From positions 26,592 through 90,591 of the forward strand of contig JAOZUO010000003.1 in the NCBI GenBank assembly GCA_029938605.1: a stretch of DNA of 64,000 nt, written 5' to 3'. This document shows, piece after piece, positions 1 through 64,000 of this stretch. The translations under genes were made by a program, and so were the position numbers. The notes under the pieces were generated by a model, which was not told the origin of the DNA, made no database searches, and worked only from the letters and a program-made list of their open reading frames with translations. Each line of letters begins with the position of its first letter. The stretch's first letter is position 1. This DNA comes from Deltaproteobacteria bacterium. Lineage in GTDB: Bacteria; Myxococcota_A; Polyangia; HGW-17; JAJRWW01.

Positions 1-817
1 AGCGACGGTTGGGGTCCGGGTCCAGGGCCTGGGCCAGAACCCGGTCCAAGGCCATGGTGACGAGGCCGTCGGTGCGCACCCGGGAGGCACGGCGTGAGGG
101 CTGGGTCACACGGCTGAGGGGATCCCCCACCGCCTTGTCCCAGGGTAGCTTCCCGGTGACCGCCTCGAAGAGCACCGCGGCCAGGGCGAACTGATCCACC
201 CGATGGTCCACGGGGGTTCCGGGCTGCAATAGCTCGGGGGCGGCGTAGTCCGCCGGCACCCCGCTGACCAGCGCCTGCGATTGCGAGCCCTTCTCCATGC
301 CCTTCATGAGCTGCCCCAGCCCGAAGCCCAGGAGCTTCACCGCCGGCGTGCCTGTGGCCAGGTCCACCATCACGTAGTGGGGTGCCAGCTCCATGTGCAG
401 GATGCCACGCTGGTGGGCGTCTCCCAGACCCGCAAGCCCCTGCATGCCGATGGCCACCACCTCCTCGGGAGTGAGCGGGCCGTCCTCGACGAGGATGCGG
501 CGCAGGTCGCGCCCCTCGGCGAGCTCCATGGCCAGGTACACATAGCCTCGATCATCTAGCCCGAAGTCGGAGATCTTCGCGCAGTTGGGGTGGTCCAGCT
601 GGGTGGCCACCCGAGCGACCCGCTGGAACCGAGCCACGTTCTTCTCGCCCGGATCCGTGCTCGCTCGGGCCACCTTGAGGGCCACGTGCTTGTGGATAAG
701 CACATGCTCGGCTTCGTATACATCGGCTCGGCCGGTAGCGTCCAGCCGCGCCCGAATCCGGAACCGACCGCCAATGATCTCATCACTCAGCGGCGTAGCC
801 CGACGATCGCTGCTCAT
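1..817 (-). CDS. Ser/Thr protein kinase-like protein, probably a pseudokinase. The 5' end (ATG at 817) is in the window; the 3' end runs off the window start.
   Basis: I translated the minus strand from the ATG at 817 and found no stop down to position 1. The product reads MSSDRRATPLSDEIIGGRFRIRARLDATGRADVYEAEHVLIHKHVALKVARAS...GILHMELAPHYVMVDL...KLLGFGLGQ...YAAPELL. It has a kinase-like fold with a VALK lysine and an APE motif. The HRDLKPxN catalytic loop is replaced by HMELAPHY and DFG is replaced by GFG. The ORF is absent from the track because it has no stop inside the window. Confidence 0.5.
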   Translation of the reverse strand, partial: MSSDRRATPLSDEIIGGRFRIRARLDATGRADVYEAEHVLIHKHVALKVARASTDPGEKNVARFQRVARVATQLDHPNCAKISDFGLDDRGYVYLAMELAEGRDLRRILVEDGPLTPEEVVAIGMQGLAGLGDAHQRGILHMELAPHYVMVDLATGTPAVKLLGFGLGQLMKGMEKGSQSQALVSGVPADYAAPELLQPGTPVDHRVDQFALAAVLFEAVTGKLPWDKAVGDPLSRVTQPSRRASRVRTDGLVTMALDRVLAQALDPDPNRR

Positions 818-958
818 TATAGGTACCCCTTGGGATCAGCCCCCAGATAATAGACGATCTCTCCAAAGCCCGCCAAACTTTGTTGCAGACCGTGACCCCC
901 AAGAGCAAAAACTGGCAAATCCAGGTATTTAATAGGGAGTAAGAAGGACCCTTGCCAG

Positions 959-1663
959 ATGAGCGCGGTTCCGTATGATGGTACACCTCGGTTTGACTCA
1001 ATCGCCCGATACCGTCGAAAGATCATGAAGAACGCCAAAACAGAACGTCCTCCCACCCGCCGCGAGCGGGAACGCGCACGTCACCGGCAGGAAATCCTGG
1101 ACGCGTCGTGTCAGGTGTTTTCTGAAAAAGGTTTCAAAAGCACCACCATCGCTGACATTTCCAAGCGCAGCGAGTTCTCCATCGCCTCCATCTACAAGCA
1201 CTTCGAAAGCAAGGAGGACATCTACCACTCCCTCATCGAAGACACCCTCGAGATGGCTTACAGCGAGCTGGAGAAGTCCACTCAGGGCGTGGACAGCCCC
1301 CTCCAGCAGATCCACAACGGCATGGACGCGATCCTGGATCTGTTTACGGACAACCGGGCCTTCCTGGAGTTCTTCATCGCCGAGTACCGGCCCAGCGCCG
1401 ATCTGGAGGACAAGCCCCTGGCGCGCAAGTCCATGGACTCCTACCGTCGCTTCCTGGAGTTCTTCGCCGAGCGTTTCGCCCTGGCCATCGAGGCCAAGGA
1501 GGTCGCCGATTTCCCGCCCACCTACCTCGCCATCGGCCTGCTGGGCAACATCTTCACCATGACGTCCTACTGGATCTACTTCGACGCCCTGGACCTCGCC
1601 AAGGCCGAACGCCACCTGATCAAGGAGATCTTCTTCTCCAAGATCGCCCTGGTGGACGCCTAG
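959..1663 (+). CDS. TetR/AcrR family transcriptional regulator
   Basis: N-terminal TetR helix-turn-helix (ILDASCQVFSEKGFKSTTIADISKRSEFSIASIYKHFESKEDI) followed by a helical ligand-binding domain. 234 aa. Confidence 0.85.
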   Translation: MSAVPYDGTPRFDSIARYRRKIMKNAKTERPPTRRERERARHRQEILDASCQVFSEKGFKSTTIADISKRSEFSIASIYKHFESKEDIYHSLIEDTLEMAYSELEKSTQGVDSPLQQIHNGMDAILDLFTDNRAFLEFFIAEYRPSADLEDKPLARKSMDSYRRFLEFFAERFALAIEAKEVADFPPTYLAIGLLGNIFTMTSYWIYFDALDLAKAERHLIKEIFFSKIALVDA

Positions 1664-1708
1664 TTTCAACAGCAAGTATGTAGGAGGAACGGGTCGGGAG
1701 GCCGGGAG

Positions 1709-1954
1709 CTACAGATCCTGCGCGTGCAGGCCCTGCTCACGGATGAAGTCGTTGAGCTTGATGGGGACGTTCTCGTGGAAGCGGACCTTGTCCTTGGCGA
1801 TCTCGCGCAGGGCGGTGACCGCGGGCTTGTTGCTGCACTTCACCAGGGGCTCGAAGCCCTTCTGGAGCTGGCGAGCGCGCATGGCCCCTAAGACCACCAG
1901 CGCGAAGCGGTTGGGTTGTTGCTCGAGACAATCTTCTACGGTTACTCTGGCCAC
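1709..1954 (-). CDS. rpoZ: DNA-directed RNA polymerase subunit omega
   Basis: ARVTVEDCLEQQPNRFALVVLGAMRARQL matches the conserved RpoZ N-terminus. The track ORF extends to 1987 via a TTG, but the GTG at 1954 gives the canonical M-ARVTVEDC start. Confidence 0.8.
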   Translation of the reverse strand: MARVTVEDCLEQQPNRFALVVLGAMRARQLQKGFEPLVKCSNKPAVTALREIAKDKVRFHENVPIKLNDFIREQGLHAQDL

Positions 1955-2018
1955 GTTTCGCCTCCAAGACAGTGCAGTCGAGCACAAGTAGCCCCGACCC
2001 CCTGTTTTGTCAAGGAGT

Positions 2019-2178
2019 TAGGGTCCGCCTCAAAATAACTCGATCGCTCAGGACGCCGCTGCATCCCGGCTCGCTTCGTTTCTTCTCGTTGCATATCAAT
2101 AAGTATGCGCCTCGTCGTGCCTCGCGAGCCGGGCGCATCGACGCCCTGATTCGAGGACTTATTTTGAGACGGACCCTT
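2019..2178. repeat. ~160-bp imperfect palindromic intergenic element (family C/D), lying between the mscS 3' end and the rpoZ 5' end
   Basis: The left arm agggtccgcctcaaaataact... is nearly the reverse complement of the right arm ...agtcctcgaatcaggg...gagacggaccct. The central 74-nt core gcgcccggctcgcgaggcacgacgaggcgcatacttattgatatgcaacgagaag is identical, in inverted orientation, to the core at 34921-34995. Confidence 0.7.
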
Positions 2179-2179
2179 A

Positions 2180-3487
2180 TCACCCTGCGCCCCGGCGGTC
2201 AGCCTCGTCCAGGGACTTCCCGGCGTTCTGATCCTCGGAGTCCTTCCGCCGCTCCTGGAGCATGGCGGCGCACCGCTCATTAAACCGCATGCGCTCGTCG
2301 TCGTCGTTTTGCCGCATGTACACCGCGTGGGATGGGAAAGCAAACTCCACGCCGATCTCGGAGAGGGTCTGCATGAGCCGCAGGTTCAGCGACTCGCGCA
2401 CGGCCAGGAACTCCGCCCAGACGGTGGTCTTGGAAAAGCAGTAGATCATGATCTCCAGGGCGGAGTCGGCGAAGTCCGTGAAGTACACCAGCCAGAAGTC
2501 CTGGCGGATCTCCTCGTGGTTCCGCAGCACGTCCCGGACCCGGGCCAGGGCCTCGCGCATCTGATCCGGCGTGGTCTCGTAGGTCACCCCGATGCGGAAG
2601 GAGATCCGTCGCTTGAACATGCGCGAAAAGTTCTCGATGGCCGATCTGGCGAGCGTATCGTTGGGCACCAACACCAGGGAGTTGCCAAAGGTACGCACCT
2701 TGGTGGATCGGAATCCGATGTCCTCCACGGTGCCCTCCACGTCCTTGGTCTTGATCCAGTCGCCGATGTCGAAGGGGTAGTCCCCGACGATGGTGATGGT
2801 CCCGAAGACATTGGCGAGAGTGTCCTTAGCGGCGAGGGCCACGGCGAGACCGCCGATGCCCAGACCGGCGAGGATGCCGGCGATCTGCACGCCCGACTCC
2901 TGCAGCACCATGAGGCCGGCGACGATCACGATGGCCACCCGCATGACGCGATCCACGAAGGGCACCAGCCGATCGTCGAGCGGGGACTTGGTCTTGGCGG
3001 TCAGCTTCGTGAGAAAGTGCGTGCCGAGGCCCACCGAGCGGGTCAGGGCCCAGGCGCCAATGACGATGAGGGCCACCACCAGCCCCTTGTTGCTAATGGC
3101 GTCGTAGTTTGTGGGGTGGCGCGGGAGCTTGAGGATCGCAAGGGCCGCGTAAATGTTCAACACCTGGAGCACAGCGCCGATGGGGGGCCTAACGGCCTCG
3201 AAGAGCTTGTCGTCCCACTCGGCGTCGGTGCGCTTGGACATCCGGGCTAAAAACCCCATGAGGATGCCCAGGATGTACTTTCGGGCCAGGTAGATCATCA
3301 CCAGCACCCCAAAGGCCGCGGCGATACGCCAGGCGTCAAACCCCACAAACTGCTGTGTGATCATAAACTCGTGCACAGTGTCCCAGATCGATCTCCAGTC
3401 CATATCCGCTCTCCCAACTGGGCAAACGCCCCAACTCCTGGGCCGCGCACAGTGGTCCCACCCTAACGGGGCGCAATGAAATTGCAA
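2180..3487 (-). CDS. mechanosensitive ion channel protein, MscS family
   Basis: N-terminal TM helices followed by the conserved MscS beta-domain (ITIVGDYPFDIGDWIKTKDVEGTVEDIGFRSTKVRTFGNSLVLVPNDTLARSAIENFS) and a C-terminal extension. Confidence 0.8.
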   Translation of the reverse strand: MQFHCAPLGWDHCARPRSWGVCPVGRADMDWRSIWDTVHEFMITQQFVGFDAWRIAAAFGVLVMIYLARKYILGILMGFLARMSKRTDAEWDDKLFEAVRPPIGAVLQVLNIYAALAILKLPRHPTNYDAISNKGLVVALIVIGAWALTRSVGLGTHFLTKLTAKTKSPLDDRLVPFVDRVMRVAIVIVAGLMVLQESGVQIAGILAGLGIGGLAVALAAKDTLANVFGTITIVGDYPFDIGDWIKTKDVEGTVEDIGFRSTKVRTFGNSLVLVPNDTLARSAIENFSRMFKRRISFRIGVTYETTPDQMREALARVRDVLRNHEEIRQDFWLVYFTDFADSALEIMIYCFSKTTVWAEFLAVRESLNLRLMQTLSEIGVEFAFPSHAVYMRQNDDDERMRFNERCAAMLQERRKDSEDQNAGKSLDEADRRGAG

Positions 3488-3567
3488 CCGCGTCGGGTGC
3501 TCACTTGCAACCGATGGCCAGGAAGGGTAATTTTTGAGGAGTATCGAAGGCGTAAGGAAACTAGCTC

Positions 3568-4590
3568 ATGAAAAAAATCCTCCTTCTAATTATTCCTGTG
3601 GTCCTGCTGGCTCCGATGAGCGGTTGCAAGACCAAGAAGAAATCGCAGTCCGGCCCCGACAAGAACCTCGAGGCGCTGCAGCAGTCTGGGGAGAAGCTCA
3701 AGGCCAGCGCGTCGGATCTGCTCAGGCGGCGCGGCAAGCTCCAGACCAACCGCAAGCAGATCGATGCGGCCCGCAAGGCCCTGGAAACCAAGCGTTCCAC
3801 CCTGGCCAAGGACGACATCGAGGGCCACGCCAAGCTCGTCAAGGAGGAGATCGCTCTCAAGAAAAAGGAGACTGACCTACGCATGGCCGAGGGTCAGGTC
3901 AACGACAAGCTCATGGGCGCACTGCAGCGACAGGAGCAGTTCTTCGCCCGGGCCACCGCGGCCCTGAAGGCCAAGAGCACCAGTGGTGGCGGGGACGCCA
4001 CGTCCAATGTGCGTGGTCGGGAGCACGGAGTGGCCCTGCGGGAGAAGGCCGTGGCGCGCCGGGAGAAGGCCGTGGCCCAGCGGGAGAAGGCCTTAAACGA
4101 CCAGTACCGGAAGATCGTCGACTACAAGGCCAAGAAGTGCGCCGTATCCACCACCATGGTCACCACCATCTCCGCGCCCTCCATGCCCGCAAGCGGCGGC
4201 GGGCGCAGCTACACCAAGGCAGACGCCAAGGCCGCCTACGCCAGGGCCATGTCGACCATGTCGAGCAAAGGGATCCGGATATCGGATCTGCCCTCGGGCT
4301 TCTCCAAGCTCATCAGCAACATCAAGAAGTTCATCCGTAAAAAAGAGTACGCCCGGGCCAAGATCGGCGCAGACCAGCTCCGGGCCACCCTGCGCTCCAT
4401 CAAGATCAATCGCGGCTTCGTGGGCGCCAAGATGGGCCGCCTGGCGGCGTACATCCGCCGGAAAAAGCTGAGCACCGCCAAACGCGAGAAGGTCAGCAAG
4501 CTCTTCGTGCAGGTGACCACGGCCTTCACCGACGGCCGGTTCTCCTCGGCCAACGGAAAGATCAACCGCATCTACGGCGTGATCAGGTAA
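3568..4590 (+). CDS. lipoprotein with a long coiled-coil region, function unknown
   Basis: Lipoprotein signal MKKILLLIIPVVLLAPMSGC. Heptad-like, KE-rich sequence and a repeated REKAVA motif. Confidence 0.5.
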   Translation: MKKILLLIIPVVLLAPMSGCKTKKKSQSGPDKNLEALQQSGEKLKASASDLLRRRGKLQTNRKQIDAARKALETKRSTLAKDDIEGHAKLVKEEIALKKKETDLRMAEGQVNDKLMGALQRQEQFFARATAALKAKSTSGGGDATSNVRGREHGVALREKAVARREKAVAQREKALNDQYRKIVDYKAKKCAVSTTMVTTISAPSMPASGGGRSYTKADAKAAYARAMSTMSSKGIRISDLPSGFSKLISNIKKFIRKKEYARAKIGADQLRATLRSIKINRGFVGAKMGRLAAYIRRKKLSTAKREKVSKLFVQVTTAFTDGRFSSANGKINRIYGVIR

Positions 4591-4656
4591 CTGCTCGGAC
4601 GAGCCTGGGTTCCCGTTGACAGGGTCGGCCACCGCGCCTACTGTCCGGCACCAACC

Positions 4657-5148
4657 ATGTACAGACTGTGCTCTCTGATGTTTCTGCTCGCTGGGCCGGG
4701 CGATGCTTCGCCGCTTCCCTCGGCGGAGCTGCCGAGCTACGGAGGGTTACTTCTAAAAACCATTCTGGCGCTGGTGATCGTCATCGGGCTGGCCTACGCG
4801 CTGCTGCGCTGGGGGCTCAAACGACTGATGCCCGGGCACGCGTCCGGTGGTGGCGAGATCAGCATTCTGGATCGGCAGCCCTTGGACAGCCGCCGCCAGG
4901 TGGTGCTGGTCAAAGCCTACGGGCGTTACCTGCTGCTGGGCGTGGGGGACGGATCGGTCACGCTCCTGACAGAGCTGGAGGCCGAAGCGGTGGCCGAGGC
5001 CGAGCGACGACGGGCGGCCCATCCCCCGAAGCGCTTCGCCGACGTGCTGCGCTCGGCCCTGGGGCGTAACAAACCTCCCCCCGAGCCCATCACCCCCAGC
5101 GACCACAGCGATGATCGCCAGGCTGACAAGGACCGGCGCGATGAATAG
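4657..5148 (+). CDS. fliO: flagellar-type export apparatus protein, FliO-like
   Basis: Single TM helix (ILALVIVIGLAYALL) followed by the FliO-like motif EISILDRQPLDSRRQVVLVKAYGRYLLLGVGDGSVTLLTEL. Sits immediately upstream of fliPQR. Confidence 0.55.
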   Translation: MYRLCSLMFLLAGPGDASPLPSAELPSYGGLLLKTILALVIVIGLAYALLRWGLKRLMPGHASGGGEISILDRQPLDSRRQVVLVKAYGRYLLLGVGDGSVTLLTELEAEAVAEAERRRAAHPPKRFADVLRSALGRNKPPPEPITPSDHSDDRQADKDRRDE

Positions 5149-5306
5149 GGTCCGACCAGGAATAGGCCGGTCAGCTCAGGTCGTCGAGGCGCCCCGGTGG
5201 CAAGGACCAAGGAGCGAGGAAATCTCCATGATTCCGAGTGACGAGGGACGCAGTCAGCGGGGATGGATCGGCGGGCTGAGCGATCTGCCTATTGCTGGTC
5301 GGACCC
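5145..5306. repeat. ~160-bp imperfect palindromic element with 16-bp terminal inverted repeats (family A/B), between fliO and fliP
   Basis: The 5' end gggtccgaccaggaat is the reverse complement of the 3' end att(g)ctggtcggaccc. It is ~88% identical to 10900-11062. It contains ggagcgagga-N7-ATG (5211-5230) in frame with fliP. Confidence 0.75.
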
Positions 5307-5311
5307 ATAGA

Positions 5312-6037
5312 GTGCTCTCCCTGGGGCTACTCCTACCTCTGCCCGCCCTGGCCCCTTCCGGAGATCGGCTGCTGGACAGCCCGCTGCTGGCCGTACTCGT
5401 CGTGGCCGCGCTGTCGCTGTTGGGCTTCGCCGTGGTGATGCTCACCAGCTTCGTGAAGGTGGCGGTGGTGCTGTCGGTGTTGCGCTCGGCCATGGGCACA
5501 CCCCAGGTGCCGCCCACCCTGGTGATCACCGGCTTGGCCTTCGTGATCGCGGCCTACGTCATGGCGCCGGTGGTTCGGCAGACCGTGCGTATTGTAGAGC
5601 CCGAGGTGGAGCAGCTCAAGGCTGGGGGCGGCTCCACCGCCGAGCAGGTGCAGCGCTACGCGGCGGCGGGAAAAAAGGCCGCTGGACCCATGCGCGGCTT
5701 CCTCAAAAAACACGCCCATTCCCGGGACCGGGCCTCCTTCCTGGCCATGGCCCGGCGCCTGCACGAGCCCCAGGACCGGACGAAGATCCACAGCGACGAC
5801 TTCCTGGTGCTGGTGCCGGCCTTTCTGACCAGCGAGCTGAAGGAGGCCTTCATCATCGGATTCTTTTTGTTCGTGCCGTTTCTGGTGATCGACCTGGTGG
5901 TGGGGAACATCCTGCTGGCCCTGGGCATGCACATGCTGTCGCCCACGACCATCTCCCTGCCCTTCAAGTTCCTGCTCTTCGTGTTGGTGGACGGGTGGCA
6001 CCTGCTGACCCGGGGCCTCATCGCAGGATACCTATAG
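5312..6037 (+). CDS. fliP: type III secretion / flagellar export gate protein FliP (SctR)
   Basis: The FliP family signature TSFVKVAVVLSVLRSAMGTPQVPPTLVITGLAFVIAAYVMAPV and four TM helices. Start taken at GTG 5312; an in-frame ATG at 5228 inside the upstream repeat is an alternative. Confidence 0.85.
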   Translation: MLSLGLLLPLPALAPSGDRLLDSPLLAVLVVAALSLLGFAVVMLTSFVKVAVVLSVLRSAMGTPQVPPTLVITGLAFVIAAYVMAPVVRQTVRIVEPEVEQLKAGGGSTAEQVQRYAAAGKKAAGPMRGFLKKHAHSRDRASFLAMARRLHEPQDRTKIHSDDFLVLVPAFLTSELKEAFIIGFFLFVPFLVIDLVVGNILLALGMHMLSPTTISLPFKFLLFVLVDGWHLLTRGLIAGYL

Positions 6038-6050
6038 CAGGAAATTTATT

Positions 6051-6329
6051 ATGGAAGACACGATTCTTCGAGTGGCCAGGGAAGGGATGCTCCTGGTGCT
6101 GGTGTGCAGCGCGCCGCCTGTCCTGGCGGCCCTGGTGGTGGGGCTGTTCATGGGCGTGCTCCAGGCGGCCACCCAGGTGCAGGAGCAGACCCTCAACCTG
6201 GTGCCCAAGATCGTCGCGGTGACCGTGGCCCTGCTCGTGGCCGGGCCCTGGATGGGCAGCCAGCTTCTACGCTTCACCGAAGCCCTGATGGTGGCCATCG
6301 CCCAGGTGGGTCGCATGGGCGGGCCGTGA
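6051..6329 (+). CDS. fliQ: export gate protein FliQ (SctS)
   Basis: 92-aa two-TM protein with the FliQ motif GLFMGVLQAATQVQEQTLNLVPKIVAV. Confidence 0.85.
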   Translation: MEDTILRVAREGMLLVLVCSAPPVLAALVVGLFMGVLQAATQVQEQTLNLVPKIVAVTVALLVAGPWMGSQLLRFTEALMVAIAQVGRMGGP

Positions 6330-7138
6330 CCGATCTCCTCTCGGCGCTGCTGGACAGCGGTGAGCTGGAGCAGTACGTGGCCATCTTCTTTCTGGTGGCC
6401 GCCCGGTGGCTACCGCTGACCATCCTGGCGCCCATCTTCGCGGCACGGTCCATGCCCGCCACGGCGCGGCTGGGTTTGGCCTTCGCCCTGACCCTGCTGG
6501 TCTTCGGGGCGGCCCACTCGGCGAGCGGCCCCGTGGCCTCGGGCTCGACGACCCTGGCGCTGCTGGTGGTGCGGGAGGTGCTCGTGGGCGCACTCCTGGG
6601 CCTGGTGGTAGCCATCCCGTTTTACGCCCTGGAGGCCGCCGGACGCCTCATAGACACCGCCCGGGGCGCCCGCATGGCCGAAGTCCTCGCGGCGCCCGCG
6701 GGGATCCGCACCTCACCCACCGGCGCCTTCCTGCTGCTCATGGGTGTGGTGCTCTTTTTGCTGGTGGACGGGCACCTGATGGTGATCAGCGCCGTGGGCC
6801 AGAGCTATCAATCCCTGCCCGTGGGGGCTGAACTACCGCCAGACGCCCCCGCCCGGGTGTTACCCCTGGCCCTGCACCTGGGCTCCGAGCTGCTGCTCGT
6901 GGCCCTGGGAATCGCCGCGCCCGTGCTGGCCACCGCGGTGCTGGTGGATCTGTCCCTGGGCCTCGCCGGACGCCTTGCCCCACGGCTACCCCTGTACTTT
7001 CTCGGCCTGCCCCTCAAGGGCCTCGGTGGCATCGCCGTGCTCCTGCTCACCCTCTCGGTATTGCTCTGGTCCCTGGGCGGACTGTACCGACTCACCCTGC
7101 ACGCCTTGGAGGCGACCCTGGCCACCCTGGGGGGATAG
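6326..7138 (+). CDS. fliR: export gate protein FliR (SctT)
   Basis: Polytopic membrane protein. The GTG at 6326 overlaps the fliQ stop (GTGA). The track ORF 6104-7138 shares the frame, but its upstream part overlaps fliQ. Confidence 0.8.
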   Translation: MTDLLSALLDSGELEQYVAIFFLVAARWLPLTILAPIFAARSMPATARLGLAFALTLLVFGAAHSASGPVASGSTTLALLVVREVLVGALLGLVVAIPFYALEAAGRLIDTARGARMAEVLAAPAGIRTSPTGAFLLLMGVVLFLLVDGHLMVISAVGQSYQSLPVGAELPPDAPARVLPLALHLGSELLLVALGIAAPVLATAVLVDLSLGLAGRLAPRLPLYFLGLPLKGLGGIAVLLLTLSVLLWSLGGLYRLTLHALEATLATLGG

Positions 7139-7213
7139 TGCAAGGTGTCAGGGTGTCAGGGTTAACCCCGTTGGCGTTTCAGGGTATACTTCCGCCCGTA
7201 AAGGACGTGCATC

Positions 7214-9460
7214 ATGGGAAAATGGGAAAAGCTCGCGGATGACATCGAAGACGAAGAGGCGCATACCAAGGTGCCCGAGTTCGAAGACTCAGTGGTGGAC
7301 GTGGTGGATCCAGCAGACGTCACCATGCCGCCAGAGATCCACGGCTGTCAGGTGATCGAGCGGCGCCATCCGGGCGGACAGTCGGAAGTGTTCTACTGCC
7401 GGCCTGACGGCGTGGTCTACTCCGAAGTCCAGGCCACCGAGCTCATGAATGCTTTCCGGGCCGGTGCGGCGGCTGGCGGCCCGCCAGCGGTTAGCGGCCC
7501 GGCGGCCGACATGGTCATCGACACCCTCGGCTCCGGAGAGGACGTGCCCGCGCAGCTCCGAGGCGCGAAGCTGGTGGACCGGGGGGGGAGCTTCTTTTTC
7601 ATCACGGTCGATGGCGGGGAGCTGCCCAAGGAGATAGGCGACAGCCTCTTTGAGGCCTTCGAATCCCCCGAGGTCACCAACCCGGGACTGGAGGTCAAGG
7701 CCGCCGACCTGCCTCAGGAATCCATGCCGGCGCCTCTGCCCACCGAAACGGTCATCGACACCCTGGGCGACGGTCCGGACGTACCTCCGGCGCTCCGCGG
7801 CGCGAACCTGGTGGAGCGGGACGGTAGCTTCTTTTTCATAACACCGGACCAGGAGGCCATCCCCAAGGAGATCGGCGACGATCTGTTCGACGCCTGGGAT
7901 GCGCCGGAAGAGGGGGAGGCCGTCCCCCAGGAACAACCAGCCGCGCCAACGCCGGAGGCTGAGGTACAAGCGCCTGAACCCCAGGCTCAAGAGCCGGAGC
8001 CGGAGCCGGAGCCAGAGCCGGAGCCGGAGCCGGAACCTGAACCCGCACCAGCGCCAGAGTCGGAGGCAGAGGTTCAAGAGCCAGCACCAGCACCAGCGCC
8101 AGAGGCGGAAGCGGAGCCAGAGCCAGAGCCAGAGCCGGAGCCGGAACCAGAGCCGGAGCCGGAGCCGGAACCAGAGCCGGAGCCGGAGCCGGAGCCGGAA
8201 TCAGAACCAGAACCAGAACCAGAACCAGAGGCGGAAGCGGAGCCAGAAGCGGAAGCGGAAGCGGAAGCGGAAGCAAGCAGCCCTGGACCGGAGGAGGAGA
8301 TCCTGGAGTTCCTCGGCACCGGGGAAGAGGTCCCGCCGAGGCTTCGAGGCGGCCGCATGGTCAAACGGGTAGACGGCTTCTATTACGTGACAGCGAACAA
8401 CGAAGTCCTCCCGGCCGATATCGGCGAGGACCTCATTGAGGCCTGGAACTCCGAGGCGGAAGCGGAACCTCCCCCGGCCGACGACCGGGAACCCAACCCC
8501 GTGAACAAACCCTTCGGCTACGGCGACTACGGACCGGTCACCGTCCCGAACTACGTCCTGCCCGAGACCATCGACGTACCCCAGTCAGCCGCTCCAACGG
8601 GGCCGAGCGCCGCGCCCACCGCCGACGAGCCCACCGCCGACGAGCCTACCGCCGACGAACCCACCGCCGACGAGCCCACCGCCGACGAACCCACCGCCGA
8701 CGAGCCCATCGTCGACGAACCCAAAGTCGAGGCAACCTCCGCTCCAGTCACCGAGAAGCTGGAGGCCGGGAGTCTGGAAGATCGGCTCAGACAAGCCGTG
8801 ACCACCGTCCGACGGGAGGCGACCACGGGGGCCTTCAATGTGGCCCAAGCCACCCCCACGCCCGAGCAAATGGAGTCGCTGGTGAACGAGCTCATCGACT
8901 CCGAGCCCACAGACACCATGCTCTCACGCATGGTACTTCGCTCCACCCAACTGACCGAGCAGATCTCCGAAGCCTGGGCGGACGACGAGAGCCGGGGCCG
9001 CCAGGCTCTGCACCGGGACGTAGTCAGCGGCACCTTGCTCGTAGTCGCCGTGAACCCAACCCAACTCAAGGACCTGGATGTGCTCGGCCTGCTCACCCTC
9101 CTTCGCTTTCGCACCACGAAAGGGACCGACCGGGTGGTGGCCGAATTGGCCAAGACCCTACGCTCCAAGCTGGCCGACGATCTCAACCGAGCCATCAAGG
9201 CCTCCTCCCTCACCGACCAGGTCCTGCAGGGCGCACGATCTACGGCCGGCGTCGTCGTCCATGGACAGCTATGGCCCGAGGGGGTCACCCTCCTGGTCGC
9301 CCAGACCATTACCCGCGAGATCTCTCTGACCGTAGGTGAGGTATTGAGCGGCTATCGGGAGAAGGGATACGCCTTCCCGGGCCTTGCGGAAAAGGTCCTC
9401 GAAGCCTATCGTCACTTCGCGACGGATATCGGCGAACGAGTGGCCCGTGCCATCGAGTAG
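7214..9460 (+). CDS. large acidic repeat protein of unknown function
   Basis: 748 aa. It has three tandem ~55-aa repeats ([49 protein letters not shown] and two variants), a long (PE)n/(EPEA)n tract, six PTADE repeats, and a ~230-aa C-terminal region that is not low-complexity. Confidence 0.7.
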
Positions 9461-9496
9461 GCCATACGCCCCTTCGATGACCTGCGAGGAGTCAAC

Positions 9497-9859
9497 ATGT
9501 TCAAAGCCCACCTCAGAACCCCGACCCAACCCAAGGCTTCGTCATTGAGGCGGGTCCTCACCGTCGTACTACTCGCCCTGGGGCTCTGCTTGTCGCCCCT
9601 GCTCGTGGGTGGCTGCAAAAAGAAAGCCCCCAAGCTGAGCAAAAACGAATGCGATCGTTTCTGCAAACGACTGGTTCCCTGCTTCGCCCAGAAGATGGCC
9701 AACTTTTCCATGAAGCAGGAAGAGGACATCCGGGAGTGCATCCAGAACTGCACCAGCAAAGACGCGGCGCAACACGCGCAAACCCTGCGCGCCATGAAAA
9801 AGTGCGGCGACATCAAGGACTGCGCCAAGCTCCGCAAGTGCTTCGGCGAGACCATGTGA
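9497..9859 (+). CDS. small cysteine-rich lipoprotein
   Basis: Signal peptide plus lipobox (LLVGGC), then 9 Cys in 80 aa (CDRFCKRLVPC...CIQNC...CGDIKDC...C). A paralog lies at 24197-24529. Confidence 0.5.
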   Translation: MFKAHLRTPTQPKASSLRRVLTVVLLALGLCLSPLLVGGCKKKAPKLSKNECDRFCKRLVPCFAQKMANFSMKQEEDIRECIQNCTSKDAAQHAQTLRAMKKCGDIKDCAKLRKCFGETM

Positions 9860-9879
9860 CGACACCATCTCAGGCCAAT

Positions 9880-10845
9880 GTGCGCGGACTGCTGTGGTTG
9901 CTGGCGGCGTGGTTTTCGAGCGGCTGCGGCGACGACTCCCCCGCTCCGAAGGATCCGGGTCCCCCCACGAAACTGGCCCAGCAGCGTCTACACGCCCCGG
10001 GAGAGCTACGGCTCACCTCCGCCGGCGAAAAGCCCCGGGTGAAACTCCGCTACCGACTGGAGCCCGGGCAGTTTCAGGGCTTCCGCACACGCGTGAACGT
10101 CAAGCACCAGGCCGCTGGTCAGACCTCCTCGCTTACGACTCTGCTGGACTGGGAGCGTCGGGTGACCGACGTTGCCGCGGGCTGGGCCCAGGCCGAAGTG
10201 ACCGTGAGGAAGGTGCGCCTGGCGCGGCCGCCCTCCATCCGTGAGGACGTGGTGCGACGACTCAAGAACCTCAAGCTGCGCTTTTCCATGACCGCACGCG
10301 GTCGTGTCCGAGGCGCTGAAAAGGACTCAGGGCTCGGTGACCCATTGACCAAGGGGCTGGTCAAAAACCTCACCGCGCCGCTACCCGATGACGCTGTGGG
10401 CGACGGCGCCACCTGGGAGCGATACGAACCCGTGGACCTCACCCTGCCCAAAACCAACCACCCGCTGCGCCTGGGCGTTCGCACCCGGTACACCCTGGCT
10501 CTGGTGAAGCGCGGCGGACGGGAGCGGTTCGCGGTGATCACCAGCCGGATCCAGCTCACAGCCCGGTCGACGACGAGCTCTCCATCCGGCCAACGCATCA
10601 CCGGAGGCGGCAAGGGCACCGGCGAGCTGAAGCTCGACCTGAAGCACGCCACCGTGATCTTGGCCAAGTCAGAGATTACCGTCGAATTGAGCCTCAAGGA
10701 GAAGGGGCGCAACCGCACCCTCAAACAGACCACGACATCCTCCACCCGGGCCATCAAGCTCCGCCCGCGGCCCCCACGCCCCCGCCCCACGGGGTCGGGC
10801 CCTCACCCCTACCCCTACCCCTTCAGACCGGCCACACCCGGGTAG
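9880..10845 (+). CDS. lipoprotein, paralog 1 of a tandem pair
   Basis: GTG start giving M-RGLLWLLAAWFSSGC (lipoprotein signal). Shares an LRYRxxPGQ-containing N-domain with the downstream paralog. Pro-rich tail. Confidence 0.55.
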   Translation: MRGLLWLLAAWFSSGCGDDSPAPKDPGPPTKLAQQRLHAPGELRLTSAGEKPRVKLRYRLEPGQFQGFRTRVNVKHQAAGQTSSLTTLLDWERRVTDVAAGWAQAEVTVRKVRLARPPSIREDVVRRLKNLKLRFSMTARGRVRGAEKDSGLGDPLTKGLVKNLTAPLPDDAVGDGATWERYEPVDLTLPKTNHPLRLGVRTRYTLALVKRGGRERFAVITSRIQLTARSTTSSPSGQRITGGGKGTGELKLDLKHATVILAKSEITVELSLKEKGRNRTLKQTTTSSTRAIKLRPRPPRPRPTGSGPHPYPYPFRPATPG

Positions 10846-10899
10846 TATGTGATCGAGTGTAAAAGTGTGGTAGTACGACCAGCAATGACTCGCATCCAA

Positions 10900-11062
10900 A
10901 ATAGGGTCCGACCAGGAACAAGCAGGTCTGTTCAGGTCGTCGAGGCGCCCCGCTGGCAAGGACAGAGGAGCGAGGAAATCTCATTGATTCCGAGTAACGA
11001 GGGACGCAGTCAGCGGGGATGGATCGGCGGACTGGGCGATCTGGTTATTCCTGGTCGGGCCC
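10900..11062. repeat. second copy of the family A/B imperfect palindromic element, between the two paralogous lipoprotein genes
   Basis: ~88% identical to 5145-5306. TIRs are gggtccgaccaggaac / attcctggtcgggccc. Carries gaggaaatctcaTTG in frame with the downstream gene. Confidence 0.75.
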
Positions 11063-11940
11063 TTAGCCGATGGTCCTTCGGCCTGATCGTCTTCGCTGGG
11101 CTGGTACTAGCCGACGGTGGCTGCTCCAAGAGTCGGGCGGACGATTTCTCGAAGTTCAAGCCGTCAGAGTCCCTCCAGTCCCCGGGCGCCACTCCGCGTA
11201 CGCAGCTACGCTATCGCCCCCCCGCGGGCCAGGACGTGACCTACCAGCTCATCGTGAACCGTCAGTGCCAAGCCCTCGGCCTCCAGGCGAAGATGCGGCT
11301 GCGGGTGGCCTTGAAGGTGGACACCCTGAGCAGCGGTGGAGGCTCCTTTGTGCTGCGCTTGATCAGCCTACAGCGACTGCAACCCCTTCCCCCCGGCGGG
11401 CTGCCTGAGCTGGGACCCGCCTACGTACTGCTCCAGGGCCGAATCGGACCTCGGGGACGATTGACCGAAATTCAGGACGGCGACAGGTTGCCCACACCGG
11501 TGAACCTCGCCCTCGTGTTGCCGCTGCTGCTGCCCCGTTTGCCCGAGTCCTCCGTGGGCATCGGCGCCACCTGGCGCACGTCGGCTAAGCAGCGCTGGAA
11601 GCGCGTCCATTCCGCCGACGCGCTCACCAGCCAGCCGGGCTTCAACGGCTCCACGGAGGTGCTGCTGCACAGCGCCTACAAGCTCACCGCGCTGCAAAAC
11701 GCCAACCAACCCGTGCTCCAGGGCGACCTCAGTTTCAAGCTCCGCAGCCGCACCCGCGCCCTGAGCCACGCTACCCACCATGGAGGTCAAGGCAAAGCCA
11801 CGGCGCGCTACGTTCTGGACCCCACCACCTCTCTCCCCGTCCACGCCAAGGTCACCCTCCAAGGCACGTACAAGCTACACGCCAACGACAAAACCGCCCC
11901 CATCAAAGAGACCATCGAGCTAACCTTCAAACAGGACTGA
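10984..11940 (+). CDS. lipoprotein, paralog 2. The start is uncertain; a TTG inside the repeat element is the first in-frame start.
   Basis: Same frame as track ORF 10849-11940. Has a hydrophobic leader SFGLIVFAGLVLADGGC and TQLRYRPPAGQ resembling paralog 1. No ATG or GTG lies between the repeat and the leader. Confidence 0.45.
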   Translation: MIPSNEGRSQRGWIGGLGDLVIPGRALSRWSFGLIVFAGLVLADGGCSKSRADDFSKFKPSESLQSPGATPRTQLRYRPPAGQDVTYQLIVNRQCQALGLQAKMRLRVALKVDTLSSGGGSFVLRLISLQRLQPLPPGGLPELGPAYVLLQGRIGPRGRLTEIQDGDRLPTPVNLALVLPLLLPRLPESSVGIGATWRTSAKQRWKRVHSADALTSQPGFNGSTEVLLHSAYKLTALQNANQPVLQGDLSFKLRSRTRALSHATHHGGQGKATARYVLDPTTSLPVHAKVTLQGTYKLHANDKTAPIKETIELTFKQD

Positions 11941-11941
11941 G

Positions 11942-13300
11942 CTAGGGTTTCGGCAGGACCCGGGCGACCAGATCGTACTCGGCGCTCTGCTCCACTTCGG
12001 CGCGGACCAGGCGGCCGGGGCGGGGATCTTCCAGATCGGCGAGGTGCACCAGGCCGTCCACCTCGGGGGCCTGTCCCGCGTGGCGGCCGGCGGCCAGCAG
12101 GTCGGTCTCGGGGGACGGCCCGTCTACCAAAACGTCCAGGGTCGCGCCCACGAGTCTAGAGAGCCGCTCGCCGGAAATCTGCTGCTGCTGCGTGAGTAGC
12201 CGCTGTTGACGGGCGAGGGCAACCTCGGAGGGTGGAGCCTCCAGCGCGAAGGCGGGGGTAGACTCCTCGGGGGAGTAGGCGAAGACGCCCACGTGATCCA
12301 ACTGGGCCTGGGCGCAAAAGTCCACGAGGGACGCAAAGGCCGCCTCGTCCTCGCCCGGGTGCCCCACCAGCAAGGTAGTGCGCAAAAAGATATTGTCCAC
12401 GGCGCCACGGAGACGGTCCATGAGACGCCTCACATCGTCGCCTCGATACCCCCGTCGCATGATCCGAAGCACTTTGTCATCCACGTGCTGCACGGGTACG
12501 TCCAGATAGGGCACCACGGGGAGCCCCTCGGCCAGGACCCCGATGAGGGCGTCATCGGCCTCGCTGGGATAGGCGTACAGGAGACGGATCCAGTCCAGCC
12601 CATCCACCCTGCGAAGGTCCCGTAGGAGCCCCGCCAACCCCGGACGCGGCGACAGGTCCCGCCCATAGGCCGTGAGATCCTGAGCCACCAGGTTCACCTC
12701 ACGAACACCGCCTGCAACCAACTGCCGCACCTCGGTGACGATGGACGCCATCGGGCGACTTTGCTGCGACCCACGGATGCCCGGCACGGCGCAAAAGGCG
12801 CACTGGCGGTCGCACCCTTCGGACACCTTCACGTAGGCGGTGTGCGGACCCAGGGAGGGGTTCCGCTCGTAGGTGTGATCGTACAGGAAGGACCGGCCCG
12901 GATCAGCGCGTAGGCGCCCCTGGCCCCCCATGAGGTCCACGACCTCAGCCAGGTTCGCAGTGCCGATGAGCTTGTCGGCCTCGGGCAGCTCCGCGGCCAG
13001 GTCCGCGCCGTAGCGCTGCACCATACAGCCGGCCACCACCAGGGTCTCGCACCTCCCCGTGCGCTTGAGCTCGGCGGCCTCCAGCACGGCGTCCACGGAC
13101 TCGGTCCGCGCCGCCTCGATGAAGCCGCAGGTGTTGACCAGCACCACCTCGGCCTCCTCGGGCTCAGCCACCGGACGGTACCCCGCCGTACGAAGCAGGC
13201 CCAGGAGCACCTCGGAATCCACCCGGTTCTTGGCGCACCCCAGGGAGACGATGTAAATGGTCTTGGACGGGTCGGCGGTCTTGGAGGGGTCAGCGGTCAT
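11942..13300 (-). CDS. rimO: ribosomal protein S12 methylthiotransferase RimO (radical SAM MTTase)
   Basis: MTTase N-domain IYIVSLGCAKNRVDSE...VNTCGFI, radical SAM CDRQCAFC, C-terminal TRAM domain. Confidence 0.75.
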   Translation of the reverse strand: MTADPSKTADPSKTIYIVSLGCAKNRVDSEVLLGLLRTAGYRPVAEPEEAEVVLVNTCGFIEAARTESVDAVLEAAELKRTGRCETLVVAGCMVQRYGADLAAELPEADKLIGTANLAEVVDLMGGQGRLRADPGRSFLYDHTYERNPSLGPHTAYVKVSEGCDRQCAFCAVPGIRGSQQSRPMASIVTEVRQLVAGGVREVNLVAQDLTAYGRDLSPRPGLAGLLRDLRRVDGLDWIRLLYAYPSEADDALIGVLAEGLPVVPYLDVPVQHVDDKVLRIMRRGYRGDDVRRLMDRLRGAVDNIFLRTTLLVGHPGEDEAAFASLVDFCAQAQLDHVGVFAYSPEESTPAFALEAPPSEVALARQQRLLTQQQQISGERLSRLVGATLDVLVDGPSPETDLLAAGRHAGQAPEVDGLVHLADLEDPRPGRLVRAEVEQSAEYDLVARVLPKP

Positions 13301-14127
13301 CAGTCGTCAGACTTCTTACCCTTGGCCGGGATCTTAGTCGAGCTCTCGGTCGGGCTCGGACTCGGGCTCGGGCTCGAGCTCGGGCTCGAGCGCCGAGCCT
13401 CGAGGCGCCCGAGGCGCTTGCGCACCGACAGGGCCAACAGCACCACTCCCAGGGTGGCTCCCAAGCCGAGCAGGAGCCCCAGCAGGCCGAGCAACCGAGC
13501 GAGGCTGTCCATCTTGAAGGACCGCTTGAGTTTGACGAGATCCCGCTGGCGCACCGGGCTGTCCCGCTCGATGACCGCGGTGACGCTGCGACCCGCCATG
13601 GCGTCCATGGTAGGGGTCGGGCCGGACGTCATGCCGGGCGTCATCCCCGGTCCCGGTGTCATGCCCGGGGTCATGGCCGTGACCGCTCCGGGCGGACCCA
13701 GCTCACAGGTAGGCCGGGCGGTGATGGCCTTGCCCCGCACCACGCGGAAAGCCAGAATGCGAGCCTTCTGAAAGTCCGAGGGGCAAAAGACCACGTCGGT
13801 CTTGGTGACATTCACCATGCGCTTGAAAGTCTTCACCGGGGCGCCGATGGCCCGAGCGCGGTACATGTACCGCTTGAGGGTGGGGTTGTCGTCCCGGGCA
13901 AACATCAGCCGCTCCACCCCGGGGGGCGGAGTCGCGTGAACAAGGCGGGGAATGCCACAGCCGGGGATGGCGTCCAGCTTCTGGGGCTTACCCCACTTAC
14001 AGACCACCTTCTGCCTGGGCTGCACCACCTGCGCCATCGCCCGGCCACCGGGAAGGGCCGAGACCAGACCCAGGACCAAGCCGGGGACCAAGCCAATCCA
14101 AAGTTGCCCGCGAATCGAACGCAGCAT
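13300..14127 (-). CDS. hypothetical secreted/membrane-anchored protein
   Basis: N-terminal signal peptide, PGMT repeats, C-terminal TM helix and an SPSPSP tail. Confidence 0.45.
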   Translation of the reverse strand: MLRSIRGQLWIGLVPGLVLGLVSALPGGRAMAQVVQPRQKVVCKWGKPQKLDAIPGCGIPRLVHATPPPGVERLMFARDDNPTLKRYMYRARAIGAPVKTFKRMVNVTKTDVVFCPSDFQKARILAFRVVRGKAITARPTCELGPPGAVTAMTPGMTPGPGMTPGMTSGPTPTMDAMAGRSVTAVIERDSPVRQRDLVKLKRSFKMDSLARLLGLLGLLLGLGATLGVVLLALSVRKRLGRLEARRSSPSSSPSPSPSPTESSTKIPAKGKKSDD

Positions 14128-14285
14128 GACTCCTCCGCTGCAAGCGCCGCCATGGAAGGCGACAGTTTCAGAAAGGCGCAGTGTAGCGCGTCAGGCCGCC
14201 TACGACAAACGCCCATACACGGTTCCTGATACGCTGGTTTGGGGGGTCGGCTTCCCTATCGGAAATCACATTTCTGACCTGCGCC

Positions 14286-15644
14286 CTAGGAACTGGGTTC
14301 GGCGGCGCTCACGGGCACAACGGCCGAAGCAGAGGCAGAAGCCGAGACCGGGGCCAGGGCCGAGGTCGAGCGATACCGATCGCCATGCGAAGCCGCTCCC
14401 AGGTCGCGCGCGCCGGAGGTTGGCCGCCCGGCACGACGCTGGCGCTGATAAAAGTACTGCGCCACGAACGCCATCAACGCCAGGGCGCTGCACACCAGCA
14501 GCACCGGGCGCATGGCCCCCGCGGTGGGCGCGTTGCCAGCAGCCCCGGTGCCGGTGAGCTTGAAGATGAGACTCAGCAGTGGCGCCACCGCGAGCAGCAC
14601 CAACCGCTTGGCCGCGCTCTCGGCCGACAGCACCGTGGCGCGCACGCCGGAATCGGACATCTCCTCGTTGATCAGGGTCTTGACCACCGGCGAGTACACC
14701 CCGGTGACCACGTAGTGACTGACCATGAGCCCCACCACCATGAGCGGCCCAAGCAGGCCCATGAACAGGTAACAGACCACCAGCACGGCCGGCAGCGCCC
14801 ACAGGATGGGCTCCTGCCAACGCTCCCAGTTGGCCCGCCCCAGACGCAGGGCCGCCGCGGCGCCCACGAAGTTGAGCCCAGCGAAGGCCAGCCCGATTCC
14901 CAGGAAATTGAACCCCTGATTCTTGAGCACGGGCTGGAAGAGCGTGCCGCTCAGGATGACCAGGGTAAACAGCAGGGCCGAGTAGACGAGCAACCAACAC
15001 AGGGCCGGGCTCCGGCGAATGGTGTCGAGCCCCTGGCGCATGCCCATCAGCAGCCCCGGCCCCTGGGGTTGGGTGGCCTCACCGCGAACGCGTCCGCGGG
15101 TGGCCGGGAAGAAGAAGGTCACCCCGAAGGCACCGGCACAGGTGACGGCGGTCACCAGGAAAGTGGCGTCAGGACTGCGCACGAAGGCCAGCATTCCCCC
15201 CGCCGCGGCGGCGACGCCAAGGCCCACATACTTCGCCGCGTTGGCGACGGCCTCCCGACGCAGGTACTCTTTGGCCCGGCCGGCGGCTTTGAGTTGATCG
15301 TACAGATAGGCCGAGTCCGCGCCCGAAGTGAGCGTCAAGCCAGCGGCGAAGAGAACCTCGCAAAGAGCCAGCGCGGCGAAACCCGGAGCCACGTAGTACC
15401 CCACCGAGGCCACGGCCATGAGCAAGGAGCCCAGCCGCATGGATCTCCTTCGACCCAGGCGATCCGCCCAGGCACCCGTGGGCACCTCCAGGGTGAAAGC
15501 CGCCGCGGTGAAGATCGTCTGCAACAGCAAGATCTCGGCCATGGACAGGCCCCGGGCCAGGAACACAAAGACGAACACAGCCTTGTGCAGGTGTGCCGTA
15601 CACAGAGCCCGGTAGAGGTTATAAAGCCAGAGAGTCCGCGCCAT
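14286..15644 (-). CDS. MFS transporter
   Basis: ~12 predicted TM helices. MFS motif-like GAWADRLGRRRSM after TM2. Confidence 0.7.
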   Translation of the reverse strand: MARTLWLYNLYRALCTAHLHKAVFVFVFLARGLSMAEILLLQTIFTAAAFTLEVPTGAWADRLGRRRSMRLGSLLMAVASVGYYVAPGFAALALCEVLFAAGLTLTSGADSAYLYDQLKAAGRAKEYLRREAVANAAKYVGLGVAAAAGGMLAFVRSPDATFLVTAVTCAGAFGVTFFFPATRGRVRGEATQPQGPGLLMGMRQGLDTIRRSPALCWLLVYSALLFTLVILSGTLFQPVLKNQGFNFLGIGLAFAGLNFVGAAAALRLGRANWERWQEPILWALPAVLVVCYLFMGLLGPLMVVGLMVSHYVVTGVYSPVVKTLINEEMSDSGVRATVLSAESAAKRLVLLAVAPLLSLIFKLTGTGAAGNAPTAGAMRPVLLVCSALALMAFVAQYFYQRQRRAGRPTSGARDLGAASHGDRYRSTSALAPVSASASASAVVPVSAAEPSS

Positions 15645-15646
15645 GA

Positions 15647-16969
15647 TTACCGCGCCTCCGCTCTAGCTTGGGCCGTCAGGATCACGATGGCCGCCGCGGC
15701 CGTCAGCCGGGCGTTCTCACTGTCCGACGTCAGGTCGGGCGCCATCTTGGCCACCAGGGTTACGTCTCCGTAGGCACGGAGGGCCTGGGCCGCCTCCTCC
15801 CGCAGGGCCGTATGTTCCAAGGCCCGGACCAGGGCCGGGCGCGCCTCGGGAGCACCCAACTTCTGCAGGGCCAAGGCCACCCCCATGTGCATACCCGGCT
15901 CTTTCATGCGCGCCTTGAGCACAGCGAGCCCTATGCGGTCTCCCTTCATACCCAGGGCCACAGCAGCTCGGAGGCGATCGTACGGCGCGCGAGATTTTTG
16001 TAAAACCTCGCGCAGGTAGACCTGCCCCTTCTGATCCCCTAAGCGCACCAGCGCCTCGTAGGAGGTCATACGGTGCTGCCGGAGCCGAGCCAGCTGCCTG
16101 ATAACCCGCATCCCGGCCGAGTCGCCGCAACGAGCCAAGGCAAAGGCCGACGCCCACTGGACCGGTCTGCGGCGGGACACGAGGTCCTTTTTGAGCGCCG
16201 CGTTTCCCTCGGTGTGACCCAGGCGGGCGAGGGCCTCCGCCGCTCTTTGTCGGTTGGGCCACTTGTTGGATGCCAGAGCCTTACGCAAGACATCGAGGGC
16301 CCCGGCGTGCCCTTGCCCAGCGAGCACCCGGGCCGCCGTACGCCAATATCGCCCTGTGGAGTTGGCGAGGAATCCCTCCAAAATGGTCCAGGAACGCTTC
16401 TTGAGGGTCATGAGGCTCGGCCGGCGGCGGGTCCGGGGCGGCTCCACCACCTCCGGTGCCATCTCCCTACCGGCAGGCGCGACGCCGGAATTCACGGGCG
16501 GAGGCGACGAATTCAGGCTGCTCAAAGTGGCCGAAAGCGATGCCCGGTCAGTGGACACCCCGCCCGCAAAAGAGAGGATCAGAACCCCCACGATCACAAG
16601 CACCAGGGAGCACCCTCCCACCATTGTCGACAAGATCACTCGCCGCCGTCGGGACTCCGCCGGCGCGGGTGTCTCCACCGCCAGAGCCGAGACCTGCGGA
16701 GGTCCGGCGGGATCGGCAGCCGCGCCCGGCAGGGCCCGAGGTCGGGCGACGACCGCCGCCGAGGACTCCTCCTCGACGCGCGTACCCGATCCATCGGTGT
16801 CGGGTCGCAGAGCGGAACCAGACGAATCCTGGGACGCGAGCCCCTCGAGCACCCCCTCCCGGCAGGCCTCCGAACAGCACATCACCACACGATCATCCAC
16901 CACGAGGGGCGCATCCCCAAGCAGCGGATGCACCTCGCCGTGGCAACCGGGACAAGAGACCATGGTCAT
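15647..16969 (-). CDS. HEAT-repeat protein with an N-terminal Cys-rich zinc-ribbon-like segment and one TM helix
   Basis: N-terminal CPGCHGE...CCSEAC, then a TM helix (VGGCSLVLVIVGVLILSFAGG). The C-terminal half consists of PBS-lyase/HEAT-like repeats (LARLGHTEG..., LARCGDSAG..., LGMKGDRIG...). Confidence 0.55.
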   Translation of the reverse strand: MTMVSCPGCHGEVHPLLGDAPLVVDDRVVMCCSEACREGVLEGLASQDSSGSALRPDTDGSGTRVEEESSAAVVARPRALPGAAADPAGPPQVSALAVETPAPAESRRRRVILSTMVGGCSLVLVIVGVLILSFAGGVSTDRASLSATLSSLNSSPPPVNSGVAPAGREMAPEVVEPPRTRRRPSLMTLKKRSWTILEGFLANSTGRYWRTAARVLAGQGHAGALDVLRKALASNKWPNRQRAAEALARLGHTEGNAALKKDLVSRRRPVQWASAFALARCGDSAGMRVIRQLARLRQHRMTSYEALVRLGDQKGQVYLREVLQKSRAPYDRLRAAVALGMKGDRIGLAVLKARMKEPGMHMGVALALQKLGAPEARPALVRALEHTALREEAAQALRAYGDVTLVAKMAPDLTSDSENARLTAAAAIVILTAQARAEAR

Positions 16970-18039
16970 GGAAACACCATGGTTCTCTCCCAGCCGTACC
17001 GGGCGATGATCCAGTTGATGTGCTGGACGGCGTAGTTCCGTCGGGAAATGATCATGCGCAGCTCGCGCTCGGACAGCAGCGCCATGGGGGCGCCCGCCTT
17101 CTGGGCCATGCCCTGCTTGAGCCGCTTGTAGGTCAGCGCCTTGAGGTTTCTGAAAAGCTTCCGCGAAAAACGCTGCACGCGCTGCAGGCCCGTGCGTGCG
17201 TTCCTGCCACCCGTCGGTGTCGGGAAGAAGGAGTAGGTGTTGTCCATGAAATACAAGAACTTCGTGTCCGGCGTCCCCATGGTGTTAAACCCGGAGAAAC
17301 GGTCGGGGTTGTTGATCAGGAAATCGTACAGCAGCATGACCGACAGCTGCGCCGTAACCTCGGCGTACCGGGGCGGCAGCCGCTTGTAGGCCTTGAGCCA
17401 CTGGTGCCAGCGCTTGCGCGCTTTCCATCGGTCGATGGGGATGTATCGGATCTTCGGGATCCACCAAGACACCTCGCCCACCAGCCTGCCGCCCTTGCGA
17501 AACCTCGCCTCCTTCTTGAAACGGAAAAAGAACCGCCTCTCCCGGCGATCGATCTTGGCATACAGATCCCGCCAGGTGAGCACGCGCCAGGTGGCCGGCG
17601 GCACCCGACTCAACCCCAGGAGCCGATTGAGGCGGTAGGCGGCGATCTCCTTGCGGGGCACGGTCTGGGGATGGATCTGCTCGGGCTTGAAGGCCGCGCT
17701 GCTCCCGTCCGCCAGACGCAGCCGCAGCGACAGGCTGGATCCACCGCGGTTGAAGGTGATGCGCTTGATGGGCTGCCTTTGCATCCGCCGAAGCAGCACG
17801 TCGTCCGAGATCCCATTCCAGTAGCCCGGACGATCCCGTCGTAGGGTCTCACTGGGGATCTCGGCCACGGACGGCAGGGGCTTTTGGTAGAGCGCAGCCA
17901 GGAACACCTCCCGCTCCGTCGCGCGGGATCCAGCCGGTGCGGATCGGGCCCAGGACACTGTGGACGCCAAAATACCGAACGGAAGACAGAGGACAACCGC
18001 TGCAAGCACACGAAGCATTTGGCGTTTTCTTCTCATCAA
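16966..18039 (-). CDS. secreted protein with a Fam20/four-jointed-like (secretory kinase-like) domain
   Basis: Signal peptide. DFLINNPDRF and MDNTYSF resemble the Fam20C catalytic segment (DxLIxNxDRH ... DN). Lys/Arg-rich. Confidence 0.4.
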   Translation of the reverse strand: MMRRKRQMLRVLAAVVLCLPFGILASTVSWARSAPAGSRATEREVFLAALYQKPLPSVAEIPSETLRRDRPGYWNGISDDVLLRRMQRQPIKRITFNRGGSSLSLRLRLADGSSAAFKPEQIHPQTVPRKEIAAYRLNRLLGLSRVPPATWRVLTWRDLYAKIDRRERRFFFRFKKEARFRKGGRLVGEVSWWIPKIRYIPIDRWKARKRWHQWLKAYKRLPPRYAEVTAQLSVMLLYDFLINNPDRFSGFNTMGTPDTKFLYFMDNTYSFFPTPTGGRNARTGLQRVQRFSRKLFRNLKALTYKRLKQGMAQKAGAPMALLSERELRMIISRRNYAVQHINWIIARYGWERTMVFP

Positions 18040-18325
18040 AACGTCACCATCTTACCATCGATCGTTTGCCATTCGATCCGAGATCCCGTCGCGGCGGATC
18101 CGCTGTCTAGCTGGATCTCAAACAACCTGTGCCCACATTACCACACACTGGCATACATGTCCTACTTTTCGTGCATATTCCCCGGCTTCGTCTCCGACGG
18201 GGCCGGATCATCGGGGAGATCTTCCATAAATTTCGCTCCTCCATCTACTGTGCCTCTACCCAGATTACCCGCTGGTCCGCGGCGATGTTCCCATCCGGAG
18301 TGGAATCCGGACTTGCCGGACTTGA

Positions 18326-19420
18326 ATGGATTATATGGTAGAGTCGTCGAAGCCAACGGGAGAATCCATGTACCCCAGACCTGCACTACGCCAACCGCCG
18401 TTGCTCGTTTTCCTGCTGGTGATCCTGGTGACCACGGCGAGCTGCAACCTGACCCGCTACGCCATTCGGAAAAGCGGACCGGTCCTGGGAAATACCGTGG
18501 CGGTGCTCCAGTCCTATAAGGATCCGGAGATGGCCCGCCAGGCCACGCCGGCCCTGCTCGTGGTGCTCGAGGGGTTGCTCGCCTCGGACCCTGAGAATGC
18601 CACGTTGCTCCGGTTGCTCTGCCGAGGCCTCTATGAATACACCTTCGGTTTTCTGCAGTCCGACTACGAGCGGCTGCGAGAAAGCGATCCTGAGGGCGCC
18701 GAACGCATGCGGCGCCGGGCCCGCGGACAGTACGTAAAGGTGTACGAGCTGGGGCTGCGCCTGCTACGAACCCACGGCGTTCGATTCACCCTCCAAAAGA
18801 CGAAGAAGGAGGAGCTGACGCGGCAGATCGCCGGGCTGGACAAGCGGGCGGTCCCGGCGCTGACCTGGACCGCACTGGGCGCCGGCAGCGCGCTGCTGCT
18901 AGGCATCGATCAGCCCTGGTTGCTGCAGATGATCGGTAAGATCCCGCTGCTGCTCGAGCGCGCCGTGGCCCTGGATCCGAGCTACGCCAACGGTCTCCCC
19001 GTGGGCGGTCTCGCCCTATACTATGGGAGGGATTTGATGACGGGTGGGAGCGCCATCAAATCCCAGCGATACTTCCAGCAGGCCATCAGGATCTCGCGCC
19101 GACGCCACCTGCTGTATCTCGTGCTCTACGCCCGCTACTGGGCGTGGCAGTTCCAGAGCGTCGAGGTGGAACGGGTGGGGCGCGGCCCGTCCGCTCGCAA
19201 GGTCCCCCTTCGCCCCAAAAACAAGCGCGCACTCTTCGTTGCGCTCCTAGAGGAGGTGCTCCGCTTCCGGCTGGAGGACGCGCCCGAATTGCGGCTCTCG
19301 AACACCCTCGCCAAGCACATGGCCAAGCAGCTTATGCGGCGTAAGGACGATTTCCTCGGAATCCAAAGCCCACGAAGCCCACGAAGCCCGCACCACGCGG
19401 CACGCGGAGACCGACCATGA
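18326..19420 (+). CDS. TatT-like TPR lipoprotein (TRAP-transporter-associated)
   Basis: Lipoprotein signal (LLVFLLVILVTTASC) and an all-helical TPR-like fold. Overlaps (ATGA) the downstream DctP-family gene. Confidence 0.55.
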   Translation: MDYMVESSKPTGESMYPRPALRQPPLLVFLLVILVTTASCNLTRYAIRKSGPVLGNTVAVLQSYKDPEMARQATPALLVVLEGLLASDPENATLLRLLCRGLYEYTFGFLQSDYERLRESDPEGAERMRRRARGQYVKVYELGLRLLRTHGVRFTLQKTKKEELTRQIAGLDKRAVPALTWTALGAGSALLLGIDQPWLLQMIGKIPLLLERAVALDPSYANGLPVGGLALYYGRDLMTGGSAIKSQRYFQQAIRISRRRHLLYLVLYARYWAWQFQSVEVERVGRGPSARKVPLRPKNKRALFVALLEEVLRFRLEDAPELRLSNTLAKHMAKQLMRRKDDFLGIQSPRSPRSPHHAARGDRP

Positions 19421-20430
19421 AACGGCTGCTCATAACGATCACCACAGCGACGCTACTTTTCGGCGGCTCCGCCGACGGTCGGGCCGCCCCAGTCACCCTG
19501 AAGATCGCCACGGTAATGCCCCGGGGCGGTCCCTGGGCCAACGCCATGACCCGCATGGCCATCGCGGTAAAAAAGAAAACCAAGGGCAAGGTGGTGTTCA
19601 AGATCTACTTCGGCGCCGTGGCGGGCACCGAGCGGCGCGCCCTCAGCCGCATGAAGGCCAATCAGATCCAGGGACTGGCAGCGGCCTCGGCGGCCCTGTC
19701 CTCCATCGACAGCTCCATCCGGGTGCTGGAGCTGCCCATGCTCTATCGCTCCTACAAAGAGTTCCGCTTCGTGATCAAGTCCATGGAACCCATCTTCAGG
19801 GAGCGCTTCAAAAAACGCGGCTACCGCCTGCTGGCCATGGCGAGCGTGGGCTGGATCTACCTCTACTCCAAAAACCCCATCCGCTCACTTCCTGACATCC
19901 GGCGCTGTAAAATCTGGCGCTGGAAGCACGATCCCATGGTCAATGCGATATTCAAGGTCATGGGCATGCGCACCCAGACGGCACCGGTTACCGACGTGCT
20001 GGCGTCCTTGCAGGCGGGCACCATCGACACCGTCTACGGCATGCCGCACACCACCCAGGCCCTCCAGTGGCACACCAGCGTCAAGTACGCCCTCGACTTC
20101 CGGATCAACATGGCCATCGGATCGGTGCTGATACGCAACGACGCCTTCGCCAAACTCACCGTCGCCCAGCAGAAGGTTGTGCAGGACCAGGGCCGGATCA
20201 TGCAGCGCTTTTTGAACCGAACCTCGGCGTCCATCAACGCCAAGGCCCTACGCTCCATGCAACGCAGCGGCCTGAAGCTACTCAAGCCGTCCGCCTCTTT
20301 CTTCAAGCAGCTCCGGGGCCTCAGGATCAAGCTCCGGAAGAAGCTACGCAACACCATGTACAAGCCGGCCGACCTTAAAAAAATCAAGGCCCTGCTCACC
20401 CTGTGCCGCGTCACCTCCTGCACCATCTGA
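19417..20430 (+). CDS. TRAP transporter solute-binding protein, DctP family
   Basis: Signal peptide plus DctP-family conservation (KIATVMPRGGPWANAM..., WKHDPMVNAIFKVMGMRTQTAPVTDVLASLQAGTIDTV). Confidence 0.7.
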   Translation: MKRLLITITTATLLFGGSADGRAAPVTLKIATVMPRGGPWANAMTRMAIAVKKKTKGKVVFKIYFGAVAGTERRALSRMKANQIQGLAAASAALSSIDSSIRVLELPMLYRSYKEFRFVIKSMEPIFRERFKKRGYRLLAMASVGWIYLYSKNPIRSLPDIRRCKIWRWKHDPMVNAIFKVMGMRTQTAPVTDVLASLQAGTIDTVYGMPHTTQALQWHTSVKYALDFRINMAIGSVLIRNDAFAKLTVAQQKVVQDQGRIMQRFLNRTSASINAKALRSMQRSGLKLLKPSASFFKQLRGLRIKLRKKLRNTMYKPADLKKIKALLTLCRVTSCTI

Positions 20431-21491
20431 GCCGCGCCGCGTACGCGGCCCTGGCAGCAACCCTGGCCACATCCTGGCTTGGCGCCTGCGTGGACAAGCC
20501 CGCGCCAACGGCGCACAGAAGCAAGGTGGTGCTCCCCAACCTCACGGCCTCGGAGCAGGGTCGGGCACCGAAAAGTACCGCGACCCGCCCAGGCCCTACC
20601 ACCTCGGCGGCGTCTCTGAGCCCAGGCCTGGGAGCCGGGCCCGGAACCGTGGACGCGGCCCGGGTACAGCAACGTCTGTCGGGCGCGACCCAATCGATTC
20701 TGGATCTGCGCCCCGCCCGACAGTTCCGTCGTGGCCACCTTCCGGGTGCGCGCAACGACCCGGAGGGGCGCGCGCTCCTGGCGGCGTTGGGCGCGCACCG
20801 ACGCACCGGCGCCCCGGGCAAACCCGGAATTCACCCCGGGGGACCATCCGCCCCGACGGTGGTGCTGGTACACAACGGACGAGATCTTCGCGATCGGGCG
20901 ATTGCGACCCGGGCCTATCTCGTGCTCTACGCCGGTGGTGTCGCCCCCGAGCGCCTGGCCATCCTGCGGGGGGGCTACGCCACCTGGCGCCGACAGCAGC
21001 GGCCTCGGTCCACGGCTGGTCCATCCACCACGGCCACCACGGCCACCACGGCCACCACGGCCACCACGGCGGCTGTCCCGAAAAGCAAGGCCGTGTCCCC
21101 CCGACTACCCCGGTCCCGCCGACAGGTGCTGCTCACCGATCCCGCGGCTCTGGCCGCCGCCCGGAAGCGACCCCGGACCGTGCTGGTACACACTGGCCGA
21201 CGACGCCCAGCGCTCAGTACCCGACGGCCGGCCCCTGCCTGGCTGCGATTCGGCGTGGCACCCCTGGAGCCCGCCCCCGGAGCGTTGCCCCTCACCACCG
21301 CTGAGCTCCGTAAACGCATGGGTCCTGTGCTAACAGCCGGAGACAAGGTTCGACTCATCGCCTTTAGTGAACACGGCCTGTGGGCGAGCCTGGTCTGGTT
21401 CACCCTCAAGAACCGACTCGGTCGTCCCGACCCGCAAAACGCGGTGTACCTGGGTCCCAGCCCGATCCCAAGGAGCATCCCCGCCCGGTGA
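20403..21491 (+). CDS. hypothetical lipoprotein with a possible rhodanese-like segment and a TTATTATTATTA tract
   Basis: Lipoprotein signal (LATSWLGAC). ILDLRPARQFRRGHLPGARN resembles a rhodanese active-site-loop neighbourhood. Low complexity. Confidence 0.4.
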   Translation: MPRHLLHHLSRAAYAALAATLATSWLGACVDKPAPTAHRSKVVLPNLTASEQGRAPKSTATRPGPTTSAASLSPGLGAGPGTVDAARVQQRLSGATQSILDLRPARQFRRGHLPGARNDPEGRALLAALGAHRRTGAPGKPGIHPGGPSAPTVVLVHNGRDLRDRAIATRAYLVLYAGGVAPERLAILRGGYATWRRQQRPRSTAGPSTTATTATTATTATTAAVPKSKAVSPRLPRSRRQVLLTDPAALAAARKRPRTVLVHTGRRRPALSTRRPAPAWLRFGVAPLEPAPGALPLTTAELRKRMGPVLTAGDKVRLIAFSEHGLWASLVWFTLKNRLGRPDPQNAVYLGPSPIPRSIPAR

Positions 21492-21584
21492 CTCTAGGCC
21501 ACCGGGCCCACTGATCTCTCACCGCTTGACGCTCCCGGGGCAATGCACCTAAGCTGAACCGCTGAAACGCGGCGGTTCCGCGCA

Positions 21585-22181
21585 TTGGTAAAGATCATGC
21601 GACCCATCGACATCTGTACGCGCCTCGGTTCGGCGCGAATCACCACCATTTGCGAACAGCTGAACTCAAACCAGCTCAAGACCACCTTGCGTAAGGCCAA
21701 CCTCAACACCAAGGTTCCGTCGCGGGTGGTGTCCCAGAAGGCCCGCCGGAAGATCTGGGCCGAGCGGGTAGTGACGAGCCTCAACAAGGACAACGAAGAG
21801 GTGGCAGACAACCTGCTGTACGAGTGGCTGCTGCACCACCGCCGCAACATGCTCATCGAATACCTCGACTCCATCGGAGTCCGACACCAGGGCGGAGAGA
21901 CAGAGGAGACCTTCACCAAAACGGTCCCGGTGGAGGATCTGCTCAAGGCCGCCCGGAACCTGGCCTCCGTACACCCGGCCGACGAGGTGGCCGCCTACGT
22001 CCTGTACCTGGATCACCATCAGGAGAGTGACGTCTTCACCAGCGCGCCGGACATCGTAGCCCTCCTGGCCCCGGCCCCGGCCCCGGCCCCGGCCCCTGAT
22101 TCCGACTCCGCAACCTCCCCATCCTCCCCATCCTCCCCATCCTCCCCATCCTCCACTGGCGCCACCGACGCCGCCGAATGA
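21585..22181 (+). CDS. hypothetical protein
   Basis: Coding-like composition. Overlaps (ATGA) the downstream TPR gene. SP-rich C-terminal tail. Confidence 0.4.
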   Translation: MVKIMRPIDICTRLGSARITTICEQLNSNQLKTTLRKANLNTKVPSRVVSQKARRKIWAERVVTSLNKDNEEVADNLLYEWLLHHRRNMLIEYLDSIGVRHQGGETEETFTKTVPVEDLLKAARNLASVHPADEVAAYVLYLDHHQESDVFTSAPDIVALLAPAPAPAPAPDSDSATSPSSPSSPSSPSSTGATDAAE

Positions 22182-22957
22182 CCCGCGGCGCGGGCGACAG
22201 CCGGAAGCGCTCTTGTCCCTACCATCCCGGGGTCGTGGCCGACACCCCCTGTGACCACTGTGGTCGGCTGTTTTGCACCGACTGCGTCAAAAGCTGGAAT
22301 GGCAAACACCTCGGTCCCGGGTGCCGTCGGGACCGCGTACGCCGCCGGGTACTCATCGGAATCGTGGTGGCCATAATGCTGGCCGGTCCCGCGGCGGTGA
22401 TCGTCTGGGGATACGATCAGCATCGCCGCTATGGCTCGGCGCGACACCGCATCCACGCCCGGCAAAAGATGCTCCAGAAGTTTCCGCATTCGGCCGGGAT
22501 CCGGCTGCGCCTCGCCCAGGACCTCCTGGGTGCGTCCAGGCCGAAACAGGCCAAGACCCAGCTCGACCGCCTCCTCAAAGACCACCCCAAACATCTGGGC
22601 GGGCTGCTCACTCGCGGGCGGCTGGCCACCTCGGAGGGCGACCACTCCGGGGCGCTGCGCTACTGCACACGCGCGCTCCTTTCGGTGCCGCGATCCCAAG
22701 CGGCCCGCCTCGCCGTTGCTCGCGCCTTTTTGGCCCTGGAACGTCCCGACAAGGCCGAAGCCACCCTACGGGCCGGGCTGAAACGCACCCCCCGGTCGCT
22801 GAACCTGACCTTGGAGCTGGTCAGTATTCTCACAAAGCAAAAACGAACCAAAGAGGCCCTCGAGCTGCTCCGACAAGCCCAACGCCACGCCAGGTCCACC
22901 ACGACCCAAAAATCACTCCACCGCCAGATCCAACAGCTCACGACTTCAGAGAAGTGA
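22178..22957 (+). CDS. TPR-repeat protein with an N-terminal zinc-ribbon (CxxC...CxxC) and one TM helix
   Basis: N-terminal CPYHPGVVADTPCDHCGRLFCTDC, TM helix VLIGIVVAIMLAGPAAVIVWGY, then four or more TPR-like repeats. Confidence 0.6.
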   Translation: MTRGAGDSRKRSCPYHPGVVADTPCDHCGRLFCTDCVKSWNGKHLGPGCRRDRVRRRVLIGIVVAIMLAGPAAVIVWGYDQHRRYGSARHRIHARQKMLQKFPHSAGIRLRLAQDLLGASRPKQAKTQLDRLLKDHPKHLGGLLTRGRLATSEGDHSGALRYCTRALLSVPRSQAARLAVARAFLALERPDKAEATLRAGLKRTPRSLNLTLELVSILTKQKRTKEALELLRQAQRHARSTTTQKSLHRQIQQLTTSEK

Positions 22958-23565
22958 CGTCTCGCAGCCTCACAGCCTCGCAGCGCACTGCATATCCGCT
23001 GAAGGCCCCACGCGGGGAGACGGATCTCTGAATAAGGTCCAAACCGGCAGAAATCGATGTACTTCGTTTTCAGCAGAGTTTCTCCCTGATAAAGAAAAAA
23101 ATCCGAACACCCAGACGTCAGGGGTCACCCACACCGCCAGCGCTACGCACCAGGCTCGCGGTCAACGGCGTGTCAGTACAGTGAGGGCGGAGGAGGATAA
23201 TCGGACGCCAAAGACGTGCTCCACTGCGGCGAGGCAGACGAACGTCGCCACCGGTGGTTCCGCCGCCGGGCAGACGGCCGGCAGGGACCACCGGAACTTC
23301 CCAACTGGGGCCCACCGGCGCTGAAGCGAACGTCGCCCAATCCGGTACTCAGGGATCCCGTGGGCTGTCCCGTCGTGGATCGGCACCCTTCGCAGCTCAC
23401 AGCGGGCGCATACCTGTCTAGGTGCCCAAACCGCATTCCCGATGGTTGAATCCTTGGGTTTTTCCCCGACTGCGCCAACCGCTGGTGAAAAAACTCATCC
23501 CAGCACCACCGATGTTCTCGCCGCCGCCGACACCTACGTCGACCAGCGCTTAGTGGCCGTTGAAT

Positions 23566-23752
23566 GTTTCACTTTTTCGCCAGATAAATCACCTCTGCCA
23601 AATCTGAAACAGAAAGGGCCCTTTGGTGTTCCACTTTCGGCCCAGATGCGTCATCTCAGCCAAATCTGAAATAGATTTGGCCCTTTGGTGTTCCACTTTC
23701 CCGTCAGATAAATCATCCCAACCGATTCTGAAACAAATCTCCGCTGACAGAG
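23566..23752. repeat. ~62-bp tandem repeat x3, each unit carrying a hairpin (ccaaatctgaaatagatttgg), inside a 1.2-kb non-coding region
   Basis: The units begin gtttcactttttcgccagataaatc..., gttccactttcggcccagatgcgtc... and gttccactttcccgtcagataaatc.... The palindrome in the central unit is perfect. Confidence 0.6.
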
Positions 23753-24196
23753 CTGCTACAAAACTCGCGCACGTCATTGCATCCCACATTGCGCTCGACG
23801 TCGCGGTGCAGAACCACACGGGACGTGGCAGGCGTTGGCACACGTCCCTGGCTGACGCGGCCCACTGGACGAAATCGCGGACGCTCGGGCAGCGCTCACC
23901 TTCTTTCAGATCGACGGAAAACCCGGCGCTGCCCATACGTAGGCGGTTTCATCCAGCGTCCGTGCCAGCGTTTGACACTCGACGTCAGGACCTTGTCAGT
24001 CACCCACGGCCATGTGAATGAAGGATGGGTGATCTTACACCACGATTCATCGCCGAGAACCGTTGGACTGTCCCTGAACCTGCGCGAGCAAACCAACAAA
24101 AAATTTGGCAGGGCCCGACGTAGGCGGTTTCACCTGGCGTACGCACCAGCGACCCTAGCCTGGAATTTGAGATCTAACTCTGGTATCACCGCCGAC

Positions 24197-24529
24197 ATGA
24201 TCTGGCTCCGACTCAAACTCCGACGCACGCTCCGACGCACGCTCCAACTCGAGCGCTGGCTGATGATCTGGCCCTTGGTCCTGGGGATCGGGCTGGCCGC
24301 TAGCTGTGGAGACGGGGACATCCGTAAGGGGTGTAAGAACTACTGCAAGTGTCATCGGGGCAAGGACAGCGATTCGGCCTGCCGTTCACGTTGCAGCGAG
24401 CGGCTGCACGCCCTGAAGAAGCGTGACCGACCCCAGGCGCGACAGATCGCGGACTGCCTGGCGGCCAAGGGCGAACGGAAATGCAGTGAGCTGGCCGCCT
24501 GCGCCGGATCCGTCCTGAAATCGAAGTAG
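24197..24529 (+). CDS. small cysteine-rich lipoprotein (paralog of 9497-9859)
   Basis: MIWLRLKLRR...LVLGIGLAASC signal, then CKNYCKCHRG...CRSRC...C...C. The ATG at 24197 lies within the longer track ORF 23777-24529. Confidence 0.45.
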   Translation: MIWLRLKLRRTLRRTLQLERWLMIWPLVLGIGLAASCGDGDIRKGCKNYCKCHRGKDSDSACRSRCSERLHALKKRDRPQARQIADCLAAKGERKCSELAACAGSVLKSK

Positions 24530-24622
24530 TTTCTCTGAAATCTTCAGGTTTCGCCTGGTCCCCTGTAAGACAGTGGGCCCAAGGGGCGTTCCCTAGCTGA
24601 ACTACTCAGCAGGAGGCGCCCC

Positions 24623-25645
24623 ATGGTCCGCAACACTATCGTAGCCATCTCCGTGACATTGCTGGCCTTCGCCGGCTGCGCGGGAAACAAAGCCCACCAG
24701 ACGTACTACCCCCAGCCAGTCGATACCGGCTACAGCGGACAGGGCAGCGCCCGTGGCAGCGCCCGTGGCAGCGCCCGTGGCAGCGCCACCACCACCCAGA
24801 GCTCCGATGGCTATGGCGAGTCGTCCCGGGCCCCGGCGACGAACCGCGGCCGAGGCGCCTACCACCGCACCTCCCGGCCTGGATCCGCAAGTGGAGGCGC
24901 CGCCCAAAAACGCTCCGGGGTTCGCGTTCCTCCACCGGCCCCCGGCGCCTCCCCCACAAACCGACCCTATCGTCGCCGGGAGACGCGCCGCATCGTCCGA
25001 CCGCGGCCCACGCACCGACCGGGCCTGGCCACCGTCTTTGGCGAGCGGGTGCGCAGCCGCGTTTCCTTCACCTCCTTCCGACGAGCGCACACGCGCCCCG
25101 ACAGTCGGGTGTCCATCCACTACAACGACTATCGCGGCCTCGTGGCCATGACCCGTCATCTCCGCCGACGATGCTGTGGAACCCTGTCGCCCTACCGCGT
25201 GCGGGCGGGCGTCACCATCCAACTCGTCGACCAGAATCGGCGCCCCCTGCGCGGCGTACAGCTCGGCGGCCGAACCATCGTCATGGGTCGCTCCGGCACC
25301 CGCTACGGCATCCTCGTCCAGAGCTACTCGAGCCGCCGCTTTGAGATCGTCGCCTCGGTGGACGGCCTGGACGTCATCGACGGCAAGCGCGCCGGGCTCA
25401 CCAAACGAGGCTACATCCTGGCCCCCCACGGCCGCCTGTTCATTCGCGGTTTCCGCACCAGCCGCTACAACGTCGCCGCCTTCCGCTTCGGCTCCGTCTC
25501 CAACAGCTACGCCGCCCGCACCACAGGCAACACCCGCAACGTGGGCGTCGTGGGCCTCGCGGTGTTTGGCGAGTATCGCCCCACGTACACCAGCGAGGCG
25601 ATCCGTCGCCTCCGAGCCCGCCCCTTCGCCCAGCCCCCCCGCTGA
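24623..25645 (+). CDS. hypothetical lipoprotein
   Basis: Signal plus lipobox (LLAFAGC), SARG x3 repeat, Arg-rich linker, beta-rich C-terminal domain. Confidence 0.5.
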   Translation: MVRNTIVAISVTLLAFAGCAGNKAHQTYYPQPVDTGYSGQGSARGSARGSARGSATTTQSSDGYGESSRAPATNRGRGAYHRTSRPGSASGGAAQKRSGVRVPPPAPGASPTNRPYRRRETRRIVRPRPTHRPGLATVFGERVRSRVSFTSFRRAHTRPDSRVSIHYNDYRGLVAMTRHLRRRCCGTLSPYRVRAGVTIQLVDQNRRPLRGVQLGGRTIVMGRSGTRYGILVQSYSSRRFEIVASVDGLDVIDGKRAGLTKRGYILAPHGRLFIRGFRTSRYNVAAFRFGSVSNSYAARTTGNTRNVGVVGLAVFGEYRPTYTSEAIRRLRARPFAQPPR

Positions 25646-25688
25646 TCACCGCAGCTCTAATCCACTTGGCCCACTTGGAGGGAGGAAA

Positions 25689-27788
25689 CTACTTCAGGGA
25701 CCGTTTGGCCTCGGGGAGATCGCCGAGGGCGGCGGCGCGGAGGTGGGCACGGGCTGCCTTGTTGTGGCCGGCGGCGTACAGGAGTCGAGCGGCGAGGAAG
25801 AGATTGCGAGACCAGTGGCCGATGAGCACCCGTCGCCTCCAGCGGAGCGGAGGGCCGCGAAGGACGCCGGCGCGGGTGACTTTGAGGTTCGACGGCGACA
25901 GCGCGGGACGGTAGGCGGGGGGGACGCCGGCGCGAAGGGCGCGGAGGGCATCGGCAGGGCGTCCGAAACGCCAGAGGATATCTCCCCGCTCCAGGGAGAT
26001 CCCTGCGGCTACATCGGCGGAGGGAGCAGAGCCCTCGGCCACGTCTCGGGAGTGGCGCTCAAGAGCTGGGGCCATGGCGTCGGGGCTGTTTGCGAAGGCG
26101 AACCGGCAGGAAGCATCATCAGCCACGAGCCAGACCCCCGGGCAGCCAGGGCGACGGCCCAGGGCGAGGGCATAACCGTAGTGCTCATAGAGCACCGGGC
26201 GGCGGGGGTTGGCGGCGAGGAAACGCTTGATGCGGCCCAGCCGACCACCGGGGCCGCGCAATTTGAACCGGCGCAGATCAGCATGATGTTGGTGGAGGAG
26301 ACGCCAGTACCAGGACGCGCCCGACAGCCCCACGGGCAGAATCACCACATCGGGACGGAGCCTTTCGGCCCGGTGCAGGTACAGCAGCGGAAAGACCCAG
26401 TGGTCCGACTTCACGATCAGAATCGCCCTGGTGGGGGCCGTCTTGAGGGCACCGGCGGCCATGGTGCGCGCGAGGCGATCATTGTGGCGTTTGCGCTGAT
26501 GGATGGCGGGGTGCGCTACGGCCACGCCCAGCAGCAAAGCCACGCCCAGACCCGCGGCCAGCCATCGGAATCGACCGCCCAGGCCCGCCAGGCGCACCAC
26601 ACCGGCGCAAGCGCCGGCCCCCAGGACCCCCACGGAGAGGGCGAGGTAGCCCACGTAGTCCGGAATGGACGGCCAGAAGATCACGTTCTGGATGAGCATG
26701 GCCAAACCCAGGCCGAAGGCGAGAACGGCGAATCCACGGCCCAGCCCGGAGCGGCGCGCCAGGAGGAAGTGGGCCACGAGGCCGACTAGGACCAAGGGGA
26801 GGAGCAGGTGGGTACCGGCCCAGGACACCCAGCGGCTCAGGTTGTCCGCGATCTGCGCTGCGGCGATGCCCTGGTTGTGCACGAAGTCGGCGTTGGTGAG
26901 GTAGCGACGCAGGGAATCACCGCCCGTGGGCGCGCCCCAGACAAAGACGTCCGCGCGGCCGGCCACCAGAGGAATGTACAGGAAGGGCGCCAGGCCGACG
27001 ATTCCGCCACCCACACCGCGCAGCACGTCGAAAAGACGGACCCGGCGCCCGTGGACGGTCACCGCGAAGGCCGGCGCCAGGGCGAGGGCCGCCGACAGGG
27101 CAATAATGGCATTGACCGAGGCTGAGAGCCCGAGGGCAACTCCCACCGCGAACCAACTCCACCCGTGGGTGAGCTCCTGCGCCCGGGCCCCATGGACACG
27201 ATCCTCGCCGGGGACGGAGGCGGGGGGCAAGGAGGGGGGGGGCAAGGAGAGGGGAGGTACGAAGAGAGGCGCTGCCCGAGCCACGGCCCAGGTGGCCAGC
27301 AGCGTAGCCAGGCTGTAGACCTCTATGCGGGTGGCGTTCTCCCACAGGGCGGGCTGCAGAGCGAGGAGGCCCACGCCCGCCGGCAGGATCACCTCCGGAC
27401 AAAAACATGGGTGGCTCGACGAATCCGACGGTTGGGGGGCGCCGTCGGCGGGCTTGCACAGCGCCTCGGCGATGCTGACCAGAGGCACCACGGTCAGCGC
27501 CGCCGCCAGCGCGGACAACAGGTTCAACCCCACCAGCCCCGAGATCCCGGGCAGACGCGAAAAGAGCCAGCCGAGCATCGTGTGCAACGGCTGTCCCAGG
27601 GGATGACCCAGGCCCCCGTTCACGGCCACCAGAGCCAGCTCCGGGCTGTCGTAGAAGGACAGATCCCGGGACATGGTCAGCAGGTAGTACAAAAAGACCG
27701 CCCCCGAGGCGATCCAGGCGTTACGACGGGCCCCGAGGGGCAATCCCAACGAGCTCCAGGAAGGGGCCGCCGACGAATTCTCGGTCAC
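25689..27788 (-). CDS. large polytopic membrane protein, DUF2723/glycosyltransferase-39-like, with a C-terminal TPR-like region
   Basis: At least 10 TM helices followed by a helical repeat tail. The start is set at the GTG overlapping (GTGA) the stop of the upstream acyltransferase. The track ORF extends to 28121 but that part overlaps the acyltransferase gene. Confidence 0.5.
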   Translation of the reverse strand: MTENSSAAPSWSSLGLPLGARRNAWIASGAVFLYYLLTMSRDLSFYDSPELALVAVNGGLGHPLGQPLHTMLGWLFSRLPGISGLVGLNLLSALAAALTVVPLVSIAEALCKPADGAPQPSDSSSHPCFCPEVILPAGVGLLALQPALWENATRIEVYSLATLLATWAVARAAPLFVPPLSLPPPSLPPASVPGEDRVHGARAQELTHGWSWFAVGVALGLSASVNAIIALSAALALAPAFAVTVHGRRVRLFDVLRGVGGGIVGLAPFLYIPLVAGRADVFVWGAPTGGDSLRRYLTNADFVHNQGIAAAQIADNLSRWVSWAGTHLLLPLVLVGLVAHFLLARRSGLGRGFAVLAFGLGLAMLIQNVIFWPSIPDYVGYLALSVGVLGAGACAGVVRLAGLGGRFRWLAAGLGVALLLGVAVAHPAIHQRKRHNDRLARTMAAGALKTAPTRAILIVKSDHWVFPLLYLHRAERLRPDVVILPVGLSGASWYWRLLHQHHADLRRFKLRGPGGRLGRIKRFLAANPRRPVLYEHYGYALALGRRPGCPGVWLVADDASCRFAFANSPDAMAPALERHSRDVAEGSAPSADVAAGISLERGDILWRFGRPADALRALRAGVPPAYRPALSPSNLKVTRAGVLRGPPLRWRRRVLIGHWSRNLFLAARLLYAAGHNKAARAHLRAAALGDLPEAKRSLK

Positions 27789-28282
27789 CGGCGCTGCCTC
27801 ACCACCCGGGCGGGTACGCCTACGGCCACGCTGAAGGCCGGGAGATCCTCTCGCACCACCGCGCCGGCGCCCACCTGGACGCCCCGGCCGATGGTCACGC
27901 CCCCAAGGACCACGGCGTTGCACCCGAGGTCGCTGCCGTCCCCGATACGCACGGGCAAAAAGTCCAGGGGACCGCCCATGATGGGCTGGTCGGGACCGGG
28001 GTCTCGGTGCGCGGAGGTGAGTATGCGGCACCCTGAACCCACGCCCACCTCGGCGCCCAGGACCAAGCCCCCGGCGCCGTGCAACAGACAGTGCTGCCCG
28101 ATCCAGGTGTCCGGGCCGCAAATGAGCTCGCCCGCGTGGTAGCCGTTGAGCACAGCGTAGTGCCCCACGTAAACGTTGTCGCCCAAAGAGACGTTCTCAG
28201 GATGCAGGATCACGGCTCCGGGCTCAATGATCACTCCATCGCCGCAGGATCTCAGATCTTCGGGTCGAACCATAGCCTCCAT
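27785..28282 (-). CDS. hexapeptide-repeat (left-handed beta-helix) acyltransferase
   Basis: Repeated [LIV]G-x4 hexapeptides (VYVGHYAVLNG, CLLHGAGGLVLGAEVGVGSGCRI, VVLGGVTIGRGVQVGAGAVV). Confidence 0.7.
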   Translation of the reverse strand: MEAMVRPEDLRSCGDGVIIEPGAVILHPENVSLGDNVYVGHYAVLNGYHAGELICGPDTWIGQHCLLHGAGGLVLGAEVGVGSGCRILTSAHRDPGPDQPIMGGPLDFLPVRIGDGSDLGCNAVVLGGVTIGRGVQVGAGAVVREDLPAFSVAVGVPARVVRQRR

Positions 28283-28473
28283 CCTGTCTCGTACGCTTCT
28301 CCATGAGTGGTCAGAGTTTAAACAATAGCCAGGCCTTTGGCTAGCTGACCTACTTATTCCTGGCCAAATTCTATGGCAAAACCTATGGCCAATTCCCTTG
28401 ACTTGGGGGGCTGAAATGCTATCAATTTGGCCTCGATCGCCGGAAGCAACAAAAACATAAGGAAAACGACCTC

Positions 28474-29937
28474 ATGGACGAATCACACCTCCAACTCAAG
28501 CTGGAGTCGCCGAGCCCGGTAACCCGCACCATTACGGGTGAAATCGCATGGGAGCCCGTGCGCGAAAAGCTGGACGAAGCCTACAAAGAGCTGGGGAAGA
28601 CCATCACCCTCAAGGGCTTCCGCAAAGGCAAAGTGCCCAAGGGTATGCTCAAAAAGATGTTCCACAAGCGCATCGCCGCTGAGATCTCCCATACCCTCGT
28701 GCAAGAGGCCCTGGTGGACGCCATCACCCGCTTGGAGCTGCGACCCGTGTCGCCCATTCCGGACTGGGACGTCGACGAGAAGGACATCGTGGAGGGCGAG
28801 TCCCTGGGCTTCTCCGCCACCCTGGAGGTGTTGCCCGAGGTGGAGATCACCGAGTATGAGGGGCTGGAGGTCAAGCGTCGGGAGGCCGCGGTCAGCGACG
28901 AGGATGTGGAGCGCTTCCTGGAGTCGAAACAGAACGAGCTGACCCAGTACCTCCCGGTGGAGGAGACCGACATGGTCGTGGGCCACATCGTGCGCTGCGA
29001 CGTCATGGGCAAGATCGGCGGCGAGCCCGTAAGCATGGAGGGTTTGACCTTCCAGCTCAACGATCCCCAGAGCGACGAAGAGTCCGGTCCCGACCCCGAC
29101 CCCGAGCGAGCGGCCATGATCGCCAAGATCACCAGCGAGCTCGTGTCCACCCGCCCCGAGGACGCCGAGCGCGACCTGACGTTCACCTGGGCCGAGGACG
29201 CGCCCGAGGCGTGGGCGTCCAAGGAGGCCCAGCTCCTGGTGGAGATCGAGGCCGTACGAGAGCGAAAAACGCCGGAGCTCGACGACGAGTTCGCCCGGGA
29301 CATCGGGGAGGCCGAAACGCTGTCGGACTACCGGGAGATCGTACGTAAGCAGCTGCTGGAAGCCGATGAGGAGCGCGTGAAGCAGGATCTGCGCCGGTCG
29401 GTGGAAGAGGCGTTGATCGAGAAGAACCCCGTTGAGGTCTCTGCCACGCTGGTGGAGCGGCAGCTCAACTCGGTCATGGAACGCGCCCAGATGGCCTTCC
29501 AAATGCGAGGGGTCTCTCCCGACATCTTCGGCATGGACAACGAAAAGCTCCGGGACCAGTTCCGAAGCTCGGCCGAGTCGGAGGTCAAAAAGACTCTGCT
29601 GACAGACGCCTTGGCCAAGAAGTTGGACGTGAAGGTCTCCGACGAGGAGCTCGAGGAGCGGCTCAAGGAGATCGCCGAGGCCCGTAGCGAAAGCTTGGAG
29701 CGGGTCAAGGCTGAGTATGAAAAGAACGCCGGAAGCGAGGCTCTGCGGGTGGTCATGCGCGAGGAGAAGGTCCTTGACTTGCTCCTAGACAGTGCCCATG
29801 TTACGACAGTGCAAGGGTCGGATGAGGCCGAGACCGAAGACCTGGAAAACGCGAAGAAATCCAGTAGGGACGCGGGTAAAGAGGACGGTTCCGAGGCCCC
29901 ATCCGAGTCCGAAGACAGCGAGCAGAAGGAGTCGTAG
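28474..29937 (+). CDS. tig: trigger factor
   Basis: Trigger-factor N-domain (GFRKGKVPKGMLKKMF), PPIase-like middle region and C-domain. Sits in the conserved tig-clpP-clpX-lon context. Confidence 0.9.
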   Translation: MDESHLQLKLESPSPVTRTITGEIAWEPVREKLDEAYKELGKTITLKGFRKGKVPKGMLKKMFHKRIAAEISHTLVQEALVDAITRLELRPVSPIPDWDVDEKDIVEGESLGFSATLEVLPEVEITEYEGLEVKRREAAVSDEDVERFLESKQNELTQYLPVEETDMVVGHIVRCDVMGKIGGEPVSMEGLTFQLNDPQSDEESGPDPDPERAAMIAKITSELVSTRPEDAERDLTFTWAEDAPEAWASKEAQLLVEIEAVRERKTPELDDEFARDIGEAETLSDYREIVRKQLLEADEERVKQDLRRSVEEALIEKNPVEVSATLVERQLNSVMERAQMAFQMRGVSPDIFGMDNEKLRDQFRSSAESEVKKTLLTDALAKKLDVKVSDEELEERLKEIAEARSESLERVKAEYEKNAGSEALRVVMREEKVLDLLLDSAHVTTVQGSDEAETEDLENAKKSSRDAGKEDGSEAPSESEDSEQKES

Positions 29938-29940
29938 ATC

Positions 29941-30614
29941 TTGTCCAACCCCTCAGGCCTGAGGCCACTGAACTCCATGCTGATCCCAACGGTCATCGAA
30001 CAGACCCACCGCGGTGAGCGGGGTTGGGACATCTTCTCGAGGCTGCTCAAGGATCGGATCATCTTTCTCGGCACCGAGATCGACGACACCGTGGCCAACA
30101 TCGTCATCGCGCAGCTGCTCTTTCTGGAATCCGAGGATCCAGACAAAGACGTCATGCTGTACCTCAACTCCCCCGGGGGGATTGTCTCGGCGGGCCTCGC
30201 GATCTACGACACCATGCAGTATGTGCGCTGCGACGTCTCCACCATCTGCATGGGCCAGTCGGCCTCTATGGCGGCGGTGCTCCTGACGGCGGGCGAAAAG
30301 GGCAAGCGCTTCATGCTGCCCCACGCCCGGATCATGATCCACCAGCCCAAGGGCGGCGCCATGGGTCAGGCCTCGGACATCGAGATCCAGGCCAAGGAGA
30401 TCCTGAAGAACCGAGAGCTGCTCAACGAGATCCTGGCGCGGCACACGGGCCAGAAGATCACGCGCGTACGCAAAGACTCGGACCGGGACTACTACATGAA
30501 CGCCACCGAAGCCATCGAGTACGGCATCGTGGACAGCCTGCTCGTGCGCGCCCAGGCCGATGAGGACAGTCCGGAGGCGGCCGCCGGTACGTCCGGCAAA
30601 AAGAGCGGCGGCTG

Positions 30615-30615
<1 letters not shown>
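29941..30615 (+). CDS. clpP: ATP-dependent Clp protease proteolytic subunit
   Basis: [24 protein letters not shown]...NSPGG...[12 protein letters not shown]...IMIHQP with the Ser-His-Asp catalytic triad context. The true start may be an internal ATG at ~29977. Confidence 0.9.
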
Positions 30616-31859
<1,244 letters not shown>

Positions 31860-31961
31860 CCCCTCCCCTTCCCCCACGCTGTTTTCTTGCGCCCCAGGCA
31901 CGGACGCGGCAAAGTGACCCGGTAAAGACTCTCCAGACCCTATCGGATGAGGTAGACGGCC

Positions 31962-34520
<2,559 letters not shown>

Positions 34521-34649
34521 GAAAACCCGTTTCGGGTCGAGGATATGAGAGGATCTGATCCAGTCTGAACTATGGCATTCATTGCGCTTGACACCCAGAA
34601 GAGGTACTGCTAGAAATCTGCCGACGTTGCGGTAGGTGGTCGGTGGTCC

Positions 34650-34721
34650 GGGCGGGTAGCTCAGTGGGAGAGCGTCGGCCTTACAAGCCGAGGGTCACAG
34701 GTTCAAGCCCTGTTCCGCCCA
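34650..34721 (+). tRNA. tRNA-Val (anticodon TAC)
   Basis: Cloverleaf: acceptor GGGCGGG/TCCGCCC, D-arm GCTC-AGTGGGA-GAGC, anticodon arm TCGGC-CTTACAA-GCCGA, T-arm ACAGG-TTCAAGC-CCTGT. Confidence 0.85.
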
Positions 34722-34738
34722 CTTTTCGATGTACGTTT

Positions 34739-34812
<74 letters not shown>

Positions 34813-34842
34813 CTTTTTCCCATTATTTTGTTTCGTTTGATG

Positions 34843-34878
34843 ACCCGGTTCAGAAATGAACCGGGTCAACTCGTTTTG
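34843..34878 (+). terminator. probable intrinsic terminator after tRNA-Asp
   Basis: Hairpin acccggttc-agaaat-gaaccgggt followed by caactcgtttt. Confidence 0.45.
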
Positions 34879-34879
34879 G

Positions 34880-35056
34880 GGCTAAGGGCCCGCTCGAATA
34901 TTAGTTGTCCAGTTCAGGGCGTTGAGGCGCCCGGCTCGCGAGGCACGACGAGGCGCATACTTATTGATATGCAACGAGAAGTAACGAAGCGAGCCAGCGA
35001 TGCATCGGCGGCCTGAGTGATCAAGTAATATTCGATCGGGTCCTAAGGGCCCTAAT
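34880..35056. repeat. ~175-bp imperfect palindromic element (family C/D), second copy, downstream of the tRNA pair
   Basis: Shares the 74-nt core (34921-34995) with 2019-2178 in inverted orientation. Its arms end in gggccc-containing termini and are self-complementary at ~65%. Confidence 0.7.
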
Positions 35057-35238
35057 AAGTCATTGCCTGAAAAATCCGCAGTCTCTTAGGATCTAGTTTT
35101 TTTGTGATGCATCTTGCTCCTTTCTTGTCGCCCATATTTCATTATAACCCCACAGAAACCCATCTTAGTGTGTAATATATAAGCACAATTTCGTTCCCCC
35201 TTGACAGGGTGCTCTTCCTGCGGCCAAATCGAGCAACG

Positions 35239-36267
35239 ATGACTTTCTCTCCGCAGATTGAAGCTGCTAAGCCCTTGGCAAAACGGCTGGTGGCCGAGAG
35301 CCCGGCCATGGTGCCCGTGGTAGAAGCCATCACCCAGGCTGCCAAGAATGACGCCCCGATTCTGCTCGAGGGCGAACAGGGCGTTGGCAAGGAGTTCATC
35401 GGCCGGCTCATCCACTTGAGCAGCTATCGCTGGGAGCACGCCTTCGAGACCATGCTGCCGCCTGCGCTGCCCGCCTCCCTGGCCGCCGAGGAGCTTTTTG
35501 GCGTCCAGGCGCGCAAGCTTCGACAAGCTTCAGGGGGCACCCTGCTGCTCAAGGAGGTCTGGCGTTTCCCCTGCGCGGTTCAGCAGCGGCTCGCCCACGC
35601 ACTTACCCTGGACACCACGGGAGACCAAACCCCCATCGCCGTCCACGATGTCTGGCTGATGATGTCCTCCCGGGTAGCCCTGGAGGACGCCTCCCGGGAG
35701 GGGCTACTCGCATCGCCACTGGCCAGCTGGCCCCGCGCCATGTGGAAAAACGTCCAGCGCATCGCCGTACCTCCGCTCCGGCGCCGTCCTGCGGACGTCC
35801 CCCTGTTGGTGGAGCAGTTCAACAAGGAGCACGCGCTGGAGATGCAGCACGAGCCACTGGTCATCCCATCTCAGATCATCGACCGCTTCATCGGCTATTC
35901 CTGGCCGGGTAATGTGTCCGAGCTAAGAAGCGTGATCTACCGGCTACACACCACCTTGCGAAGTCCCCAGGTAGAGGAGTCGCACCTCTCAGGGCTGGTG
36001 CCACAGGTGGAGGATGAGCTGCCCCTGAGTCGCTTCGGGCTCGAGGACCTCGTTCGGGCGAAGCTGCGCACCTTCCTGTCCCGCATCAAGGGCTACCACG
36101 TGGAGGACCTTCACGCGCAGGTCATCAGTCAGGTGGAGAGACCGCTGGTGGAGTTGGTCCTCGAACAGACCAGGGGCAACCAGCTACAGGCTGCCAAGGT
36201 GCTCGGCATCAACCGAAACACCCTCCGGAAAAAGATCCGAAACCTCGGCATTCGACTCCCGCGTTAA
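35239..36267 (+). CDS. sigma-54-activator-like (bEBP AAA+) regulator with a C-terminal Fis-type HTH. Degenerate: no receiver domain and no GAFTGA loop.
   Basis: Walker-A-like GEQGVGKE, ELFG then VQARKLRQA in place of the GAFTGA loop, WPGNVSEL sensor-II region, C-terminal HTH (AAKVLGINRNTLRKKIRNLGI). Confidence 0.55.
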   Translation: MTFSPQIEAAKPLAKRLVAESPAMVPVVEAITQAAKNDAPILLEGEQGVGKEFIGRLIHLSSYRWEHAFETMLPPALPASLAAEELFGVQARKLRQASGGTLLLKEVWRFPCAVQQRLAHALTLDTTGDQTPIAVHDVWLMMSSRVALEDASREGLLASPLASWPRAMWKNVQRIAVPPLRRRPADVPLLVEQFNKEHALEMQHEPLVIPSQIIDRFIGYSWPGNVSELRSVIYRLHTTLRSPQVEESHLSGLVPQVEDELPLSRFGLEDLVRAKLRTFLSRIKGYHVEDLHAQVISQVERPLVELVLEQTRGNQLQAAKVLGINRNTLRKKIRNLGIRLPR

Positions 36268-36276
36268 CGTAGTCCC

Positions 36277-37518
36277 CTACCTTGAAAACATCCATCGAAG
36301 GCCGCCGAAGGTAATCACCACCGCCGGCCCGGCCAAAATCCAGACGCGGGTGTGGGGCCAGATGAGGGTGAGCAGCGCCGTGAGCAGTAACGCCATCACC
36401 GTCCCGATAAGGAGCGTGCTGAAGCTGATCAGCAGCACCGGCGAAGCCTCCACCTGGTGGGGGTCTTCCACTTCCAACTCTTCGTCCACATCCACGCTCT
36501 GGGTGGATGGCGCCCGGGGAGGTGGGCTTCGGGGCCCACCCGGTATTCCCAAGAAAGGCGATGGTCCCGCGCCGTTGTCCCCCGCGCCGTTGTCCCCCGC
36601 GCCGTTGTCCCCCGCACCGTTGCCTCTGGAGTGGGCCAATCCTTTTTCGACGGGGTGGGACTCCTCGAAGTCCTCCATGGCCGCCATGGCGCGGAGCCGC
36701 TCACGCCGCTTTCGCACAAAGCCCAGGATCAGCAGCATCGCGGCGAATACCCAAAGAAACAGTCCCGAAGTGACCATGGGCACCAGCACGCGCTCCCAGT
36801 TCCACTTCTCTCGCCAGCGGGTGGACAGCTGTCCGGGGGTGATGTCGTAGACCTCCTTGAGCGCGCGGTCGAAGGGGATCCCATCAGCCAGCCGCCGGAT
36901 GAACCGTCGGAAGGCAATGGAATCGTCGAGGGACCGTAGGAACCGCACCAGATCATAGCTCTGCTGATAGCTCTGGGAGGCCCGATGCTTATCGTGCCCC
37001 AGGTTCCGGTGCAACTCCGCCAACGGTAGGGCGCCGCGACCGCTCCAACTCCGCGGATCCCCGACATAGGGAGCCATGGCCTGGAGATCGGCGAATCCTT
37101 CGACGAACCAGGTGGGCAACCGGCGAAACCGCGTCGCATGGGCGAGAGCCACGTGGGAGTATTCGTGGGCGAAAAGCACATTCCGATCCGCCCGCCGGCC
37201 CCCGGCTCGACCCGGACCCAAGATGATGAGGTTCCGACGAGCGTACGCCACACCCGCCACCCAACCCGGCAAGGGCCTCCCGGGCTGGGCCCGCCGAAAC
37301 TCCGCCGCGGTGGCCGTCACCACCACCACCGTAGGGCTGGGCGGCGCTCGTCCCAGATCCGCCAGGATACGCAACCGTACCCGCTCAGCCCGTTTTGCCA
37401 GAGAGAGGGCGTCAGCCTCAGCGGCCGCCGAATACCGGAAGGTGAAGTGCTCGGTGTGGTACTGCTCAGGCGGCGTCCAGGACGCTAGGATCACAGCCAT
37501 GGTCAGCGCAAGCTGCAT
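36277..37518 (-). CDS. putative zinc metallopeptidase (HExxH) with a C-terminal TM helix and GAGDN repeats
   Basis: Signal peptide, HEYSHVALAH zinc-binding motif, TM helix (LFLWVFAAMLLILGFV), (NGAGD)4 and an acidic tail. Confidence 0.45.
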   Translation of the reverse strand: MQLALTMAVILASWTPPEQYHTEHFTFRYSAAAEADALSLAKRAERVRLRILADLGRAPPSPTVVVVTATAAEFRRAQPGRPLPGWVAGVAYARRNLIILGPGRAGGRRADRNVLFAHEYSHVALAHATRFRRLPTWFVEGFADLQAMAPYVGDPRSWSGRGALPLAELHRNLGHDKHRASQSYQQSYDLVRFLRSLDDSIAFRRFIRRLADGIPFDRALKEVYDITPGQLSTRWREKWNWERVLVPMVTSGLFLWVFAAMLLILGFVRKRRERLRAMAAMEDFEESHPVEKGLAHSRGNGAGDNGAGDNGAGDNGAGPSPFLGIPGGPRSPPPRAPSTQSVDVDEELEVEDPHQVEASPVLLISFSTLLIGTVMALLLTALLTLIWPHTRVWILAGPAVVITFGGLRWMFSR

Positions 37519-37530
37519 GGTCCGTCCTGT

Positions 37531-38868
37531 CTACGGCCGGGTCACCCGGAGGAGTACCTTCTCCTCGGTCAAACTATCCTTGATGGCGAAAGCGCCCACC
37601 ACGCCAGCCACAAGGGCAGCGGCGACCCAAAAATACCATTTCTTCCAAAGCACCGCCGGCTTGGCCTTGGACTTTTTGCGGGGAGGCTGGGCCAAACCCT
37701 CGGCACGCTTGCGCTCCGCTCGCGCGACCTTGGAGAAAGCCACCAAAACAGGTTTACGAAGGTCGCCAGCGCCGGGGCGAGGCAGCGAGAGCACGGGCGA
37801 AGCGAACTTGCCCAGCCGCGCCGAGTACCAACGCGCCTTGAGGCTGCCGCCGGCGAGAACGCACACCAGCAACTGGTCAATGCGCAGTCGCTTGGCCAGG
37901 CTCTTGATGCGCGCCGAACCCCATCGGCCCGATGCGCGCCGAACCGAGGACAGGTCCTTGCGGATGTCGGCGAAGGCGTCTGCGACCCGGGGCACCATGG
38001 ACACCAGCACCTTGGAACCGGCGGTCCCGGCCGCCACCACCTGGTGAAAAACGCGGTGTCCCTCCAGCTCTACCCGGAGGCGGTGAGCGCTAGGCCCCAC
38101 CTGGAGCGTCCGCGGTCCCAGCCCGGCCGGCTGGTCGTCGAGAAACACCCGCGCCTTGGCAGCCACCTTCACCTCGAGCTTCCGCCGGGGTAACAGGGGC
38201 AGGGGCACCAGGGGATATGCGGACCAGATCCCAGCGGGTACGCCCTTGGGAACCTTGCCGGCCAACAGCTCCCGCAGCCGGGCGGCGACCTTCCGTGCCG
38301 CCGCCTTGTGTCCGAGGGCATGGTGACACAAAAGCAGGTAGGTGCAGGCCTCCACCAGGGCCCCGCGGGCCTGGCTCCAGGCCACGTGGCCGTCGTACAT
38401 GGCGATGGCCCGAGCGAATGCCTCCGCCGCCTGACCACGCTTAAGGGAGGAGAACAGCCGCTTGCCACGGCTCAAGGCGGCGGCGGCCACGGATTTCGCC
38501 TCGTCGTGGGGTAGGCCCACCAGAGCGCGGCGCAGGGCGCCACCCTGAATCGGCGAGGACAGCTTGGTCCGGGGGACCTTCTGCGCCCTTGCCCGTGCGC
38601 GGGGTCGTTTGCGCGACGCGTCGGGCACCGGGGCCCCCTTGCCCACTTTGCGGCGAGGCGGCGGGGACACGGGCGATGCCTTCGGCACCGGCTTCTTCTT
38701 CGGAGACAGCAGGTCGTAGAGTCGGAGCAGTCGCTGTGCGGTGTCGTGGTCCGCGGGGCCGGCGTTCACCACAGCGTAGCGAGGCGCCCGCGCTTCGACC
38801 ACAGAGGTGGCCCCCAGCAAGAGTACCGCGACCGCACCAAGACCCAAAACAGAAGGAAGACGTCTCAT
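37531..38868 (-). CDS. PEGA-domain protein, secreted, with a C-terminal TM anchor
   Basis: Signal peptide, Lys/Arg-rich linker, a PEGA-like segment (ARVFLDDQPAGLGPRTLQVGPSAHRLRVELEGHRVFHQVV) and a C-terminal TM helix. Confidence 0.45.
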   Translation of the reverse strand: MRRLPSVLGLGAVAVLLLGATSVVEARAPRYAVVNAGPADHDTAQRLLRLYDLLSPKKKPVPKASPVSPPPRRKVGKGAPVPDASRKRPRARARAQKVPRTKLSSPIQGGALRRALVGLPHDEAKSVAAAALSRGKRLFSSLKRGQAAEAFARAIAMYDGHVAWSQARGALVEACTYLLLCHHALGHKAAARKVAARLRELLAGKVPKGVPAGIWSAYPLVPLPLLPRRKLEVKVAAKARVFLDDQPAGLGPRTLQVGPSAHRLRVELEGHRVFHQVVAAGTAGSKVLVSMVPRVADAFADIRKDLSSVRRASGRWGSARIKSLAKRLRIDQLLVCVLAGGSLKARWYSARLGKFASPVLSLPRPGAGDLRKPVLVAFSKVARAERKRAEGLAQPPRKKSKAKPAVLWKKWYFWVAAALVAGVVGAFAIKDSLTEEKVLLRVTRP

Positions 38869-38962
38869 GGTTCACCAATCGTTGGTGCGAATGCGCACCG
38901 CCGCTCGCAGCATAGCAAAAGGGCTCACCGGTGAGAAGTGGGCTTCGGTTAGGGCTGCACGG

Positions 38963-39733
38963 TTAGGACATCTGACTACGCAGGGTGGCCAGCAGTTGCC
39001 GCGCCTCGTCTGGAATATCGTCGAGGTTGGGATACGGGGGTGCGCCCGACAGGTCGGCGTCGATGGCCTTGGAGTCGTAGGGCAGCACACCCAGGACCGA
39101 TATGGGCGCCAAGGCCTTGGTTACTGCGGCGGTGTCGGCACCATCGCGCACCTTGTTCACCACGGCGGCAATGTTCTTGATCCCGATCTCGGCGGCCAGC
39201 TCAGCGACCCTTTGGGCGGTCTTGATGGACCGCGCCCCGGGCTCCACCACCACGATCATCAGGTCCACGGCCGTGGCCGTGGCGCGGCCGAGGTGCTCCA
39301 CTCCCGCCTCCATGTCCATAATGAGGTGGTCCTTCTGGCCGAGTATAAGGTGGGTCACCAGGGCCTTGAGCATGACGCTCTCGGGGCAAATGCAGCCCGA
39401 TCCTCCATGATCCACGGTGCCCATGAGCAGCAGGTGTACGCCGTCCTTCTCTACGGAGAGCTTGTCGGGCAGATCGTCCACTGTGGGGTTCAGCTTGAAA
39501 AAGGACCCAATGGCACCTGGCTTCGCGCCCGTGCGCTCCTCGATGAGCTCCTTGAGCTCGGTGACCGGAGCGATCTCATCACCATTTTCGATGCCCAGGG
39601 CGGACGCCAGGCAGGGCGCGGGGTCCGCGTCCACGGCGATAACCCGATCTCCCTCGGCCGCCAGCAACCGGGCCAACAGCGCCGCCACGGTGGTCTTGCC
39701 CACGCCACCTTTTCCACTGATTCCAATCTTCAT
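38963..39733 (-). CDS. cooC: CO dehydrogenase/acetyl-CoA synthase nickel-insertion ATPase (CooC/AcsF family)
   Basis: MKIGISGKGGVGKTT deviant Walker A. MinD/ParA-like. Lies within the acs operon. Confidence 0.8.
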   Translation of the reverse strand: MKIGISGKGGVGKTTVAALLARLLAAEGDRVIAVDADPAPCLASALGIENGDEIAPVTELKELIEERTGAKPGAIGSFFKLNPTVDDLPDKLSVEKDGVHLLLMGTVDHGGSGCICPESVMLKALVTHLILGQKDHLIMDMEAGVEHLGRATATAVDLMIVVVEPGARSIKTAQRVAELAAEIGIKNIAAVVNKVRDGADTAAVTKALAPISVLGVLPYDSKAIDADLSGAPPYPNLDDIPDEARQLLATLRSQMS

Positions 39734-39817
39734 GATCTCTCTCCATAAACGTCTGGTCTAGAACCTAAACACACATGGCACCAGAGCAATACAGAATTGA
39801 ACGTTCGCGCTGACACA

Positions 39818-40110
39818 TCGCTCGCTTAGCCCCCGCTACGGATGTTCCCCTTGCCGCTCCAGCGGGGCGCTGCAAGAGCGGCTGCGGAGAAATCCTCCAC
39901 GGGGGCGACGCTCGCTGGGTGGTGCTTACACGGAAATTTGCGAGGCATACGATACTCGATGATACGCGCTGTGCCGCTCGCTTAGCCCCCGTTCCGGATG
40001 TTCCCCTTGCCGCTCCAGCGGGGCGCTGCAAGAGCGGCTGCGGAGAAATCCTCCACGGGGGCGACGCTCGCTGGGTGGTGCTTACACGGAAATTTGCGAG
40101 GCATACGATC
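39818..40110. repeat. tandem direct repeat, 2 x 156 bp, in the cooC-acsE intergenic region
   Basis: The unit ctcgcttagcccccg(c/t)t(a/c)cggatgttccccttgccgctccagcggggcgctgcaagagcggctgcggagaaatcctccacgggggcgacgctcgctgggtggtgcttacacggaaatttgcgaggcatacgat recurs at 39821 and 39977. Each unit holds the hairpin gccgctc...gagcggc. Confidence 0.8.
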
Positions 40111-40174
40111 AACGGAGCGGACGCGGAGCGGACTATCCGAGCTCGGTAACGAGGAAAACGGCTCTACATAAGTG

Positions 40175-40262
40175 AGCGGAGCCCGCACGGAGGATTTCAC
40201 GGCAGCCGCTCTCGCAGCGCTTCGCTGGAGCGGCAGAGTGAATCCTTCGTGTGGGCGAAGCG
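40175..40262. repeat. partial third copy of the 156-bp unit, in inverted orientation
   Basis: cggaggatttcacggcagccgctctcgcagcgcttcgctggagcggcagagtgaatcc is the reverse complement of the unit core with a few substitutions. Confidence 0.65.
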
Positions 40263-40325
40263 AACGGTTCTACGGCGGGATCTACAGCCCGAAGGTGTGT
40301 TTTGAGGGAGGCTGGGGGGGGGGAG

Positions 40326-41219
40326 CTAGAGATCTAGCCAGGAGTCGGAGTAGAGCTTTTGGCCGAGGAGGACCTGGGTGGTCTTGACGTAGTCGGTCTC
40401 TTCCTTGGACAGGCCGGCCATATCGGGTACGTCGCCGTCCATGATCTTGCCCACGATGGTCTCGATGTCCTTGCGCTTACCGCGGGCGATGTCCATGAGG
40501 CCCTTGTCGAGGGGATCCACGATGGCGCCCTTGAGGCCGGCCCTCAGGAGCATGGCAAAGTAGGTCTGGTTCACCAGCGGGCGAAGCTTATCCGGGCAGC
40601 CATTAGAGATGTTGGACAGGCCACAGGTGGACATGCACTCGGGGAACATGTCGGGCATCATGAGCATGAAGTTGGTGCAGCCCTGGGCCTCGATCTGCTG
40701 GGAGCTGACCGGCACCACGATGGGATCCACCCAGATATCCTCACCCGCTAGACCCGCCTCCTGGGCGGGGTACACGATCTCGGAGGCGAGCACGCCGCGC
40801 TCATTCTCGTCCCGGGGGATGCCCTCGGGGCCCCACAGAAGCGCCACCATGCCGGCGTCGTACTTCTTGGTGAAGGGCATGAGCTTCTCCATCCGGTCCG
40901 GGCGCGCCATGATGGAGTTGATGACGGCCTTGCCGCCCTTGTTCTTGTAGACCTTGAGCCCCGCCTCCATGGCGTCTACGTTCATGGTGTCTAGGTACAG
41001 CGGCAGATCAGAGACCTCCTGCACCGCGCCGACGACAAACTGCATGAGCTCGTCGCCCTTTTTGCGGGCCGGCCCCAGATTGACGTCCAGATAGTCCGCC
41101 CCCGCCTCGGTGAGCCTCACCGCGAGATCCTGGATAGGTTTGACGTCCCGGTTCTTCATGGCCGGGCCGATGGACTTGGACATCACGTTGATGTTTTCAG
41201 CGATTACCTTGAAGGACAT
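40326..41219 (-). CDS. acsE: methyltetrahydrofolate:corrinoid/iron-sulfur protein methyltransferase
   Basis: Pterin-binding TIM-barrel signature (IGERINV-like MSFKVIAENINVMSK..., GADYLDVN, VDPLV-like IVDPLD). Confidence 0.85.
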   Translation of the reverse strand: MSFKVIAENINVMSKSIGPAMKNRDVKPIQDLAVRLTEAGADYLDVNLGPARKKGDELMQFVVGAVQEVSDLPLYLDTMNVDAMEAGLKVYKNKGGKAVINSIMARPDRMEKLMPFTKKYDAGMVALLWGPEGIPRDENERGVLASEIVYPAQEAGLAGEDIWVDPIVVPVSSQQIEAQGCTNFMLMMPDMFPECMSTCGLSNISNGCPDKLRPLVNQTYFAMLLRAGLKGAIVDPLDKGLMDIARGKRKDIETIVGKIMDGDVPDMAGLSKEETDYVKTTQVLLGQKLYSDSWLDL

Positions 41220-41295
41220 TGGGATCTCCTCGGTGGCGCAACCCTAAGCGCCAGGCAATAATGTCGTCTTGATTCCTAACGCCTGGTCTGCACGA

Positions 41296-42645
41296 CTAGG
41301 CGAAGTGCTGCTTGAGGTAGGCCGGGATGAAGCTGGCCTCACGAGGACCGACCATGACCTCCCACTCGTCACCCAGCTCCTCTTCGAGGTCACCGCTGAT
41401 GATGGCCGCCAGACCGGGGATGACGATCTTCTTGTTGGCGATCTTGTCGTTGCAGCCCTGCTTCTTCATGGATTCGCCGATGGAGTCACCCACGAACTTG
41501 CCTGCCGCCCATGCGGTCAGCACGGAGAGGCCGTCGGTGTCCTTGACGTAGAGCCAGCACGGGATCCGGCTGTTCTCGATCTCGCCACTCACGATGAAGT
41601 AGGTGAGCGAGAAGTTCGAGGTCACCACCACGGGGCTGTCCGCCGTAGCGTCGTTCATGGAGTAGAAACCCTCGTCGGTCTTCATGGGCCGCTGCGGGTC
41701 GGTGTAGATGTTCAGTCGCTCCAGGAGCAGCGGGAACAGGTACTGGCCCTGGAAGTCGGACAGAATGATGATGCCGGCGTACTTGGCGATGCCGGCGGCG
41801 GCAAGGACCGCCTCCTTCATCGGGGTGTCAGCCATGTCGCACACCGGGGCGATGGTCGGGAAGCCGAAGGTGCGGTCCTTGGCCGTGAGGGCCAGGCGCC
41901 GGATGGCGGTCTGGTCCCGAAGCTGATCGCCGGCGGTGCGGGCACCGGAGTCGAAAACCACGTCCTTGATGCCGGCCTTTTCTGCCGCCTCGGACAGCTC
42001 TTTGATCTCGTCCAAGCCGTTGCCGATGACGCCCAGCGACGCGCCGTGCTCCTTGGCCAGTCCACCCATGGCGTCCAGGTTGTCCTTGGTCACACCGTAG
42101 ATGAGCACCTTGGAGTCGTCTCGCTCGGCCAGACCAGCTTTGATCATGTCCGGGTTGTCGGACCAGAGGATCAGCCCAGCGTCCGTAGCGCCGCGCACCT
42201 TCTTGACCAAGGCAGCGTAGGTGTCAGCGTTGCCGGACTCAGCCTTGAGGGCGAACAGATCGCCCTTGAGGAGAAGACCCACCCGCTCGTACTGGTGGTC
42301 GACGAAGCACTTGAGCTTACGGTCGACCTCTTCGGCGGAGTCGCTGTCGCTGATCTTCAGGGCCAGACCCGTGGGGTTGAAGAAAGTCTTCTCGTGACGG
42401 AACATCACGAGCTCGCCACCGGTCTTGAAAGCGTCTTTTCCGGCGCCGATCGCCACGGGGCGGATGGGCGGCGCGGAGGCCTCCGACAGCATGGCCTTGG
42501 CCTCGTCACTCACGTAGGGACATGCGCTCAGCTCAGCCTTACCTGCGGCGAGGTTCATGGCAAACGCCAGGCACGTAGGGACGCCGCACTCCTTGCAGTT
42601 CGTCTTGGGCAGCAACTTAAAAATCTGGATTCCGGTCAATCCCAT
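41296..42645 (-). CDS. acsC: corrinoid iron-sulfur protein large subunit (AcsC/CdhE)
   Basis: N-terminal 4Fe-4S motif TNCKECGVPTCLAFAMNLAAGKAELSACPYVS. Confidence 0.85.
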   Translation of the reverse strand: MGLTGIQIFKLLPKTNCKECGVPTCLAFAMNLAAGKAELSACPYVSDEAKAMLSEASAPPIRPVAIGAGKDAFKTGGELVMFRHEKTFFNPTGLALKISDSDSAEEVDRKLKCFVDHQYERVGLLLKGDLFALKAESGNADTYAALVKKVRGATDAGLILWSDNPDMIKAGLAERDDSKVLIYGVTKDNLDAMGGLAKEHGASLGVIGNGLDEIKELSEAAEKAGIKDVVFDSGARTAGDQLRDQTAIRRLALTAKDRTFGFPTIAPVCDMADTPMKEAVLAAAGIAKYAGIIILSDFQGQYLFPLLLERLNIYTDPQRPMKTDEGFYSMNDATADSPVVVTSNFSLTYFIVSGEIENSRIPCWLYVKDTDGLSVLTAWAAGKFVGDSIGESMKKQGCNDKIANKKIVIPGLAAIISGDLEEELGDEWEVMVGPREASFIPAYLKQHFA

Positions 42646-42747
42646 GTGCCGTTCTCCTAATCGATGGTCTCGGCAGACCTTTGGTGGCCTATCGGGTTCT
42701 TGAGAATTGTTGCCCCCCCGGCGAAGAGCCGAGGGGGGGGGAAATCA

Positions 42748-44961
42748 CTACATCATCGGGTCCATGGTGATCGCCGGGTGACCCTTCTCGGTCAGCCACT
42801 CGAGGATCTCCATCTCATCGGTGGACACGGTCTCGTCGCAGATGAGCTCGGCGAAGTTCTCCGACAGGCCCTGCTTGACGGCCTGGGCGTTGATCCTGTC
42901 CTTGAGCTCTTCTTTGAGGTTCTTGGGCAGCCAGACCAGCCGCCCGATGCCGCCTTCGGCCCTGATGAACTTGCCGGACACCACATACAGCTTGGAGTGG
43001 CCCACAAAGCCCGGGGTCACCGCGCCGCCGCCCACGGTGCCGGCCAGGGTGGTGAACTTCATACCCGAGGGGGTCATGCCGCCGTAGTCGCGATCCACGG
43101 TCATGATGCCGTTACACATGGGCATGATGGCGCTGATGGCCTCGAAGCAGCCGCAGGAAGTCATGGGCTCTTCCATGATGGAATAAGCGTTGTACAGCTC
43201 CACCGTGCCGCGAGAGGCCTGGCGCACGAATTCGTTGACACCCTCCCACTGGCCGCGCTTCTCGTCGATGACGCGCCCCTTCTCGATGGGCTGGTTCGGC
43301 CCCGTGGGGGTGATTTCGAAAGAGGCCTTGCAGTCCAACCAGGAGTAGGCACCACAGAGGCCCGTCCGCTCAGGGGTCACCACGCACACGTGGCTCGGAG
43401 CGAAGGACTGGCAGAGAGTACAGCTGTAGTAGGTCTCCTCGTCCTCGTCGACCATGCCCTCCACACGGGCGTCACGCACGGCGTAGGATGCCCGCGCCAA
43501 CTTGAGGATCTTCTTGGCGTCCTCTTCCTTGGTGAAGATGGTCACCTTCACCTTGTCGAGAATGGCGCCGAACTCGCTGTGGTACTTGGCCCAGATGATC
43601 TCGCCAATATGCTTGAAGCGGAAGCCCTTCTCGTAGGCGGTCTTGGAGATACGGAACCAGGCGATGTCGCGCTGGCCAATGTGCATGCTGCCCTGGGCGA
43701 AGTTCACCAGGTGGTGGATCTGCCGCTCCAGGATGGGCTCGAAGTCGGCCTGGAACTCGCGGCCCGCCACTTCGACCTTAATGCCCAGGGAGCACTTGGA
43801 GTTCTCGCCGAGCTCATCGAGATCGGGACCAATGAGCTGAATGTCGTGGTCCTCGATGGCGTCCATCTCGGCCGAGGTGGTCCACTCCACGGCGAAGGTG
43901 CCGCCACGACCGCCACCGCCCTCGAAGTAGATGTCCGGCCCACGCACGCGCTCGCCCTCGAAGGCGGCACCGTAGGCTACGGGAACCTCTACCTTGGACA
44001 CGTTGACCTTCAGACCACGGACCTCCACCGAACGCTGAACGATTTCGTCGTGGGGCACATTGGAGACCACATGCTCGTAGGTACACACGCCCGTGGGCAG
44101 GATCTGCGGAATGGGTGTGTCGGCGATAACCGGGAAGCCGTAGTTCACGCACATGAGGCCGTTGGCGTACCACTGGTCGGTGACGTGACCCAGGGTCATG
44201 GCGAAGGCGAAAACGCGGTCCTTGTTGTAGATGAGGACCCTGCGGTAGTCGCCGGGCTCGATGCCGCCGAAGGTCAGGGCCGCACGGGTGGCGAACCCCG
44301 CGGCGAACACCGCCGCGGAGACGTCCGGGCCGAAGGAGACCAGCCGGGTGCCCCAGCCGATCTCCACACCCGCCTCTACGAGCTGCTCGGAGAAGCGCAC
44401 GCCGTTGTGCTCGCCTGCCATGAAGACGTACAGGTTCTTCTGCTGCAGCTCCAAGGCGATCTGAACGGCGATCTCCGTGGTGGGCGCGGCACCTAGGATA
44501 GCGGCAAAGCCCGGGGCCGTGCCGTCGACGAACTCCACGCCGCGTTTCCGCAGGATCACGTCGTCGGCGGCGCCAAGCCAGATGTTATCGTCAGTGACAT
44601 CCTCGCCCCGGACATAGAAGTCGGGGAACTCGAGGTACCTCATGCACTCTTCCATCTCCTGGGCGAACAAGGCCACTGCGCCCGCGTCCAGGGCTGGGCC
44701 CAGGTAGGGCAGATGCACATGCTCCTTGACCAGGGGCGGCAGGAGCATCCGACAGCGGTCGAAGACGGGACCCATGTCTTCCAGCGTCTCGATCTTGTGA
44801 CCGAGCAGGCCGTAGATGCTGGGCAGGTAGTAGCCGGTGTTGGGGAACCCAACCTCGGTCTTACCGCCGTGCGTATCCATCATCTCGGTATATTTTTTTC
44901 GCACGCGCTCCACGATTGCGTGGGCGCCACGGATTCCAGCGGATGCGATGATCTTAGACAT
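42748..44961 (-). CDS. acsB: acetyl-CoA synthase catalytic subunit (AcsB/CdhC)
   Basis: 737 aa with global AcsB architecture. C-terminal A-cluster region with the CGAYSWLDCK...CTLCQSFAPSHVC motifs. Confidence 0.85.
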   Translation of the reverse strand: MSKIIASAGIRGAHAIVERVRKKYTEMMDTHGGKTEVGFPNTGYYLPSIYGLLGHKIETLEDMGPVFDRCRMLLPPLVKEHVHLPYLGPALDAGAVALFAQEMEECMRYLEFPDFYVRGEDVTDDNIWLGAADDVILRKRGVEFVDGTAPGFAAILGAAPTTEIAVQIALELQQKNLYVFMAGEHNGVRFSEQLVEAGVEIGWGTRLVSFGPDVSAAVFAAGFATRAALTFGGIEPGDYRRVLIYNKDRVFAFAMTLGHVTDQWYANGLMCVNYGFPVIADTPIPQILPTGVCTYEHVVSNVPHDEIVQRSVEVRGLKVNVSKVEVPVAYGAAFEGERVRGPDIYFEGGGGRGGTFAVEWTTSAEMDAIEDHDIQLIGPDLDELGENSKCSLGIKVEVAGREFQADFEPILERQIHHLVNFAQGSMHIGQRDIAWFRISKTAYEKGFRFKHIGEIIWAKYHSEFGAILDKVKVTIFTKEEDAKKILKLARASYAVRDARVEGMVDEDEETYYSCTLCQSFAPSHVCVVTPERTGLCGAYSWLDCKASFEITPTGPNQPIEKGRVIDEKRGQWEGVNEFVRQASRGTVELYNAYSIMEEPMTSCGCFEAISAIMPMCNGIMTVDRDYGGMTPSGMKFTTLAGTVGGGAVTPGFVGHSKLYVVSGKFIRAEGGIGRLVWLPKNLKEELKDRINAQAVKQGLSENFAELICDETVSTDEMEILEWLTEKGHPAITMDPMM

Positions 44962-45008
44962 TGCTTCTCCTCAATTGGGCGTTCGCTTCGCAGCTAGTAG
45001 ACCGGGGC

Positions 45009-46964
45009 CTAGGCCTCGATGTCGGCCTCCGCACGGCGCATCTCCATGTCCATGAGGACACGTTCCTTCTTCTTGTCGATGCCGAGCGCTTTTCGTTTCT
45101 CGTCGATATGGGCGATCATGAGCTGCGCGGCCTTGACGGGGTCCGGCTCAAAGTCCCACTTGCCGCCGACCTTCTCGGCAATGCCGTCGAACAGGTATTC
45201 GGTGAGCTTCTTGGCGCCCAGGGTCGGGAAGGAGACTCCGAACACGGTATAGACGCCCGAGGCCACGAAGTAATGGCCGATGGAGATGGCCTTCTCGGAC
45301 ATCCACTCCGGCGCGGCACCCGCGGCGGGGAGGTCCGAGATGTCGTCTCCCAGGCCCCCCTCCTTGACCACCGCGGCGGCGGCCATGAGGATACGGGAGT
45401 TGTCCACGCAGGAGCCCATGTGGAGCACCGGTGGGATGCCCACGGTCTCACAGACCTCGCGCAGGCCGGGACCGGCAAACTCCAGACCCTTCACCGGATC
45501 CATCAGCCCCTCCTTGGCACAAGCGATGGCGCTGCACCCGGTCTGAAGCACAATCACATCGTTTTTGACCAGCTCCTTGACCATTTCGATGTGATAGAGG
45601 TCATGCGGCACCTTGGCGTTGTTACAGCCCACCACGCCGGCGATGCCGCGGATCTTGCCGTTGATGATATTGTCGTTGAGCGGCCGATACGAGGCGCGGA
45701 AGGAACCCCCCAGCAGATAGTTGATCGTCTCGTGGGAGAAGCCGGCGACCAGATCGATGGTATCGAAGACCGTCTTCTTGGCGTCCTTCTGCCGGTTCTG
45801 GTAGTTGTCGCAAGCGACCTTGACGATCTCCTTGGCCGACTCGAGCGCACGGTCCTCGTGGAACTCGATGTGCTGGGCGTCGGGCATCCTGGCGATACGG
45901 CTCGTGGTGAGGATTTTGGTGTGGTAGTGCTTGGCCACCTGGGGCAGAGACTGCATAATGCACTGGATGTCCACCACCATGGCCTCCACCAGGCCGGTCA
46001 CCATGGCAACCTCCTGCTGGAGGAAATCGCCGGCAACCGGAATGCCGTGCCGCATCAGGATCTCGTTGGCCGTGCAGCACATGCCGCCCAGGTTGATGCC
46101 GCCGGTGGCACCCTTGGAGGCGGCGTACTCCTTCATCTCGTCAGTCATGGACACGGCCACGATCATCTCGGAGAGCAGCGGCTCGTGCCCATGCAAGATG
46201 ATGTTCACCTGGTCCTCCTCCAAGAACCCCAGGTTGACCTTACTGACCACTGGAACCGGAGTGCCGAACAGGATGTCCTGAAGCTCCGTGGCCAGCATGG
46301 ATCCACCCCAGCCATCGCCCAACGCGGCGCGGCTGCCGTGGTCGATCAGGTGATGGTACTCCTGGTCCACGCCCATGTGCGTCCGGTGCATGATCTCCAC
46401 GATCTCGCGGTCGATGCCCCGGGGCATGATGCCCTGCTCCCGCCACAGCTGCTGGCGTTTGAGCGGCGCGCGCTGGCACATGACGAGCTCACCCTCCTGC
46501 TGGCCCCACTGAGCCAGGGCGAGCTTGCCCACTTCCAGCGCGATGTCATTGATGGCGCGATCCCCAATTTCGACCTCGAAGTCCATGGCCAAGGCGAGGA
46601 GCTTCTGCTCGTCTTGGATGGAGTAGCCCGGAGCCTTGCCCTCGGCCACCTCGATGAAGGTCTCGGCCACGGCCCGACCGTGGTCGGAGTGTGCCGCGGC
46701 GCCGGCGGCGATCATCCGGATAAAGTTCCGCGCGGCGATGGTGTCGGAATCAGCGCCACACACGCCCCGCTGGGGCCCGTTGCCGTAGGGATCGGTCTGA
46801 CACGGTCCCATGGCACAGATCCGACAGCACACGCCCAGATTCCCAAAGCCACACTGCGGACTCTGCTGTTCCAAACGGTCCCAACAGAGCTCGACACTTT
46901 CTTCACATGCCTGGCCGATAAGCTGCGCGGTAACAGGATCGCCACTCTTCATTTTCTCGTTCAT
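45009..46964 (-). CDS. cooS: anaerobic carbon-monoxide dehydrogenase catalytic subunit (CooS/AcsA)
   Basis: B/D-cluster motif CGFGNLGVCCRICAMGPCQ. 651 aa. Confidence 0.9.
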   Translation of the reverse strand: MNEKMKSGDPVTAQLIGQACEESVELCWDRLEQQSPQCGFGNLGVCCRICAMGPCQTDPYGNGPQRGVCGADSDTIAARNFIRMIAAGAAAHSDHGRAVAETFIEVAEGKAPGYSIQDEQKLLALAMDFEVEIGDRAINDIALEVGKLALAQWGQQEGELVMCQRAPLKRQQLWREQGIMPRGIDREIVEIMHRTHMGVDQEYHHLIDHGSRAALGDGWGGSMLATELQDILFGTPVPVVSKVNLGFLEEDQVNIILHGHEPLLSEMIVAVSMTDEMKEYAASKGATGGINLGGMCCTANEILMRHGIPVAGDFLQQEVAMVTGLVEAMVVDIQCIMQSLPQVAKHYHTKILTTSRIARMPDAQHIEFHEDRALESAKEIVKVACDNYQNRQKDAKKTVFDTIDLVAGFSHETINYLLGGSFRASYRPLNDNIINGKIRGIAGVVGCNNAKVPHDLYHIEMVKELVKNDVIVLQTGCSAIACAKEGLMDPVKGLEFAGPGLREVCETVGIPPVLHMGSCVDNSRILMAAAAVVKEGGLGDDISDLPAAGAAPEWMSEKAISIGHYFVASGVYTVFGVSFPTLGAKKLTEYLFDGIAEKVGGKWDFEPDPVKAAQLMIAHIDEKRKALGIDKKKERVLMDMEMRRAEADIEA

Positions 46965-47037
46965 TCGAGACTCCTTGCTCTATCTTCGCCTGTCCCGGAA
47001 GCACCGCCGAAGCGGCCCCGGGGCGCCGGGCGTCAAG

Positions 47038-47802
47038 TTACATGTGTCCTTCTGCCATGGCCTGCTTGGCGTAGAACTCCCGCCGGCAGGTGGGGCAGAC
47101 CGACCGCACATCCTCGTCCATATTGACGGTCTTCTTCAGGTGCGCCAGGTGCTTCTCCGTGGCCACGGCCTTGCCGCAGATGCGGCAGCGCACCAGCTTG
47201 TGTATGGCGCGCCAACGGGGCAGCTCCCGCGTATCAGCCGTGTCGATGACCTCAATGCACTGCGTGGGACAGACCGAGGCGCAGGAGGCACATCCGATGC
47301 ACTCCTTGGACAGGTCGTCAAAGGGCGTGCCCACGTCCTTTTTGTCCCCGCGGCCGATGAAGCCCAGGGCCTCGACGCCCATGACGTCCTTGCACACCTG
47401 AATACACAGGCCGCACAGGATGCACTCCTCACCGCTCACCGGGTAGGCCTGGGCATCGACGCCGTACTCGGCGGCAAGCTCTCGGACCCGCTTGGCCTTG
47501 GGCGCCCGCGCGATGAGCAGCTCGAGTACACCCTTGCGATTCTCTCGGATGTTCTCGGAGTCGGTGACCACCTCGATGCCCGGCAGCACCGGGTAGTTGC
47601 AGGAGGTGGTCAGCTTAGTCTTCTTGCGGCCGTGGGACTCAGCAGTGACCTCCACCAGGCACAACCGGCAGGCCCCATAGGCCTCCACTGCGGGGTGGTA
47701 GCACAGGTGCGGGATATCGATCCCGTTGTCCAGAGCGGTCTGTAGCAGGCTCGCGCCTTGCTCCGCCTGGATGGTTTTTCCGTCGATGACGATGTCAATC
47801 AT
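47038..47802 (-). CDS. iron-sulfur protein with a 2Fe-2S ferredoxin-like N-domain plus 4Fe-4S clusters (NuoG/HndD N-terminal-fragment-like)
   Basis: MIDIVIDGKTIQAEQGASLLQTALDNGIDIPHLCYHP...CRLCLVEV plus CILCGLCIQVC and CIGCASCASVCP. Start set at the ATG 47802, which avoids a 359-bp overlap of the track ORF with the upstream gene. Confidence 0.6.
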   Translation of the reverse strand: MIDIVIDGKTIQAEQGASLLQTALDNGIDIPHLCYHPAVEAYGACRLCLVEVTAESHGRKKTKLTTSCNYPVLPGIEVVTDSENIRENRKGVLELLIARAPKAKRVRELAAEYGVDAQAYPVSGEECILCGLCIQVCKDVMGVEALGFIGRGDKKDVGTPFDDLSKECIGCASCASVCPTQCIEVIDTADTRELPRWRAIHKLVRCRICGKAVATEKHLAHLKKTVNMDEDVRSVCPTCRREFYAKQAMAEGHM

Positions 47803-47842
47803 CTGTAGATGCTCCCTGTTAAATAAATCGACAACCGTGGCC

Positions 47843-49780
47843 CTAACCCTGGGTCCCTGTCCGGATGTCGATCGCATCGAACTTGCAGGACTGATAGCAG
47901 ATCCTGCACTTCGTACATTTGTCTTGGTCGATCTTGTAGGTGTCGCCCTTCTTTTTCTCGCCGCTGATGGCATCGTAGGGGCAGTTGAGTGCACAAAGAT
48001 TGCAGCCGTTGCACTCGGCAGTGATGTGGAAGGAGATGAGCGGCTTGCACACGCGCCCGATACACTCGCCCCGTTCGATGTGTCCCTCGTACTCTTCACG
48101 GTAGTACTTGAGCGTCGACAGGACCGGGTTGGCCGCCGTCTGTCCGAGGGCGCAGAGCGACCCATCCATAACCACCTTGGCCAACGACTCGAGCTTCTCA
48201 ATGTGCTTCTGGGTTCCGCGCCCTTCGCAGATGTCGTTGGTGAGCTCCCACATGCGCTTGAGTCCCTCGCGGCAGGTGGTGCACTTGCCGCAGGACTCGT
48301 CGCGGAGGAAGTTCAAGAAGTACCGGGCAAAGTCCACCATGCAGGTGTCTTCGTCCATGACGATCATGCCGCCCGAGCCCATCATGGACCCGGCCTTGGT
48401 CAGCTCGTCAAAGTCCACGGGCTGGTCCAGGAACTTCTCGGGCAGACAGCCGCCGGAGGGACCGCCGGTCTGCACGCCCTTGAACTTCTTACCGTCGCGA
48501 ATGCCCCCGCCGATGTCGAAGATGATCTGGCGCAGGGTCGCGCCCATGGGCACCTCCACCAGGCCGGTGTTGTTGACCTTGCCCACCAGGGAGAAGATCT
48601 TGGTGCCCTTGGAGCCGCCCCAGGGGTTCTTGGACACGTCGCCGGTGCCGATTCCGGTGAACCAGTCGACACCCTTGTTGATGATAAGAGGCACGTTGGC
48701 CCAGGTCTCGACGTTGTTCAGGTTCGAAGGCTGATCGTACAGTCCCTGCTCCACCGTATGGATGTGCTTGGCCCGGGGCTCGCCCACATACCCCTCGAGG
48801 GAGGCCATGAGCGCCGTGGACTCGCCGCACACAAAAGCACCACCGCCCCGCACGACCTTGATGTCGAAGCTGAAGTCCGAGCCCAGAATGGACTTGCCCA
48901 GCAGCCCCATGGCCCGCGCCTGCTCCAAGGCGGTAGTCAGGTTGCTCACCGCCAGGGGATACTCGTTACGAACGTAGACGTAGCCCTGGCTTGAGCCGAT
49001 GGCGAAGGCACCAATGATCATGCCCTCGATGATGAGGTGCGGATTGCCCTCGAGCAGCGACCGGTCCATGTAGGCGCCGGGATCGCCCTCATCAGCGTTG
49101 CAAATGACGTAACGCTGCTCGCCCGGGGCGTCCTTGCAGGTGCGCCACTTCACGCCGGTGGGGAATCCACCACCGCCACGACCCCGCAGGCCGCTTTTCG
49201 TGATCTGGTCGATGACCTCATCGCCCTTCATCTCGCCAAGCACCTTGACCAGGGCGCTGTAACCGTCGCGAGCGATGTAGTCGTCGATCTTGCGGGGATC
49301 GAGCATCCGCCCGCCATGCATCAGCTCCTGCTGCTGGTGCTTGTAGAAAGGAATGTCGTTCTCTTTGGTGCATTTCTTGCCGCTGACCGGATCTACGAAG
49401 AGCAGCTCTTCGATGACTTCGCCCTTGGCGAGGGTCTTGGCGACGATGTCCGCGGCGTTCTCCGACTTGACCTTCTGGTAGAGGATCTCCTCGGGGTAGA
49501 TGACCATGAGCGCACCGCGCTCACAGAAGCCGTGGCAACCCGTGGCCACGATCTCCACCTTCTCTTCCAGACCGGCCTTGCAGACCTCGTCGCGGAGGGC
49601 CTCGGCGAGGCTATCGCATTTATAGGCCTTGCAGCCGGTGCCAGTGCACACCGAGACAATCTTACGATCAGGGTTCTTGTCGCCCTGCAGCTTGGCGCGG
49701 TACTCGGCGAGATCTCCCCCGGAGTTCAGCAGCTTGAGCTTGGAAAGGTCGATGGACGTATGTTCCGGAGAGCAGCTCAT
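47843..49780 (-). CDS. NuoF/HndC-like NAD(P)H-binding flavoprotein subunit with a fused N-terminal thioredoxin-like 2Fe-2S domain and C-terminal 2x4Fe-4S
   Basis: GRGGGGFPTGVKW (FMN/NADH site), SCGKCTTCREG (N3 cluster), C-terminal CNGCNLCALNCP...CTKCRICYQSC. Confidence 0.8.
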   Translation of the reverse strand: MSCSPEHTSIDLSKLKLLNSGGDLAEYRAKLQGDKNPDRKIVSVCTGTGCKAYKCDSLAEALRDEVCKAGLEEKVEIVATGCHGFCERGALMVIYPEEILYQKVKSENAADIVAKTLAKGEVIEELLFVDPVSGKKCTKENDIPFYKHQQQELMHGGRMLDPRKIDDYIARDGYSALVKVLGEMKGDEVIDQITKSGLRGRGGGGFPTGVKWRTCKDAPGEQRYVICNADEGDPGAYMDRSLLEGNPHLIIEGMIIGAFAIGSSQGYVYVRNEYPLAVSNLTTALEQARAMGLLGKSILGSDFSFDIKVVRGGGAFVCGESTALMASLEGYVGEPRAKHIHTVEQGLYDQPSNLNNVETWANVPLIINKGVDWFTGIGTGDVSKNPWGGSKGTKIFSLVGKVNNTGLVEVPMGATLRQIIFDIGGGIRDGKKFKGVQTGGPSGGCLPEKFLDQPVDFDELTKAGSMMGSGGMIVMDEDTCMVDFARYFLNFLRDESCGKCTTCREGLKRMWELTNDICEGRGTQKHIEKLESLAKVVMDGSLCALGQTAANPVLSTLKYYREEYEGHIERGECIGRVCKPLISFHITAECNGCNLCALNCPYDAISGEKKKGDTYKIDQDKCTKCRICYQSCKFDAIDIRTGTQG

Positions 49781-50253
49781 GCGGCACCTTCCTTCGCGTC
49801 GGCCTTACGGACTTTTTTGACGAGCCGCGAGACCTGGGCAGACTTCTGGTTGCCGTGGTACTCGCCGTCGACGATGACCAGCGGCCCCAGGGCGCAGGCG
49901 CCCACGCAGTTGACCGTCTCGAGGGTAAACTGCATGTCCTCGGTGGTGCCGCCGGCCTTCACCTCGAGAATGCGCTCGAACTCCTCGACCAGCATGGGCG
50001 CGCCCCGCACGTGGCAGGCGGTGCCCATGCACACAGTGCAGATGTGCTTGCCCCGCTCCTCCAGGGAGAAGGCGGAAAAGAAGGTCGCCATGTAGTTGAT
50101 ACGGCTGCGCGACACCCCCATCACCTCGGACACTCGCTCGAGAGCCGGACGCGGCAGGTAGTTGTACTCAGCCTGGATATCCATCAGGACCGCTAGCAGC
50201 TCGGCCTCTTCGGCACCGTAGCGGTCTATGATCTTGTCCACTGTTCTTTGCAT
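49777..50253 (-). CDS. NuoE/HndA-like 2Fe-2S thioredoxin-like ferredoxin subunit
   Basis: HICTVCMGTACHVRGA...VNCVGACALGP. 158 aa. Confidence 0.8.
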   Translation of the reverse strand: MQRTVDKIIDRYGAEEAELLAVLMDIQAEYNYLPRPALERVSEVMGVSRSRINYMATFFSAFSLEERGKHICTVCMGTACHVRGAPMLVEEFERILEVKAGGTTEDMQFTLETVNCVGACALGPLVIVDGEYHGNQKSAQVSRLVKKVRKADAKEGAA

Positions 50254-50347
50254 CGGTGGTCCCTTTGCTTCGTTCGATCCGCGCCTCTATGAAATCCCCG
50301 GCGCACGCGGAAGAGGCAGTCCGCTCGCACGTCGTGTGACCGGACTC

Positions 50348-50845
50348 CTACAGATTACGCCAGGGGCGGTACTGTTTGGGTGCCTCATCCTCCACCACCT
50401 GCGAGAACTCAAGGGCGCCCGTGGGGCACGCCTCGGCGCAGGCGGGGATCCGGTCCTCCCGGAGCCGGTGCACGCACAGATCACACTTGGTGATCTGCTC
50501 GCCCTGCAGGTGCGCCTCGGGCACACCGTAGGGACAGGCGAGCACGCAGGAGCGACAGCCGATGCACAGCTCGTCGTCCACGATCACCGGGCCACCGAGG
50601 CCCAGCTTCTGCATGGCGCCCGTGGGACACACCGTCACGCATGCCGCAGCTTCACAATGGCGGCACTCCGTAGGTACGCAGGCCCCCTCCACCTCGTGGA
50701 GCTTCACCCGCGGTCGTGGGGGCGGAACCTCATAGATGGCTTCGAAAAGCGATTTGCTCTTGGAGTGCTCGAGCGCGCAAGCCTGCACACAGCGGCTACA
50801 GGCGACGCAAATATCGGAGTTTACCTTGACCAGACCAGTAAGCAT
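50348..50845 (-). CDS. cooF: CooF-like 4x[4Fe-4S] ferredoxin
   Basis: Four CxxCxxCxxxCP-type motifs in 165 aa. Confidence 0.65.
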   Translation of the reverse strand: MLTGLVKVNSDICVACSRCVQACALEHSKSKSLFEAIYEVPPPRPRVKLHEVEGACVPTECRHCEAAACVTVCPTGAMQKLGLGGPVIVDDELCIGCRSCVLACPYGVPEAHLQGEQITKCDLCVHRLREDRIPACAEACPTGALEFSQVVEDEAPKQYRPWRNL

Positions 50846-50869
50846 CGTAGATGCCTCCGTTCGCAGTAG

Positions 50870-51817
50870 CTATTTGGCGGGCAGAGTTTCGATCATCTCG
50901 CGGATGAGCTTCACCGCCTCGGGGTGCCGCATCACGAGCACGTCGGCGCCCGCCAGCAGCAGCGAGGTGGCGGTCACCGCCTCCATGACAATACCGCGTT
51001 GCTCCGCATCACCCATGGTGGGCGCTTCCTCTTCAGTCAGAGCGGCCTCTTTGACCTTCCACACCTCCTTGCCGAGGTTGCAATACAGGGGGTACTGCAG
51101 CTTCGCGTCCTGCTGGGTCAAGGCCGCCTGCCGGCAGCGCTCGATGACCGTATAGGAGTATTCGAGGCCGTAGCCGAGCCCGCCCGTGGTGGGATCGATG
51201 AGCACCGAATCCACCGGCACGCCCAGATTCTCGGTGAGGATGTTGAGCTGCTTGGCGAGGTTGATGTCGATGGGCGACGAATTGATGGCCACGTGACCGT
51301 CGCTAATGACCGACGCGCCGATCTGCTTGTAGTTGGTGTCCTGAAGCGGACCGATACCCGCCCGACGCCCGCGCAGCGCGTCGGACACGGCGCGAAGCAC
51401 TTCGGTGTCCTTCTCGACGTTGGCTGTACCCCACGCTACGATGGGCACCTTCACGGCGTCCGCCACGGCCTTGGCCACGGTGGCGGCGTGAGCGGCGTCC
51501 TTGTCGGCGCCATTGGGGTCGGTGCCGGAGAAGTCAATGTGGATGATATCCGCGCCGAACTCCTCCACGCACTTCTTGGCCCAGGCCGCCGGGTCACCCC
51601 AAACGTCCTCATACTGCTTTTTAAGCGCCGCCGGCCAGTGGTCGGGAGCCACATCGGGCACCTCAAAGGCGATGATGGGCCGGTGCGGCGCATCCCCCTC
51701 GAAGTCATGGAACGCATAGGCGCTGGCGCCGCCCATGGTCACGGCGTTGTCGTCGGCGCCCAACGTGATTTCGTTGATGGCGCCGGAGTAGGTAACTTTC
51801 GGAATCTGGGTGGCCAT
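50870..51817 (-). CDS. acsD: corrinoid iron-sulfur protein small subunit (AcsD/CdhD)
   Basis: TIM-barrel AcsD similarity throughout. Start at the ATG 51817 preceded by the strong SD ggaggagag; the track ORF extends to 51871. Confidence 0.8.
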   Translation of the reverse strand: MATQIPKVTYSGAINEITLGADDNAVTMGGASAYAFHDFEGDAPHRPIIAFEVPDVAPDHWPAALKKQYEDVWGDPAAWAKKCVEEFGADIIHIDFSGTDPNGADKDAAHAATVAKAVADAVKVPIVAWGTANVEKDTEVLRAVSDALRGRRAGIGPLQDTNYKQIGASVISDGHVAINSSPIDINLAKQLNILTENLGVPVDSVLIDPTTGGLGYGLEYSYTVIERCRQAALTQQDAKLQYPLYCNLGKEVWKVKEAALTEEEAPTMGDAEQRGIVMEAVTATSLLLAGADVLVMRHPEAVKLIREMIETLPAK

Positions 51818-51822
51818 GCTGG

Positions 51823-51831
51823 CTCTCCTCC
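51823..51831 (-). promoter_or_regulatory. Shine-Dalgarno sequence for acsD
   Basis: Minus-strand GGAGGAGAG, 5 nt upstream of the ATG at 51817. Confidence 0.45.
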
Positions 51832-51888
51832 CGTAAATGGCGTACGTCGGCCCCGGGGGCCGGAGATCCACCTGGAATCAAATTCGTC

Positions 51889-52101
51889 CTAGGCGGGCGT
51901 CTTGCGCTTCTCGCTGCCGTACCCCTCTTCGGCGTACCAGTAACGCTCACCGGTCTCGAGGTACTTGAGCATCTCCTCGCGGTTTGCCATATGCTCTCGC
52001 CACAGGCCCTTGCTCTCGGGTTTGCCGGCTTCGTAGTCGGGCCCAATGACCTCGACGTCGGCTCCGGTGTGGGACTTTTTCTTGATCAGATCAGAGGACA
52101 T
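51889..52101 (-). CDS. small hypothetical protein (70 aa) between cooC and acsD
   Basis: ORF with moderate, non-repetitive composition (…WREHMANREEMLKYLETGERYWYAEEGYG…) in a tight operon gap. Could be a spurious GC-frame ORF. Confidence 0.3.
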   Translation of the reverse strand: MSSDLIKKKSHTGADVEVIGPDYEAGKPESKGLWREHMANREEMLKYLETGERYWYAEEGYGSEKRKTPA

Positions 52102-52258
52102 GGTTCGTCTCCTGCGTGCAGTGTCTTTTTTCGGTTTCTATGCCGACACATTTGCAAAAAAAAACATTTTATAAAAGCCCAAAGATGGCTGTTTCTCAAT
52201 GCATACGATGTTTTTTTTCGTATGCATGAGCCAGGCTTAGTTAATACCCGCAAACCCA

Positions 52259-53047
52259 TCAAGTTGCAGTATTTAGAAAATTCAACACCTTTTGTGCCGC
52301 CACGGCAGCGGGTGAGGAGGCCTGAAGGTCAAGCAACGACTTCTGAGCCAGATCCGCGGCGGTAACATCGGAATCCATTGGAACTACAGTGAAAATGTCT
52401 ATACCTAGCTTCTTCGCCTCCGCCAGAACCGCTTCGTTGAGTCCCTTTTCGGGGTCGGTTAGCGAGCCCTCACCAACTATTTGGTTCACCAAAACGAGCT
52501 GCTGAAGAACTTCGATCCCCATTTCCTCCACCAGCCCAATGACGCGATGCGCCGACCGAATGCCCCGTACAGAGTGATCGGACATGATCACCATGAGATC
52601 TACATGGGCCGCCGTACGCCGGCTCAGGTGCTCCAAACCGGCCTCGTTGTCCACCACTACGTACTTGTAATTTTCGGACAGGGTCTCCACCGCGCCCCGC
52701 AGCAGATTGTTCACATAGCAGTAGCAACCGGCACCCTCGGGGCGACCCATGACGAGTAGATCCATCCCCTCGTCCTCTACGATGATTTCGTTGAGCTTGT
52801 ACTCGAAGAACTGCCCCTTGGTCATACCCGCCGGAAGGGTGCCCGAGGCCGCGCCAAACTCTTCCCGAACCATGCCGATGGTCTTGGGTGCCTCGAGCCC
52901 GAGGGCCTCGGAGAGGGTGGCGTTGGGATCGGCGTCCACGGCGAGCACCGGGGCCTGACCGCTTTCGATCAGACCTCGGATGATCATCGCCGCAAAGGTG
53001 GTCTTGCCGGTGCCGCCCTTGCCGGCCATTGCAATCAGCTTCGCCAT
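52259..53047 (-). CDS. cooC: second CooC/AcsF-family nickel-insertion ATPase
   Basis: MAKLIAMAGKGGTGKTT deviant Walker A. MinD-like. Paralog of 38963-39733. Confidence 0.8.
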   Translation of the reverse strand: MAKLIAMAGKGGTGKTTFAAMIIRGLIESGQAPVLAVDADPNATLSEALGLEAPKTIGMVREEFGAASGTLPAGMTKGQFFEYKLNEIIVEDEGMDLLVMGRPEGAGCYCYVNNLLRGAVETLSENYKYVVVDNEAGLEHLSRRTAAHVDLMVIMSDHSVRGIRSAHRVIGLVEEMGIEVLQQLVLVNQIVGEGSLTDPEKGLNEAVLAEAKKLGIDIFTVVPMDSDVTAADLAQKSLLDLQASSPAAVAAQKVLNFLNTAT

Positions 53048-53171
53048 GGTGCTCCCTTATATTGGTACTGGGTTGTGGATGAGAGGGACAAGCAGTGGAG
53101 CTCGTCGGAAAGTAGGGTTTCGCGCAGTTCGTCGGGCATTGTGTAAATGCCCTATGGCCTCTGGGCCACTG

Positions 53172-54059
53172 CTAGTCAATGTTGTGATGCATTTTAGAAG
53201 CTTTGACGGTGTTGACCATGAGCATGGTGATGGTCATGGGGCCCACGCCGCCGGGAACGGGCGTGATGGCCGACGCCACCTCGACGGCCTCGTCGAAGTC
53301 CACATCGCCGGCCAGCTTGGCCTTACCACTATCCGTGGTGCCAATACGGTTCACGCCCACGTCGATGACCACAGCGCCCGGCTTGATCCAATCGCCCTTG
53401 ACGTACTTGGGCACGCCGGCGGCCACAATGAGGATGTCGGCCTTTTTGCAATGGGAGGGCACGTCCTTGGTGCGGGTGTGCACCAGGGTCACCGTGGCGT
53501 TGGCCCCCTCGGACTTCTGCAACAGGATGTTGGCGATGGGCTTGCCCACGATGTTGGAGCGACCCACCACGCAGACCTCCGCGCCCGACGTCTCGACGCC
53601 CGAACGGATGAGGATCTGCTGGATGCCCGCCGGGGTGCACGGCAGGAAGTCAGCCTCGCCCACGACCATCTTGCCCACATTCACCGGATGGAACCCGTCA
53701 ACGTCCTTGGCCGGATCGATGGCCATGAGGATCTTGGACTCGTCCACGTGCTTGGGCAGGGGGAGCTGCACCAGGATACCGTCGATCTTGGGATCGTTGT
53801 TCAACCGGTCGATGAGCTGGAGCAGGTCGGCCTCGGTGGTCTCCGCGTCAAGGTTGATCTGCTCGGAGTGCATGCCCAACTTCTTGGACGTGCGGTTCTT
53901 GCTCTTCACATAGGACTGCGAGGCGGGGTTCTCGCCCACCAGCACCGTGGCCAAGCCCGGCACCACGTCGTGCTTGGCCTTGAGCTCGGCGATCTCCTCC
54001 GTGAGCTCGGCCCGAATCTGCTTCGCAATGTCTTTTCCTGACAGGATCTTCGCGCTCAT
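53172..54059 (-). CDS. folD: bifunctional methylene-THF dehydrogenase / methenyl-THF cyclohydrolase
   Basis: AKILSGKDIAKQIRAEL...PGLATVLVGENPASQSYVKSK...DGILVQLPLP. Start at the ATG 54059; the track ORF extends to 54134. Confidence 0.85.
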   Translation of the reverse strand: MSAKILSGKDIAKQIRAELTEEIAELKAKHDVVPGLATVLVGENPASQSYVKSKNRTSKKLGMHSEQINLDAETTEADLLQLIDRLNNDPKIDGILVQLPLPKHVDESKILMAIDPAKDVDGFHPVNVGKMVVGEADFLPCTPAGIQQILIRSGVETSGAEVCVVGRSNIVGKPIANILLQKSEGANATVTLVHTRTKDVPSHCKKADILIVAAGVPKYVKGDWIKPGAVVIDVGVNRIGTTDSGKAKLAGDVDFDEAVEVASAITPVPGGVGPMTITMLMVNTVKASKMHHNID

Positions 54060-54375
54060 CCGGTTTCTCCTTGAAAACGTGTTGTCCCGACGATTCCGGC
54101 GGGAAGATATCAATGACTGGGTCACTTGAATCACACGGCCATGGCAATGTCAACGGCGCAACCATGGCAACGGCGGCGGCTCAATTACGCCGGTGGATCC
54201 GGTGGTCTGGCGCCGGGGGATCCAAAGCCTTTTAGCCAAGCAGATCCTGTCACGGATCCCGGCACGGAGATCCTACTACTTCTCCGGTAGTCACCATTGG
54301 CAATCACTCTTGGCCCCCTTGGCACCCCTATCGATCACCCTTGACATCTGTTCAGTCCCTGCTAGGCTCGAATGT

Positions 54376-55488
54376 ATGGCGAGAGCTGAGCCAAATATCA
54401 TTCCAGAGGGTCTGCGGCCCCTCGAAGGGCGCTGTGGCGACCTCTGGGATCTGAACCTGTTTCGGGAGTGCGGCTGCGGCTGTCTCACCTGCTCCGGTGA
54501 CACGAAGGACAGCCCCGACAAAGCTGCGCCCCAGGCGAGCTTCTACGACTACACCCGCTCTCGGAACATGCTCGGCACCCCGGACGGGCTAGGCCTCAAT
54601 CGGCATCTGCCTCAGCAGCTGCAAGCGTGGATCCGTTCCCTTGGAGAGGACCGGCCGAGCTTCGTTACCCTGGGCTATTCCGTCGAGCCCTTGCCCGGGT
54701 TCCCCGAGGCCGAAGAGATCCTGGACCAGTGCCTGCGGGTGATCTTTGGGGCGTCCATCGGGGTTTCGTTGCAGACGCGACGCCTGGTGCCCGAACGGAT
54801 CCTGGACACCCTGGGCGACCACGCCCCCCTGGCACGGGTTTCCCTCCCTCTACCCACCCTGTCTGACGCTGAGCTGAAACTCTGGGAACCGGGCACGGCC
54901 CTGGCGAATCAACGACTGTGGAACGCGCAGCAGCTACGGTTGCGGCGGGTGGAGGTGACTCTCTCCATCCAGGCGCTCATCCCCTACGTCAATGATGATC
55001 GTGCCCATCTGGCCCCCCTGGTGGGCGCGGCGGCCGACGTGGGGGTGGCGCGCCTGACCGCGGAGTTCATGCGACTCACCCCCACCGTACGCGCGCGCCT
55101 GGAGGCTCGATCCCCGGTGTCCACCCAGCTCATCTTCGGCGCCTATGTACGGCGGGAGCTGGACCACAGACAGGATTGGAGCCTCCCAAACCTGAACCGG
55201 CGCCGGACCGTGTATCGCCTCCTGGCGAACCTGGCCGCCAAACGCCGGCTGCGGTTCTCCCTGTGTCGCTGCGCAGACCCTCTGTTGGGCCGTCATTCCT
55301 GCGCGCTGTGGCCTGGCGACACCCCTGGGCCGGCCCCAAGGCCAGAGACCAAGATGGAAATCAAGATGGAAACCGAGCCAGGATCCCAGCCGGAGCCCAC
55401 GCGACAGTCGCGTGCACGCACCCATCGTCGCCCCATGCGAGCAGCGTCCCAGGTAGGTTTTTCCGAATTCTTCGACAGCAAGCAATAG
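54376..55488 (+). CDS. possible radical SAM domain protein (SplB/photolyase-like), uncertain
   Basis: A CX3CX2C arrangement (C-GCG-C-LT-C) near the N-terminus. Start taken at MARAEP (54376) within track ORF 54193-55488. Confidence 0.35.
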   Translation: MARAEPNIIPEGLRPLEGRCGDLWDLNLFRECGCGCLTCSGDTKDSPDKAAPQASFYDYTRSRNMLGTPDGLGLNRHLPQQLQAWIRSLGEDRPSFVTLGYSVEPLPGFPEAEEILDQCLRVIFGASIGVSLQTRRLVPERILDTLGDHAPLARVSLPLPTLSDAELKLWEPGTALANQRLWNAQQLRLRRVEVTLSIQALIPYVNDDRAHLAPLVGAAADVGVARLTAEFMRLTPTVRARLEARSPVSTQLIFGAYVRRELDHRQDWSLPNLNRRRTVYRLLANLAAKRRLRFSLCRCADPLLGRHSCALWPGDTPGPAPRPETKMEIKMETEPGSQPEPTRQSRARTHRRPMRAASQVGFSEFFDSKQ

Positions 55489-55546
55489 ACAGCGGCCTCC
55501 TCTTTCGTCATAACGGAGCGGGACCGACGCTTCGGACGTCGCCTAG

Positions 55547-55706
55547 TTCCCACCCCAGAAGTGGGTTCGAAGCGAAAACGTGCCAGGTGCGTCGGTTGTG
55601 CATTACCAGATCTTGTGGTTGTACCGGGTGTACTACCCCAGATCTGGTGGTGTGCAGACGGCGTGCCTGGTGCGCTTGCAGCCGAAGTCCACTTCTGGGG
55701 TGGGAA
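55547..55706. repeat. 160-bp imperfect palindromic element (third family) immediately upstream of pcnB
   Basis: Perfect 17-bp termini tcccaccccagaagtgg / ccacttctggggtggga. The arms are ~65% self-complementary. Inner palindrome ccagatct...agatctgg. Confidence 0.65.
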
Positions 55707-55716
55707 CTGTTTACCA

Positions 55717-57051
55717 ATGTCCACACTGTCTATTGAAATCGAACCGGAAAAAATCGACGCCGACGCCGACAAGGTAGTACGGCGTCTCCAGCGGCACGGT
55801 TACGAGGCCTACCTGGTGGGTGGCTGCGTGCGGGACCTGCTGCTCGGCTGCTCGCCCAAGGACTTCGACGTCGCCACCTCGGCTACCCCCAACGAGGTTC
55901 GCGGGCTCTTTCGGAACTCGCGCGTCATCGGTCGCCGCTTCCGACTGGTGCACATCTTCTTCGGGCCCAAAATCATCGAAACGGCCACCTTCCGGCAAAA
56001 CCCGCGGCCCGAGACCGACAGCGCAAACACCGACGCCGACAAGGACACCAGCACCAACACCGACGCCGACGACGACGCGCTGCTCATTCGCCGGGACAAC
56101 GTCTGGGGCACGGCGCAGGACGACGCCCTCCGCCGGGACTTCACCCTCAACGGCCTGTTCTACGATCCTGTAAAATGCGAGGTCATTGACTTCGTCGAAG
56201 GCTTGGGCGACCTGGCGAACCGCTCCATCGCCACCATCGGGGCTCCGGACATCCGCTTCCTGGAGGACCCGGTGCGTATCCTGCGAGCCATCAAGTTCGC
56301 CGCCCGCCTGGACCTGTCCATAGAGCCACGCACCTTGGAGGCCCTCAAGGAGCACGTGGACCGGATCATGGCCTGCGCCCATGCGCGGGTCCTCGAAGAG
56401 ATCTATCGACTCCTGCGAGAAGGCGCCTCGGCGCAGGCGATGACGCTGCTGGAAGAGACGGGCGTCCGCGCAGTGCTGTTCCCCGAGCTCGACTGTGTGG
56501 CCGCGGACCCCGACCGATGGGATCGGCTGATGACCCGCCTGACGGCGCTGGACACACTGGCCAAAGAGACCTCGCTCACCCGACCGCTCTCCAACCCCGT
56601 GCTCATCGGAGCGCTGTACTTCGATACGATCCTCGATAGCCGACGACTCTTCGGCCCCGGGGTGGACGGGCCCACCGAGCTGGTGGAGGGGCTGCGGTCC
56701 GTGCTGTCCGAGTGGGTTCCCTCCCGCAGGGACCGGGACCGAACGCGGCAGATCCTCATGGCCCAGCGGCGCCTGCGGCCCAGCGAAAGCCACAGCAACG
56801 GCGACAGCAGCAAAAAGAAACGTAGCCGCCGCCGCCCCATGGCGCTGGCATCCCAGGAGTACTTCCACGAGGCCCTCACGCTGCATCGGCTCCTGTGCCA
56901 GACCGGCGAGGCGGACTCGTCAACCCTGGACAAGTGGATGACCCTGGCGGAGTCCATCCCACCCCCCACCTCCGAAAGAGGCCAACGCCGACGCGGCCGC
57001 CAGTCCCACCGAAGGCGAAGACCCCGACACCGCGGCGGCAAGGACAGGTAG
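55717..57051 (+). CDS. pcnB: poly(A) polymerase I / tRNA nucleotidyltransferase family
   Basis: Pol-beta NTase head (YLVGGCVRDLLLG...KDFDVAT), Arg-rich C-terminal tail typical of PcnB. Confidence 0.75.
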   Translation: MSTLSIEIEPEKIDADADKVVRRLQRHGYEAYLVGGCVRDLLLGCSPKDFDVATSATPNEVRGLFRNSRVIGRRFRLVHIFFGPKIIETATFRQNPRPETDSANTDADKDTSTNTDADDDALLIRRDNVWGTAQDDALRRDFTLNGLFYDPVKCEVIDFVEGLGDLANRSIATIGAPDIRFLEDPVRILRAIKFAARLDLSIEPRTLEALKEHVDRIMACAHARVLEEIYRLLREGASAQAMTLLEETGVRAVLFPELDCVAADPDRWDRLMTRLTALDTLAKETSLTRPLSNPVLIGALYFDTILDSRRLFGPGVDGPTELVEGLRSVLSEWVPSRRDRDRTRQILMAQRRLRPSESHSNGDSSKKKRSRRRPMALASQEYFHEALTLHRLLCQTGEADSSTLDKWMTLAESIPPPTSERGQRRRGRQSHRRRRPRHRGGKDR

Positions 57052-57890
57052 CCACCATCCGGAGCCTGCGCACCGCCCTGCAACGAGGAACCGCGGAGCA
57101 CTACTCCGATCCCCGCCTCTACGATCACGAGTACAAGCGCCGCCGAGCCGACGTGCGCTTCTACCGGGACTACTGCCGGGAGCACTTCCGGGAGCACTTC
57201 GGAGAACACGCTTCAATGGCCCGCCCGCCCATTCTGGAGCTGGGCTGCGGCACGGGCCGGATCACCACGCCCCTGCTCAAAGCCGGCCACACCGTGGTGG
57301 GAATCGACCTCAGTCAATCCATGCTCATCCGCTGCACCGAGCGTCTCCGCTGGGCCGGACGCCGGGTCCAGGGATCAAGTCTCCTGATTCGCGGTGACAT
57401 GCGCAGCCTCCCCCTCGGCGGCCCCTTCGGGCTCATCTTGTGCCCCTTCAACGCCTTCATGCACCTGTACCGTCACGCGGATGTGGCCGCCTGCCTCGGA
57501 GAGGTCCGCCGTCTGTTGGAGCCCGACCAGGGCCGCTTCCTCTTCGACGTCCAGAACCCCGACCTGCGCTGGCTCCTGAGGGACCCCAAAAAGCGCTGGG
57601 CCCGCACCAGGTTCAAGCACCCGGTCACCGGCAAGACCATGGTCTATTCCACCAACCACATCTACGACGCCAAGCGTCAGCTCACCCACATCAAGCTCTA
57701 CTACGACTGCCCCGAAGATCCCTCGGCCGCGTCCACCGTCTCCCTGGCCCACCGCCAGTTCTTCCCCCAGGAGCTCCGCCTCCTCCTTCAAACAAACGGC
57801 TTCACCATCGAATCCGAATTCGGCTACTTCGACGGCCGCCCCTTCGAGTCCGACTCCGAAACCCAACTCCTGGTCTGCCGCCCAACCTGA
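56895..57890 (+). CDS. class I SAM-dependent methyltransferase
   Basis: Motif I ILELGCGTGRITTPL, motif post-I VVGIDLS. Start uncertain: no ATG, GTG or TTG occurs between the pcnB stop and the methyltransferase core, so the gene must begin inside pcnB. Confidence 0.65.
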   Translation: MPDRRGGLVNPGQVDDPGGVHPTPHLRKRPTPTRPPVPPKAKTPTPRRQGQVATIRSLRTALQRGTAEHYSDPRLYDHEYKRRRADVRFYRDYCREHFREHFGEHASMARPPILELGCGTGRITTPLLKAGHTVVGIDLSQSMLIRCTERLRWAGRRVQGSSLLIRGDMRSLPLGGPFGLILCPFNAFMHLYRHADVAACLGEVRRLLEPDQGRFLFDVQNPDLRWLLRDPKKRWARTRFKHPVTGKTMVYSTNHIYDAKRQLTHIKLYYDCPEDPSAASTVSLAHRQFFPQELRLLLQTNGFTIESEFGYFDGRPFESDSETQLLVCRPT

Positions 57891-57915
57891 TTCACAGGGC
57901 CCTCAGAGCCCTTCG

Positions 57916-59073
57916 TCATTCGGCTTTGGGTTGGCCTATGCTGAAGCGGAACTCGATGCGGCGGTTGGCTTTTTTGCCCTCGGGGGTTTCAGAGCGTTTC
58001 ACGGGCGCGCTGACGCCGTAGCCCTTAACGAAGAGTCGGGTCCTGGGCACGCCCATCTGGACCATCTTGTCGCGAACGATCTGGGCCTGCTTCAGGGAAA
58101 GCTTCAGGTTGTCTTCCACGCTGCCGGGCTCGTCGGTGTGACCGCCGATCTCCACCCTGACCTCGGCGTGGGACTTGATGATCTCGGCCATGCGCCGGAC
58201 CAGAAAGACCGCGCTGGGGATAAGAGTGGTGGTGCCTGGCTTGAAACGCAGACCGGGGAACATCATCTTGCCCCGAATGTATTCGCAGCCGTTCTCGTCC
58301 ACCTTGGCTTGGGGAGGCGTGGACGGGCACTTGTCGATGCCGTCGCCCACGAAGTCGCCGTCGCGATCCCCCTGACGACCTACGATGTTCGCCCGGGGCT
58401 GGGGCCGGGGTCGTTTGTAAACCCGCACGACCCTGGGGATCTTCTTTGGGTAACCAAAAGAGATGGAGACCCCCAAACAGACGAAGGCGGGGAACTCCTT
58501 TTTGACGAAGACCTGTCGATAAGAAAGGTAGGGGCCCATCTGCAGGGGGCCGGCCAGGGAGAACTCGTAGCCGACGCCGAGATCGAGGGCAAACCAGTGG
58601 GACACGCCACCTGCCGTGGGCGCGTGGGCGTATCCGAGGTTCAACTCCACCCAGAGGTTGCCCCAGGGATTGCCCCGGGGGAGGCTGGGCCACAGGTTGG
58701 CCAGGTAGCCCTTCTCGTCGTTGACCAGTCGCATCCGGGCGCCGACCATGATCATGTTTACGCCGGACTCGGCCGAACCGGAGCCTGGCAGGTAGATGAG
58801 CCCGTAGCCAATTTGCGGCGCCACCCAGCGGTGCACGGGCACGTCCACCTTGAAGTTGACGTCGAAACCGGCGCTGCGGATCCCGTCGGCCGCGGCGTCG
58901 TTGGTCAGCACCGCGGCACCGAAGGAGAGGTGCGCGTTGAACAGTCCTTCCTCGGCCGCGACCGGGGGTGCACCGAGGACCAGGATCAGCAGTCCGAGGA
59001 TGACTCCCACATGGACAGGGCCAGGGCGATGAAATTTGGCGGTTCGGGAGAATTCACGGGGAACTTGGGACAT
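57916..59073 (-). CDS. OmpA-family outer membrane protein with a thrombospondin-type-3-like Asp-rich repeat
   Basis: Signal peptide, beta-barrel-like N-domain, DRDGDFVGDGIDKCP, and OmpA C-domain (VEIGGHTDEPGSVEDNLKLSLKQAQIV...NRRIEF). Confidence 0.75.
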   Translation of the reverse strand: MSQVPREFSRTAKFHRPGPVHVGVILGLLILVLGAPPVAAEEGLFNAHLSFGAAVLTNDAAADGIRSAGFDVNFKVDVPVHRWVAPQIGYGLIYLPGSGSAESGVNMIMVGARMRLVNDEKGYLANLWPSLPRGNPWGNLWVELNLGYAHAPTAGGVSHWFALDLGVGYEFSLAGPLQMGPYLSYRQVFVKKEFPAFVCLGVSISFGYPKKIPRVVRVYKRPRPQPRANIVGRQGDRDGDFVGDGIDKCPSTPPQAKVDENGCEYIRGKMMFPGLRFKPGTTTLIPSAVFLVRRMAEIIKSHAEVRVEIGGHTDEPGSVEDNLKLSLKQAQIVRDKMVQMGVPRTRLFVKGYGVSAPVKRSETPEGKKANRRIEFRFSIGQPKAE

Positions 59074-59185
59074 GGGGCGCTGGTCTCCTGTTGGCAGTAT
59101 GTCCTAGTCCGTCAAGACGACTCGGTCAAGGGCAGGTCGGGCTACTTAGCCCTACATCTCGAATCAATCTTCCGGGGCGACGTAC

Positions 59186-61489
59186 TCAGGAAGCCGTTGG
59201 GTCTGGGCGCTCATCTTCTACGCCCTCGCCATCTGGAGTCAGGTCGTCCACCTCCAGCAGCTCAGTGGTCTCGTTGTGAATGACTGGCTGCAGGGGAGGT
59301 GCAACCGTCTGGTCAGTGCCGGCCGTAAGGTCCGTGTCGATCGCCGGGTCCGAGGGGACCGCCGGATTCGCGCCGGCCATAGAATCCGCGTTGGCCGTCG
59401 GGTCAGTCCCGGCCGTCGGGTCAGTCCCGGCCGTCGAATCCGCGTTGGCCTTCAAGTCCATGCCGGCCTTGTGCTCAGCGCTGGCCTTCAGGTCCATACC
59501 GGCCTTGTGCTCAGCGCTGGCCTTCAGGTCCATGCCGGCCTTGTGCTCAGCGTTGGCAGCAAGGTCCGTATCAGTGGTCGGATCATGGGTGCCCTCCAGG
59601 TTCGCGCCGGCCGCACGGTCCGTGTCGGTCGCAGGGTCCGAGGGGACCTCCGAGTTCGTGCCGGCCTCCGGGTTCGTGCCGGCCTCCGGGTTCGTGCCGG
59701 CTTCCGGGTAGGTCGCGGCCTCGTTCTCGAGGTCGCCCACTTCGAGCAGCGCCGTGGCATCGTCCGACAGAGACGGCTGAGGCGGCTGAGACGGTAGACC
59801 GGAACCGGAGTCTTCGATCTGAGCCGTGGGGAGCTCATGGAAGCTCACGGGCGACAAGGGCGTGTCGGAGTTGGACTTGCCCTCTAGATCCGCCAGGTCC
59901 GGGTCCGCTGGGTCCAGCCCGGGATCCAGCCCGGCGTCCGGGGCAGCCACCAACGGCATCTCCGCCGTATCCGGGGCCACCGGTCGCTGCCGCCGGGCCA
60001 CACGATCGGCAGACTGCTGTATGGCTTCCCGGTTTGCCTCCAGGTCCAGAATGACGGTGTTGGCCGTGTGCAGACCGACACCGCTCGGTCCCGGAGCCGG
60101 AGCCGGCCCCGGACCCGGGGTCGGGGGCAATGTGGGCTCAGTGGCAGGGGATTGAACGTCAGGCTGAGCCTTGGCCTGAGCCTCGGGTTCTGCCTCGGGT
60201 TGCGCCGAGACCCGGGCCACCTCGCCAAAGCCATCGCCCTTGCTCCACAGCACCTCCGACACAGGTTGCAACACCTCGGGATTGGTGGATTCGAGCCGCC
60301 GGATCCCGCTGTTGTCGAGGATCACCGTGGGCTCGGCCGACATTGCCGGGTCGTGCACCCGAGAGCCTCCACCGTCGCCCACCTCCACCTCGCCGTCCCG
60401 CGGGGGCTGCATGAACTCGCCCTCCTCCGCTCCGGCAGGAATGGGCGAGAACTTGGAGAAGTCAGCATCCGGACCCAGGGCATCGGCGATGAGATTCGTG
60501 CCGATCTTGGTGCTGTCGGCGCTGTCGACCACAAACTCTTCGAGGGCCCGCAACTCCTTTTCGATGTCTTCGGCGAAGAGCTGCCGCACAAACCGTCCCA
60601 GGTGAGACCGGGTGAGATCCGGCGCGTGTACCACCAGGAAGTTGTGCAGGGCGTTGGCGAAGTCCTCGGCGGTCTGGTAGCGATCCGACGGCTTGCGGCT
60701 CATGGCCGTGTCCGCGATGGCCGCCAGGGCCGGCGGGATCATGGGATTGCGCTCTCGCACGGGGGTGTAGCGCGTCTCCCGCACCAGCACCAGCAGCTCC
60801 ATCTCGTTGGGCGCCAGGAAGGGCGGCACCCGGGTCAACAGCTCGTAGAGCACCGACCCCCCGGAGAAGATGTCCGTGCGGGGATCCAGCTTGCGCCCCA
60901 TGGCCTGCTCCGGGCTCATGTACTTGACCTTGCCCTTGATCACCCCGGAGCGGGTCTGCACGGTGGAGAGGGTCGCCTTGGCGATGCCGAAGTCACAGAG
61001 CTTCACCTCGCCGGCGTAGGAGCAGATCACATTGGACGGGCTCACGTCCCGGTGAATGAGATGGAGCGGCCGCCCCTCCCGGTCTTTCTGTATGTGCGCC
61101 TGATGCAGCCCCCGCATGATGTGCATCATGATGAAGGCGCAGATCTCCTGCGGGATCCAGCGACGCTGCGCCCGACAGCGGTCCAAGATCGTTCGGCCGT
61201 CCTTGCCGTCCACGTACTCCATGGCGATGAAATACTCACCGTGGGCGAAGCAAAACTCGTAGACCCGGGCGATGGACTCGTGCTCCATGAGGCTCGTGAT
61301 CTTCGCCTCGTCCACGAGCATCTTGATAAACTCCTCGTCCCGGGCGAGGTGGGACAGGATCCGCTTCACCGCCACCATATGCACCCGCCCCTCCTCGTCG
61401 AAGGTCTTGGCGCGATAGATCTCCGCCATGCCGCCGAAGGCGATCCGATCCAACAGGTGATATCGACCGAGCTGTAGCGCTTTTGCCAT
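59186..61489 (-). CDS. Ser/Thr protein kinase with a ~500-aa disordered repetitive C-terminal region
   Basis: Complete Hanks kinase domain (GGMAEIYRA, AVKRI, HRDVSPSNV, DFG, SPEQ). The C-terminus has SAEHKAGMDLKA x3 and GTNPEA x3. Start at MAKALQLGRY (61489). Confidence 0.8.
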   Translation of the reverse strand: MAKALQLGRYHLLDRIAFGGMAEIYRAKTFDEEGRVHMVAVKRILSHLARDEEFIKMLVDEAKITSLMEHESIARVYEFCFAHGEYFIAMEYVDGKDGRTILDRCRAQRRWIPQEICAFIMMHIMRGLHQAHIQKDREGRPLHLIHRDVSPSNVICSYAGEVKLCDFGIAKATLSTVQTRSGVIKGKVKYMSPEQAMGRKLDPRTDIFSGGSVLYELLTRVPPFLAPNEMELLVLVRETRYTPVRERNPMIPPALAAIADTAMSRKPSDRYQTAEDFANALHNFLVVHAPDLTRSHLGRFVRQLFAEDIEKELRALEEFVVDSADSTKIGTNLIADALGPDADFSKFSPIPAGAEEGEFMQPPRDGEVEVGDGGGSRVHDPAMSAEPTVILDNSGIRRLESTNPEVLQPVSEVLWSKGDGFGEVARVSAQPEAEPEAQAKAQPDVQSPATEPTLPPTPGPGPAPAPGPSGVGLHTANTVILDLEANREAIQQSADRVARRQRPVAPDTAEMPLVAAPDAGLDPGLDPADPDLADLEGKSNSDTPLSPVSFHELPTAQIEDSGSGLPSQPPQPSLSDDATALLEVGDLENEAATYPEAGTNPEAGTNPEAGTNSEVPSDPATDTDRAAGANLEGTHDPTTDTDLAANAEHKAGMDLKASAEHKAGMDLKASAEHKAGMDLKANADSTAGTDPTAGTDPTANADSMAGANPAVPSDPAIDTDLTAGTDQTVAPPLQPVIHNETTELLEVDDLTPDGEGVEDERPDPTAS

Positions 61490-61728
61490 GGGGACTCCTA
61501 CAGTAACCCGAGTGGAGGTCCGCCGTCGACTGGGATTCGACTGTTTGTGTAAGGGTCCGCGAATGGACAACTCCGTCGCCCTAGCCGCCGATCCATCCCG
61601 CTGGGCGGCCATCATCGATCGAGTTGTCTATTCGCGGACCCTAAGTCTACTCTACGGGCTTGCCGCGGACGCTGGTTCATGTCATGGATACGTTCTGCGG
61701 CTGGCCACCGGCCCGAGGATATGGCAAC

Positions 61729-62943
<1,215 letters not shown>

Positions 62944-63104
62944 GCCTCTAGCCTCCCTACGTCCTGTTGGCCAAAGAACCAAAGGACCAAAGGACCAAAG
63001 GACTTTGGGACGCCGTTGAAATACCGGTTGTTCTCGCACCGATTCCCTTTGACACTTCTTTTGTAATCTAGCTACTATCCGGACCACGCAACATTCACGT
63101 CCCG

Positions 63105-63515
63105 GTGACCACATACGCAATGGAAGACCTGAACACCGAACAGTACGAGCAACTCGCCGACCTCCTTGCGAACCAGCAGACTGAGCTGCTCGTCAAGGCC
63201 CGGGATGGGCTGGAGCTCAGCATGAACCGCGAACGCGACGGCGGGCGGGACTCTCTGGACGAGTCCACCGAGGAGGAGTTGATCTCCACGGAGCTCCGGC
63301 TGCGAGACCGGGAAAAAAAGCTGCTCACCAAGATCCGGGACGCCCAGCAGAGGCTGGAAACCATGACCATCAACGAATGCGAAGATTGTGGTGAGGCCAT
63401 CGGATTCAAACGGCTCATCGTACGCCCGGTAACCACGCTGTGCATCTCCTGCAAGGAGCTCAGCGAGGAGCACGAGGCCGCCTCTGACGGGTCCACCACG
63501 AGGGGTCGCCTCTAG
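63105..63515 (+). CDS. DksA/TraR-family C4 zinc-finger protein
   Basis: C-terminal CEDCGEAIGFKRLIVRPVTTLCISC zinc finger. Coiled-coil N-region. Confidence 0.7.
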   Translation: MTTYAMEDLNTEQYEQLADLLANQQTELLVKARDGLELSMNRERDGGRDSLDESTEEELISTELRLRDREKKLLTKIRDAQQRLETMTINECEDCGEAIGFKRLIVRPVTTLCISCKELSEEHEAASDGSTTRGRL

Positions 63516-63560
63516 AACCAGTAGACACACGTCTGCTCCGACGGCGATGCCCGGGGCAGT

Positions 63561-64000
63561 GGCAGAGATCCATGGCCGAGGAACAAAAATACAAAATCCT
63601 CAATAAGCTCGACGCGGGCGGCATGGCCGAGGTGTTTGTGGCCGAGTCGGAGTCCATGAAGGGCTTCAAAAAGCGCGTGGCCATCAAGCGCATCCTGCCG
63701 CACCTGAGCAAGAACCAGAAGTTCGTCCAGATGTTCCTGGACGAAGCCAAGCTCTGCCTCCAGCTCGAACACGCCAACATCGTCAACGTGTTCGACATCG
63801 GGAAAGCCGACGCCGCGTTCTTCATCGTGATGGAGTACGTGGAGGGGACCAACCTGAAGAAGGTCATCGAGTCCCATCGGCGCGCGGGCAAGATCATACC
63901 CATCGAGCAGTCCATCTACGTACTCAGAGAGGTGTGTGAGGGTCTCGCCTACGCCCACGACTCCACGGACATGACCACGCACGAGCCGTTGGGCCTGGTG
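63561..64000 (+). CDS. Ser/Thr protein kinase, N-terminal part (3' end beyond the window)
   Basis: ATG at 63561. GGMAEVFVA glycine loop, VAIKRI, LEHANIVNVFD. No stop before the window end, so it is absent from the ORF track. Confidence 0.65.

Follow-up and report, generated by a model that had tools for sequence, protein, structure and literature searches.

A Fam20-family kinase homolog with export signals in Myxococcota

The window, by which we mean the whole 64-kb stretch of DNA analysed, contains a gene whose 357-residue product is homologous to the animal secretory-pathway proteins Fam20A, Fam20B and Fam20C and has the same fold. This protein belongs to a large and true bacterial clade of Fam20, which is seemingly catalytically intact, furnished with predicted export signals and syntenic across Myxococcota. 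The reading that we favor, at a probability of roughly 60%, is that the gene encodes a Fam20-family phosphotransferase that is exported and catalytically competent. This matters because Fam20 kinases have so far been treated as confined to animals: they have been surveyed in animals only or termed eukaryote- or Metazoa-specific (PMC5865150, PMC9758233), and the bacterial relatives cited as nearest to them, HipA and CotH, lie at a very great distance (PMC6829671, PMC12189002). Our literature searches found no published description of a bacterial Fam20 family and no assay on its members, and a 2026 phylogenomic preprint mentions a link between Myxococcota and eukaryotic FAM20B only in passing.

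Fam20 homology and the kinase domain

The gene coincides exactly with one open reading frame, for which the ORF finder chooses a TTG start; an ATG is the very next codon. Since this ATG has a Shine-Dalgarno-like GGTGA 7 nt upstream and an 86%-identical ortholog is called at 356 aa in independent gene calls, it is probably the true start. The coordinates of the gene, its motifs and its neighbors are collected in Table 1. The GC content of the gene matches that of the surrounding DNA, and no second Fam20-like gene was found within the 64-kb window. An exact look-up in public assemblies gave no record of the window protein.

Table 1. Features of the kinase homolog gene and of the genes downstream of it
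Feature	Position	Strand	Basis or remark
Fam20-family kinase homolog gene	16966..18039	-	357 aa if read from TTG 18039; 356 aa from the more probable start, ATG 18036
Shine-Dalgarno-like GGTGA	18044..18048	-	7 nt 5' of ATG 18036; sequence reading
Predicted Sec signal peptide, residues 1-31	17947..18039	-	MMRRKRQ, hydrophobic core, SWA/RS; sequence and charge analysis
Fam20-like kinase domain, residues about 66-357	16969..17844	-	
N-lobe loop TFNRGGSSLS, residues 95-104	17728..17757	-	HMMER alignment to KSGGTQLKL of FAM20C
Lys118, equivalent of the ATP-binding Lys	17686..17688	-	AAFKP aligned to A[LV]FKP of Fam20
Glu131, equivalent of Glu218 of C. elegans Fam20	17647..17649	-	RKEIAAY aligned to AEIA[AT]F
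Catalytic segment DFLINNPDRFSGFN, residues 239-252	17284..17325	-	alignments and PMC5865150
MDNTYSF, residues 265-271	17227..17247	-	alignments and PMC5865150
Stop codon (TGA) of kinase homolog gene	16966-16968	-	
HEAT-repeat partner gene, 440 aa	15647..16969	-	HEAT_2 E 9.5e-16; AlphaRep-like PDB matches
MFS transporter gene	14286..15644	-	MFS_1 E 9.7e-20; begins 2 nt past HEAT gene stop
275-aa protein gene (p275)	13300..14127	-	ORF
rimO (ribosomal protein S12 methylthiotransferase)	11942..13300	-	TIGR01125, 457.9 bits vs cut-off 356.95
Terminator-like hairpin just past rimO	11896..11912	-	consensus scan; weak evidence

The earlier note had likened DFLINNPDRF and MDNTYSF, lying behind a signal peptide, to the DxLIxNxDRH segment and the downstream DN motif of Fam20C and Fjx1. 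Both segments are indeed present (residues 239-248 and 265-271), and the profile search and fold comparison bear the likeness to Fam20C out. As a single sequence against the PDB, the window protein matches FAM20C at E 1.2e-4, and the family profile matches FAM20C (E 7.5e-21), zebrafish Fam20C (2.5e-18), FAM20A (5.3e-17), C. elegans Fam20 (1.4e-11) and Hydra Fam20B (3.5e-10), while its sole match outside Fam20 is noise (E 0.55). Against the Pfam model Fam20C (PF06702), the window protein alone scores 12.2 bits, below the cut-off of 26.8, and the same model is matched at E < 0.01 by 29 of 60 relatives, with five of ten tested relatives passing the curated cut-off (27.8-34.3 bits). The AF2 model of the window protein (pLDDT 89.1, pTM 0.80) combines the atypical kinase core with the C-lobe helices of Fam20, and its top 28 Foldseek matches are all Fam20 (E 2e-15 to 2e-9).

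CotH (the Bacillus spore-coat kinase, 5jda) and HipA are bacterial and share the same broad atypical-kinase fold group, but CotH is not the nearest match in sequence or fold. PI4K type II alpha (4pla/4hnd), a cytosolic, membrane-associated eukaryotic lipid kinase, has no significant sequence match to the window protein. FAM198 (GASK1), which has been grouped together with Four-jointed/Fjx1 and Fam20 as one secreted-kinase family (PMC6829671), gives only faint N-lobe Pfam matches with the relatives (E 0.03-0.16), far under threshold.

The relaxed motif pair D[FYLM][LIVM][ILVMT]xNxDR followed after 10-35 residues by [LIVMFR]D[NH]..F is matched at a single site when the window is translated in all six frames, and at none in 200 shuffled windows. 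Conservation of the Lys, Glu and Asp positions, which the earlier note had proposed to check, was counted over 230 sequences with identity down to 24%, and it is high throughout. In the N-lobe loop, G99 and S/T101 are each found in 217 sequences. The counterpart of Lys118 is chain residue 133 of 4kqa, which is residue 192 in C. elegans Fam20 numbering (an offset of +59, calibrated on PMC5865150); this position is Lys in 217 sequences and Arg in 11. Glu131, whose counterpart is the canonical alphaC Glu (PKA Glu91), is Glu in 226 sequences and Asp in the other 4. In the catalytic segment, D239 and R247 are invariant (230 each), followed by N244 and D246 (228 each), G250 (227) and N252 (226), and D266 of the downstream motif is kept in 229. 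Asp246, the counterpart of the DRH Asp (Hydra Asp299), would be the catalytic base, and Asn252 is likely a metal ligand. Asp266 aligns with the Asp three residues ahead of Arg390 in C. elegans Fam20, which suggests that it is the metal-binding DFG-type Asp. K118, E131, D246 and D266, that is, the ATP-binding Lys, the alphaC Glu, the DRH-type Asp and the DN(G)-type Asp, are each conserved in 94-100% of the sequences. These four residues, of which Asp246 belongs to the DRx triad and Asp266 to the DN motif, are under strong purifying selection together with Asn252.

Predicted export signal and neighboring genes

The signal peptide of the earlier note can be recognized at the N-terminus with its n-, h- and c-regions: MMRRKRQ is followed by a hydrophobic stretch of 18-19 residues and then by SWA/RS, with small residues at -3/-1, and the net charge is +5 on the N side of the stretch vs +1 on the C side. 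This assignment comes from reading the sequence rather than from a signal-peptide predictor. In the AF2 model, the N-terminal helix 2-26 is detached and residues 28-39 are disordered. An N-terminal hydrophobic segment occurs in 86 of 116 family members, and 21 of the 49 sequences of a divergent bacterial subgroup match a strict lipobox pattern, so the window protein and its relatives appear to carry export or membrane-anchor signals, in line with the extracytoplasmic targeting of the Fam20 family. The signal-anchored relatives show little charge bias across this segment, which makes their topology less certain. The remaining 30 of the 116 have no such segment; many of these sequences are short or lie on short contigs and may be truncated.

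Several co-oriented genes follow the kinase homolog, and independent gene calls give the same array. The ATG of the HEAT-repeat gene overlaps the stop codon of the kinase homolog (ATGA), a 2-nt spacer and a 1-nt overlap come later in the array, and no terminator-like site lies between the genes; the hairpin past rimO is the only same-strand terminator-like site outside an ORF in the array found by the consensus scan. In the 440-aa HEAT protein, a Cys-rich N-terminal segment is followed by a single TM helix (residues 116-134), and the HEAT repeats, which are predicted to face the periplasm, form the C-terminal part. Its gene lies directly 3' of the kinase homolog in 16 of 65 related loci, also in independent gene calls, and the MFS gene lies downstream in 27 of the 65. 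The MFS transporter has no PDB match, and drug-efflux models match it only weakly, which gives no clue to its cargo. The 275-aa protein, present in 7 of 80 loci, has no Pfam or NCBIfam match; it has a hydrophobic segment at the N-terminus, a region rich in Pro, Thr, Gly and Met, and a C-terminal TM helix, with a tail rich in Ser and Pro. The array ends with rimO, the start of which shares 1 nt with the stop codon before it. This gene is downstream of the kinase homolog in 39 of the 65 loci and directly adjacent in 31, with a tight spacing (median about 61 bp); because rimO is a cytoplasmic housekeeping gene, its adjacency is treated as a marker of a stable chromosomal position rather than of a functional link. 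The downstream template [HEAT][MFS][p275] rimO is common to 58 of the 65 loci.

Based on this arrangement, the kinase homolog is probably made together with the membrane-anchored periplasmic HEAT-repeat protein and the MFS transporter in this lineage, and the HEAT-repeat protein is a candidate scaffold, regulator or substrate of the kinase homolog. Neighbor counts were obtained by targeted tblastn with the neighbor genes of the window. Unbiased neighbor discovery (ORFs of at least 90 aa from 80 loci, all-against-all BLAST) was dropped, as low-complexity ORFs of the high-GC DNA merged into two giant components, and seemingly recurrent upstream clusters turned out to be shadow ORFs.

Proposed catalytic activity and its alternatives

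If the protein is an exported phosphotransferase, Sec export and cleavage near Ala31 would yield an enzyme of about 325 residues in the periplasm or released beyond it. NTP and a divalent metal would then be bound with a Lys118-Glu131 ion pair and with Asn252 and Asp266 as metal ligands, and Asp246 would act as the base in the transfer of the gamma-phosphate to a hydroxyl of an extracytoplasmic macromolecule. We estimate the substrate class as protein Ser/Thr at ~45%, an envelope or matrix glycan at ~35%, a lipid or small molecule at ~10% and non-kinase chemistry at ~10%. The phosphate donor is a real problem for the exported-kinase reading, and extracytoplasmic ATP-dependent activity would be unexpected, because the periplasm is conventionally seen as free of ATP (PMC11366764). 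The only counter-precedent is the periplasm-targeted, ATP-dependent Lig E together with nanomolar extracellular ATP (bioRxiv 10.64898/2026.03.22.713542).

Compared with the animal enzymes, the bacterial proteins are stripped down. Their kinase domain has ~290 residues vs 350-390 for Fam20C (human 5yh3, zebrafish 5yh0, C. elegans 4kqa), a Golgi-resident casein kinase to which the window protein is 17-21% identical, the same range as for animal Fam20; the bacterial proteins are instead predicted to be periplasmic or extracellular. Fam20C is marked by a D/N-F/H-F-Y-F-S/T-D loop, a C-D/S-Y-Y-C loop, an Arg at DN+3 (Arg390 in C. elegans) and dimerization, and the Fam20 family by four conserved disulfides (PMC5865150). 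In the bacterial family, none of the three sequence markers is found. The CxxxC loop and the four disulfides are missing: the single Cys of the window protein is residue 18, inside the signal peptide, and the domains of the relatives contain at most 3 Cys (median 1), with no conserved Cys column. The specificity position occupied by Arg390 in Fam20C and by Lys321 in Fam20B is Tyr269 in the window protein and F, L, M or Y across the 230 sequences. Fam20B (glycosaminoglycan xylosylkinase; Hydra Fam20, 5xom/5xoo) binds Gal-Xyl in a pocket formed notably by His301 and Lys321, Hydra numbering (PMC5865150), but at the DRH His301 site (position 248) the bacterial family has F, W or Y. What remains is a minimal, disulfide-free and probably monomeric Fam20 core, which should express easily in E. 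coli and so lend itself to studies of structure and mechanism.

A further difference is at the Kbeta3-Kalpha3 loop, which also forms the dimer interface of Fam20C. All alignments to Fam20C contain a ~13-residue gap here, which removes the FFYFSD segment and the acidic ion-pair residue (Glu213 in C. elegans, Asp152 in Hydra). In C. elegans Fam20, Glu213 forms the Fam20C ion pair, and loss of this acidic residue by replacement with Gln contributes to the pseudokinase state of Fam20A (PMC5865150). The deletion of this loop, the lack of conservation at the Fam20B and Fam20C specificity positions and the weak Pfam score all count against the phosphotransferase reading. The window protein could instead be a pseudokinase or scaffold, with a Fam20 fold that, like Fam20A, does not carry out phosphotransfer; it would then act through a binding partner, for example the HEAT-repeat protein. 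Fam20A, the pseudokinase activator of Fam20C (5wrr), likewise has no acidic residue at the ion-pair position, it has a high profile score and a good C-lobe match to the bacterial family, and ATP outside the cytoplasm is thought to be scarce. However, Fam20A carries a substitution at the ion-pair site, whereas the bacterial family has a loop deletion and keeps all other catalytic residues, and the 94-100% conservation of the Lys, the alphaC Glu, the DRx Asp, the Asn and the DN Asp is what would be expected of an active enzyme; the retained Glu131 could also stand in for the missing ion-pair residue. We therefore consider a pseudokinase unlikely. A similarly low probability is given to a lipid or small-molecule kinase that works on the outer side of the inner membrane, where its substrate would be, for instance, a lipid-linked sugar or the head group of a lipid instead of a macromolecule.

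It is slightly less probable still that the protein is a cytoplasmic kinase, the hydrophobic stretch being either an artefact of annotation or an N-out anchor, so that the domain would stay in the cytoplasm with access to ATP. The problem of ATP supply would then vanish, and the small charge difference in the signal-anchored relatives, the relatives without a hydrophobic segment and the cytoplasmic nature of rimO, the most conserved neighbor, agree with such a location. Against it stand the charge bias and the SWA/RS site of the window protein, the lipobox sequences, which would imply export, the possible truncation of many relatives that lack the segment, and the N-terminus, which is kept in independent gene calls.

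The kinase fold might also be used for a different nucleotide-dependent reaction, for instance AMPylation or some other nucleotidyl transfer. Atypical kinase-fold families with non-canonical chemistry are known in SelO and SidJ, and the aromatic residue in place of the DRH His and the missing Fam20C-type ion pair could be taken in the same sense. But the canonical phosphotransfer residues are all present and in register with Fam20, and no specific pointer to flipped nucleotide binding was seen, which leaves this chemistry improbable. The family offers a concrete test case for ATP-dependent phosphorylation in the Gram-negative periplasm or extracellular matrix; an inactive or cytoplasmic protein would be just an uncharacterized atypical kinase homolog.

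Distribution and origin of the bacterial family

Relatives are encoded in at least 219 species genomes, with roughly 2,500 representative matches, and all 80 of the genomes listed carry Myxococcota or old delta/proteobacterial taxon labels; within Myxococcota genomes, the gene has conserved synteny. The family divides into two deep subgroups, which, together with the conserved synteny, form a data set for testing the link between Myxococcota and eukaryotic FAM20B. The divergent, lipoprotein-rich subgroup shares LIGNxDR and DH with animal Fam20. The idea that it is nearer to animal Fam20 was rejected, since it scores 52.9 bits to FAM20C vs 77.6 for the subgroup of the window protein. Between the two bacterial subgroups, the similarity is far greater (hhalign E 5.7e-75), so there is no sign that animal Fam20 nests within the bacterial diversity.

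A speculative reading, to which we give only a minor share of probability, is that animal Fam20 has its prokaryotic sister, and maybe its ancient horizontal-transfer source, in the Myxococcota family, which would represent a minimal ancestral form and an active kinase of the periplasm or cell surface. Such a form would precede the gain of the disulfides, the insertion loop and dimerization. These bacteria would then phosphorylate parts of their envelope or matrix extracytoplasmically and would have to supply nucleotide there, conceivably via the co-transcribed MFS transporter. The reverse direction, a recent transfer from an animal or an assembly contamination, might be suggested by the animal-only literature on Fam20, but it is effectively refuted by the low identity to animal Fam20, the GC content matching that of the flanking DNA, the place in a bacterial operon whose start and stop codons overlap, the wide syntenic distribution, the two deep bacterial subgroups and the absence of the disulfides and insertions of animal Fam20.

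Homology, fold and active site

The Fam20-like open reading frame has exactly the extent given in the earlier note (357 aa), and both of the motifs reported there are present, DFLINNPDRF at residues 239-248 and MDNTYSF at residues 265-271. The six-frame translation of the window holds a single match to a relaxed regular expression for this pair of motifs, and 200 shuffled versions of the window hold none. Taken alone, the protein lies in the twilight zone of similarity to Fam20: the Pfam Fam20C model gives E 0.14 (12.2 bits; cut-off 26.8), NCBIfam yields only a faint PI3/PI4-kinase-like match, and among PDB sequences six Fam20 chains and no others are found, the best being human FAM20C (E 1.2e-4, two collinear stretches). 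Among 5.8 billion proteins searched there are more than 628 homologs; every one is unnamed or "hypothetical", and a few carry a precomputed PF06702 match. Searched against the PDB, a profile built from 60 diverse members of the main group (alignment A1) matched human FAM20C (5yh3_C, E 7.5e-21), zebrafish Fam20C (5yh0_A, E 2.5e-18), human FAM20A (5wrr_A, E 5.3e-17), C. elegans Fam20 (4kqa_A, E 1.4e-11) and Hydra Fam20B (5xom_A, E 3.5e-10), and the sole non-Fam20 entry was noise (E 0.55). The Pfam Fam20C model reaches E < 0.01 in 29 of the 60 A1 members, and its curated cut-off is passed by 5 of 10 members tested singly. The family thus sits on both sides of the Pfam threshold, which accounts for its missing annotation; since a Pfam search does reach some members, it is discoverable but uncharacterised.

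The AlphaFold2 model computed from A1 has a mean pLDDT of 89.1 and a pTM of 0.80. Its best 28 Foldseek matches in the PDB are all Fam20 (E 2e-15 to 2e-9, TM ~0.6), which bears out the kinase fold claimed earlier and marks the protein as Fam20 proper. The earlier note had named CotH beside Fam20C as a fold to compare; CotH is absent from the 50 matches listed, and a CotH-like or HipA-like distant cousin was rejected on these matches. PI4KII-alpha comes next after Fam20 (E 5e-6); a lipid or small-molecule kinase is, in our judgement, unlikely.

Chain positions of 4kqa were converted to published numbering with an offset of +59, checked on Phe207-Tyr208-Phe209, Asp211, Glu213, Arg214, Glu218 and Arg390 (PMC5865150). 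The Lys, Glu and Asp positions singled out for their conservation are indeed near-invariant in 230 full-length sequences with identities to the query down to 24%, as are Asp239 (230/230), Asn244 (228/230) and Arg247 (230/230), which indicates purifying selection on the putative active site.

Predicted catalytic residues and their conservation in 230 sequences
Residue	Counterpart	Presumed role	Conservation
Lys118	4kqa chain Lys 133 (192, C. elegans); A[LV]FKP	probable ATP-binding Lys	217, plus 11 Arg
Glu131	Glu218 (C. elegans); PKA Glu91	canonical alphaC Glu	226, plus 4 Asp
Asp246	DRH triad Asp (Hydra Asp299)	catalytic base by alignment (PMC5865150)	228
Asn252		likely metal ligand	226
Asp266	Asp 3 positions N-terminal to Arg390 (C. 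elegans)	probable DFG-type metal-binding Asp	229

Several features set the bacterial proteins apart from animal Fam20. In all alignments they have a gap of ~13 residues where Fam20C has PPDFFYFSDYERH, a loop that in Fam20C holds the FFYFSD "Clash1" and dimer-interface motif (PMC5865150). The four disulfides of Fam20 are missing: the sole Cys of the query lies inside the signal peptide, and its relatives have at most three Cys, none conserved. The DRH His, xylose-binding in Fam20B, is F/W/Y, and the DN+3 position, Lys321 in Fam20B and Arg390 in Fam20C, is F/L/M/Y. Because of these differences the protein falls outside both the Fam20C and Fam20B subfamilies while belonging to the Fam20 family as a whole, and, as far as the alignments indicate, neither paradigm gives its substrate. 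The missing loop also carries the ion-pair Glu213, whose replacement contributes to Fam20A being a pseudokinase (PMC5865150); however, the near-invariance of the catalytic residues makes it improbable that the bacterial protein is likewise inactive.

Export, distribution and phosphate donor

The ORF finder placed the start at a TTG (18039). Since the adjacent ATG (18036) has GGTGA 7 nt upstream, and an ortholog with 86% identity was independently called at 356 aa, the true start is probably the ATG. The N-terminus, MMRRKRQ-MLRVLAAVVLCLPFGILASTV-SWA/RS, has a hydrophobic segment at residues 11-29 with flanking net charges of +5 (N-terminal) and +1 (C-terminal). This bias fits a Sec signal peptide cut after Ala31, in agreement with the signal peptide proposed earlier, and the AlphaFold model has a detached helix at 2-26 followed by disorder at 28-39. 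A hydrophobic N-terminal segment occurs in 86 of 116 main-group sequences, and a strict lipobox pattern in 7 of 181, versus 21 of 49 in a divergent second subgroup. These signal-peptide-like, longer hydrophobic and lipobox features point to action outside the cytoplasm, much as animal Fam20 is lumenal or extracellular, and a cytoplasmic topology is accordingly very unlikely.

That second subgroup (alignment A2, proteins P0168-P0267; ~50 representatives, 24-32% identity, motif FDYLIGNWDRFSGGN...RDH[ND]xAF) unmistakably belongs to the same family (hhalign of A2 with A1, E 5.7e-75), and its profile also matches FAM20C (E 2.8e-13). Its named members are Myxococcota; some of its proteins, e.g. P0255 and P0234, look low-GC in origin. 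Centromere protein S (4ne3) is weakly matched by A1 (E 0.55) and A2 (E 0.0067) in C-terminal helices (positions ~275-343), probably a chance resemblance of helical segments. When 1.84 billion cluster representatives were scanned exhaustively with HMMER, 413 scored E <= 1e-30, 1,058 E <= 1e-10 and 2,529 E <= 1e-3. GTDB contigs, one genome per species, hold 219 loci with a relative, and the 80 listed are all labelled Myxococcota, Myxococcales, Polyangia, Haliangium, Kofleriaceae, Polyangium or, in older usage, delta/proteobacterium.

The data establish the homology, the fold, the conservation of the catalytic residues, the export signals and an operon kept in synteny; the mechanism proposed from here on goes further. 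The protein would be exported through Sec, cut near Ala31, and catalyse a phosphotransfer that depends on metal and nucleotide, with Asp246 as base; the acceptor may be a hydroxyl group on an envelope or extracellular macromolecule, and in this subclade the HEAT-repeat protein, predicted to face the periplasm, could serve as a scaffold, a regulator or a substrate. What an exported kinase would use as phosphate donor is the main difficulty, for the conventional view has the periplasm devoid of ATP (PMC11366764). On the other side, a recent preprint on Lig E, a periplasm-targeted, ATP-dependent ligase, refers to extracellular ATP at nanomolar levels and to its active secretion (bioRxiv 10.64898/2026.03.22.713542). 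The adjacent MFS transporter as nucleotide source is pure speculation, and an alternative nucleotide chemistry in place of phosphotransfer is rated very unlikely.

Gene neighbourhood and inheritance

Features of the window
Feature	Position	Strand	Remarks
Fam20-like kinase	16966-18039	minus	first in co-oriented array
HEAT-repeat protein, 440 aa	15647-16969	minus	ATGA overlap with kinase stop; Cys-rich N-terminus, one TM helix
MFS transporter	14286-15644	minus	2-nt spacer after HEAT gene
p275, 275-aa membrane protein, no known family	13300-14127	minus	158-nt gap after MFS gene
rimO	11942-13300	minus	TIGR01125, 457.9 bits; 1-nt overlap with p275 gene
Terminator-like site	11912-11896		first such site, just past rimO
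TAtT/DctP TRAP pair	18326-20430	plus	TAtT, PF16811, E 5.6e-47; DctP, NF037995, E 1.5e-74
TMEM260-like O-mannosyltransferase domain, 810 aa	25689-28121	minus	PF11028, E 4.8e-14
ACS/CODH beta subunit, Prismane/CODH, Nuo51-like FMN/FeS protein	42748-49780	minus	ACS/CODH beta, PF19436, E 5.8e-121; Prismane/CODH, E 9.8e-178
Hanks-type Ser/Thr protein kinase, 809 aa	59186-61615	minus	Pkinase, E 3.3e-35

A consensus scan found no terminator-like site between the array genes, and the identical array, with the TRAP pair divergent upstream, occurs in two independent metagenome assemblies with their own gene calls. The TM helix of the HEAT protein (116-134; flank charges +3 and 0) predicts periplasmic HEAT repeats. 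On the cytoplasmic side of this helix, residues 1-40 of the protein (CPGCHGE...CCSEAC), which no family model matched, resemble a small zinc ribbon. Of the related loci, 65 have 2.5 kb or more of sequence downstream: in these, rimO directly follows the kinase in 31 (median gap ~61 bp), HEAT then MFS in 16 and MFS first in 11, and these genes are all missing in 7. The template kinase-[HEAT]-[MFS]-[p275]-rimO, shared by 58 of the 65, speaks for a gene that has long resided in these bacteria and been inherited largely vertically, as opposed to recent acquisition, so that contamination or a recent transfer from animals can practically be dismissed. The two subgroups resemble one another more closely than either resembles animal Fam20, and any transfer between bacteria and animals may have run in either direction. 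Being a cytoplasmic housekeeping gene, rimO is treated as a positional marker and no functional partner of the kinase; its adjacency is kept at kinase identities as low as ~40% (loci L019-L080). Of the related loci, just the three closest keep the TRAP pair and a rhodanese-domain gene after it next to the kinase.

Previous work and other genes of the window

What is new is a prokaryotic Fam20, disulfide-free, loop-less and with export signals. An earlier survey searched "annotated animal genomes" only (PMC5865150), FAM20 is among the "eukaryotic- or Metazoa-specific" clusters in the data set of PMC9758233, and CotH is cited as the Fam20C-like bacterial kinase (PMC12189002). The only link of Fam20 to the Myxococcota clade found in the literature is one sentence of a 2026 preprint (10.64898/2026.05.08.723234), which names FAM20B as one of up to five contributions that Myxococcota may have made to the endomembrane functions of eukaryotes, the signal being not always unequivocal.

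The TMEM260-like gene, ~8 kb from the Fam20-like gene, is a second lookalike of a eukaryotic secretory-pathway enzyme in the window; a functional link, e.g. phosphorylated O-mannose glycans as with POMK, is speculation. The Hanks-type kinase, unrelated to the Fam20-like gene, fits the earlier remark on a kinase-rich genome. The CO dehydrogenase/acetyl-CoA synthase cluster suggests an anaerobic, uncultured lineage; with relatives labelled Myxococcota, the genome would not have been expected to hold such Wood-Ljungdahl-type genes.

Follow-up and report, generated by a model that had tools for sequence, protein, structure and literature searches.

We analysed a stretch of 64,000 nucleotides (hereafter the window, to which all unprefixed positions refer) and its closest available sister genome, both of which are metagenome assemblies. 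At positions 22958-24196 of the window, a gene-free interval separates a TPR gene on the forward strand (22178-22957, encoding a 259-aa membrane-anchored protein with the Pfam domain TPR_19 at E 2e-20), which served as the synteny anchor, from a small Cys-rich gene on the same strand (24197-24529, 110 aa), whose ATG begins at 24197 and not at 24198. According to a crude GC3-based gene map, this is the sole stretch of more than 1 kb without a credible gene, the rest of the 64-kb window being densely coded. The GC content of the interval is 58.5% versus 63.9% for the window, which is within the lowest 3.5% of windows of the same size, and it drops to 46% in a 62-bp tandem array. Thus, the first-pass annotation of this DNA, which described a gene-free and comparatively AT-rich region of 1.2 kb with no credible ORF, was correct in this respect. 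The lowest-GC stretch of the window (~51.9-53.2 kb) was considered as a second gap and was rejected, as it carries a 262-aa ATPase ORF.

The codon-position GC signal, strong in the flanking genes, was absent across 22958-24196. None of the ORFs of at least 40 aa within the interval, including the five largest internal ones, matched Pfam, and a concatenated query of 24 stop-free six-frame segments of at least 35 aa retrieved nothing at E<=0.01 from a collection of 5.8 billion protein clusters. The same collection includes the TPR protein of the window itself (P0001), which implies that the gene callers of the source assembly called nothing in 22958-24196. In the two segments shared with the sister genome (blocks A and B, described below) indels break all reading frames: a shared ORF is excluded in block A by a 1-nt indel together with non-conserved stops and in block B by two 1-nt indels and one 3-nt indel. 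With GC3 periodicity, Pfam matches and protein-cluster matches all lacking, a protein-coding gene was rejected; a bona fide conserved ORF covering the region, the observation that would have contradicted the first-pass annotation, was looked for and none was found, and its view of the ORFs as merely short artefacts holds. Known RNAs were absent as well. Rfam 15 gave no match in 22958-24196 at the gathering score, and a scan at E<=10 returned sub-threshold noise, the best match being to a eukaryotic miRNA model (E 0.22); the suggested presence of small RNAs thus gained no backing from known RNA families. The only two tRNAs identified in the window by ARAGORN, tRNA-Val and tRNA-Asp, lie near 34.7 kb, and a scan of the region for sigma-70-like promoters found none.

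Several kinds of repeats occur inside the interval. A poly-A tract is present, as noted earlier, at 23092-23100 within block A. The 62-bp tandem array occupies 23554-23752 with approximately three units: TRF reported period 62 with 2.8 copies and 76% matches at 23565-23735, and a second repeat search found tandem units over 23554-23735 that are 72-76% identical. The array claimed before is therefore real, with 2.8-3 copies at 72-76% identity. Changes among the units are evenly spread, with no conserved core and no unique spacer, and a 12-nt palindrome AAAGGGCCCTTT is located at the boundary of units 1 and 2. All three units had been credited with perfect hairpins, which holds for the middle one only: unit 2 contains a perfect 10-bp hairpin with a 3-nt loop (23659-23681, z -3.1), in unit 1 an imperfect one is present (z -1.1), and in unit 3 it is missing (z 0.0). 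The region has no excess of terminator-like sites (3 found vs 2.2 +/- 1.4 in shuffles), and the proposed stack of terminators did not survive, one good hairpin among three units being no more than expected by chance. The array was not found in the sister genome or in any other fetched locus, and a 22-mer core of its unit occurs nowhere else in the window and was absent from viral contigs. The units are also unrelated to the repeats in the spacer of the sister genome and to the motif of block A (p 0.09-0.97). In addition, the interval carries a direct repeat, described earlier as 38 bp long with a 185-bp spacing; the pair is genuine, but it measures 34 nt (82% identical; copy 1 at 23937-23970, copy 2 at 24118-24151) with a spacing of 181 bp. 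Its 17-mer core is confined to these two sites in the window, where chance alone would give 0; copy 1 lies within block B and copy 2 in a window-specific segment. An imperfect inverted repeat of 31 nt (23865-23895 with 23926-23956, 77% complementary) extends into block B. Searches for the repeat units, a check intended to reveal copies elsewhere, gave matches confined to this locus within the window and the 18 fetched loci. A sigma-54 promoter in the 34-nt repeat or in the CGCAGC motif, inspected by eye, was rejected owing to an unsuitable -12 element or spacing, and so was an integron attC site, with a single GTTGAAT core-like site in unit 1 only and no integrase nearby.

Comparison with relatives revealed that the interval is an addition to a compact arrangement. 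Homologues of the TPR protein were found at 46-80% identity, all of them in metagenome or MAG sequences, and exact look-ups of the TPR protein of the window returned no record. In at least 11 related Myxococcota loci (L002, L003, L004, L005-L007, L008, L009 and L014-L016) the stop codon of the TPR gene is followed, after 36-90 bp, by the small Cys-rich gene of ~100 aa and then by a gene of ~330 aa. The spacing of ORFs suggests that L012 is compact too, and L017 and L018 start within or beside the 340-aa gene, so that the insertion site falls outside both. A scan of a genome collection with an alignment of TPR homologues yielded one distant Myxococcota MAG, also compact, from which the group takes its name here; the same scan with the single TPR protein yielded nothing. 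Extra DNA at this site was found only in the window genome and its nearest relative (L001/L013), which answers the earlier question whether the region is an insertion: in comparison to the compact relatives it is. The identity matrix of the TPR and 340-aa proteins groups the loci as ((window, L001/13), (L004, L014)) with the other loci outside, and by this grouping the extra DNA has a single origin, on the common branch of the window and its sister. The ancestral spacer ends in a conserved CTGGAATTTGAGATCYAACTCTGGTATCACCGCCGAC directly 5' of the ATG of the Cys-rich gene. In the window this promoter-like element (CTGGAATTTGAGATCTAACTCTGGTATCACCGCCGAC, 24160-24196, forward strand) abuts the ATG and forms the right boundary of the extra DNA. 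It is conserved at 80-97% in every relative, compact or otherwise, and judged by its sequence it would be a promoter.

The sister genome is represented by two contig ends from one metagenome (JGI 3300083231), L001 (Ga0675942_0002182) and L013 (Ga0675942_0000952), and is the one comparator genome for the extra DNA. L001 is collinear with the window over 12193-23184 and also matches 23911-24063; L013 matches 24064-24094 and is collinear over 24159-35938, with 90% identity between window positions 24159-24700 and L013 from 690 onward. The small Cys-rich protein is 92% identical (aa) to that encoded by L013 728-1054. After the TPR stop codon, L001 continues for 857 bp without a called gene, and a gene then starts at 11637 and runs to the contig end, encoding a lipoprotein signal peptide (MKRLTVLLTLVLLATTAC) and myxobacterial Cys-rich repeats (myxo_disulf_rpt TIGR02232, DUF4215). 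L013 begins within a gene fragment (2-658) of five nearly identical BNR_4-like repeats of ~55 aa with the C-terminus '...ARLDCP*', which ends 70 bp 5' of the small Cys-rich gene. The near-identical internal repeats of ~165 nt in this lipoprotein gene account for the break of the sister assembly at this point. Both fragments lie between the TPR gene and the Cys-rich gene and belong to one gene or to several. The spacer of the sister has repeats of its own, two units of ~35 nt located 126 bp apart, which share GACTTCGTTTTCA with block A.

Only 36% of 22958-24196 is alignable to the sister, in contrast to the other intergenic regions, of which eight out of nine could be aligned over their full length (mostly at 68-81% identity) and one over 51%. 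The left junction (22958-23040) consists of an 8-bp micro-repeat in three copies (CTCGCAGC, 22961-22984, TRF) and a degenerate CTCGCAGCGGGCGCATACC copy; 22958-~22985 has a short match to L001 10781-10800, and the junction DNA is absent from the compact relatives. Next follows block A (23041-23184), shared only with the nearest relative and containing the poly-A tract, the motif ACTTCGTTTTCA and a perfect run of 49 nt. Behind it lies a window-specific filler X (23185-23553, 65% GC) with a second copy of the CGCAGC...GGGCGCATACC motif at 23372-23414. BLAST found no match for filler X except at 23377-23414, which corresponds to L001 11544-11563 (95% over 20 nt) and also to L001 10796-10810. A local alignment of 23319-23543 with L001 11485-11696, a part of the relative that comprises the promoter-proximal region of the lipoprotein gene and its first codons, scored 61 (shuffles 34.7 +/- 4.9, maximum 55) and is weak and tentative; it may reflect a previous duplication of the upstream DNA or the decay of a second cassette. 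The tandem array and a window-specific filler Y (23753-23910), which holds the start of the 31-nt inverted repeat, are followed by block B (23911-24063) and by a match to the end of the lipoprotein gene (24064-24094). The last window-specific piece, a 65-nt segment at 24095-24159, carries copy 2 of the 34-nt repeat and appears to have been copied locally from the 5' half of block B, either gained here or lost in L013, where 14 nt span the distance from the homology of the gene end to the promoter and a counterpart of 24095-24159 is missing. The order of segments differs as well: the piece GGATCGGCACCC...CAGCGGGCGC lies after block B in L001 and before it in the window. Thus, a single clean deletion is not the whole history of the interval.

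The match to the end of the lipoprotein gene is probably the scar of a deletion. At 24064-24094 (forward strand), 29 of 31 bases (93.5%) are identical to L013 645-675 (E 7e-7), comprising the last four codons L-D-C-P, the TGA stop codon (24075-24077) and 17 downstream bases. The homology of block B ends at 24063 and directly adjoins this 3' stub, while in L001 block B is followed by ~150 nt and then by the ATG of the lipoprotein gene. The abutment at the junction 24063|24064 implies a deletion that would have removed the lipoprotein gene here, starting right behind block B and ending four codons short of the stop. Searches of the window with the lipoprotein fragments of the relative (tblastn and tblastx) found no remnant besides the stub at 24064-24094. 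An intact gene at the orthologous site in the relative and a recognisable remnant at the site in the window are the two features by which gene loss is recognised, and the outgroups are without the whole insertion. The retained gene terminus, together with the shared blocks A and B, indicates that the gene was already present in the last ancestor shared by the window and L001/13. The stub shows 2 differences in comparison to about 7 expected at the neutral level, which suggests that the deletion was recent; a recent deletion would in turn explain the conservation of the blocks without a present function. Judged by these alignments, the lost cargo would be a cassette with a cellular lipoprotein gene, missing from the window and still intact in its nearest relative.

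The two shared blocks are conserved beyond the neutral level. Block A is 91% identical over 144 nt and 93% over 131 nt to L001 10845-10987, and its perfect run of 49 nt (23121-23169) ranks with the runs found in clpX, lon and the tRNAs. Block B is 84% identical over 154 nt to L001 11335-11484, contains copy 1 of the direct repeat and has its counterpart in the relative 150-300 nt upstream of the lipoprotein ATG. At four-fold degenerate sites of nine orthologous genes, the identity of window and sister is 76% (1,187/1,565), and block A (93% over 131 nt) lies ~4.6 and block B (86% over 122 nt) ~2.6 standard errors above this level, both values being binomial z scores calculated by hand and inflated by the post hoc choice of windows. 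Fold energies do not depart from those of shuffled sequences on either strand, with z of -0.7 and +0.1 for block A and 0.0 and -1.0 for block B; this result bears on structured sRNAs and not on unstructured ones, and covariation would have to be judged from two sequences. Both blocks were absent from all other relatives and from a metagenome scan, where two loci retrieved with a 22-mer of block A were rejected as chance matches over 22-23 nt alone. Considering their identity and the disrupted frames, blocks A and B appear to have been under selection as non-coding DNA, the likeliest role being that of a putative regulatory region of the inserted lipoprotein gene, and block A may be a regulatory or sRNA element. 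Such a role, proposed earlier for the region, is conceivable only for the two blocks, which the first-pass annotation did not single out, and is not indicated for the repeats that it stressed.

Taken together, we consider that the region is the relic of a lineage-specific gene gain followed by gene loss, and neither a gene nor a device built of repeats (probability about 0.72). The ancestral locus would have had the TPR gene, 36-90 bp including the promoter-like element of the Cys-rich gene and the Cys-rich gene itself, as the compact relatives still do. By parsimony, an insertion between the TPR stop codon and this promoter would have occurred on the branch to the window and L001/L013, bringing in several hundred bp of non-coding DNA and at least one secreted lipoprotein gene. 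The comparison further indicates that the lipoprotein gene would later have been deleted in the window genome, with blocks A and B and the 31-nt stub remaining. The DNA between the blocks was probably unconstrained and subject to fast turnover by local duplications and indels, in the course of which the window lineage may have gained the 62-bp minisatellite, decayed since to 72-76%, and a partial duplicate of block B, and the relative may have gained different repeats at the same place; these repeats most likely have no function. Blocks A and B may have been retained by selection because they regulated the inserted gene in cis or encoded a small transcript, and any promoter within them might still fire, now toward the Cys-rich gene. 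The 62-bp units form a minisatellite in the sense of head-to-tail copies at one locus that differ between lineages (the array is absent from the sister). The array and the second copy of the 34-nt repeat are most likely neutral local duplications, and the minisatellite would be a by-product of spacer turnover rather than a device. Against the interpretation as a relic stands block A, the identity of which (91-93%) exceeds the expectation for regulatory DNA of a lost gene, unless the loss was recent or the block has a separate function. Moreover, with one genome sharing the insertion, the polarity of several sub-events (among them the 65-nt duplicate and the origin of fillers X and Y) can be read only to a limited extent.

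The blocks, block A above all, may also be functional themselves, as an sRNA gene or as a cis-regulatory platform for the TPR and Cys-rich genes, a tentative explanation that concerns present function only and is compatible with the history of gene loss; the region would then be an active regulatory hub and not junk. It draws on the identity of block A (91-93%, with the 49-nt perfect run) against 76% at four-fold sites and 68-81% in most intergenic DNA, on the persistence of this block although the adjacent gene was lost, and on its motif GACTTCGTTTTCA, which recurs twice more in the spacer of the relative. However, not even at E<=10 was an Rfam match obtained, excess folding energy was seen on neither strand of A or B, and neither a sigma-70-like promoter nor a convincing terminator was identified; moreover, neither the other relatives nor the metagenome scan contained the blocks, and a recent gene loss would explain their conservation equally well. 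A bolder version, namely that block A, possibly together with B, would be an undescribed functional element, brought in with the lipoprotein gene cassette, selected after the loss of the cargo and co-opted for the TPR and Cys-rich genes, seems rather unlikely to us.

A function of the 62-bp units, either as stacked intrinsic terminators of the TPR operon or as an array of sites for a DNA-binding protein, is improbable. Three head-to-tail copies, the palindrome AAAGGGCCCTTT at the boundary of units 1 and 2 and the 10-bp hairpin of unit 2 with its T-containing tail, called as terminator-like, would fit such a device, yet only one unit has an intact hairpin, a second has it in degraded form and the third is without it, terminator-like sites occur at chance level and the units have drifted to 72-76% in an even manner, leaving no conserved core. 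Furthermore, the array lies 600 bp past the TPR stop codon, is not present in the sister and has no homologue anywhere searched.

The first-pass annotation also offered a decayed mobile element or the end of a prophage, an idea that proved right in outline, as the region is extra DNA and a probable relic, and not supported as to its nature. That the repeats are termini or recombination sites of a MITE or IS remnant, a prophage end or an integron-like cassette site is very improbable: the insertion relative to the other genomes, the GC content below that of the surroundings and the motif CTCGCAGCGGGCGC, which both genomes have at the left junction and a second time further inside, are matched by neither terminal inverted repeats nor a target-site duplication at the mapped junctions, and no remnant of a transposase, integrase or reverse transcriptase was detected in any frame. 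A second copy of any part was not found in the 64-kb window or the 18 fetched loci, phage and plasmid collections showed no similarity, the scan of viral contigs with the 62-bp core was empty, and what the relative carries as cargo is a lipoprotein gene of an ordinary myxobacterial type. The least probable explanation is that the assembly of what is a metagenome-assembled genome produced a chimeric or collapsed join. The near-identical ~165-nt repeats that broke the assembly of the relative at both contig ends could speak for this, but at the junction 24063|24064 the last codons of the gene, a unique sequence, follow upstream DNA that is likewise unique; a collapse of repeats would keep the unique signal-peptide and Cys-rich part, and it cannot create the window-specific X, 62-bp, Y and duplicate segments.

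The interpretation as a gene-loss relic documents, for an uncultured clade of Myxococcota, how a secreted Cys-rich/BNR-repeat lipoprotein was gained and then lost at one fixed site, and it cautions against reading too much into local repeats and hairpins where metagenome-assembled genomes have long intergenic regions. The sole notable part of the region is the conserved non-coding block A of ~140 nt, which, if functional, would illustrate how regulatory DNA can outlast the gene that it served.

With regard to known systems, the ~60-bp regular period and the partly palindromic segment resemble CRISPR, but an array of this type was rejected as the whole 62-bp unit is repeated without unique spacers and the flanks contain no cas genes. 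REP/BIME elements and MITEs are likewise short palindrome-containing repeats in intergenic DNA; unlike these, the repeats described here are confined to one locus within the scope searched and are without terminal inverted repeats. Unit 2 is similar to an intrinsic (Rho-independent) terminator in its 10-bp stem and 3-nt loop followed by CCTTTGGTGTT, whereas its stem has only 4 G-C pairs and its tail is not a clean U-run, and in contrast to a stack of terminators the two other units are without the hairpin and the number of sites is at chance level. Closer are the minisatellites or VNTRs generated by replication slippage, with which the 62-bp unit shares the head-to-tail repetition of ~3x, the restriction to one locus and one lineage and the divergence of copies; in contrast to typical VNTRs, the units are not near-identical but old (72-76%), so that expansion and contraction of the array have probably ceased. 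Relics of gene loss that leave long intergenic spacers have been described for the genomes of Rickettsia and Mycobacterium leprae. As in those relics, a long non-coding spacer interrupts a dense genome, a close relative has the intact gene at the same place, a terminal gene fragment (24064-24094) remains and the unconstrained parts turn over fast. The present case differs in that the gene would have been removed by a clean deletion and not by slow pseudogenisation, that the spacer is mostly former upstream DNA rather than decayed coding sequence and that the lost gene was a recent lineage-specific acquisition. The gap is thus probably an evolutionary leftover of an ordinary, known kind, a gene-loss relic with an intergenic minisatellite.

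Short conserved stretches of DNA directly flank the Cys-rich small gene (24197-24529, plus strand) that follows the gene-free gap. The element CTGGAATTTGAGATCYAACTCTGGTATCACCGCCGAC (24160-24199) abuts the ATG of this gene in all relatives and includes, 7 nt 5' of the start codon, the sequence TGGTATCAC, which looks like an extended -10 box; with such a box, the mRNA would be leaderless. On the 3' side of the Cys-rich small gene, the spacer that separates it from the 340-aa gene (24530-24622) shares 94% identity with the sister genome, including a perfect run of 62 nt, is still recognisable in the more distant relative L002 and is probably a leader or promoter under strong constraint.

Elsewhere in the window, the lowest GC content (about 55%) was found at 51872-53171. 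A GC3-based map had marked this stretch as gene-free, a reading that we rejected as it holds an ORF of atypical composition for a 262-aa P-loop ATPase-like protein (52259-53047, minus strand); the stretch could be foreign DNA. Using TRF, a 156-bp tandem unit (39819-40109; 1.9 copies, 98% identity) was detected inside a 593-bp intergenic gap (39734-40325), and this repeat is longer and far younger than the 62-bp array of the gene-free gap (23554-23752). Long in-frame tandem repeats of a hexamer and a 15-mer (7990-8274 and 8614-8723; units GAGCCG, about 34 copies, and GCCCACCGCCGACGA, seven copies) lie within a 748-aa ORF (7214-9460), indicating a low-complexity repeat protein.

The motif GACTTCGTTTTCA, significant against shuffled sequences, occurs once in the conserved non-coding block A of the window, at 23061, and three times in the spacer of the sister genome (L001 contig, 10864, 11136 and 11262); it could be a binding site. 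The lipoprotein gene of this relative, deleted in the window, ends in five nearly identical BNR_4-like repeats of approximately 165 nt (55 aa) on a second contig (L013, 1-658), and these repeats are evidently the reason why the metagenome assembly broke off at both contig ends. The relative carries GGAACC-N17-CGTCAA (L001, 11489-11520) approximately 115 nt 5' of the lipoprotein ATG, and the deletion in the window starts immediately before the position of this sequence. It resembles an ECF-sigma promoter and is a candidate for one.

Follow-up and report, generated by a model that had tools for sequence, protein, structure and literature searches.

A CODH/ACS operon with an inserted CooF-BfuCBA module, a predicted bifurcating electron partner of CO dehydrogenase in a Myxococcota-like genome

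Among described electron-bifurcating enzymes, WorABCSL (Wor-Bfu) of Acetomicrobium mobile (PDB 9mqx; PMC12318220) provides the closest solved counterpart to the locus reported here. In that complex, the zinc finger and helix of WorA dock WorS, with cluster S4 placed 10.7 Å from A4, and CooF has been named as the WorS homologue of a hypothetical CodhABCSF (PMC12318220). Such a Codh-Bfu system is itself a published prediction (Schut et al. 2022, PMC9304861; Feng et al. 2025, PMC12318220), in which CooS, CooF and BfuABC are encoded in one cluster and CO/CO2 is the proposed third substrate. The four published Codh-Bfu sequences all come from Firmicutes, fall in BfuB clade 49 and are treated as stand-alone CO oxidisers; the enzyme has never been purified (PMC12318220). 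In A. arabaticum and C. cellulovorans, bfuB and bfuA flank the Codh genes. The other point of reference is the canonical bacterial CODH/ACS (Moorella type; the acsD-cooS-acsB-acsC-acsE type is common among the metagenome hits), which has the same five structural genes as the present locus, together with CooC-type maturases, and uses free ferredoxin.

The window referred to below is the whole 64-kb stretch of DNA that was analysed. Its minus strand carries, at 38963-54134, a CODH/ACS operon in which every gene listed by the first-pass annotation was located, and family matches bear out the gene order that it had read as a carbonyl-branch Wood-Ljungdahl operon, including FolD and two CooC copies. 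The operon has 14 listed parts, including a repeat insertion, and all genes are co-directional, in the following order:

53172..54059, minus strand: folD, bifunctional methylene-THF dehydrogenase/cyclohydrolase (PF00763 + PF02882)
52259..53047, minus strand: upstream CooC-family Ni-insertion ATPase, cooC/acsF-like (CbiA/AAA_31)
51889..52101, minus strand: conserved 70-aa protein between cooC and acsD (tblastn conservation)
50870..51817, minus strand: acsD, corrinoid iron-sulfur protein small subunit (PF03599; NF003376)
50348..50845, minus strand: cooF-like polyferredoxin (Fer4_11; four [4Fe-4S] Cys motifs in the translation)
49777..50253, minus strand: bfuC, NuoE/HydC-like [2Fe-2S] subunit (PF01257 at E 4e-44; Cys motif in the translation)
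47843..49780, minus strand: bfuB, NuoF-like FMN/NAD(H) subunit, 645 aa (PF01512 + PF10589)
47038..47802, minus strand: bfuA, Fe-S protein of Type 2 (WorA-type) (Fer2_4 + Fer4; match to WorA)
45009..46964, minus strand: cooS/acsA, Ni-Fe CO dehydrogenase catalytic subunit (PF03063 at E 1e-177; TIGR01702)
42748..44961, minus strand: acsB, acetyl-CoA synthase with N-terminal CODH-interaction domain (PF18537, PF03598, PF19436)
41296..42645, minus strand: acsC, corrinoid iron-sulfur protein large subunit (PF03599 + PF04060)
40326..41219, minus strand: acsE, methyl-THF:corrinoid protein methyltransferase (Pterin_bind)
39819..40266, unstranded: inserted repeat element (156-bp unit: two direct copies and one inverted degenerate copy)
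38963..39733, minus strand: downstream cooC, CooC1-type CODH Ni-insertion ATPase (CbiA/ParA)

Judged by these family assignments, the cluster is a bacterial CODH/ACS comprising AcsA/CooS, AcsB, AcsC, AcsD and AcsE with two Ni-insertion ATPases and FolD. CooS (641 bits against TIGR01702, cut-off 478), AcsB (1030 bits against NF040764, cut-off 800), AcsC (573 bits against NF003195, cut-off 306) and AcsD (382 bits against NF003376, cut-off 280, aligned from residue 19) all exceed their model thresholds, and the best PDB relatives of CooS include the CODH chains of solved CODH/ACS complexes (6ytt_B, 9fzy_B). AcsE is below cut-off in both NCBIfam models (NF040758, 215 bits; NF005719, 224 bits), and acsE keeps its place after acsC in all related loci. 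Intergenic gaps measure 24-157 bp, apart from a single long one of 592 bp, the repeat gap between acsE and cooC; bfuC runs 4 bp into the start of bfuB. The most likely acsD start is at 51817 (MATQIPK). The folD reading frame extends to 54134, but NCBIfam FolD models align from residue 26 and the homologue in L162 has 295 aa, and the start is likely Met26 at 54059. A small gene had been proposed between cooC and acsD and does exist there; the R/P-rich 113-aa frame at 51705-52046 looks spurious, and the real gene is the 70-aa frame, whose product has no Pfam or NCBIfam match and is conserved in tblastn at 83% identity in L097, 77% in L162, 59% in L168 and 44-56% in acs operons without Bfu. The two CooC-type ATPases are 36% identical to each other. 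The downstream one matches C. hydrogenoformans CooC1 (3kje) at E 1.6e-52, and its paralogue type also adjoins stand-alone cooS-cooF in L111, L151 and L154-156; the upstream one reaches E 9e-18 only, occupies the same position in related acs operons and is probably AcsF-like.

Outside the insert, gene order is identical to that of the canonical operons, 70-aa gene included; the difference is an extra cooF-bfuCBA block of about 4.4 kb between acsD and cooS. The placement of this NuoE/NuoF/Fe-S/CooF module was correctly recognised in the first-pass annotation, although its 'NuoG fragment' is better termed a Type-2 BfuA. By homology, the three Nuo-like genes are assigned to the BfuCBA module of the electron-bifurcating Bfu family. 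BfuB possesses extra N-terminal [2Fe-2S] and C-terminal 2x[4Fe-4S] domains, as in every solved bifurcating relative, and its top PDB matches are all experimentally bifurcating enzymes: WorB (9mqx_B, 729 bits), NiFe-HydB (721), HydB (693) and NfnB (661). True NuoF or Fdh-beta score about 340-366 bits against it (true NuoF alone about 342-359). In the classification that had been suggested as a check, the NuoF-like protein is of HydB/BfuB type; against the NuoF model it scores 464 bits, below the equivalog cut-off of 559. In the BfuB/WorB alignment, all Cys motifs and the FMN/NAD motifs line up. BfuC matches HydC (8a6t, 7p5h) and WorC (9mqx_C) best, the latter third at 116 bits.

The bfuA start was placed at ATG 47802, which is preceded by a GGGAG ribosome-binding site, and the resulting 254-aa product replaces a 387-aa reading frame. 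BfuA has one [2Fe-2S] and two [4Fe-4S] clusters as well as a Cys4 zinc finger, with Cys columns that are invariant in the alignment, and a C-terminal helix of 15 aa that closes with EGHM; like WorA, which is its best PDB match (183 bits, E 5e-53, residues 2-247), it is without clusters A3 and A5 and has the zinc finger and C-terminal helix. Its AF2 model (pLDDT 92, C-terminal helix 237-251) superposes on 9mqx_A in Foldseek with TM 0.84/0.86 and rmsd 2.4 over 247 columns, while the next-best matches cover the N-terminal ~210 residues only. BfuA is thus best described, from sequence and model, as a WorA-type adaptor; it has no catalytic domain, and BfuABC therefore needs a third-substrate partner. 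The proposed coupling would have been contradicted by membership of the NuoEF-like pair in an adjacent hydrogenase or formate dehydrogenase. The Nuo-like genes are no fragment of complex I or of either of these enzymes, and no adjacent catalytic subunit of either kind occurs within the window; together with an Fe-S protein that has no catalytic domain, this leaves the pair unassigned to such an enzyme within the window. The genes fhs, metF and fdh were not found elsewhere in the 64-kb window.

The position of WorS is taken here by the four-cluster polyferredoxin CooF, whose PDB matches (NrfC, HycB3/4 and WorS, 9mqx_E, E 7e-18) identify it by sequence as a homologue of WorS and HycB. Among relatives, BfuA has the tail wherever a CooF-like gene is a neighbour and is without it where there is no such neighbour. 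All 10 complete BfuAs from bfu loci with an adjacent cooF-like match extend 12-30 residues past the zinc finger (L155, an 11th locus of this kind, lacks a complete bfuA), whereas BfuAs without such a match (seven Por-Bfu, and L002 of unassigned context) end at CxxCR or at most 4 residues beyond. Of the 120 best BfuA clusters, 29 have the conserved 15-aa tail [RK][RK]x[FY]YAxxVAVEGHM, and the EGHM/GHI-tail contexts inspected are ACS-embedded in 7 of 7 cases. A tail-bearing BfuA, P0175, has a CooF-like neighbour beside genes that resemble dihydropyrimidine dehydrogenase instead of CODH; what the tail points to is therefore a partner of the CooF kind and not specifically CODH.

The full order cooF-bfuC-bfuB-bfuA-cooS-acsB is kept in L097, L162, L168/169 and L082 (BfuA identity 87%, 82%, 45% and 42%, respectively), and L161, L164/165 and L173, whose contigs begin inside the preceding, unannotated gene, show bfuA-cooS-acsB. 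The arrangement thus recurs, wholly or from bfuA on, in at least seven other contigs. Further Bfu-CODH associations occur in L079 (Clostridia), L148, L155 and L019 (archaeal-type Cdh, Chloroflexia MAG). The layout is less common, as had been supposed: among 51 CooS-related metagenome loci whose upstream neighbour could be read, bfuA lies directly upstream of cooS in 2 and acsD in 40, so that most related CODH/ACS operons work without a Bfu module. In L081 (CooS 71% identical), the same operon has cooF and a small 131-aa 2x[4Fe-4S] ferredoxin where bfuCBA sits here, which indicates that this slot holds CODH electron partners. The BfuB most similar to this one (L001, 69%) is part of a 2-oxoacid oxidoreductase cluster, and in a rough NJ tree the CODH-linked BfuBs do not group together; the module is therefore promiscuous, and BfuB by itself does not reveal the partner. 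The nearest BfuBs overall are those of the 2-oxoacid oxidoreductase-linked Por-Bfu modules (L001, and L002-L009 at 59-62%), which share the short zinc-finger BfuA but have a TPP enzyme as partner and, without a CooF-like neighbour, no C-terminal tail; POR genes are absent from the 64-kb window. The host background is Myxococcota-like, as first described, the Lon protease encoded in the window having its nearest named relatives, at about 70% identity, in Myxococcales, Haliangiales and Kofleriaceae. Compared with the published Codh-Bfu, what is new is thus the integration of the module, as cooF-bfuCBA-cooS within an acsDBCE operon, into CODH/ACS and its Myxococcota-like host; the Codh-Bfu idea is not.

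Homology and synteny support the earlier suggestion of an electron module wired to CODH and possibly bifurcating. Set beside the observed gene content, domain and cofactor motifs, structural match, synteny and tail/CooF correlation, the reading that we favour (probability about 0.55) is a reversible, bifurcating chain from CODH through CooF and BfuABC to NAD+ and ferredoxin, of which we infer the complex, the bifurcation, the direction and the stoichiometry. The redox partner of CODH would then be a dedicated chain of CooF and Type-2 BfuABC, not free ferredoxin alone, and, if the solved WorABCSL is a guide, the zinc finger and helix at the BfuA C-terminus would clamp CooF. Differences from that complex are the Ni-Fe CODH of a CODH/ACS as catalytic partner in place of a tungsten aldehyde oxidoreductase and a BfuA tail (..YAxxxAxEGHM) unlike that of WorA. 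Electrons would leave the C-, B- and D-clusters of CODH via the four clusters of CooF and pass BfuA A4, A2 and A1 on the way to the BfuB FMN, where pairs would be split between NAD+ and ferredoxin, the ferredoxin branch running via BfuC C1 and BfuB B3/B4. The net reversible reaction would be 2 CO + 2 H2O + NAD+ + 2 Fd(ox) = 2 CO2 + NADH + 2 Fd(red) + 3 H+. When acetyl-CoA is cleaved, the carbonyl group would be the source of NADH as well as of reduced ferredoxin; in the synthetic direction, CO2 would be reduced by the two together, at a mean of about -390 mV. From the potentials in Table 1 of PMC9304861, we infer that ACS would make this possible, and only by holding CO in the tunnel at a very low level: at 29.6 mV per decade (Nernst, two electrons), bridging the 130 mV to -520 mV takes CO at ~4e-5 of the standard state. 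If true, a built-in bifurcating module could change the energy cost of this CO2-fixing pathway.

It is unlikely, though conceivable, that the module is attached to CODH via CooF as a plain, non-bifurcating CO:NAD+ (or NADH:CO2) branch, with ferredoxin served separately at the D-cluster. CooS-CooF-FAD/NAD oxidoreductase clusters are known, and such a branch would be functionally similar; the synteny and the tail test support attachment and say nothing on bifurcation. The potential of CO is low enough for direct NAD+ reduction (Table 1, PMC9304861), and at -520 mV CO can reduce both NAD+ and ferredoxin without bifurcation (PMC9304861), so that a thermodynamic need for bifurcation is not obvious. 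However, Wor-Bfu, with an equally low-potential aldehyde donor, still requires NAD+ and ferredoxin together (PMC9304861), and the present locus has kept BfuC and the N-terminal [2Fe-2S] and C-terminal 2x[4Fe-4S] domains of BfuB, which the non-bifurcating NuoF and Fdh-beta relatives lack.

The need for a third-substrate partner speaks against CooF-BfuCBA as a separate enzyme merely co-transcribed with acs, serving to balance the pools of NADH and ferredoxin or to supply another target with electrons of very low potential, for instance for reductive reactivation of the corrinoid protein, a reading that we hold to be about as doubtful as the non-bifurcating branch. BfuABC is indeed modular, with partners that include POR, NuoD-like, Fdh, GltD-like and DPD-like proteins, and this operon has no RACo gene, unlike L079. 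Yet the module always lies between cooF and cooS, never beside acsC/acsD, and L148 and L155 carry cooS-cooF-bfuCBA with no ACS/corrinoid genes seen on contigs that end close by. Least probable is a detachable NADH-input part of a membrane complex encoded elsewhere (11-subunit Nuo-like or Mbh-like), the acs position reflecting co-regulation only. Desulfarculales loci L060, L062 and L070 do have cooF-bfuCBA followed by a NuoD-like gene, and their BfuAs are tailed too; these tails are, however, longer and different, the EGHM-type tail is ACS-linked in every context seen, and the 64-kb window has no nuo-/mbh-like membrane gene or NuoD-like gene.

The repeat element in the acsE-cooC gap has no counterpart in L097 by blastn. 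TRF detects a tandem repeat there, an exact 50-mer being present twice, and blastn reveals the third copy of the 156-bp unit, in inverted orientation; the folding z-score of the element is -8.6.

The co-directional minus-strand gene cluster at window positions 38963-54134, described in the first-pass annotation as a carbonyl-branch Wood-Ljungdahl operon, is borne out by ORF listing and by Pfam and NCBIfam scans. In order of transcription, it comprises folD, a gene for a CooC-family ATPase, a small gene, acsD, and genes for a CooF-like four-cluster ferredoxin, a NuoE-like [2Fe-2S] protein (bfuC), a 645-aa NuoF-like flavoprotein (bfuB) and a short Fe-S protein (bfuA), followed by cooS, acsB, acsC, acsE, a 592-bp gap and a second cooC. 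Except for this repeat-bearing gap, intergenic spacing is 24-157 bp, and the bfuC stop overlaps the bfuB start. The core CODH/ACS proteins score above the curated NCBIfam cut-offs, i.e., CooS/AcsA (TIGR01702, 641 against 478), AcsB (NF040764, 1030 against 800), AcsC (NF003195, 573 against 306) and AcsD (NF003376, 382 against 280). The acsB gene lies directly after cooS, and its product carries the N-terminal CODH-interaction domain. AcsE passes the Pterin_bind cut-off but falls below those of NF040758 (215 against 370) and NF005719 (224 against 259); the position of its gene after acsC is kept in all relatives. The downstream CooC is CooC1-like, matching 3kje at E 2e-52, while the upstream copy is divergent (E 9e-18 to the same CooC1 structure) and may be an AcsF-type paralogue. 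The folD gene probably starts at 54059. Other features of the operon are located as follows:

Start ATG at 47802, minus strand: bfuA, encoding the 254-aa Fe-S protein, behind a GGGAG ribosome-binding site.
Probable start at 51817, minus strand: acsD, with a product beginning MATQIPK.
51889-52101, minus strand: gene for a 70-aa protein, sequence MSSDLIKKKSHTG...GSEKRKTPA.
39819-40266, in the 592-bp acsE-cooC gap: repeat element built of a 156-bp unit that occurs twice in direct orientation and once as a degenerate, inverted copy.

The 254-aa gene replaces a longer, 387-aa version of the Fe-S ORF, which overlaps bfuB and whose domains begin only at residue 133. The promoter and terminator scan returned sites no more numerous than in shuffled controls and is thus uninformative on operon boundaries.

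BfuB matches PF01512 and PF10589, with the FMN/NAD(H) site and the N3-type [4Fe-4S] cluster (B1), and its motifs GRGGGGFPTG, NADEGDPGA and ESCGKCxxCREG align with those of WorB and NiFe-HydB. It carries in addition a thioredoxin-like N-terminal [2Fe-2S] domain (PF01257-like region, residues 37-115, B5) and a Fer4 pair at residues 587-640 (two [4Fe-4S] clusters, B3 and B4); all its Cys and FMN/NAD motifs are conserved in the printed alignments. Among solved structures, classification of this NuoF-like protein places the B subunits of electron-bifurcating enzymes on top, namely WorB of the aldehyde-oxidising WorABCSL complex of Acetomicrobium mobile (9mqx_B, 729 bits), NiFe-HydB (721), HydB (693) and NfnB (661), far above the non-bifurcating Fdh-beta and true NuoF (366 and about 342-359 bits, respectively). 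BfuC matches PF01257 with the [2Fe-2S] motif CMGTAC...CVGAC (C1), and its best matches are HydC and WorC. Residues 2-247 of BfuA align with WorA (9mqx_A, 247 aa; E 5e-53), the C-terminal CxxC...CxxC pair included, whereas all other solved relatives align over the N-terminal ~100-200 residues only. Its invariant Cys sets correspond to one [2Fe-2S] and two [4Fe-4S] clusters, Cys206/209/236/239 form a zinc-finger motif in the A5 position, and the His-ligated cluster domain NADH-G_4Fe-4S_3 gives no match in this protein. As in Type 2 BfuAs, clusters A1, A2 and A4 are kept, A3 and A5 are missing, and there is no catalytic domain. An AlphaFold2 model of BfuA, built on an alignment of 46 database homologues, has a mean pLDDT of 92 (about 84 in the terminal helix, residues 237-251). 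Foldseek ranks 9mqx_A first over the full length of this model (TM 0.84/0.86, rmsd 2.4 A, 247 columns), and the next-best matches cover ~210 residues at TMq about 0.6. The alignment thus shows the C-terminal Cys4 zinc finger typical of WorA-type "plug" adaptors, and the model shows the alpha-helix that comes after it. Because the three proteins find their best matches in bifurcating enzymes and BfuA has the WorA fold, bfuC, bfuB and bfuA form, by the naming scheme of Schut et al. 2022, a BfuCBA module with a Type 2 BfuA. The NuoE/NuoF-like pair of the first-pass annotation stands, while its NuoG-fragment-like label gives way to BfuA.

Other origins for the NuoEF-like pair were considered and rejected. 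A complex I N-module (NuoEFG) falls below the family cut-offs (TIGR01959, 464 against 559; TIGR01973, 103 against 470) and lacks its partners, as no nuo membrane or Q-module gene, nor any other nuo gene, occurs among the ORFs scanned across the window. A Hox/HydABC hydrogenase or an FdsABG/Fdh-Bfu formate dehydrogenase would place a catalytic domain or subunit beside the pair; none adjoins it, and the Fe_hyd, NiFeSe and Molybdopterin Pfam families have no match in the cluster, nor in the other window ORFs that were scanned. Relatives with such catalytic domains are distinguishable, as in loci L017 and L052. Service to an adjacent hydrogenase or formate dehydrogenase, which would have undone the proposed coupling to CODH, is thus not seen within the window, where BfuA ends after its zinc finger and helix.

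The connection to CODH is suggested by CooF and by the BfuA C-terminus. In the Wor complex, the zinc finger and C-terminal helix of WorA recruit the polyferredoxin WorS, with S4 10.7 A from A4 (Feng et al. 2025, PMC12318220). For CodhABCSF, a hypothetical enzyme that has never been purified, CooF has been named as the counterpart homologous to WorS, and the BfuAs of Por-Bfu (2-oxoacid oxidoreductase-linked) and Mbh-Bfu enzymes keep the zinc finger and miss the helix (PMC12318220). The CooF of the operon, a protein of the NrfC/HycB family with four [4Fe-4S] motifs, matches WorS at E 7e-18. The BfuA tail was compared across 19 loci, one of which (L155) has a cooF-like match but no complete bfuA. 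A tail of 12-30 residues past the zinc finger is found in all ten complete BfuAs with a cooF-like match beside the bfu genes (the window, L097, L082, L079, L148, L040, L001, L060, L062 and L070) and in none of the eight without one (seven Por-Bfu and L002, of unknown context), which end at CxxCR or at most four residues beyond. The 15-residue tail [RK][RK]x[FY]YAxxVAVEGHM recurs in 29 of the 120 top-ranking BfuA homologues in the database, and all seven contexts seen for EGHM/GHI tails are ACS-embedded. In the context of the homologue P0175, which has a divergent tail, a CooF-like protein and BfuCBA are combined with DPD-like genes, which argues that the tail tracks a CooF-type partner, as far as sequence comparison can tell. 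In the P0175 context (L172), the CooF-like gene and bfuCB adjoin two DHO_dh/Pyr_redox (PreA/PreT-like) genes, an arrangement that may represent a Bfu partner class missing from the 2022 survey.

Recurrence was followed by a genome scan with BfuB (80 loci) and a metagenome scan with CooS (80 more loci), and look-ups of BfuA homologues added cases. The closest BfuB locus (L001, 69%) is POR-linked, as are many others, and further loci have Fdh, FeFe-hydrogenase, GltD-like or NuoD-like partners. Two loci of the BfuB scan tie Bfu to ACS: a Clostridia MAG (L079), ordered cooC-cooS-cooF-bfuCBA-acsB-acsC-RACo-cooC-acsD-acsE, and a Chloroflexia MAG (L019:6513-13123), with archaeal-type cdhA, bfuCBA and cdhB (epsilon subunit, PF02552). 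The L019 cdhA is apparently split into two ORFs, its BfuA has only 208 aa and no zinc finger, and a second bfuC-bfuB pair comes after the cluster. The gene order of the operon is identical in L097 (87-92% identity) and the same in L082 (42-67%). The look-ups yielded full synteny, flanking genes included, in L162 (82% BfuA), bfuA-cooS-acsB in L161 (66%, GCA_975955765.1) and L173 (44%), FTHFS nearby in L164/165 (48%), and the same order with a second BfuB-like gene in L168/169 (45%). This extra gene (L168/L169:7967-9997, 676 aa) separates bfuB from bfuA; upstream of cooC, the same loci also encode a HoxU-like Fe-S protein of 216 aa. The clustering of cooS, cooF and bfuABC seen in the operon is thus kept in L097, L162, L082 and L168. 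Loci L148 and L155 carry cooS-cooF-bfuCBA, with no ACS genes in the available sequence of either. In 40 loci of the CooS scan, acsD is directly upstream of cooS. The closest operon without Bfu (L081, CooS 71%) is otherwise the same and has a 131-aa 2x[4Fe-4S] ferredoxin gene (L081:9578-9973, plus strand) between cooF and cooS, in the exact bfuCBA slot, as if one electron partner had been naturally exchanged for another.

Given this gene content, these cofactor motifs, the BfuA fold and the synteny, the best-supported reading, with a probability of roughly 0.55, is a reversible path from CODH through CooF and BfuABC to NAD+ and ferredoxin. The BfuA helix would bind CooF, the WorS-homologous polyferredoxin encoded alongside, to form the complex. 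Electrons from CODH would enter CooF, pass through BfuA (A4, A2, A1) to the BfuB FMN, and there split, one branch leading to NAD+ and the other reaching ferredoxin by way of BfuC C1 and BfuB B3/B4. Overall, the enzyme would catalyse 2 CO + NAD+ + 2 Fd(ox) = 2 CO2 + NADH + 2 Fd(red), in either direction. The potentials are -520 mV for CO2/CO, about -500 mV for ferredoxin and about -280 mV for NAD (PMC9304861). In the confurcating direction, the mean donor potential would lie near -390 mV, and by Nernst arithmetic CO2 would be reduced only with CO in the CODH-ACS tunnel kept ~4-5 orders of magnitude under the standard state.

Bifurcation, in the sense that NAD+ and ferredoxin reduction depend on each other, is predicted here from homology to characterised members, and it is at this step that a non-bifurcating NAD-linked branch on CODH would differ; set against the extra cofactor domains of BfuB, which Fdh-beta and NuoF lack, such a branch appears unlikely. 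One can also picture a Bfu enzyme that is co-transcribed with the CODH genes but works separately, e.g., in corrinoid reactivation. The varied partners of Bfu modules leave room for this; against it, BfuA has no catalytic domain of its own and the module sits between cooF and cooS, and a separate enzyme seems no more probable than the non-bifurcating branch. The BfuB neighbour-joining tree scatters the CODH-linked modules, but with identities compressed to 52-62% and no support values it favours neither independent recruitment nor vertical descent. That BfuCBA is the detachable input module of a membrane complex is the least probable of these explanations and would be surprising: NuoD-like partners do occur elsewhere, but the ORFs scanned across the window include no nuo membrane component. 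Building on the path from CODH through CooF to BfuABC, a bolder proposal is a supercomplex in which CooF and the BfuABC plug are joined to the CODH/ACS holoenzyme itself rather than to a CODH standing alone, and in which the carbonyl branch would run on NADH and ferredoxin by flavin-based confurcation, or would release NADH and reduced ferredoxin during acetyl-CoA oxidation. This proposal is tentative, and we place it somewhat short of even odds. If true, the reduced-ferredoxin demand of CO2-to-carbonyl reduction would be roughly halved, and the pathway would have a bioenergetic variant of its own that spans several phyla, here a Myxococcota-like lineage, Clostridia and Chloroflexia with archaeal-type Cdh, and that has the ..YAxxVAVEGHM tail of BfuA as its signature.

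The energy balance of the Wood-Ljungdahl pathway hinges on the source of the very low-potential electrons for CO2-to-CO reduction, for which reduced ferredoxin alone is charged in textbook schemes. If CODH/ACS were wired directly to a bifurcating module that uses both NADH and ferredoxin, this bookkeeping would be altered in the carrier lineages, Codh-Bfu enzymes would gain a physiological function other than scavenging CO, and the WorABC design of a "plug" with a "polyferredoxin wire" would reach a carbon-fixing enzyme that is among the oldest. With its conserved gene order and the EGHM tail, the operon offers a concrete handle for testing Wood-Ljungdahl energetics. The central idea is already anticipated: in 2022, four Firmicute sequences with BfuB in clade 49 led to the prediction of Codh-Bfu as a stand-alone CO oxidiser, whose Codh genes are flanked by bfuB and bfuA in A. 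arabaticum and C. cellulovorans (PMC9304861). The present unit differs in sitting between acsD and an ACS-associated cooS, in its Myxococcota-like rather than Firmicute host background, and in a BfuB whose nearest sequences are those of Por-Bfu modules. It is a variant of a known but still uncharacterised kind. A literature search of incomplete coverage found no paper on an ACS-embedded NuoEF/Bfu module, returning the two Adams/Li-group papers and unrelated marker-gene surveys.

Judged from the genes of the window, the host background is Myxococcota-like, as first proposed: the named relatives of its Lon at ~70% identity belong to Myxococcales, Haliangiales and Kofleriaceae. A complete carbonyl-branch operon is thus found in a Myxococcota-like genome, with methyl-branch genes not visible in the window; fhs, metF and fdh, which the first-pass annotation had suggested seeking, are absent from the rest of the 64 kb. 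The remaining genes include tig-clpP-clpX-lon, a MiaB-like enzyme, transporters and a Ser/Thr kinase. Two ClpX-type genes, each with a zinc finger and AAA_2, lie at 30615-31859 (plus strand) and 61660-62943 (plus strand), one in the tig-clpP-clpX-lon block and the other alone beside a Ser/Thr kinase gene.

A small gene before acsD had been correctly anticipated, but the 113-aa ORF at 51705-52046 looks spurious, being Arg/Pro-rich and 53% conserved where its neighbours reach 82-92%; the 70-aa ORF, in another frame, replaces it. The 70-aa protein matches no Pfam or NCBIfam family. Its gene is found just upstream of acsD in acs operons with and without Bfu (14 loci, 44-83% identity), including L097 (83%), L162 (77%) and the distant L168 (59%), where it is more conserved than BfuA (59% against 45%). 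It is a widely conserved companion of acsD that lacks annotation.

The two direct copies of the 156-bp repeat in the acsE-cooC gap are 98% identical, and the predicted RNA fold is far better than in shuffled controls (z -8.6). The unit has no further copy in the window or in the loci retrieved, and the repeat is absent from L097 (an 88% relative), where the gap is ~48 bp; it has the look of an insertion specific to this lineage and may set cooC apart from the rest of the operon in transcription. The sole Rfam match in the cluster, a plant miRNA family on the repeat (38 bits against a gathering threshold of 137), was taken as chance. Where the window has this repeat, the ACS-Bfu operons L161, L164/165, L168/169 and L173 have a DUF3786 gene after acsE. 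Directly downstream of cooC, on the same strand, lies a 445-aa ORF without family match (37531-38868, minus strand). ORFs of 440 aa in L162 and 439 aa in L161 (the latter with a weak PEGA match) occupy the same place, and a Peptidase_MA_2 gene comes next.

Follow-up and report, generated by a model that had tools for sequence, protein, structure and literature searches.

In the malE-malF operon of Escherichia coli, a REP/BIME hairpin acts as a barrier to 3'-exonucleases, and the hairpins of Correia elements are cleaved by RNase III. REPINs are characterized by conserved ends, a middle part with compensating changes, and tandem clusters that include the flanks (PMC3116915). MITEs fold into long stem-loops, are located at the 3' ends of genes and are co-transcribed, and ERIC elements, together with RNase E, provide a precedent for orientation-dependent effects on mRNA stability or processing (PMC3184786). 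For REP and BIME hairpins as 3'-exonuclease barriers, a general statement is available (PMC3479197).

The window of this study, that is, the whole stretch of 64,000 nucleotides that was analysed, carries a Wood-Ljungdahl acs gene cluster on its minus strand. The genes around the gap considered here are acsB (42748-44961), acsC (41296-42645), acsE (40326-41219; Pterin_bind), and cooC (38963-39733; CbiA/ParA-type P-loop). The gap between acsE and cooC spans 39734-40325 (592 nt), and the remaining spacers in the acs gene cluster measure 76-102 nt. We consider it probable that this gap holds three members of a dispersed, non-coding, and non-autonomous repeat family of the REP/REPIN/MITE kind. This placement follows from the distribution of the family, its non-coding nature, its doublets and tandem clusters, the compensating changes in its stem, and the lack of target duplications. 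Judged from sequence comparison, the array is an ordinary kind of repeat in a new example and not a control element specific to the acs operon, because related uncultured bacteria have the same unit between genes that are unrelated. The literature on comparable repeats in Myxococcota or in Wood-Ljungdahl-bearing metagenome-assembled genomes yielded nothing specific, and the family appears to be undescribed.

The units resemble the REPIN/REP-RAYT system of Pseudomonas and E. coli (PMC3116915, PMC3337134) in being extragenic, multi-copy, hairpin-forming, and about 100 nt long. The dispersed copies share with REPINs conserved parts and, between them, a variable stem in which compensatory changes are frequent; they likewise include inverted doublets, singles resembling decayed doublets, and tandem clusters with flanks, all without target-site duplication. 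Unlike in REPINs, a single unit is already a 98-nt hairpin, so that a doublet consists of two such hairpins; the ends are direct AGCGAGCG boxes (AGYGAGCG) that pair via tandem G.A instead of inverted REPs of 16-25 nt; the tip is invariant too; and GTAG is not conserved. The two short (about 20-35 nt) inverted REP palindromes with a GTAG-type tetranucleotide, which mark the REP/REPIN class, are absent from the family. With the ERIC/IRU and Correia (NEMIS/CREE) MITEs of 100-160 bp (PMC3184786) the units have in common their size, their intergenic location, in many cases at the 3' end of a gene or within an operon, the expected co-transcription, and the long RNA stem-loop. They differ from these elements in having no sequence similarity to them, in lacking a TA or any other target-site duplication, and in belonging to a high-GC uncultured lineage. 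Like the REP/BIME hairpins of E. coli, they are stable intercistronic hairpins able to give unequal expression of the upstream and downstream genes, but they are three times longer and have an inverted partner with which a duplex of ~90 bp can form. By analogy, unequal expression of acsE and cooC would be the most likely consequence of the units.

Three Hairpin Units in the acsE-cooC Gap

TRF reports a single array in the gap (39819-40109, period 156, 1.9 copies, 98% matches, score 568), in agreement with the preliminary description of the locus, which had placed two perfect or near-perfect 156-bp tandem units at 39818-40110. A repeat search gives two copies of 135 nt in the gap that are 99% identical and differ at 39836 and 39838 alone (2 differences over 135 nt). 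The same search finds an inverted arm (40171-40242) that is 81% complementary to 40001-40072 and likewise to the other tandem copy. The 30-nt tip hairpin has three matches in the window and none in 100 shuffles, and TRF, the repeat search, and this shuffle test together establish that the array is real and non-random.

Two covariance models were used to delimit the units: R1, built from the three units of the window and one relative, and R2, built from 22 units. The core units lie at 39819-39916 (minus strand), 39975-40072 (minus strand), and 40171-40266 (plus strand). The alignment of the copies and the covariance models thus give three full hairpin units instead of the 2.5 copies counted earlier. 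The copy described as partial and inverted (40175-40262) is indeed inverted, but it is complete, with a core unit assigned by the covariance model at 40169-40268.

Unit 1 (39817-39918) is an extended hairpin of 98 nt on the minus strand, in sense with the operon, and lies between two AGCGAGCG boxes, which are located at 39819-39826 and 39909-39916 and read on the plus strand as CGCTCGCT. It scores 119.5 bits with R1 and 104.5 bits with R2 and has a fold of -59.7 kcal/mol. It is adjoined at 39919-39953 (minus strand) by a remnant of a 5' module (..CCTCGCA..CACC..), which constitutes the non-hairpin part of the duplicated 135 nt and resembles the 5' module CCCTCGCAtacccctgCACC of locus L002. In all, the 37 nt beside the hairpin in the 135-nt repeat of the window resemble part of the 5' module. 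A single-copy junction of 21 nt (39954-39974) fills out the 156-bp period between the tandem copies. Unit 2 (39973-40074, minus strand) is the tandem duplicate of unit 1 and scores 119.8 bits with R1 and 104.2 bits with R2.

A spacer of 94 nt (40075-40168), which includes a second 5'-module remnant at 40075-40109, separates unit 2 from the inverted unit 3. Unit 3 (40169-40268, plus strand) is antisense to the operon and belongs to another subfamily than units 1 and 2; its scores are 106 bits with R1 and 99.4 bits with R2. Its fold amounts to -59.8 kcal/mol on its own strand versus -47.8 kcal/mol on the mRNA-sense strand, and its tip and upper stem are near-identical to those of the copies at L009:7383 and L021:7196. 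Neither R1 nor R2 finds further copies within the 64 kb of the window, even with all filters off, and the window therefore contains one cluster only. The number of copies in this genome may be modest.

Two stretches of the gap lie outside the array. On the acsE side, a C-rich and G-poor stretch (40269-40325, minus strand) follows the acsE stop directly and contains a C10 run, seen as G10 on the plus strand at 40314-40323. On the other side is the cooC upstream region (39734-39816, minus strand), with a block that is conserved in the window, L002, and L017. On the minus strand this block comprises TTGCyC (39784-39789), 16 nt, and TAGGTT (39762-39767).

Anatomy and Fold of the Unit

The unit is an extended hairpin of ~98 nt in four parts: a basal helix, a variable long stem, a near-invariant GCCGCUC/GAGCGGC upper stem, and a small tip hairpin. 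Followed along the best-folding strand, the first AGCGAGCG box and 2 nt lead into a long stem interrupted by small internal loops; GCA, the GCCGCUC strand of the upper stem, the tip hairpin, and GAGCGGC come next, and the stem then returns to 2 nt and the second AGCGAGCG box. The gccgctc-N16-gagcggc hairpin that the preliminary description assigned to each unit is therefore present, but it is merely the tip of the 98-nt structure and not the whole hairpin. Across the family, units are 95-109 nt long, and a single unit folds on its own strand with about -60 kcal/mol.

Although the two AGCGAGCG boxes look like direct repeats, they can form an antiparallel helix in which a tandem G.A is framed by 2+2 Watson-Crick pairs. 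Unit 3 has U-A in place of C-G at the second position of this basal helix, and in the copy at L018:7067 (L018b) the basal helix is swapped for a perfect Watson-Crick helix. The basal helix is real, as both replacements demonstrate.

Several copies carry an additional 5' module of about 75-115 nt (..CGCTCRCTTCTG.CGAACTGCGCGCG..CCCTCGC..GCTTCGTTGCCGGGGC..), namely those in L002, L017, L020, L016, and L013 and the copies L021a and L023a. No conserved fold is found in this module; RNAalifold gives -8.7 kcal/mol with unconvincing helices.

Covariation and Strand Preference

For the assessment of covariation, 22 units were aligned independently with MAFFT (A6), and the structure was written by hand. 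Among the 22 units, standard pairs occupy 90% of the cells, versus 39-45% when the partners are slid by 1-3 columns, and changes on both sides occur in 16 of the 32 pairs, versus 3-9 in the slid controls. In 500 shuffles, the observed value was never attained on any of five measures. These results argue that the hairpin structure is under selection. Variation is unevenly spread along the unit: the upper stem is almost fixed, as are the outer pairs of the basal helix, and the long middle stem holds most of the covariation.

In the modelled orientation, G.U pairs number 56 and A.C pairs 5. Two columns contribute 36 of the 56 G.U pairs, and the rest (20 versus 5) points in the same direction. This excess argues that the selected fold is that of one particular single strand, either RNA or single-stranded DNA. 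The orthologous units of L002 and L017, as read from the alignment A6, differ by one compensatory change, two one-sided changes that keep the pair, and two changes that break a pair, a comparison that shows no clear constraint at the level of the locus. The family offers clean covariation, a defined anatomy, and a covariance model that can be rebuilt from 22 unit coordinates.

Dispersal of the Family

In JGI metagenomes, 16 loci matched a relaxed pattern scan, and at 13 of them R1 confirms a total of 18 copies; R2 confirms the same set, and the remaining three loci are chance matches. The family as counted here consists of these 18 copies on 13 metagenomic contigs, the three units of the window, and one each in L002 and L003, all of them intergenic. 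A pattern scan of 185,579 GTDB species representatives gave no true copy and one chance match inside a coding region, and no copy was found in viral contigs, plasmids, or phages. Tetranucleotide correlations of the repeat-bearing contigs with the window are 0.94-0.98, except for L021 (0.89) and L011 (0.90), whereas four chance loci fall at 0.77-0.86. L017 shares synteny with the window and is 84% identical to it in nucleotide sequence. The correlations and this synteny indicate that the repeat-bearing contigs come from the same lineage as the window, and the family is usable as a marker for this uncultured lineage.

The genes next to the copies have housekeeping or regulatory roles and are unrelated to one another. 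Among their products are urocanase, an RpoD-like sigma-70 factor, saccharopine dehydrogenase, a phosphoribosyltransferase, a GntR regulator, VIT, VWA, and TPR proteins, a STAS protein, a metallophosphatase, and a molybdopterin oxidoreductase. In the preliminary description, another mobile repeat family had been named as one possibility, with a search for the unit at other loci as the check and its occurrence at many unrelated loci as the sign of a generic repeat. The 18 further copies, which lie beside unrelated genes at many unrelated loci in close relatives, bear this possibility out. No mobilising gene or transposase was found beside any copy, in the 64 kb of the window or in the about 10-15 kb around each metagenomic copy, and no full-length IS with matching ends was found in the window, the examined loci, or the plasmid and phage collections.

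Most family copies are single units. L009, L021, L023, and the window (units 3 and 2) each have an inverted pair, and the window and L010 have tandem pairs. The four inverted pairs uniformly have facing 5' ends, across spacers of 117-167 nt elsewhere and 94 nt in the window, and the doublets measure 296-378 bp. This shared arrangement argues that the inverted pair is a defined composite and not a chance neighbourhood. The doublets show the layout of a MITE, with terminal inverted repeats and a short core, but the two members of each doublet belong to different subtypes. No consistent target-site duplication, such as flanks MITEs, was found at single units or doublets, and a symmetric 7-mer in L021 is within chance expectation. 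There is also no shared partner gene next to the doublets, whose neighbours encode unrelated membrane, TPR, and other proteins; L021:7588-8418 compared with L023:1322-2209 gives E = 0.28.

The acsE-cooC Junction among Relatives

Relatives were found through AcsE, whose nearest named relative is that of a Polyangia genome (74%). At 79-82% AcsE identity, the unit is absent from the junction in L005-L008, L026, and L027. In L026 (AcsE 81%), acsE and cooC are separated by 37 nt and the junction is otherwise empty, whereas L008 (79%) has a DUF3786 gene and a 97-aa ORF at this position, and L005-L007 (81%) have a VapB-PIN pair together with DUF3786. L027 (82%) has a different PIN pair on the other strand, on a contig that ends before cooC. 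In these relatives, the comparison of homologous acs operons proposed in the preliminary description finds an empty spacer, DUF3786, or toxin-antitoxin genes at the junction. In L002 and L003 (AcsE 90%) and in the syntenic L017, the gap is about 410-420 nt long and contains one unit. These comparisons show the acsE-cooC junction to be a general hot spot for insertion in the clade, at which toxin-antitoxin pairs, DUF3786, and repeats land. Such a recurrent landing site matters for comparisons of acs gene clusters.

The distance from the unit to the conserved tgtgtttaggtt block downstream is 41 nt for unit 1 of the window, 43 nt in L002, and 38 nt in L017. The unit upstream of cooC is shown to be old by this common position, 38-43 nt from the block, in the window and two relatives, and unit 1, which occupies the same position as the units of L002 and L017, is probably the oldest copy. 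With only 2 differences between its copies, the 156-bp segment is shown to have been tandemly duplicated very recently. L002 and L017 have CGCTCGCT boxes upstream of their unit, and L017 has a weak inverted model match of 17.7 bits at 4207-4247; together these look like a decayed inverted partner. In L025, the closest relative found (AcsE 96%), the 85 nt after acsE are like L002 and are not unit 3. From the absence of unit 3 from these 85 nt of one short contig, we infer that it was recently acquired or renewed, as a common current subtype near L009:7383 and L021:7196.

Transcription across the Gap and Proposed Mechanism

The distribution of the family and its presence or absence among relatives suggest that it is mobile. 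Selection probably keeps the hairpin on one folded single strand. A putative transposase that recognises single-stranded hairpins would copy the units in trans, as suggested by the missing target-site duplications, by a base and a tip that are conserved, and by compensating changes in the middle. In the acs transcript, the units would form either very stable local hairpins or an imperfect duplex of ~90 bp between unit 3 and unit 1. The fold stability of the 592-nt gap corresponds to z = -8.3, and for the predicted read-through mRNA the long duplex of units 3 and 1 gives -241 kcal/mol, versus -200 kcal/mol for local hairpins only. The large stem-loop between the repeats that had been proposed earlier is thus thermodynamically favoured in a read-through mRNA, but the covariation sits in each unit's own hairpin. 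By analogy with described systems, the hairpins would probably act as a 3'-exonuclease barrier or as an entry site for RNase III or RNase E. With either, cooC would become uncoupled from acsE, an effect known from REP, ERIC, and Correia elements. Any effect on the acs mRNA is probably a by-product and not a dedicated control of acs.

A boundary between transcription units after acsE is possible, as suggested by the C-rich, G-poor tract at the 3' side of acsE and the conserved block before cooC. The 60 nt after the acsE stop contain 30 C and 9 G, the most extreme composition among the 46 called genes of the window, and comparable C-rich tracts after stop codons lie beside units in L009, L021, L023, L024, and L018. 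No intrinsic terminator was found in 39600-40450, and no T-run follows any unit of the family, so that the combination of a GC-rich stem and a U-tract is lacking, and a strict sigma-70 consensus scan gave no promoter in the gap. TTGCyC-N16-TAGGTT was considered as a sigma-70 promoter; its -35 hexamer matches at only 3 of 6 positions, and a promoter role is a guess. Candidates for a sigma-54 promoter in the 5' module or upstream of cooC, inspected by eye, have a wrong spacing or a wrong -12 GC.

Alternative Explanations

The units may instead be functional structured RNA elements (3'-end or 5'-leader hairpins or small RNA genes) that were spread by duplication and are kept for their RNA function, and that at acs separate the expression of acsABCDE from that of cooC. 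We regard this reading as unlikely. Points in its favour are the strong covariation and strand-specific G.U excess, the position of the cooC-upstream unit held in three genomes, and the C-rich, G-poor tract after the acsE stop, as at other transcription-unit ends. It also fits the orientation of single units, 9 of which are sense and 2 antisense to the nearest or surrounding gene (one-sided binomial p about 0.03), and the placement of the 5' module and unit, which at four independent loci (acs/cooC, L013, L016, and L020) closely precede a gene in the sense direction. In all four doublets, however, the unit closest to either flanking gene runs antisense to it, and the scans yielded neither a U-tract terminator nor a consensus promoter. 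An Rfam 15 search of the window and nine loci at gathering thresholds passes tRNAs alone, and a permissive search of the gap gives MIR918 at 45 bits against a threshold of 268, a match of the generic long-hairpin type. The 5' module is without a conserved fold, the changes between L002 and L017 give no clear locus-level constraint, and REPINs and MITEs covary likewise without being dedicated RNAs (PMC3116915). It is rather improbable that the units are an undescribed class of strand-specific structured RNA which, with the 5' module, makes up a portable expression module (a 5' leader, a 3'-end stabiliser, or an outward promoter cassette) in an uncultured, Wood-Ljungdahl-bearing, Myxococcota-like lineage; at acs, such a module would set the stoichiometry of the CODH/ACS structural genes versus the CooC maturation ATPase.

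A dedicated role of the array in regulating the Wood-Ljungdahl operon, as the attenuator, processing site, or protein-binding platform considered in the preliminary description, is very unlikely. The array does lie inside an otherwise compact gene cluster, its fold stability is exceptional (z = -8.3), the long-range duplex is favoured, and a unit is found at the junction in three related genomes. An acs-specific cis-element is expected to be conserved at the junction and absent elsewhere, whereas a unit of this family is present at 13 or more unrelated loci without acs genes, the acs operons of relatives at 79-82% AcsE identity are without it, and even genomes that have it vary in how many units they carry and of which type, with one in L002 and L017 and three in the window. 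We give hardly any credence to an assembly artefact as the source of the second tandem copy, or to a decayed or repetitive coding gene in the region, such as a DUF3786 remnant. The tandem copies are almost identical, a 115-aa ORF (39765-40112, minus strand) spans both of them with a period, 156, that is divisible by 3, and DUF3786 is encoded at the junction in relatives. Against a coding origin, tblastn of the relatives' DUF3786, 97-aa, VapB, and PIN proteins gave nothing in the gap or the whole window, the composition of the ORF is non-coding (GC3 0.60 and GC2 0.66, versus GC3 of 0.78-0.88 in the neighbouring genes), and the lengths of the units (95-109 nt) do not keep to multiples of 3 and go with compensatory hairpin changes. 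The 2 differences and the unique 21-nt junction are more typical of a real duplication than of an artefact.

With the preferred placement among REP, REPIN, and MITE elements, the idea of a dedicated riboregulator of the acs operon is replaced by a documented repeat family. The family is usable as a case for the persistence of long-hairpin repeats in high-GC genomes, and it calls for caution before a large intergenic hairpin in a metagenome-assembled genome is taken for a regulator.

Sequences Flanking the Units

A 3' box, TCAAAGGCTC, follows the unit in many copies, and a 5' box, ..GGCTCCGTA, precedes it in several. The tetranucleotide GTAG precedes 6 of the 22 units, with a looser consensus of CCGTA-NN. 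This GTAG pattern and the end boxes AGCGAGCG, which are direct and not inverted, depart from the classical REPIN and MITE.

Insertions at the acsE-cooC Junction

Insertions have occurred repeatedly in this clade at the acsE-cooC junction, which occupies 39734-40325 of the window. Among the relatives found through AcsE, L026 has an empty junction of 37 nt (3126-3164), L008 carries DUF3786 together with a 97-aa ORF (8170-9162), and L005-L007 contain VapB-PIN and DUF3786 (L005:10894-12455). In L027, a PIN toxin-antitoxin pair unlike that of L005-L007 lies 3' of acsE on the opposite strand (1175-2201).

The window (39762-39789, minus strand) shares a conserved sequence block, TTGCyC-16 nt-TAGGTT, with L002 and L017, the relatives with a single repeat unit at this junction; the block lies 30-60 nt upstream of where cooC starts, and the sequence around it diverges between the three. 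This block may serve as the promoter or leader of cooC; it fails a consensus promoter scan.

Basal Helix and 5' Module of the Repeat Unit

In the repeat unit at L018:7067-7168, on a metagenomic contig where the repeat adjoins unrelated genes, a perfect 13-bp Watson-Crick helix (TCCGTTCGCTGGG / CCCAGCGAACGGA) takes the place of both AGCGAGCG boxes. The substitution supports tandem G.A pairing as the predicted normal state of the AGCGAGCG boxes.

Many units are accompanied by a 5' module of 75-115 nt with the conserved patches CGCTCRCTTCTG.CGAACTGCGCGCG, CCCTCGC, and GCTTCGTTGCCGGGGC. It is present at L002:11000-11133 and L017:4127-4260, as well as upstream of units in the contigs L016, L013, L020, L021, and L023, and it also constitutes the spacer of inverted unit pairs, in which the 5' ends of two units face each other. 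Neither a conserved fold nor a promoter was found in the module.

C-Rich Gene Ends

Past the acsE stop codon (window 40269-40325), the first 60 nt of the mRNA strand contain 30 C and 9 G residues, the most C-rich and G-poor composition among 46 gene ends. This tract and the similar ones named below may be Rho-utilisation-like 3' regions. A C10 homopolymer that begins 2 nt past the acsE stop on the mRNA strand, seen as a G10 run at window 40314-40323, could be a site of slippage or assembly error. A comparable C-rich tract is located at the 3' end of a ClpX-like gene (window 31860-31920), and such tracts also follow stop codons adjoining repeat units in L009, L021, L023, L024, and L018.

Other Features of the Window

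The 102-nt acsB-acsC spacer holds a C8...G7 hairpin (tttccccccccctcggctcttcgccggggggg) directly past the acsB stop (window ~42700-42747), the sequence of which is unrelated to the acsE-cooC repeat family. A second CooC/ParA-like P-loop gene lies at 52259-53047, and its Walker A region (52985-53036) shares 73% DNA identity with the Walker A region of cooC (39677-39728). Two adjacent plus-strand tRNA genes (34650-34721 and 34739-34812) were the sole Rfam matches in the whole window.

At 23555-23740, a 62-nt unit is present three times in tandem with 71% identity; the stretch that contains this array has a reduced G+C content (0.56 vs 0.64 window-wide), and the gene caller reports no gene in it. 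A 167-nt direct repeat with 89% identity is found at 5144-5310 and 10900-11066, with 5.8 kb between copies. Short-period tandem repeats of 12, 15, and 18 nt within long ORFs (7978-8294, 8593-8742, and 59293-59738) look like repetitive, low-complexity protein segments; the unit of the 15-nt array (8593-8742) is CCGCCGACGAGCCCA.
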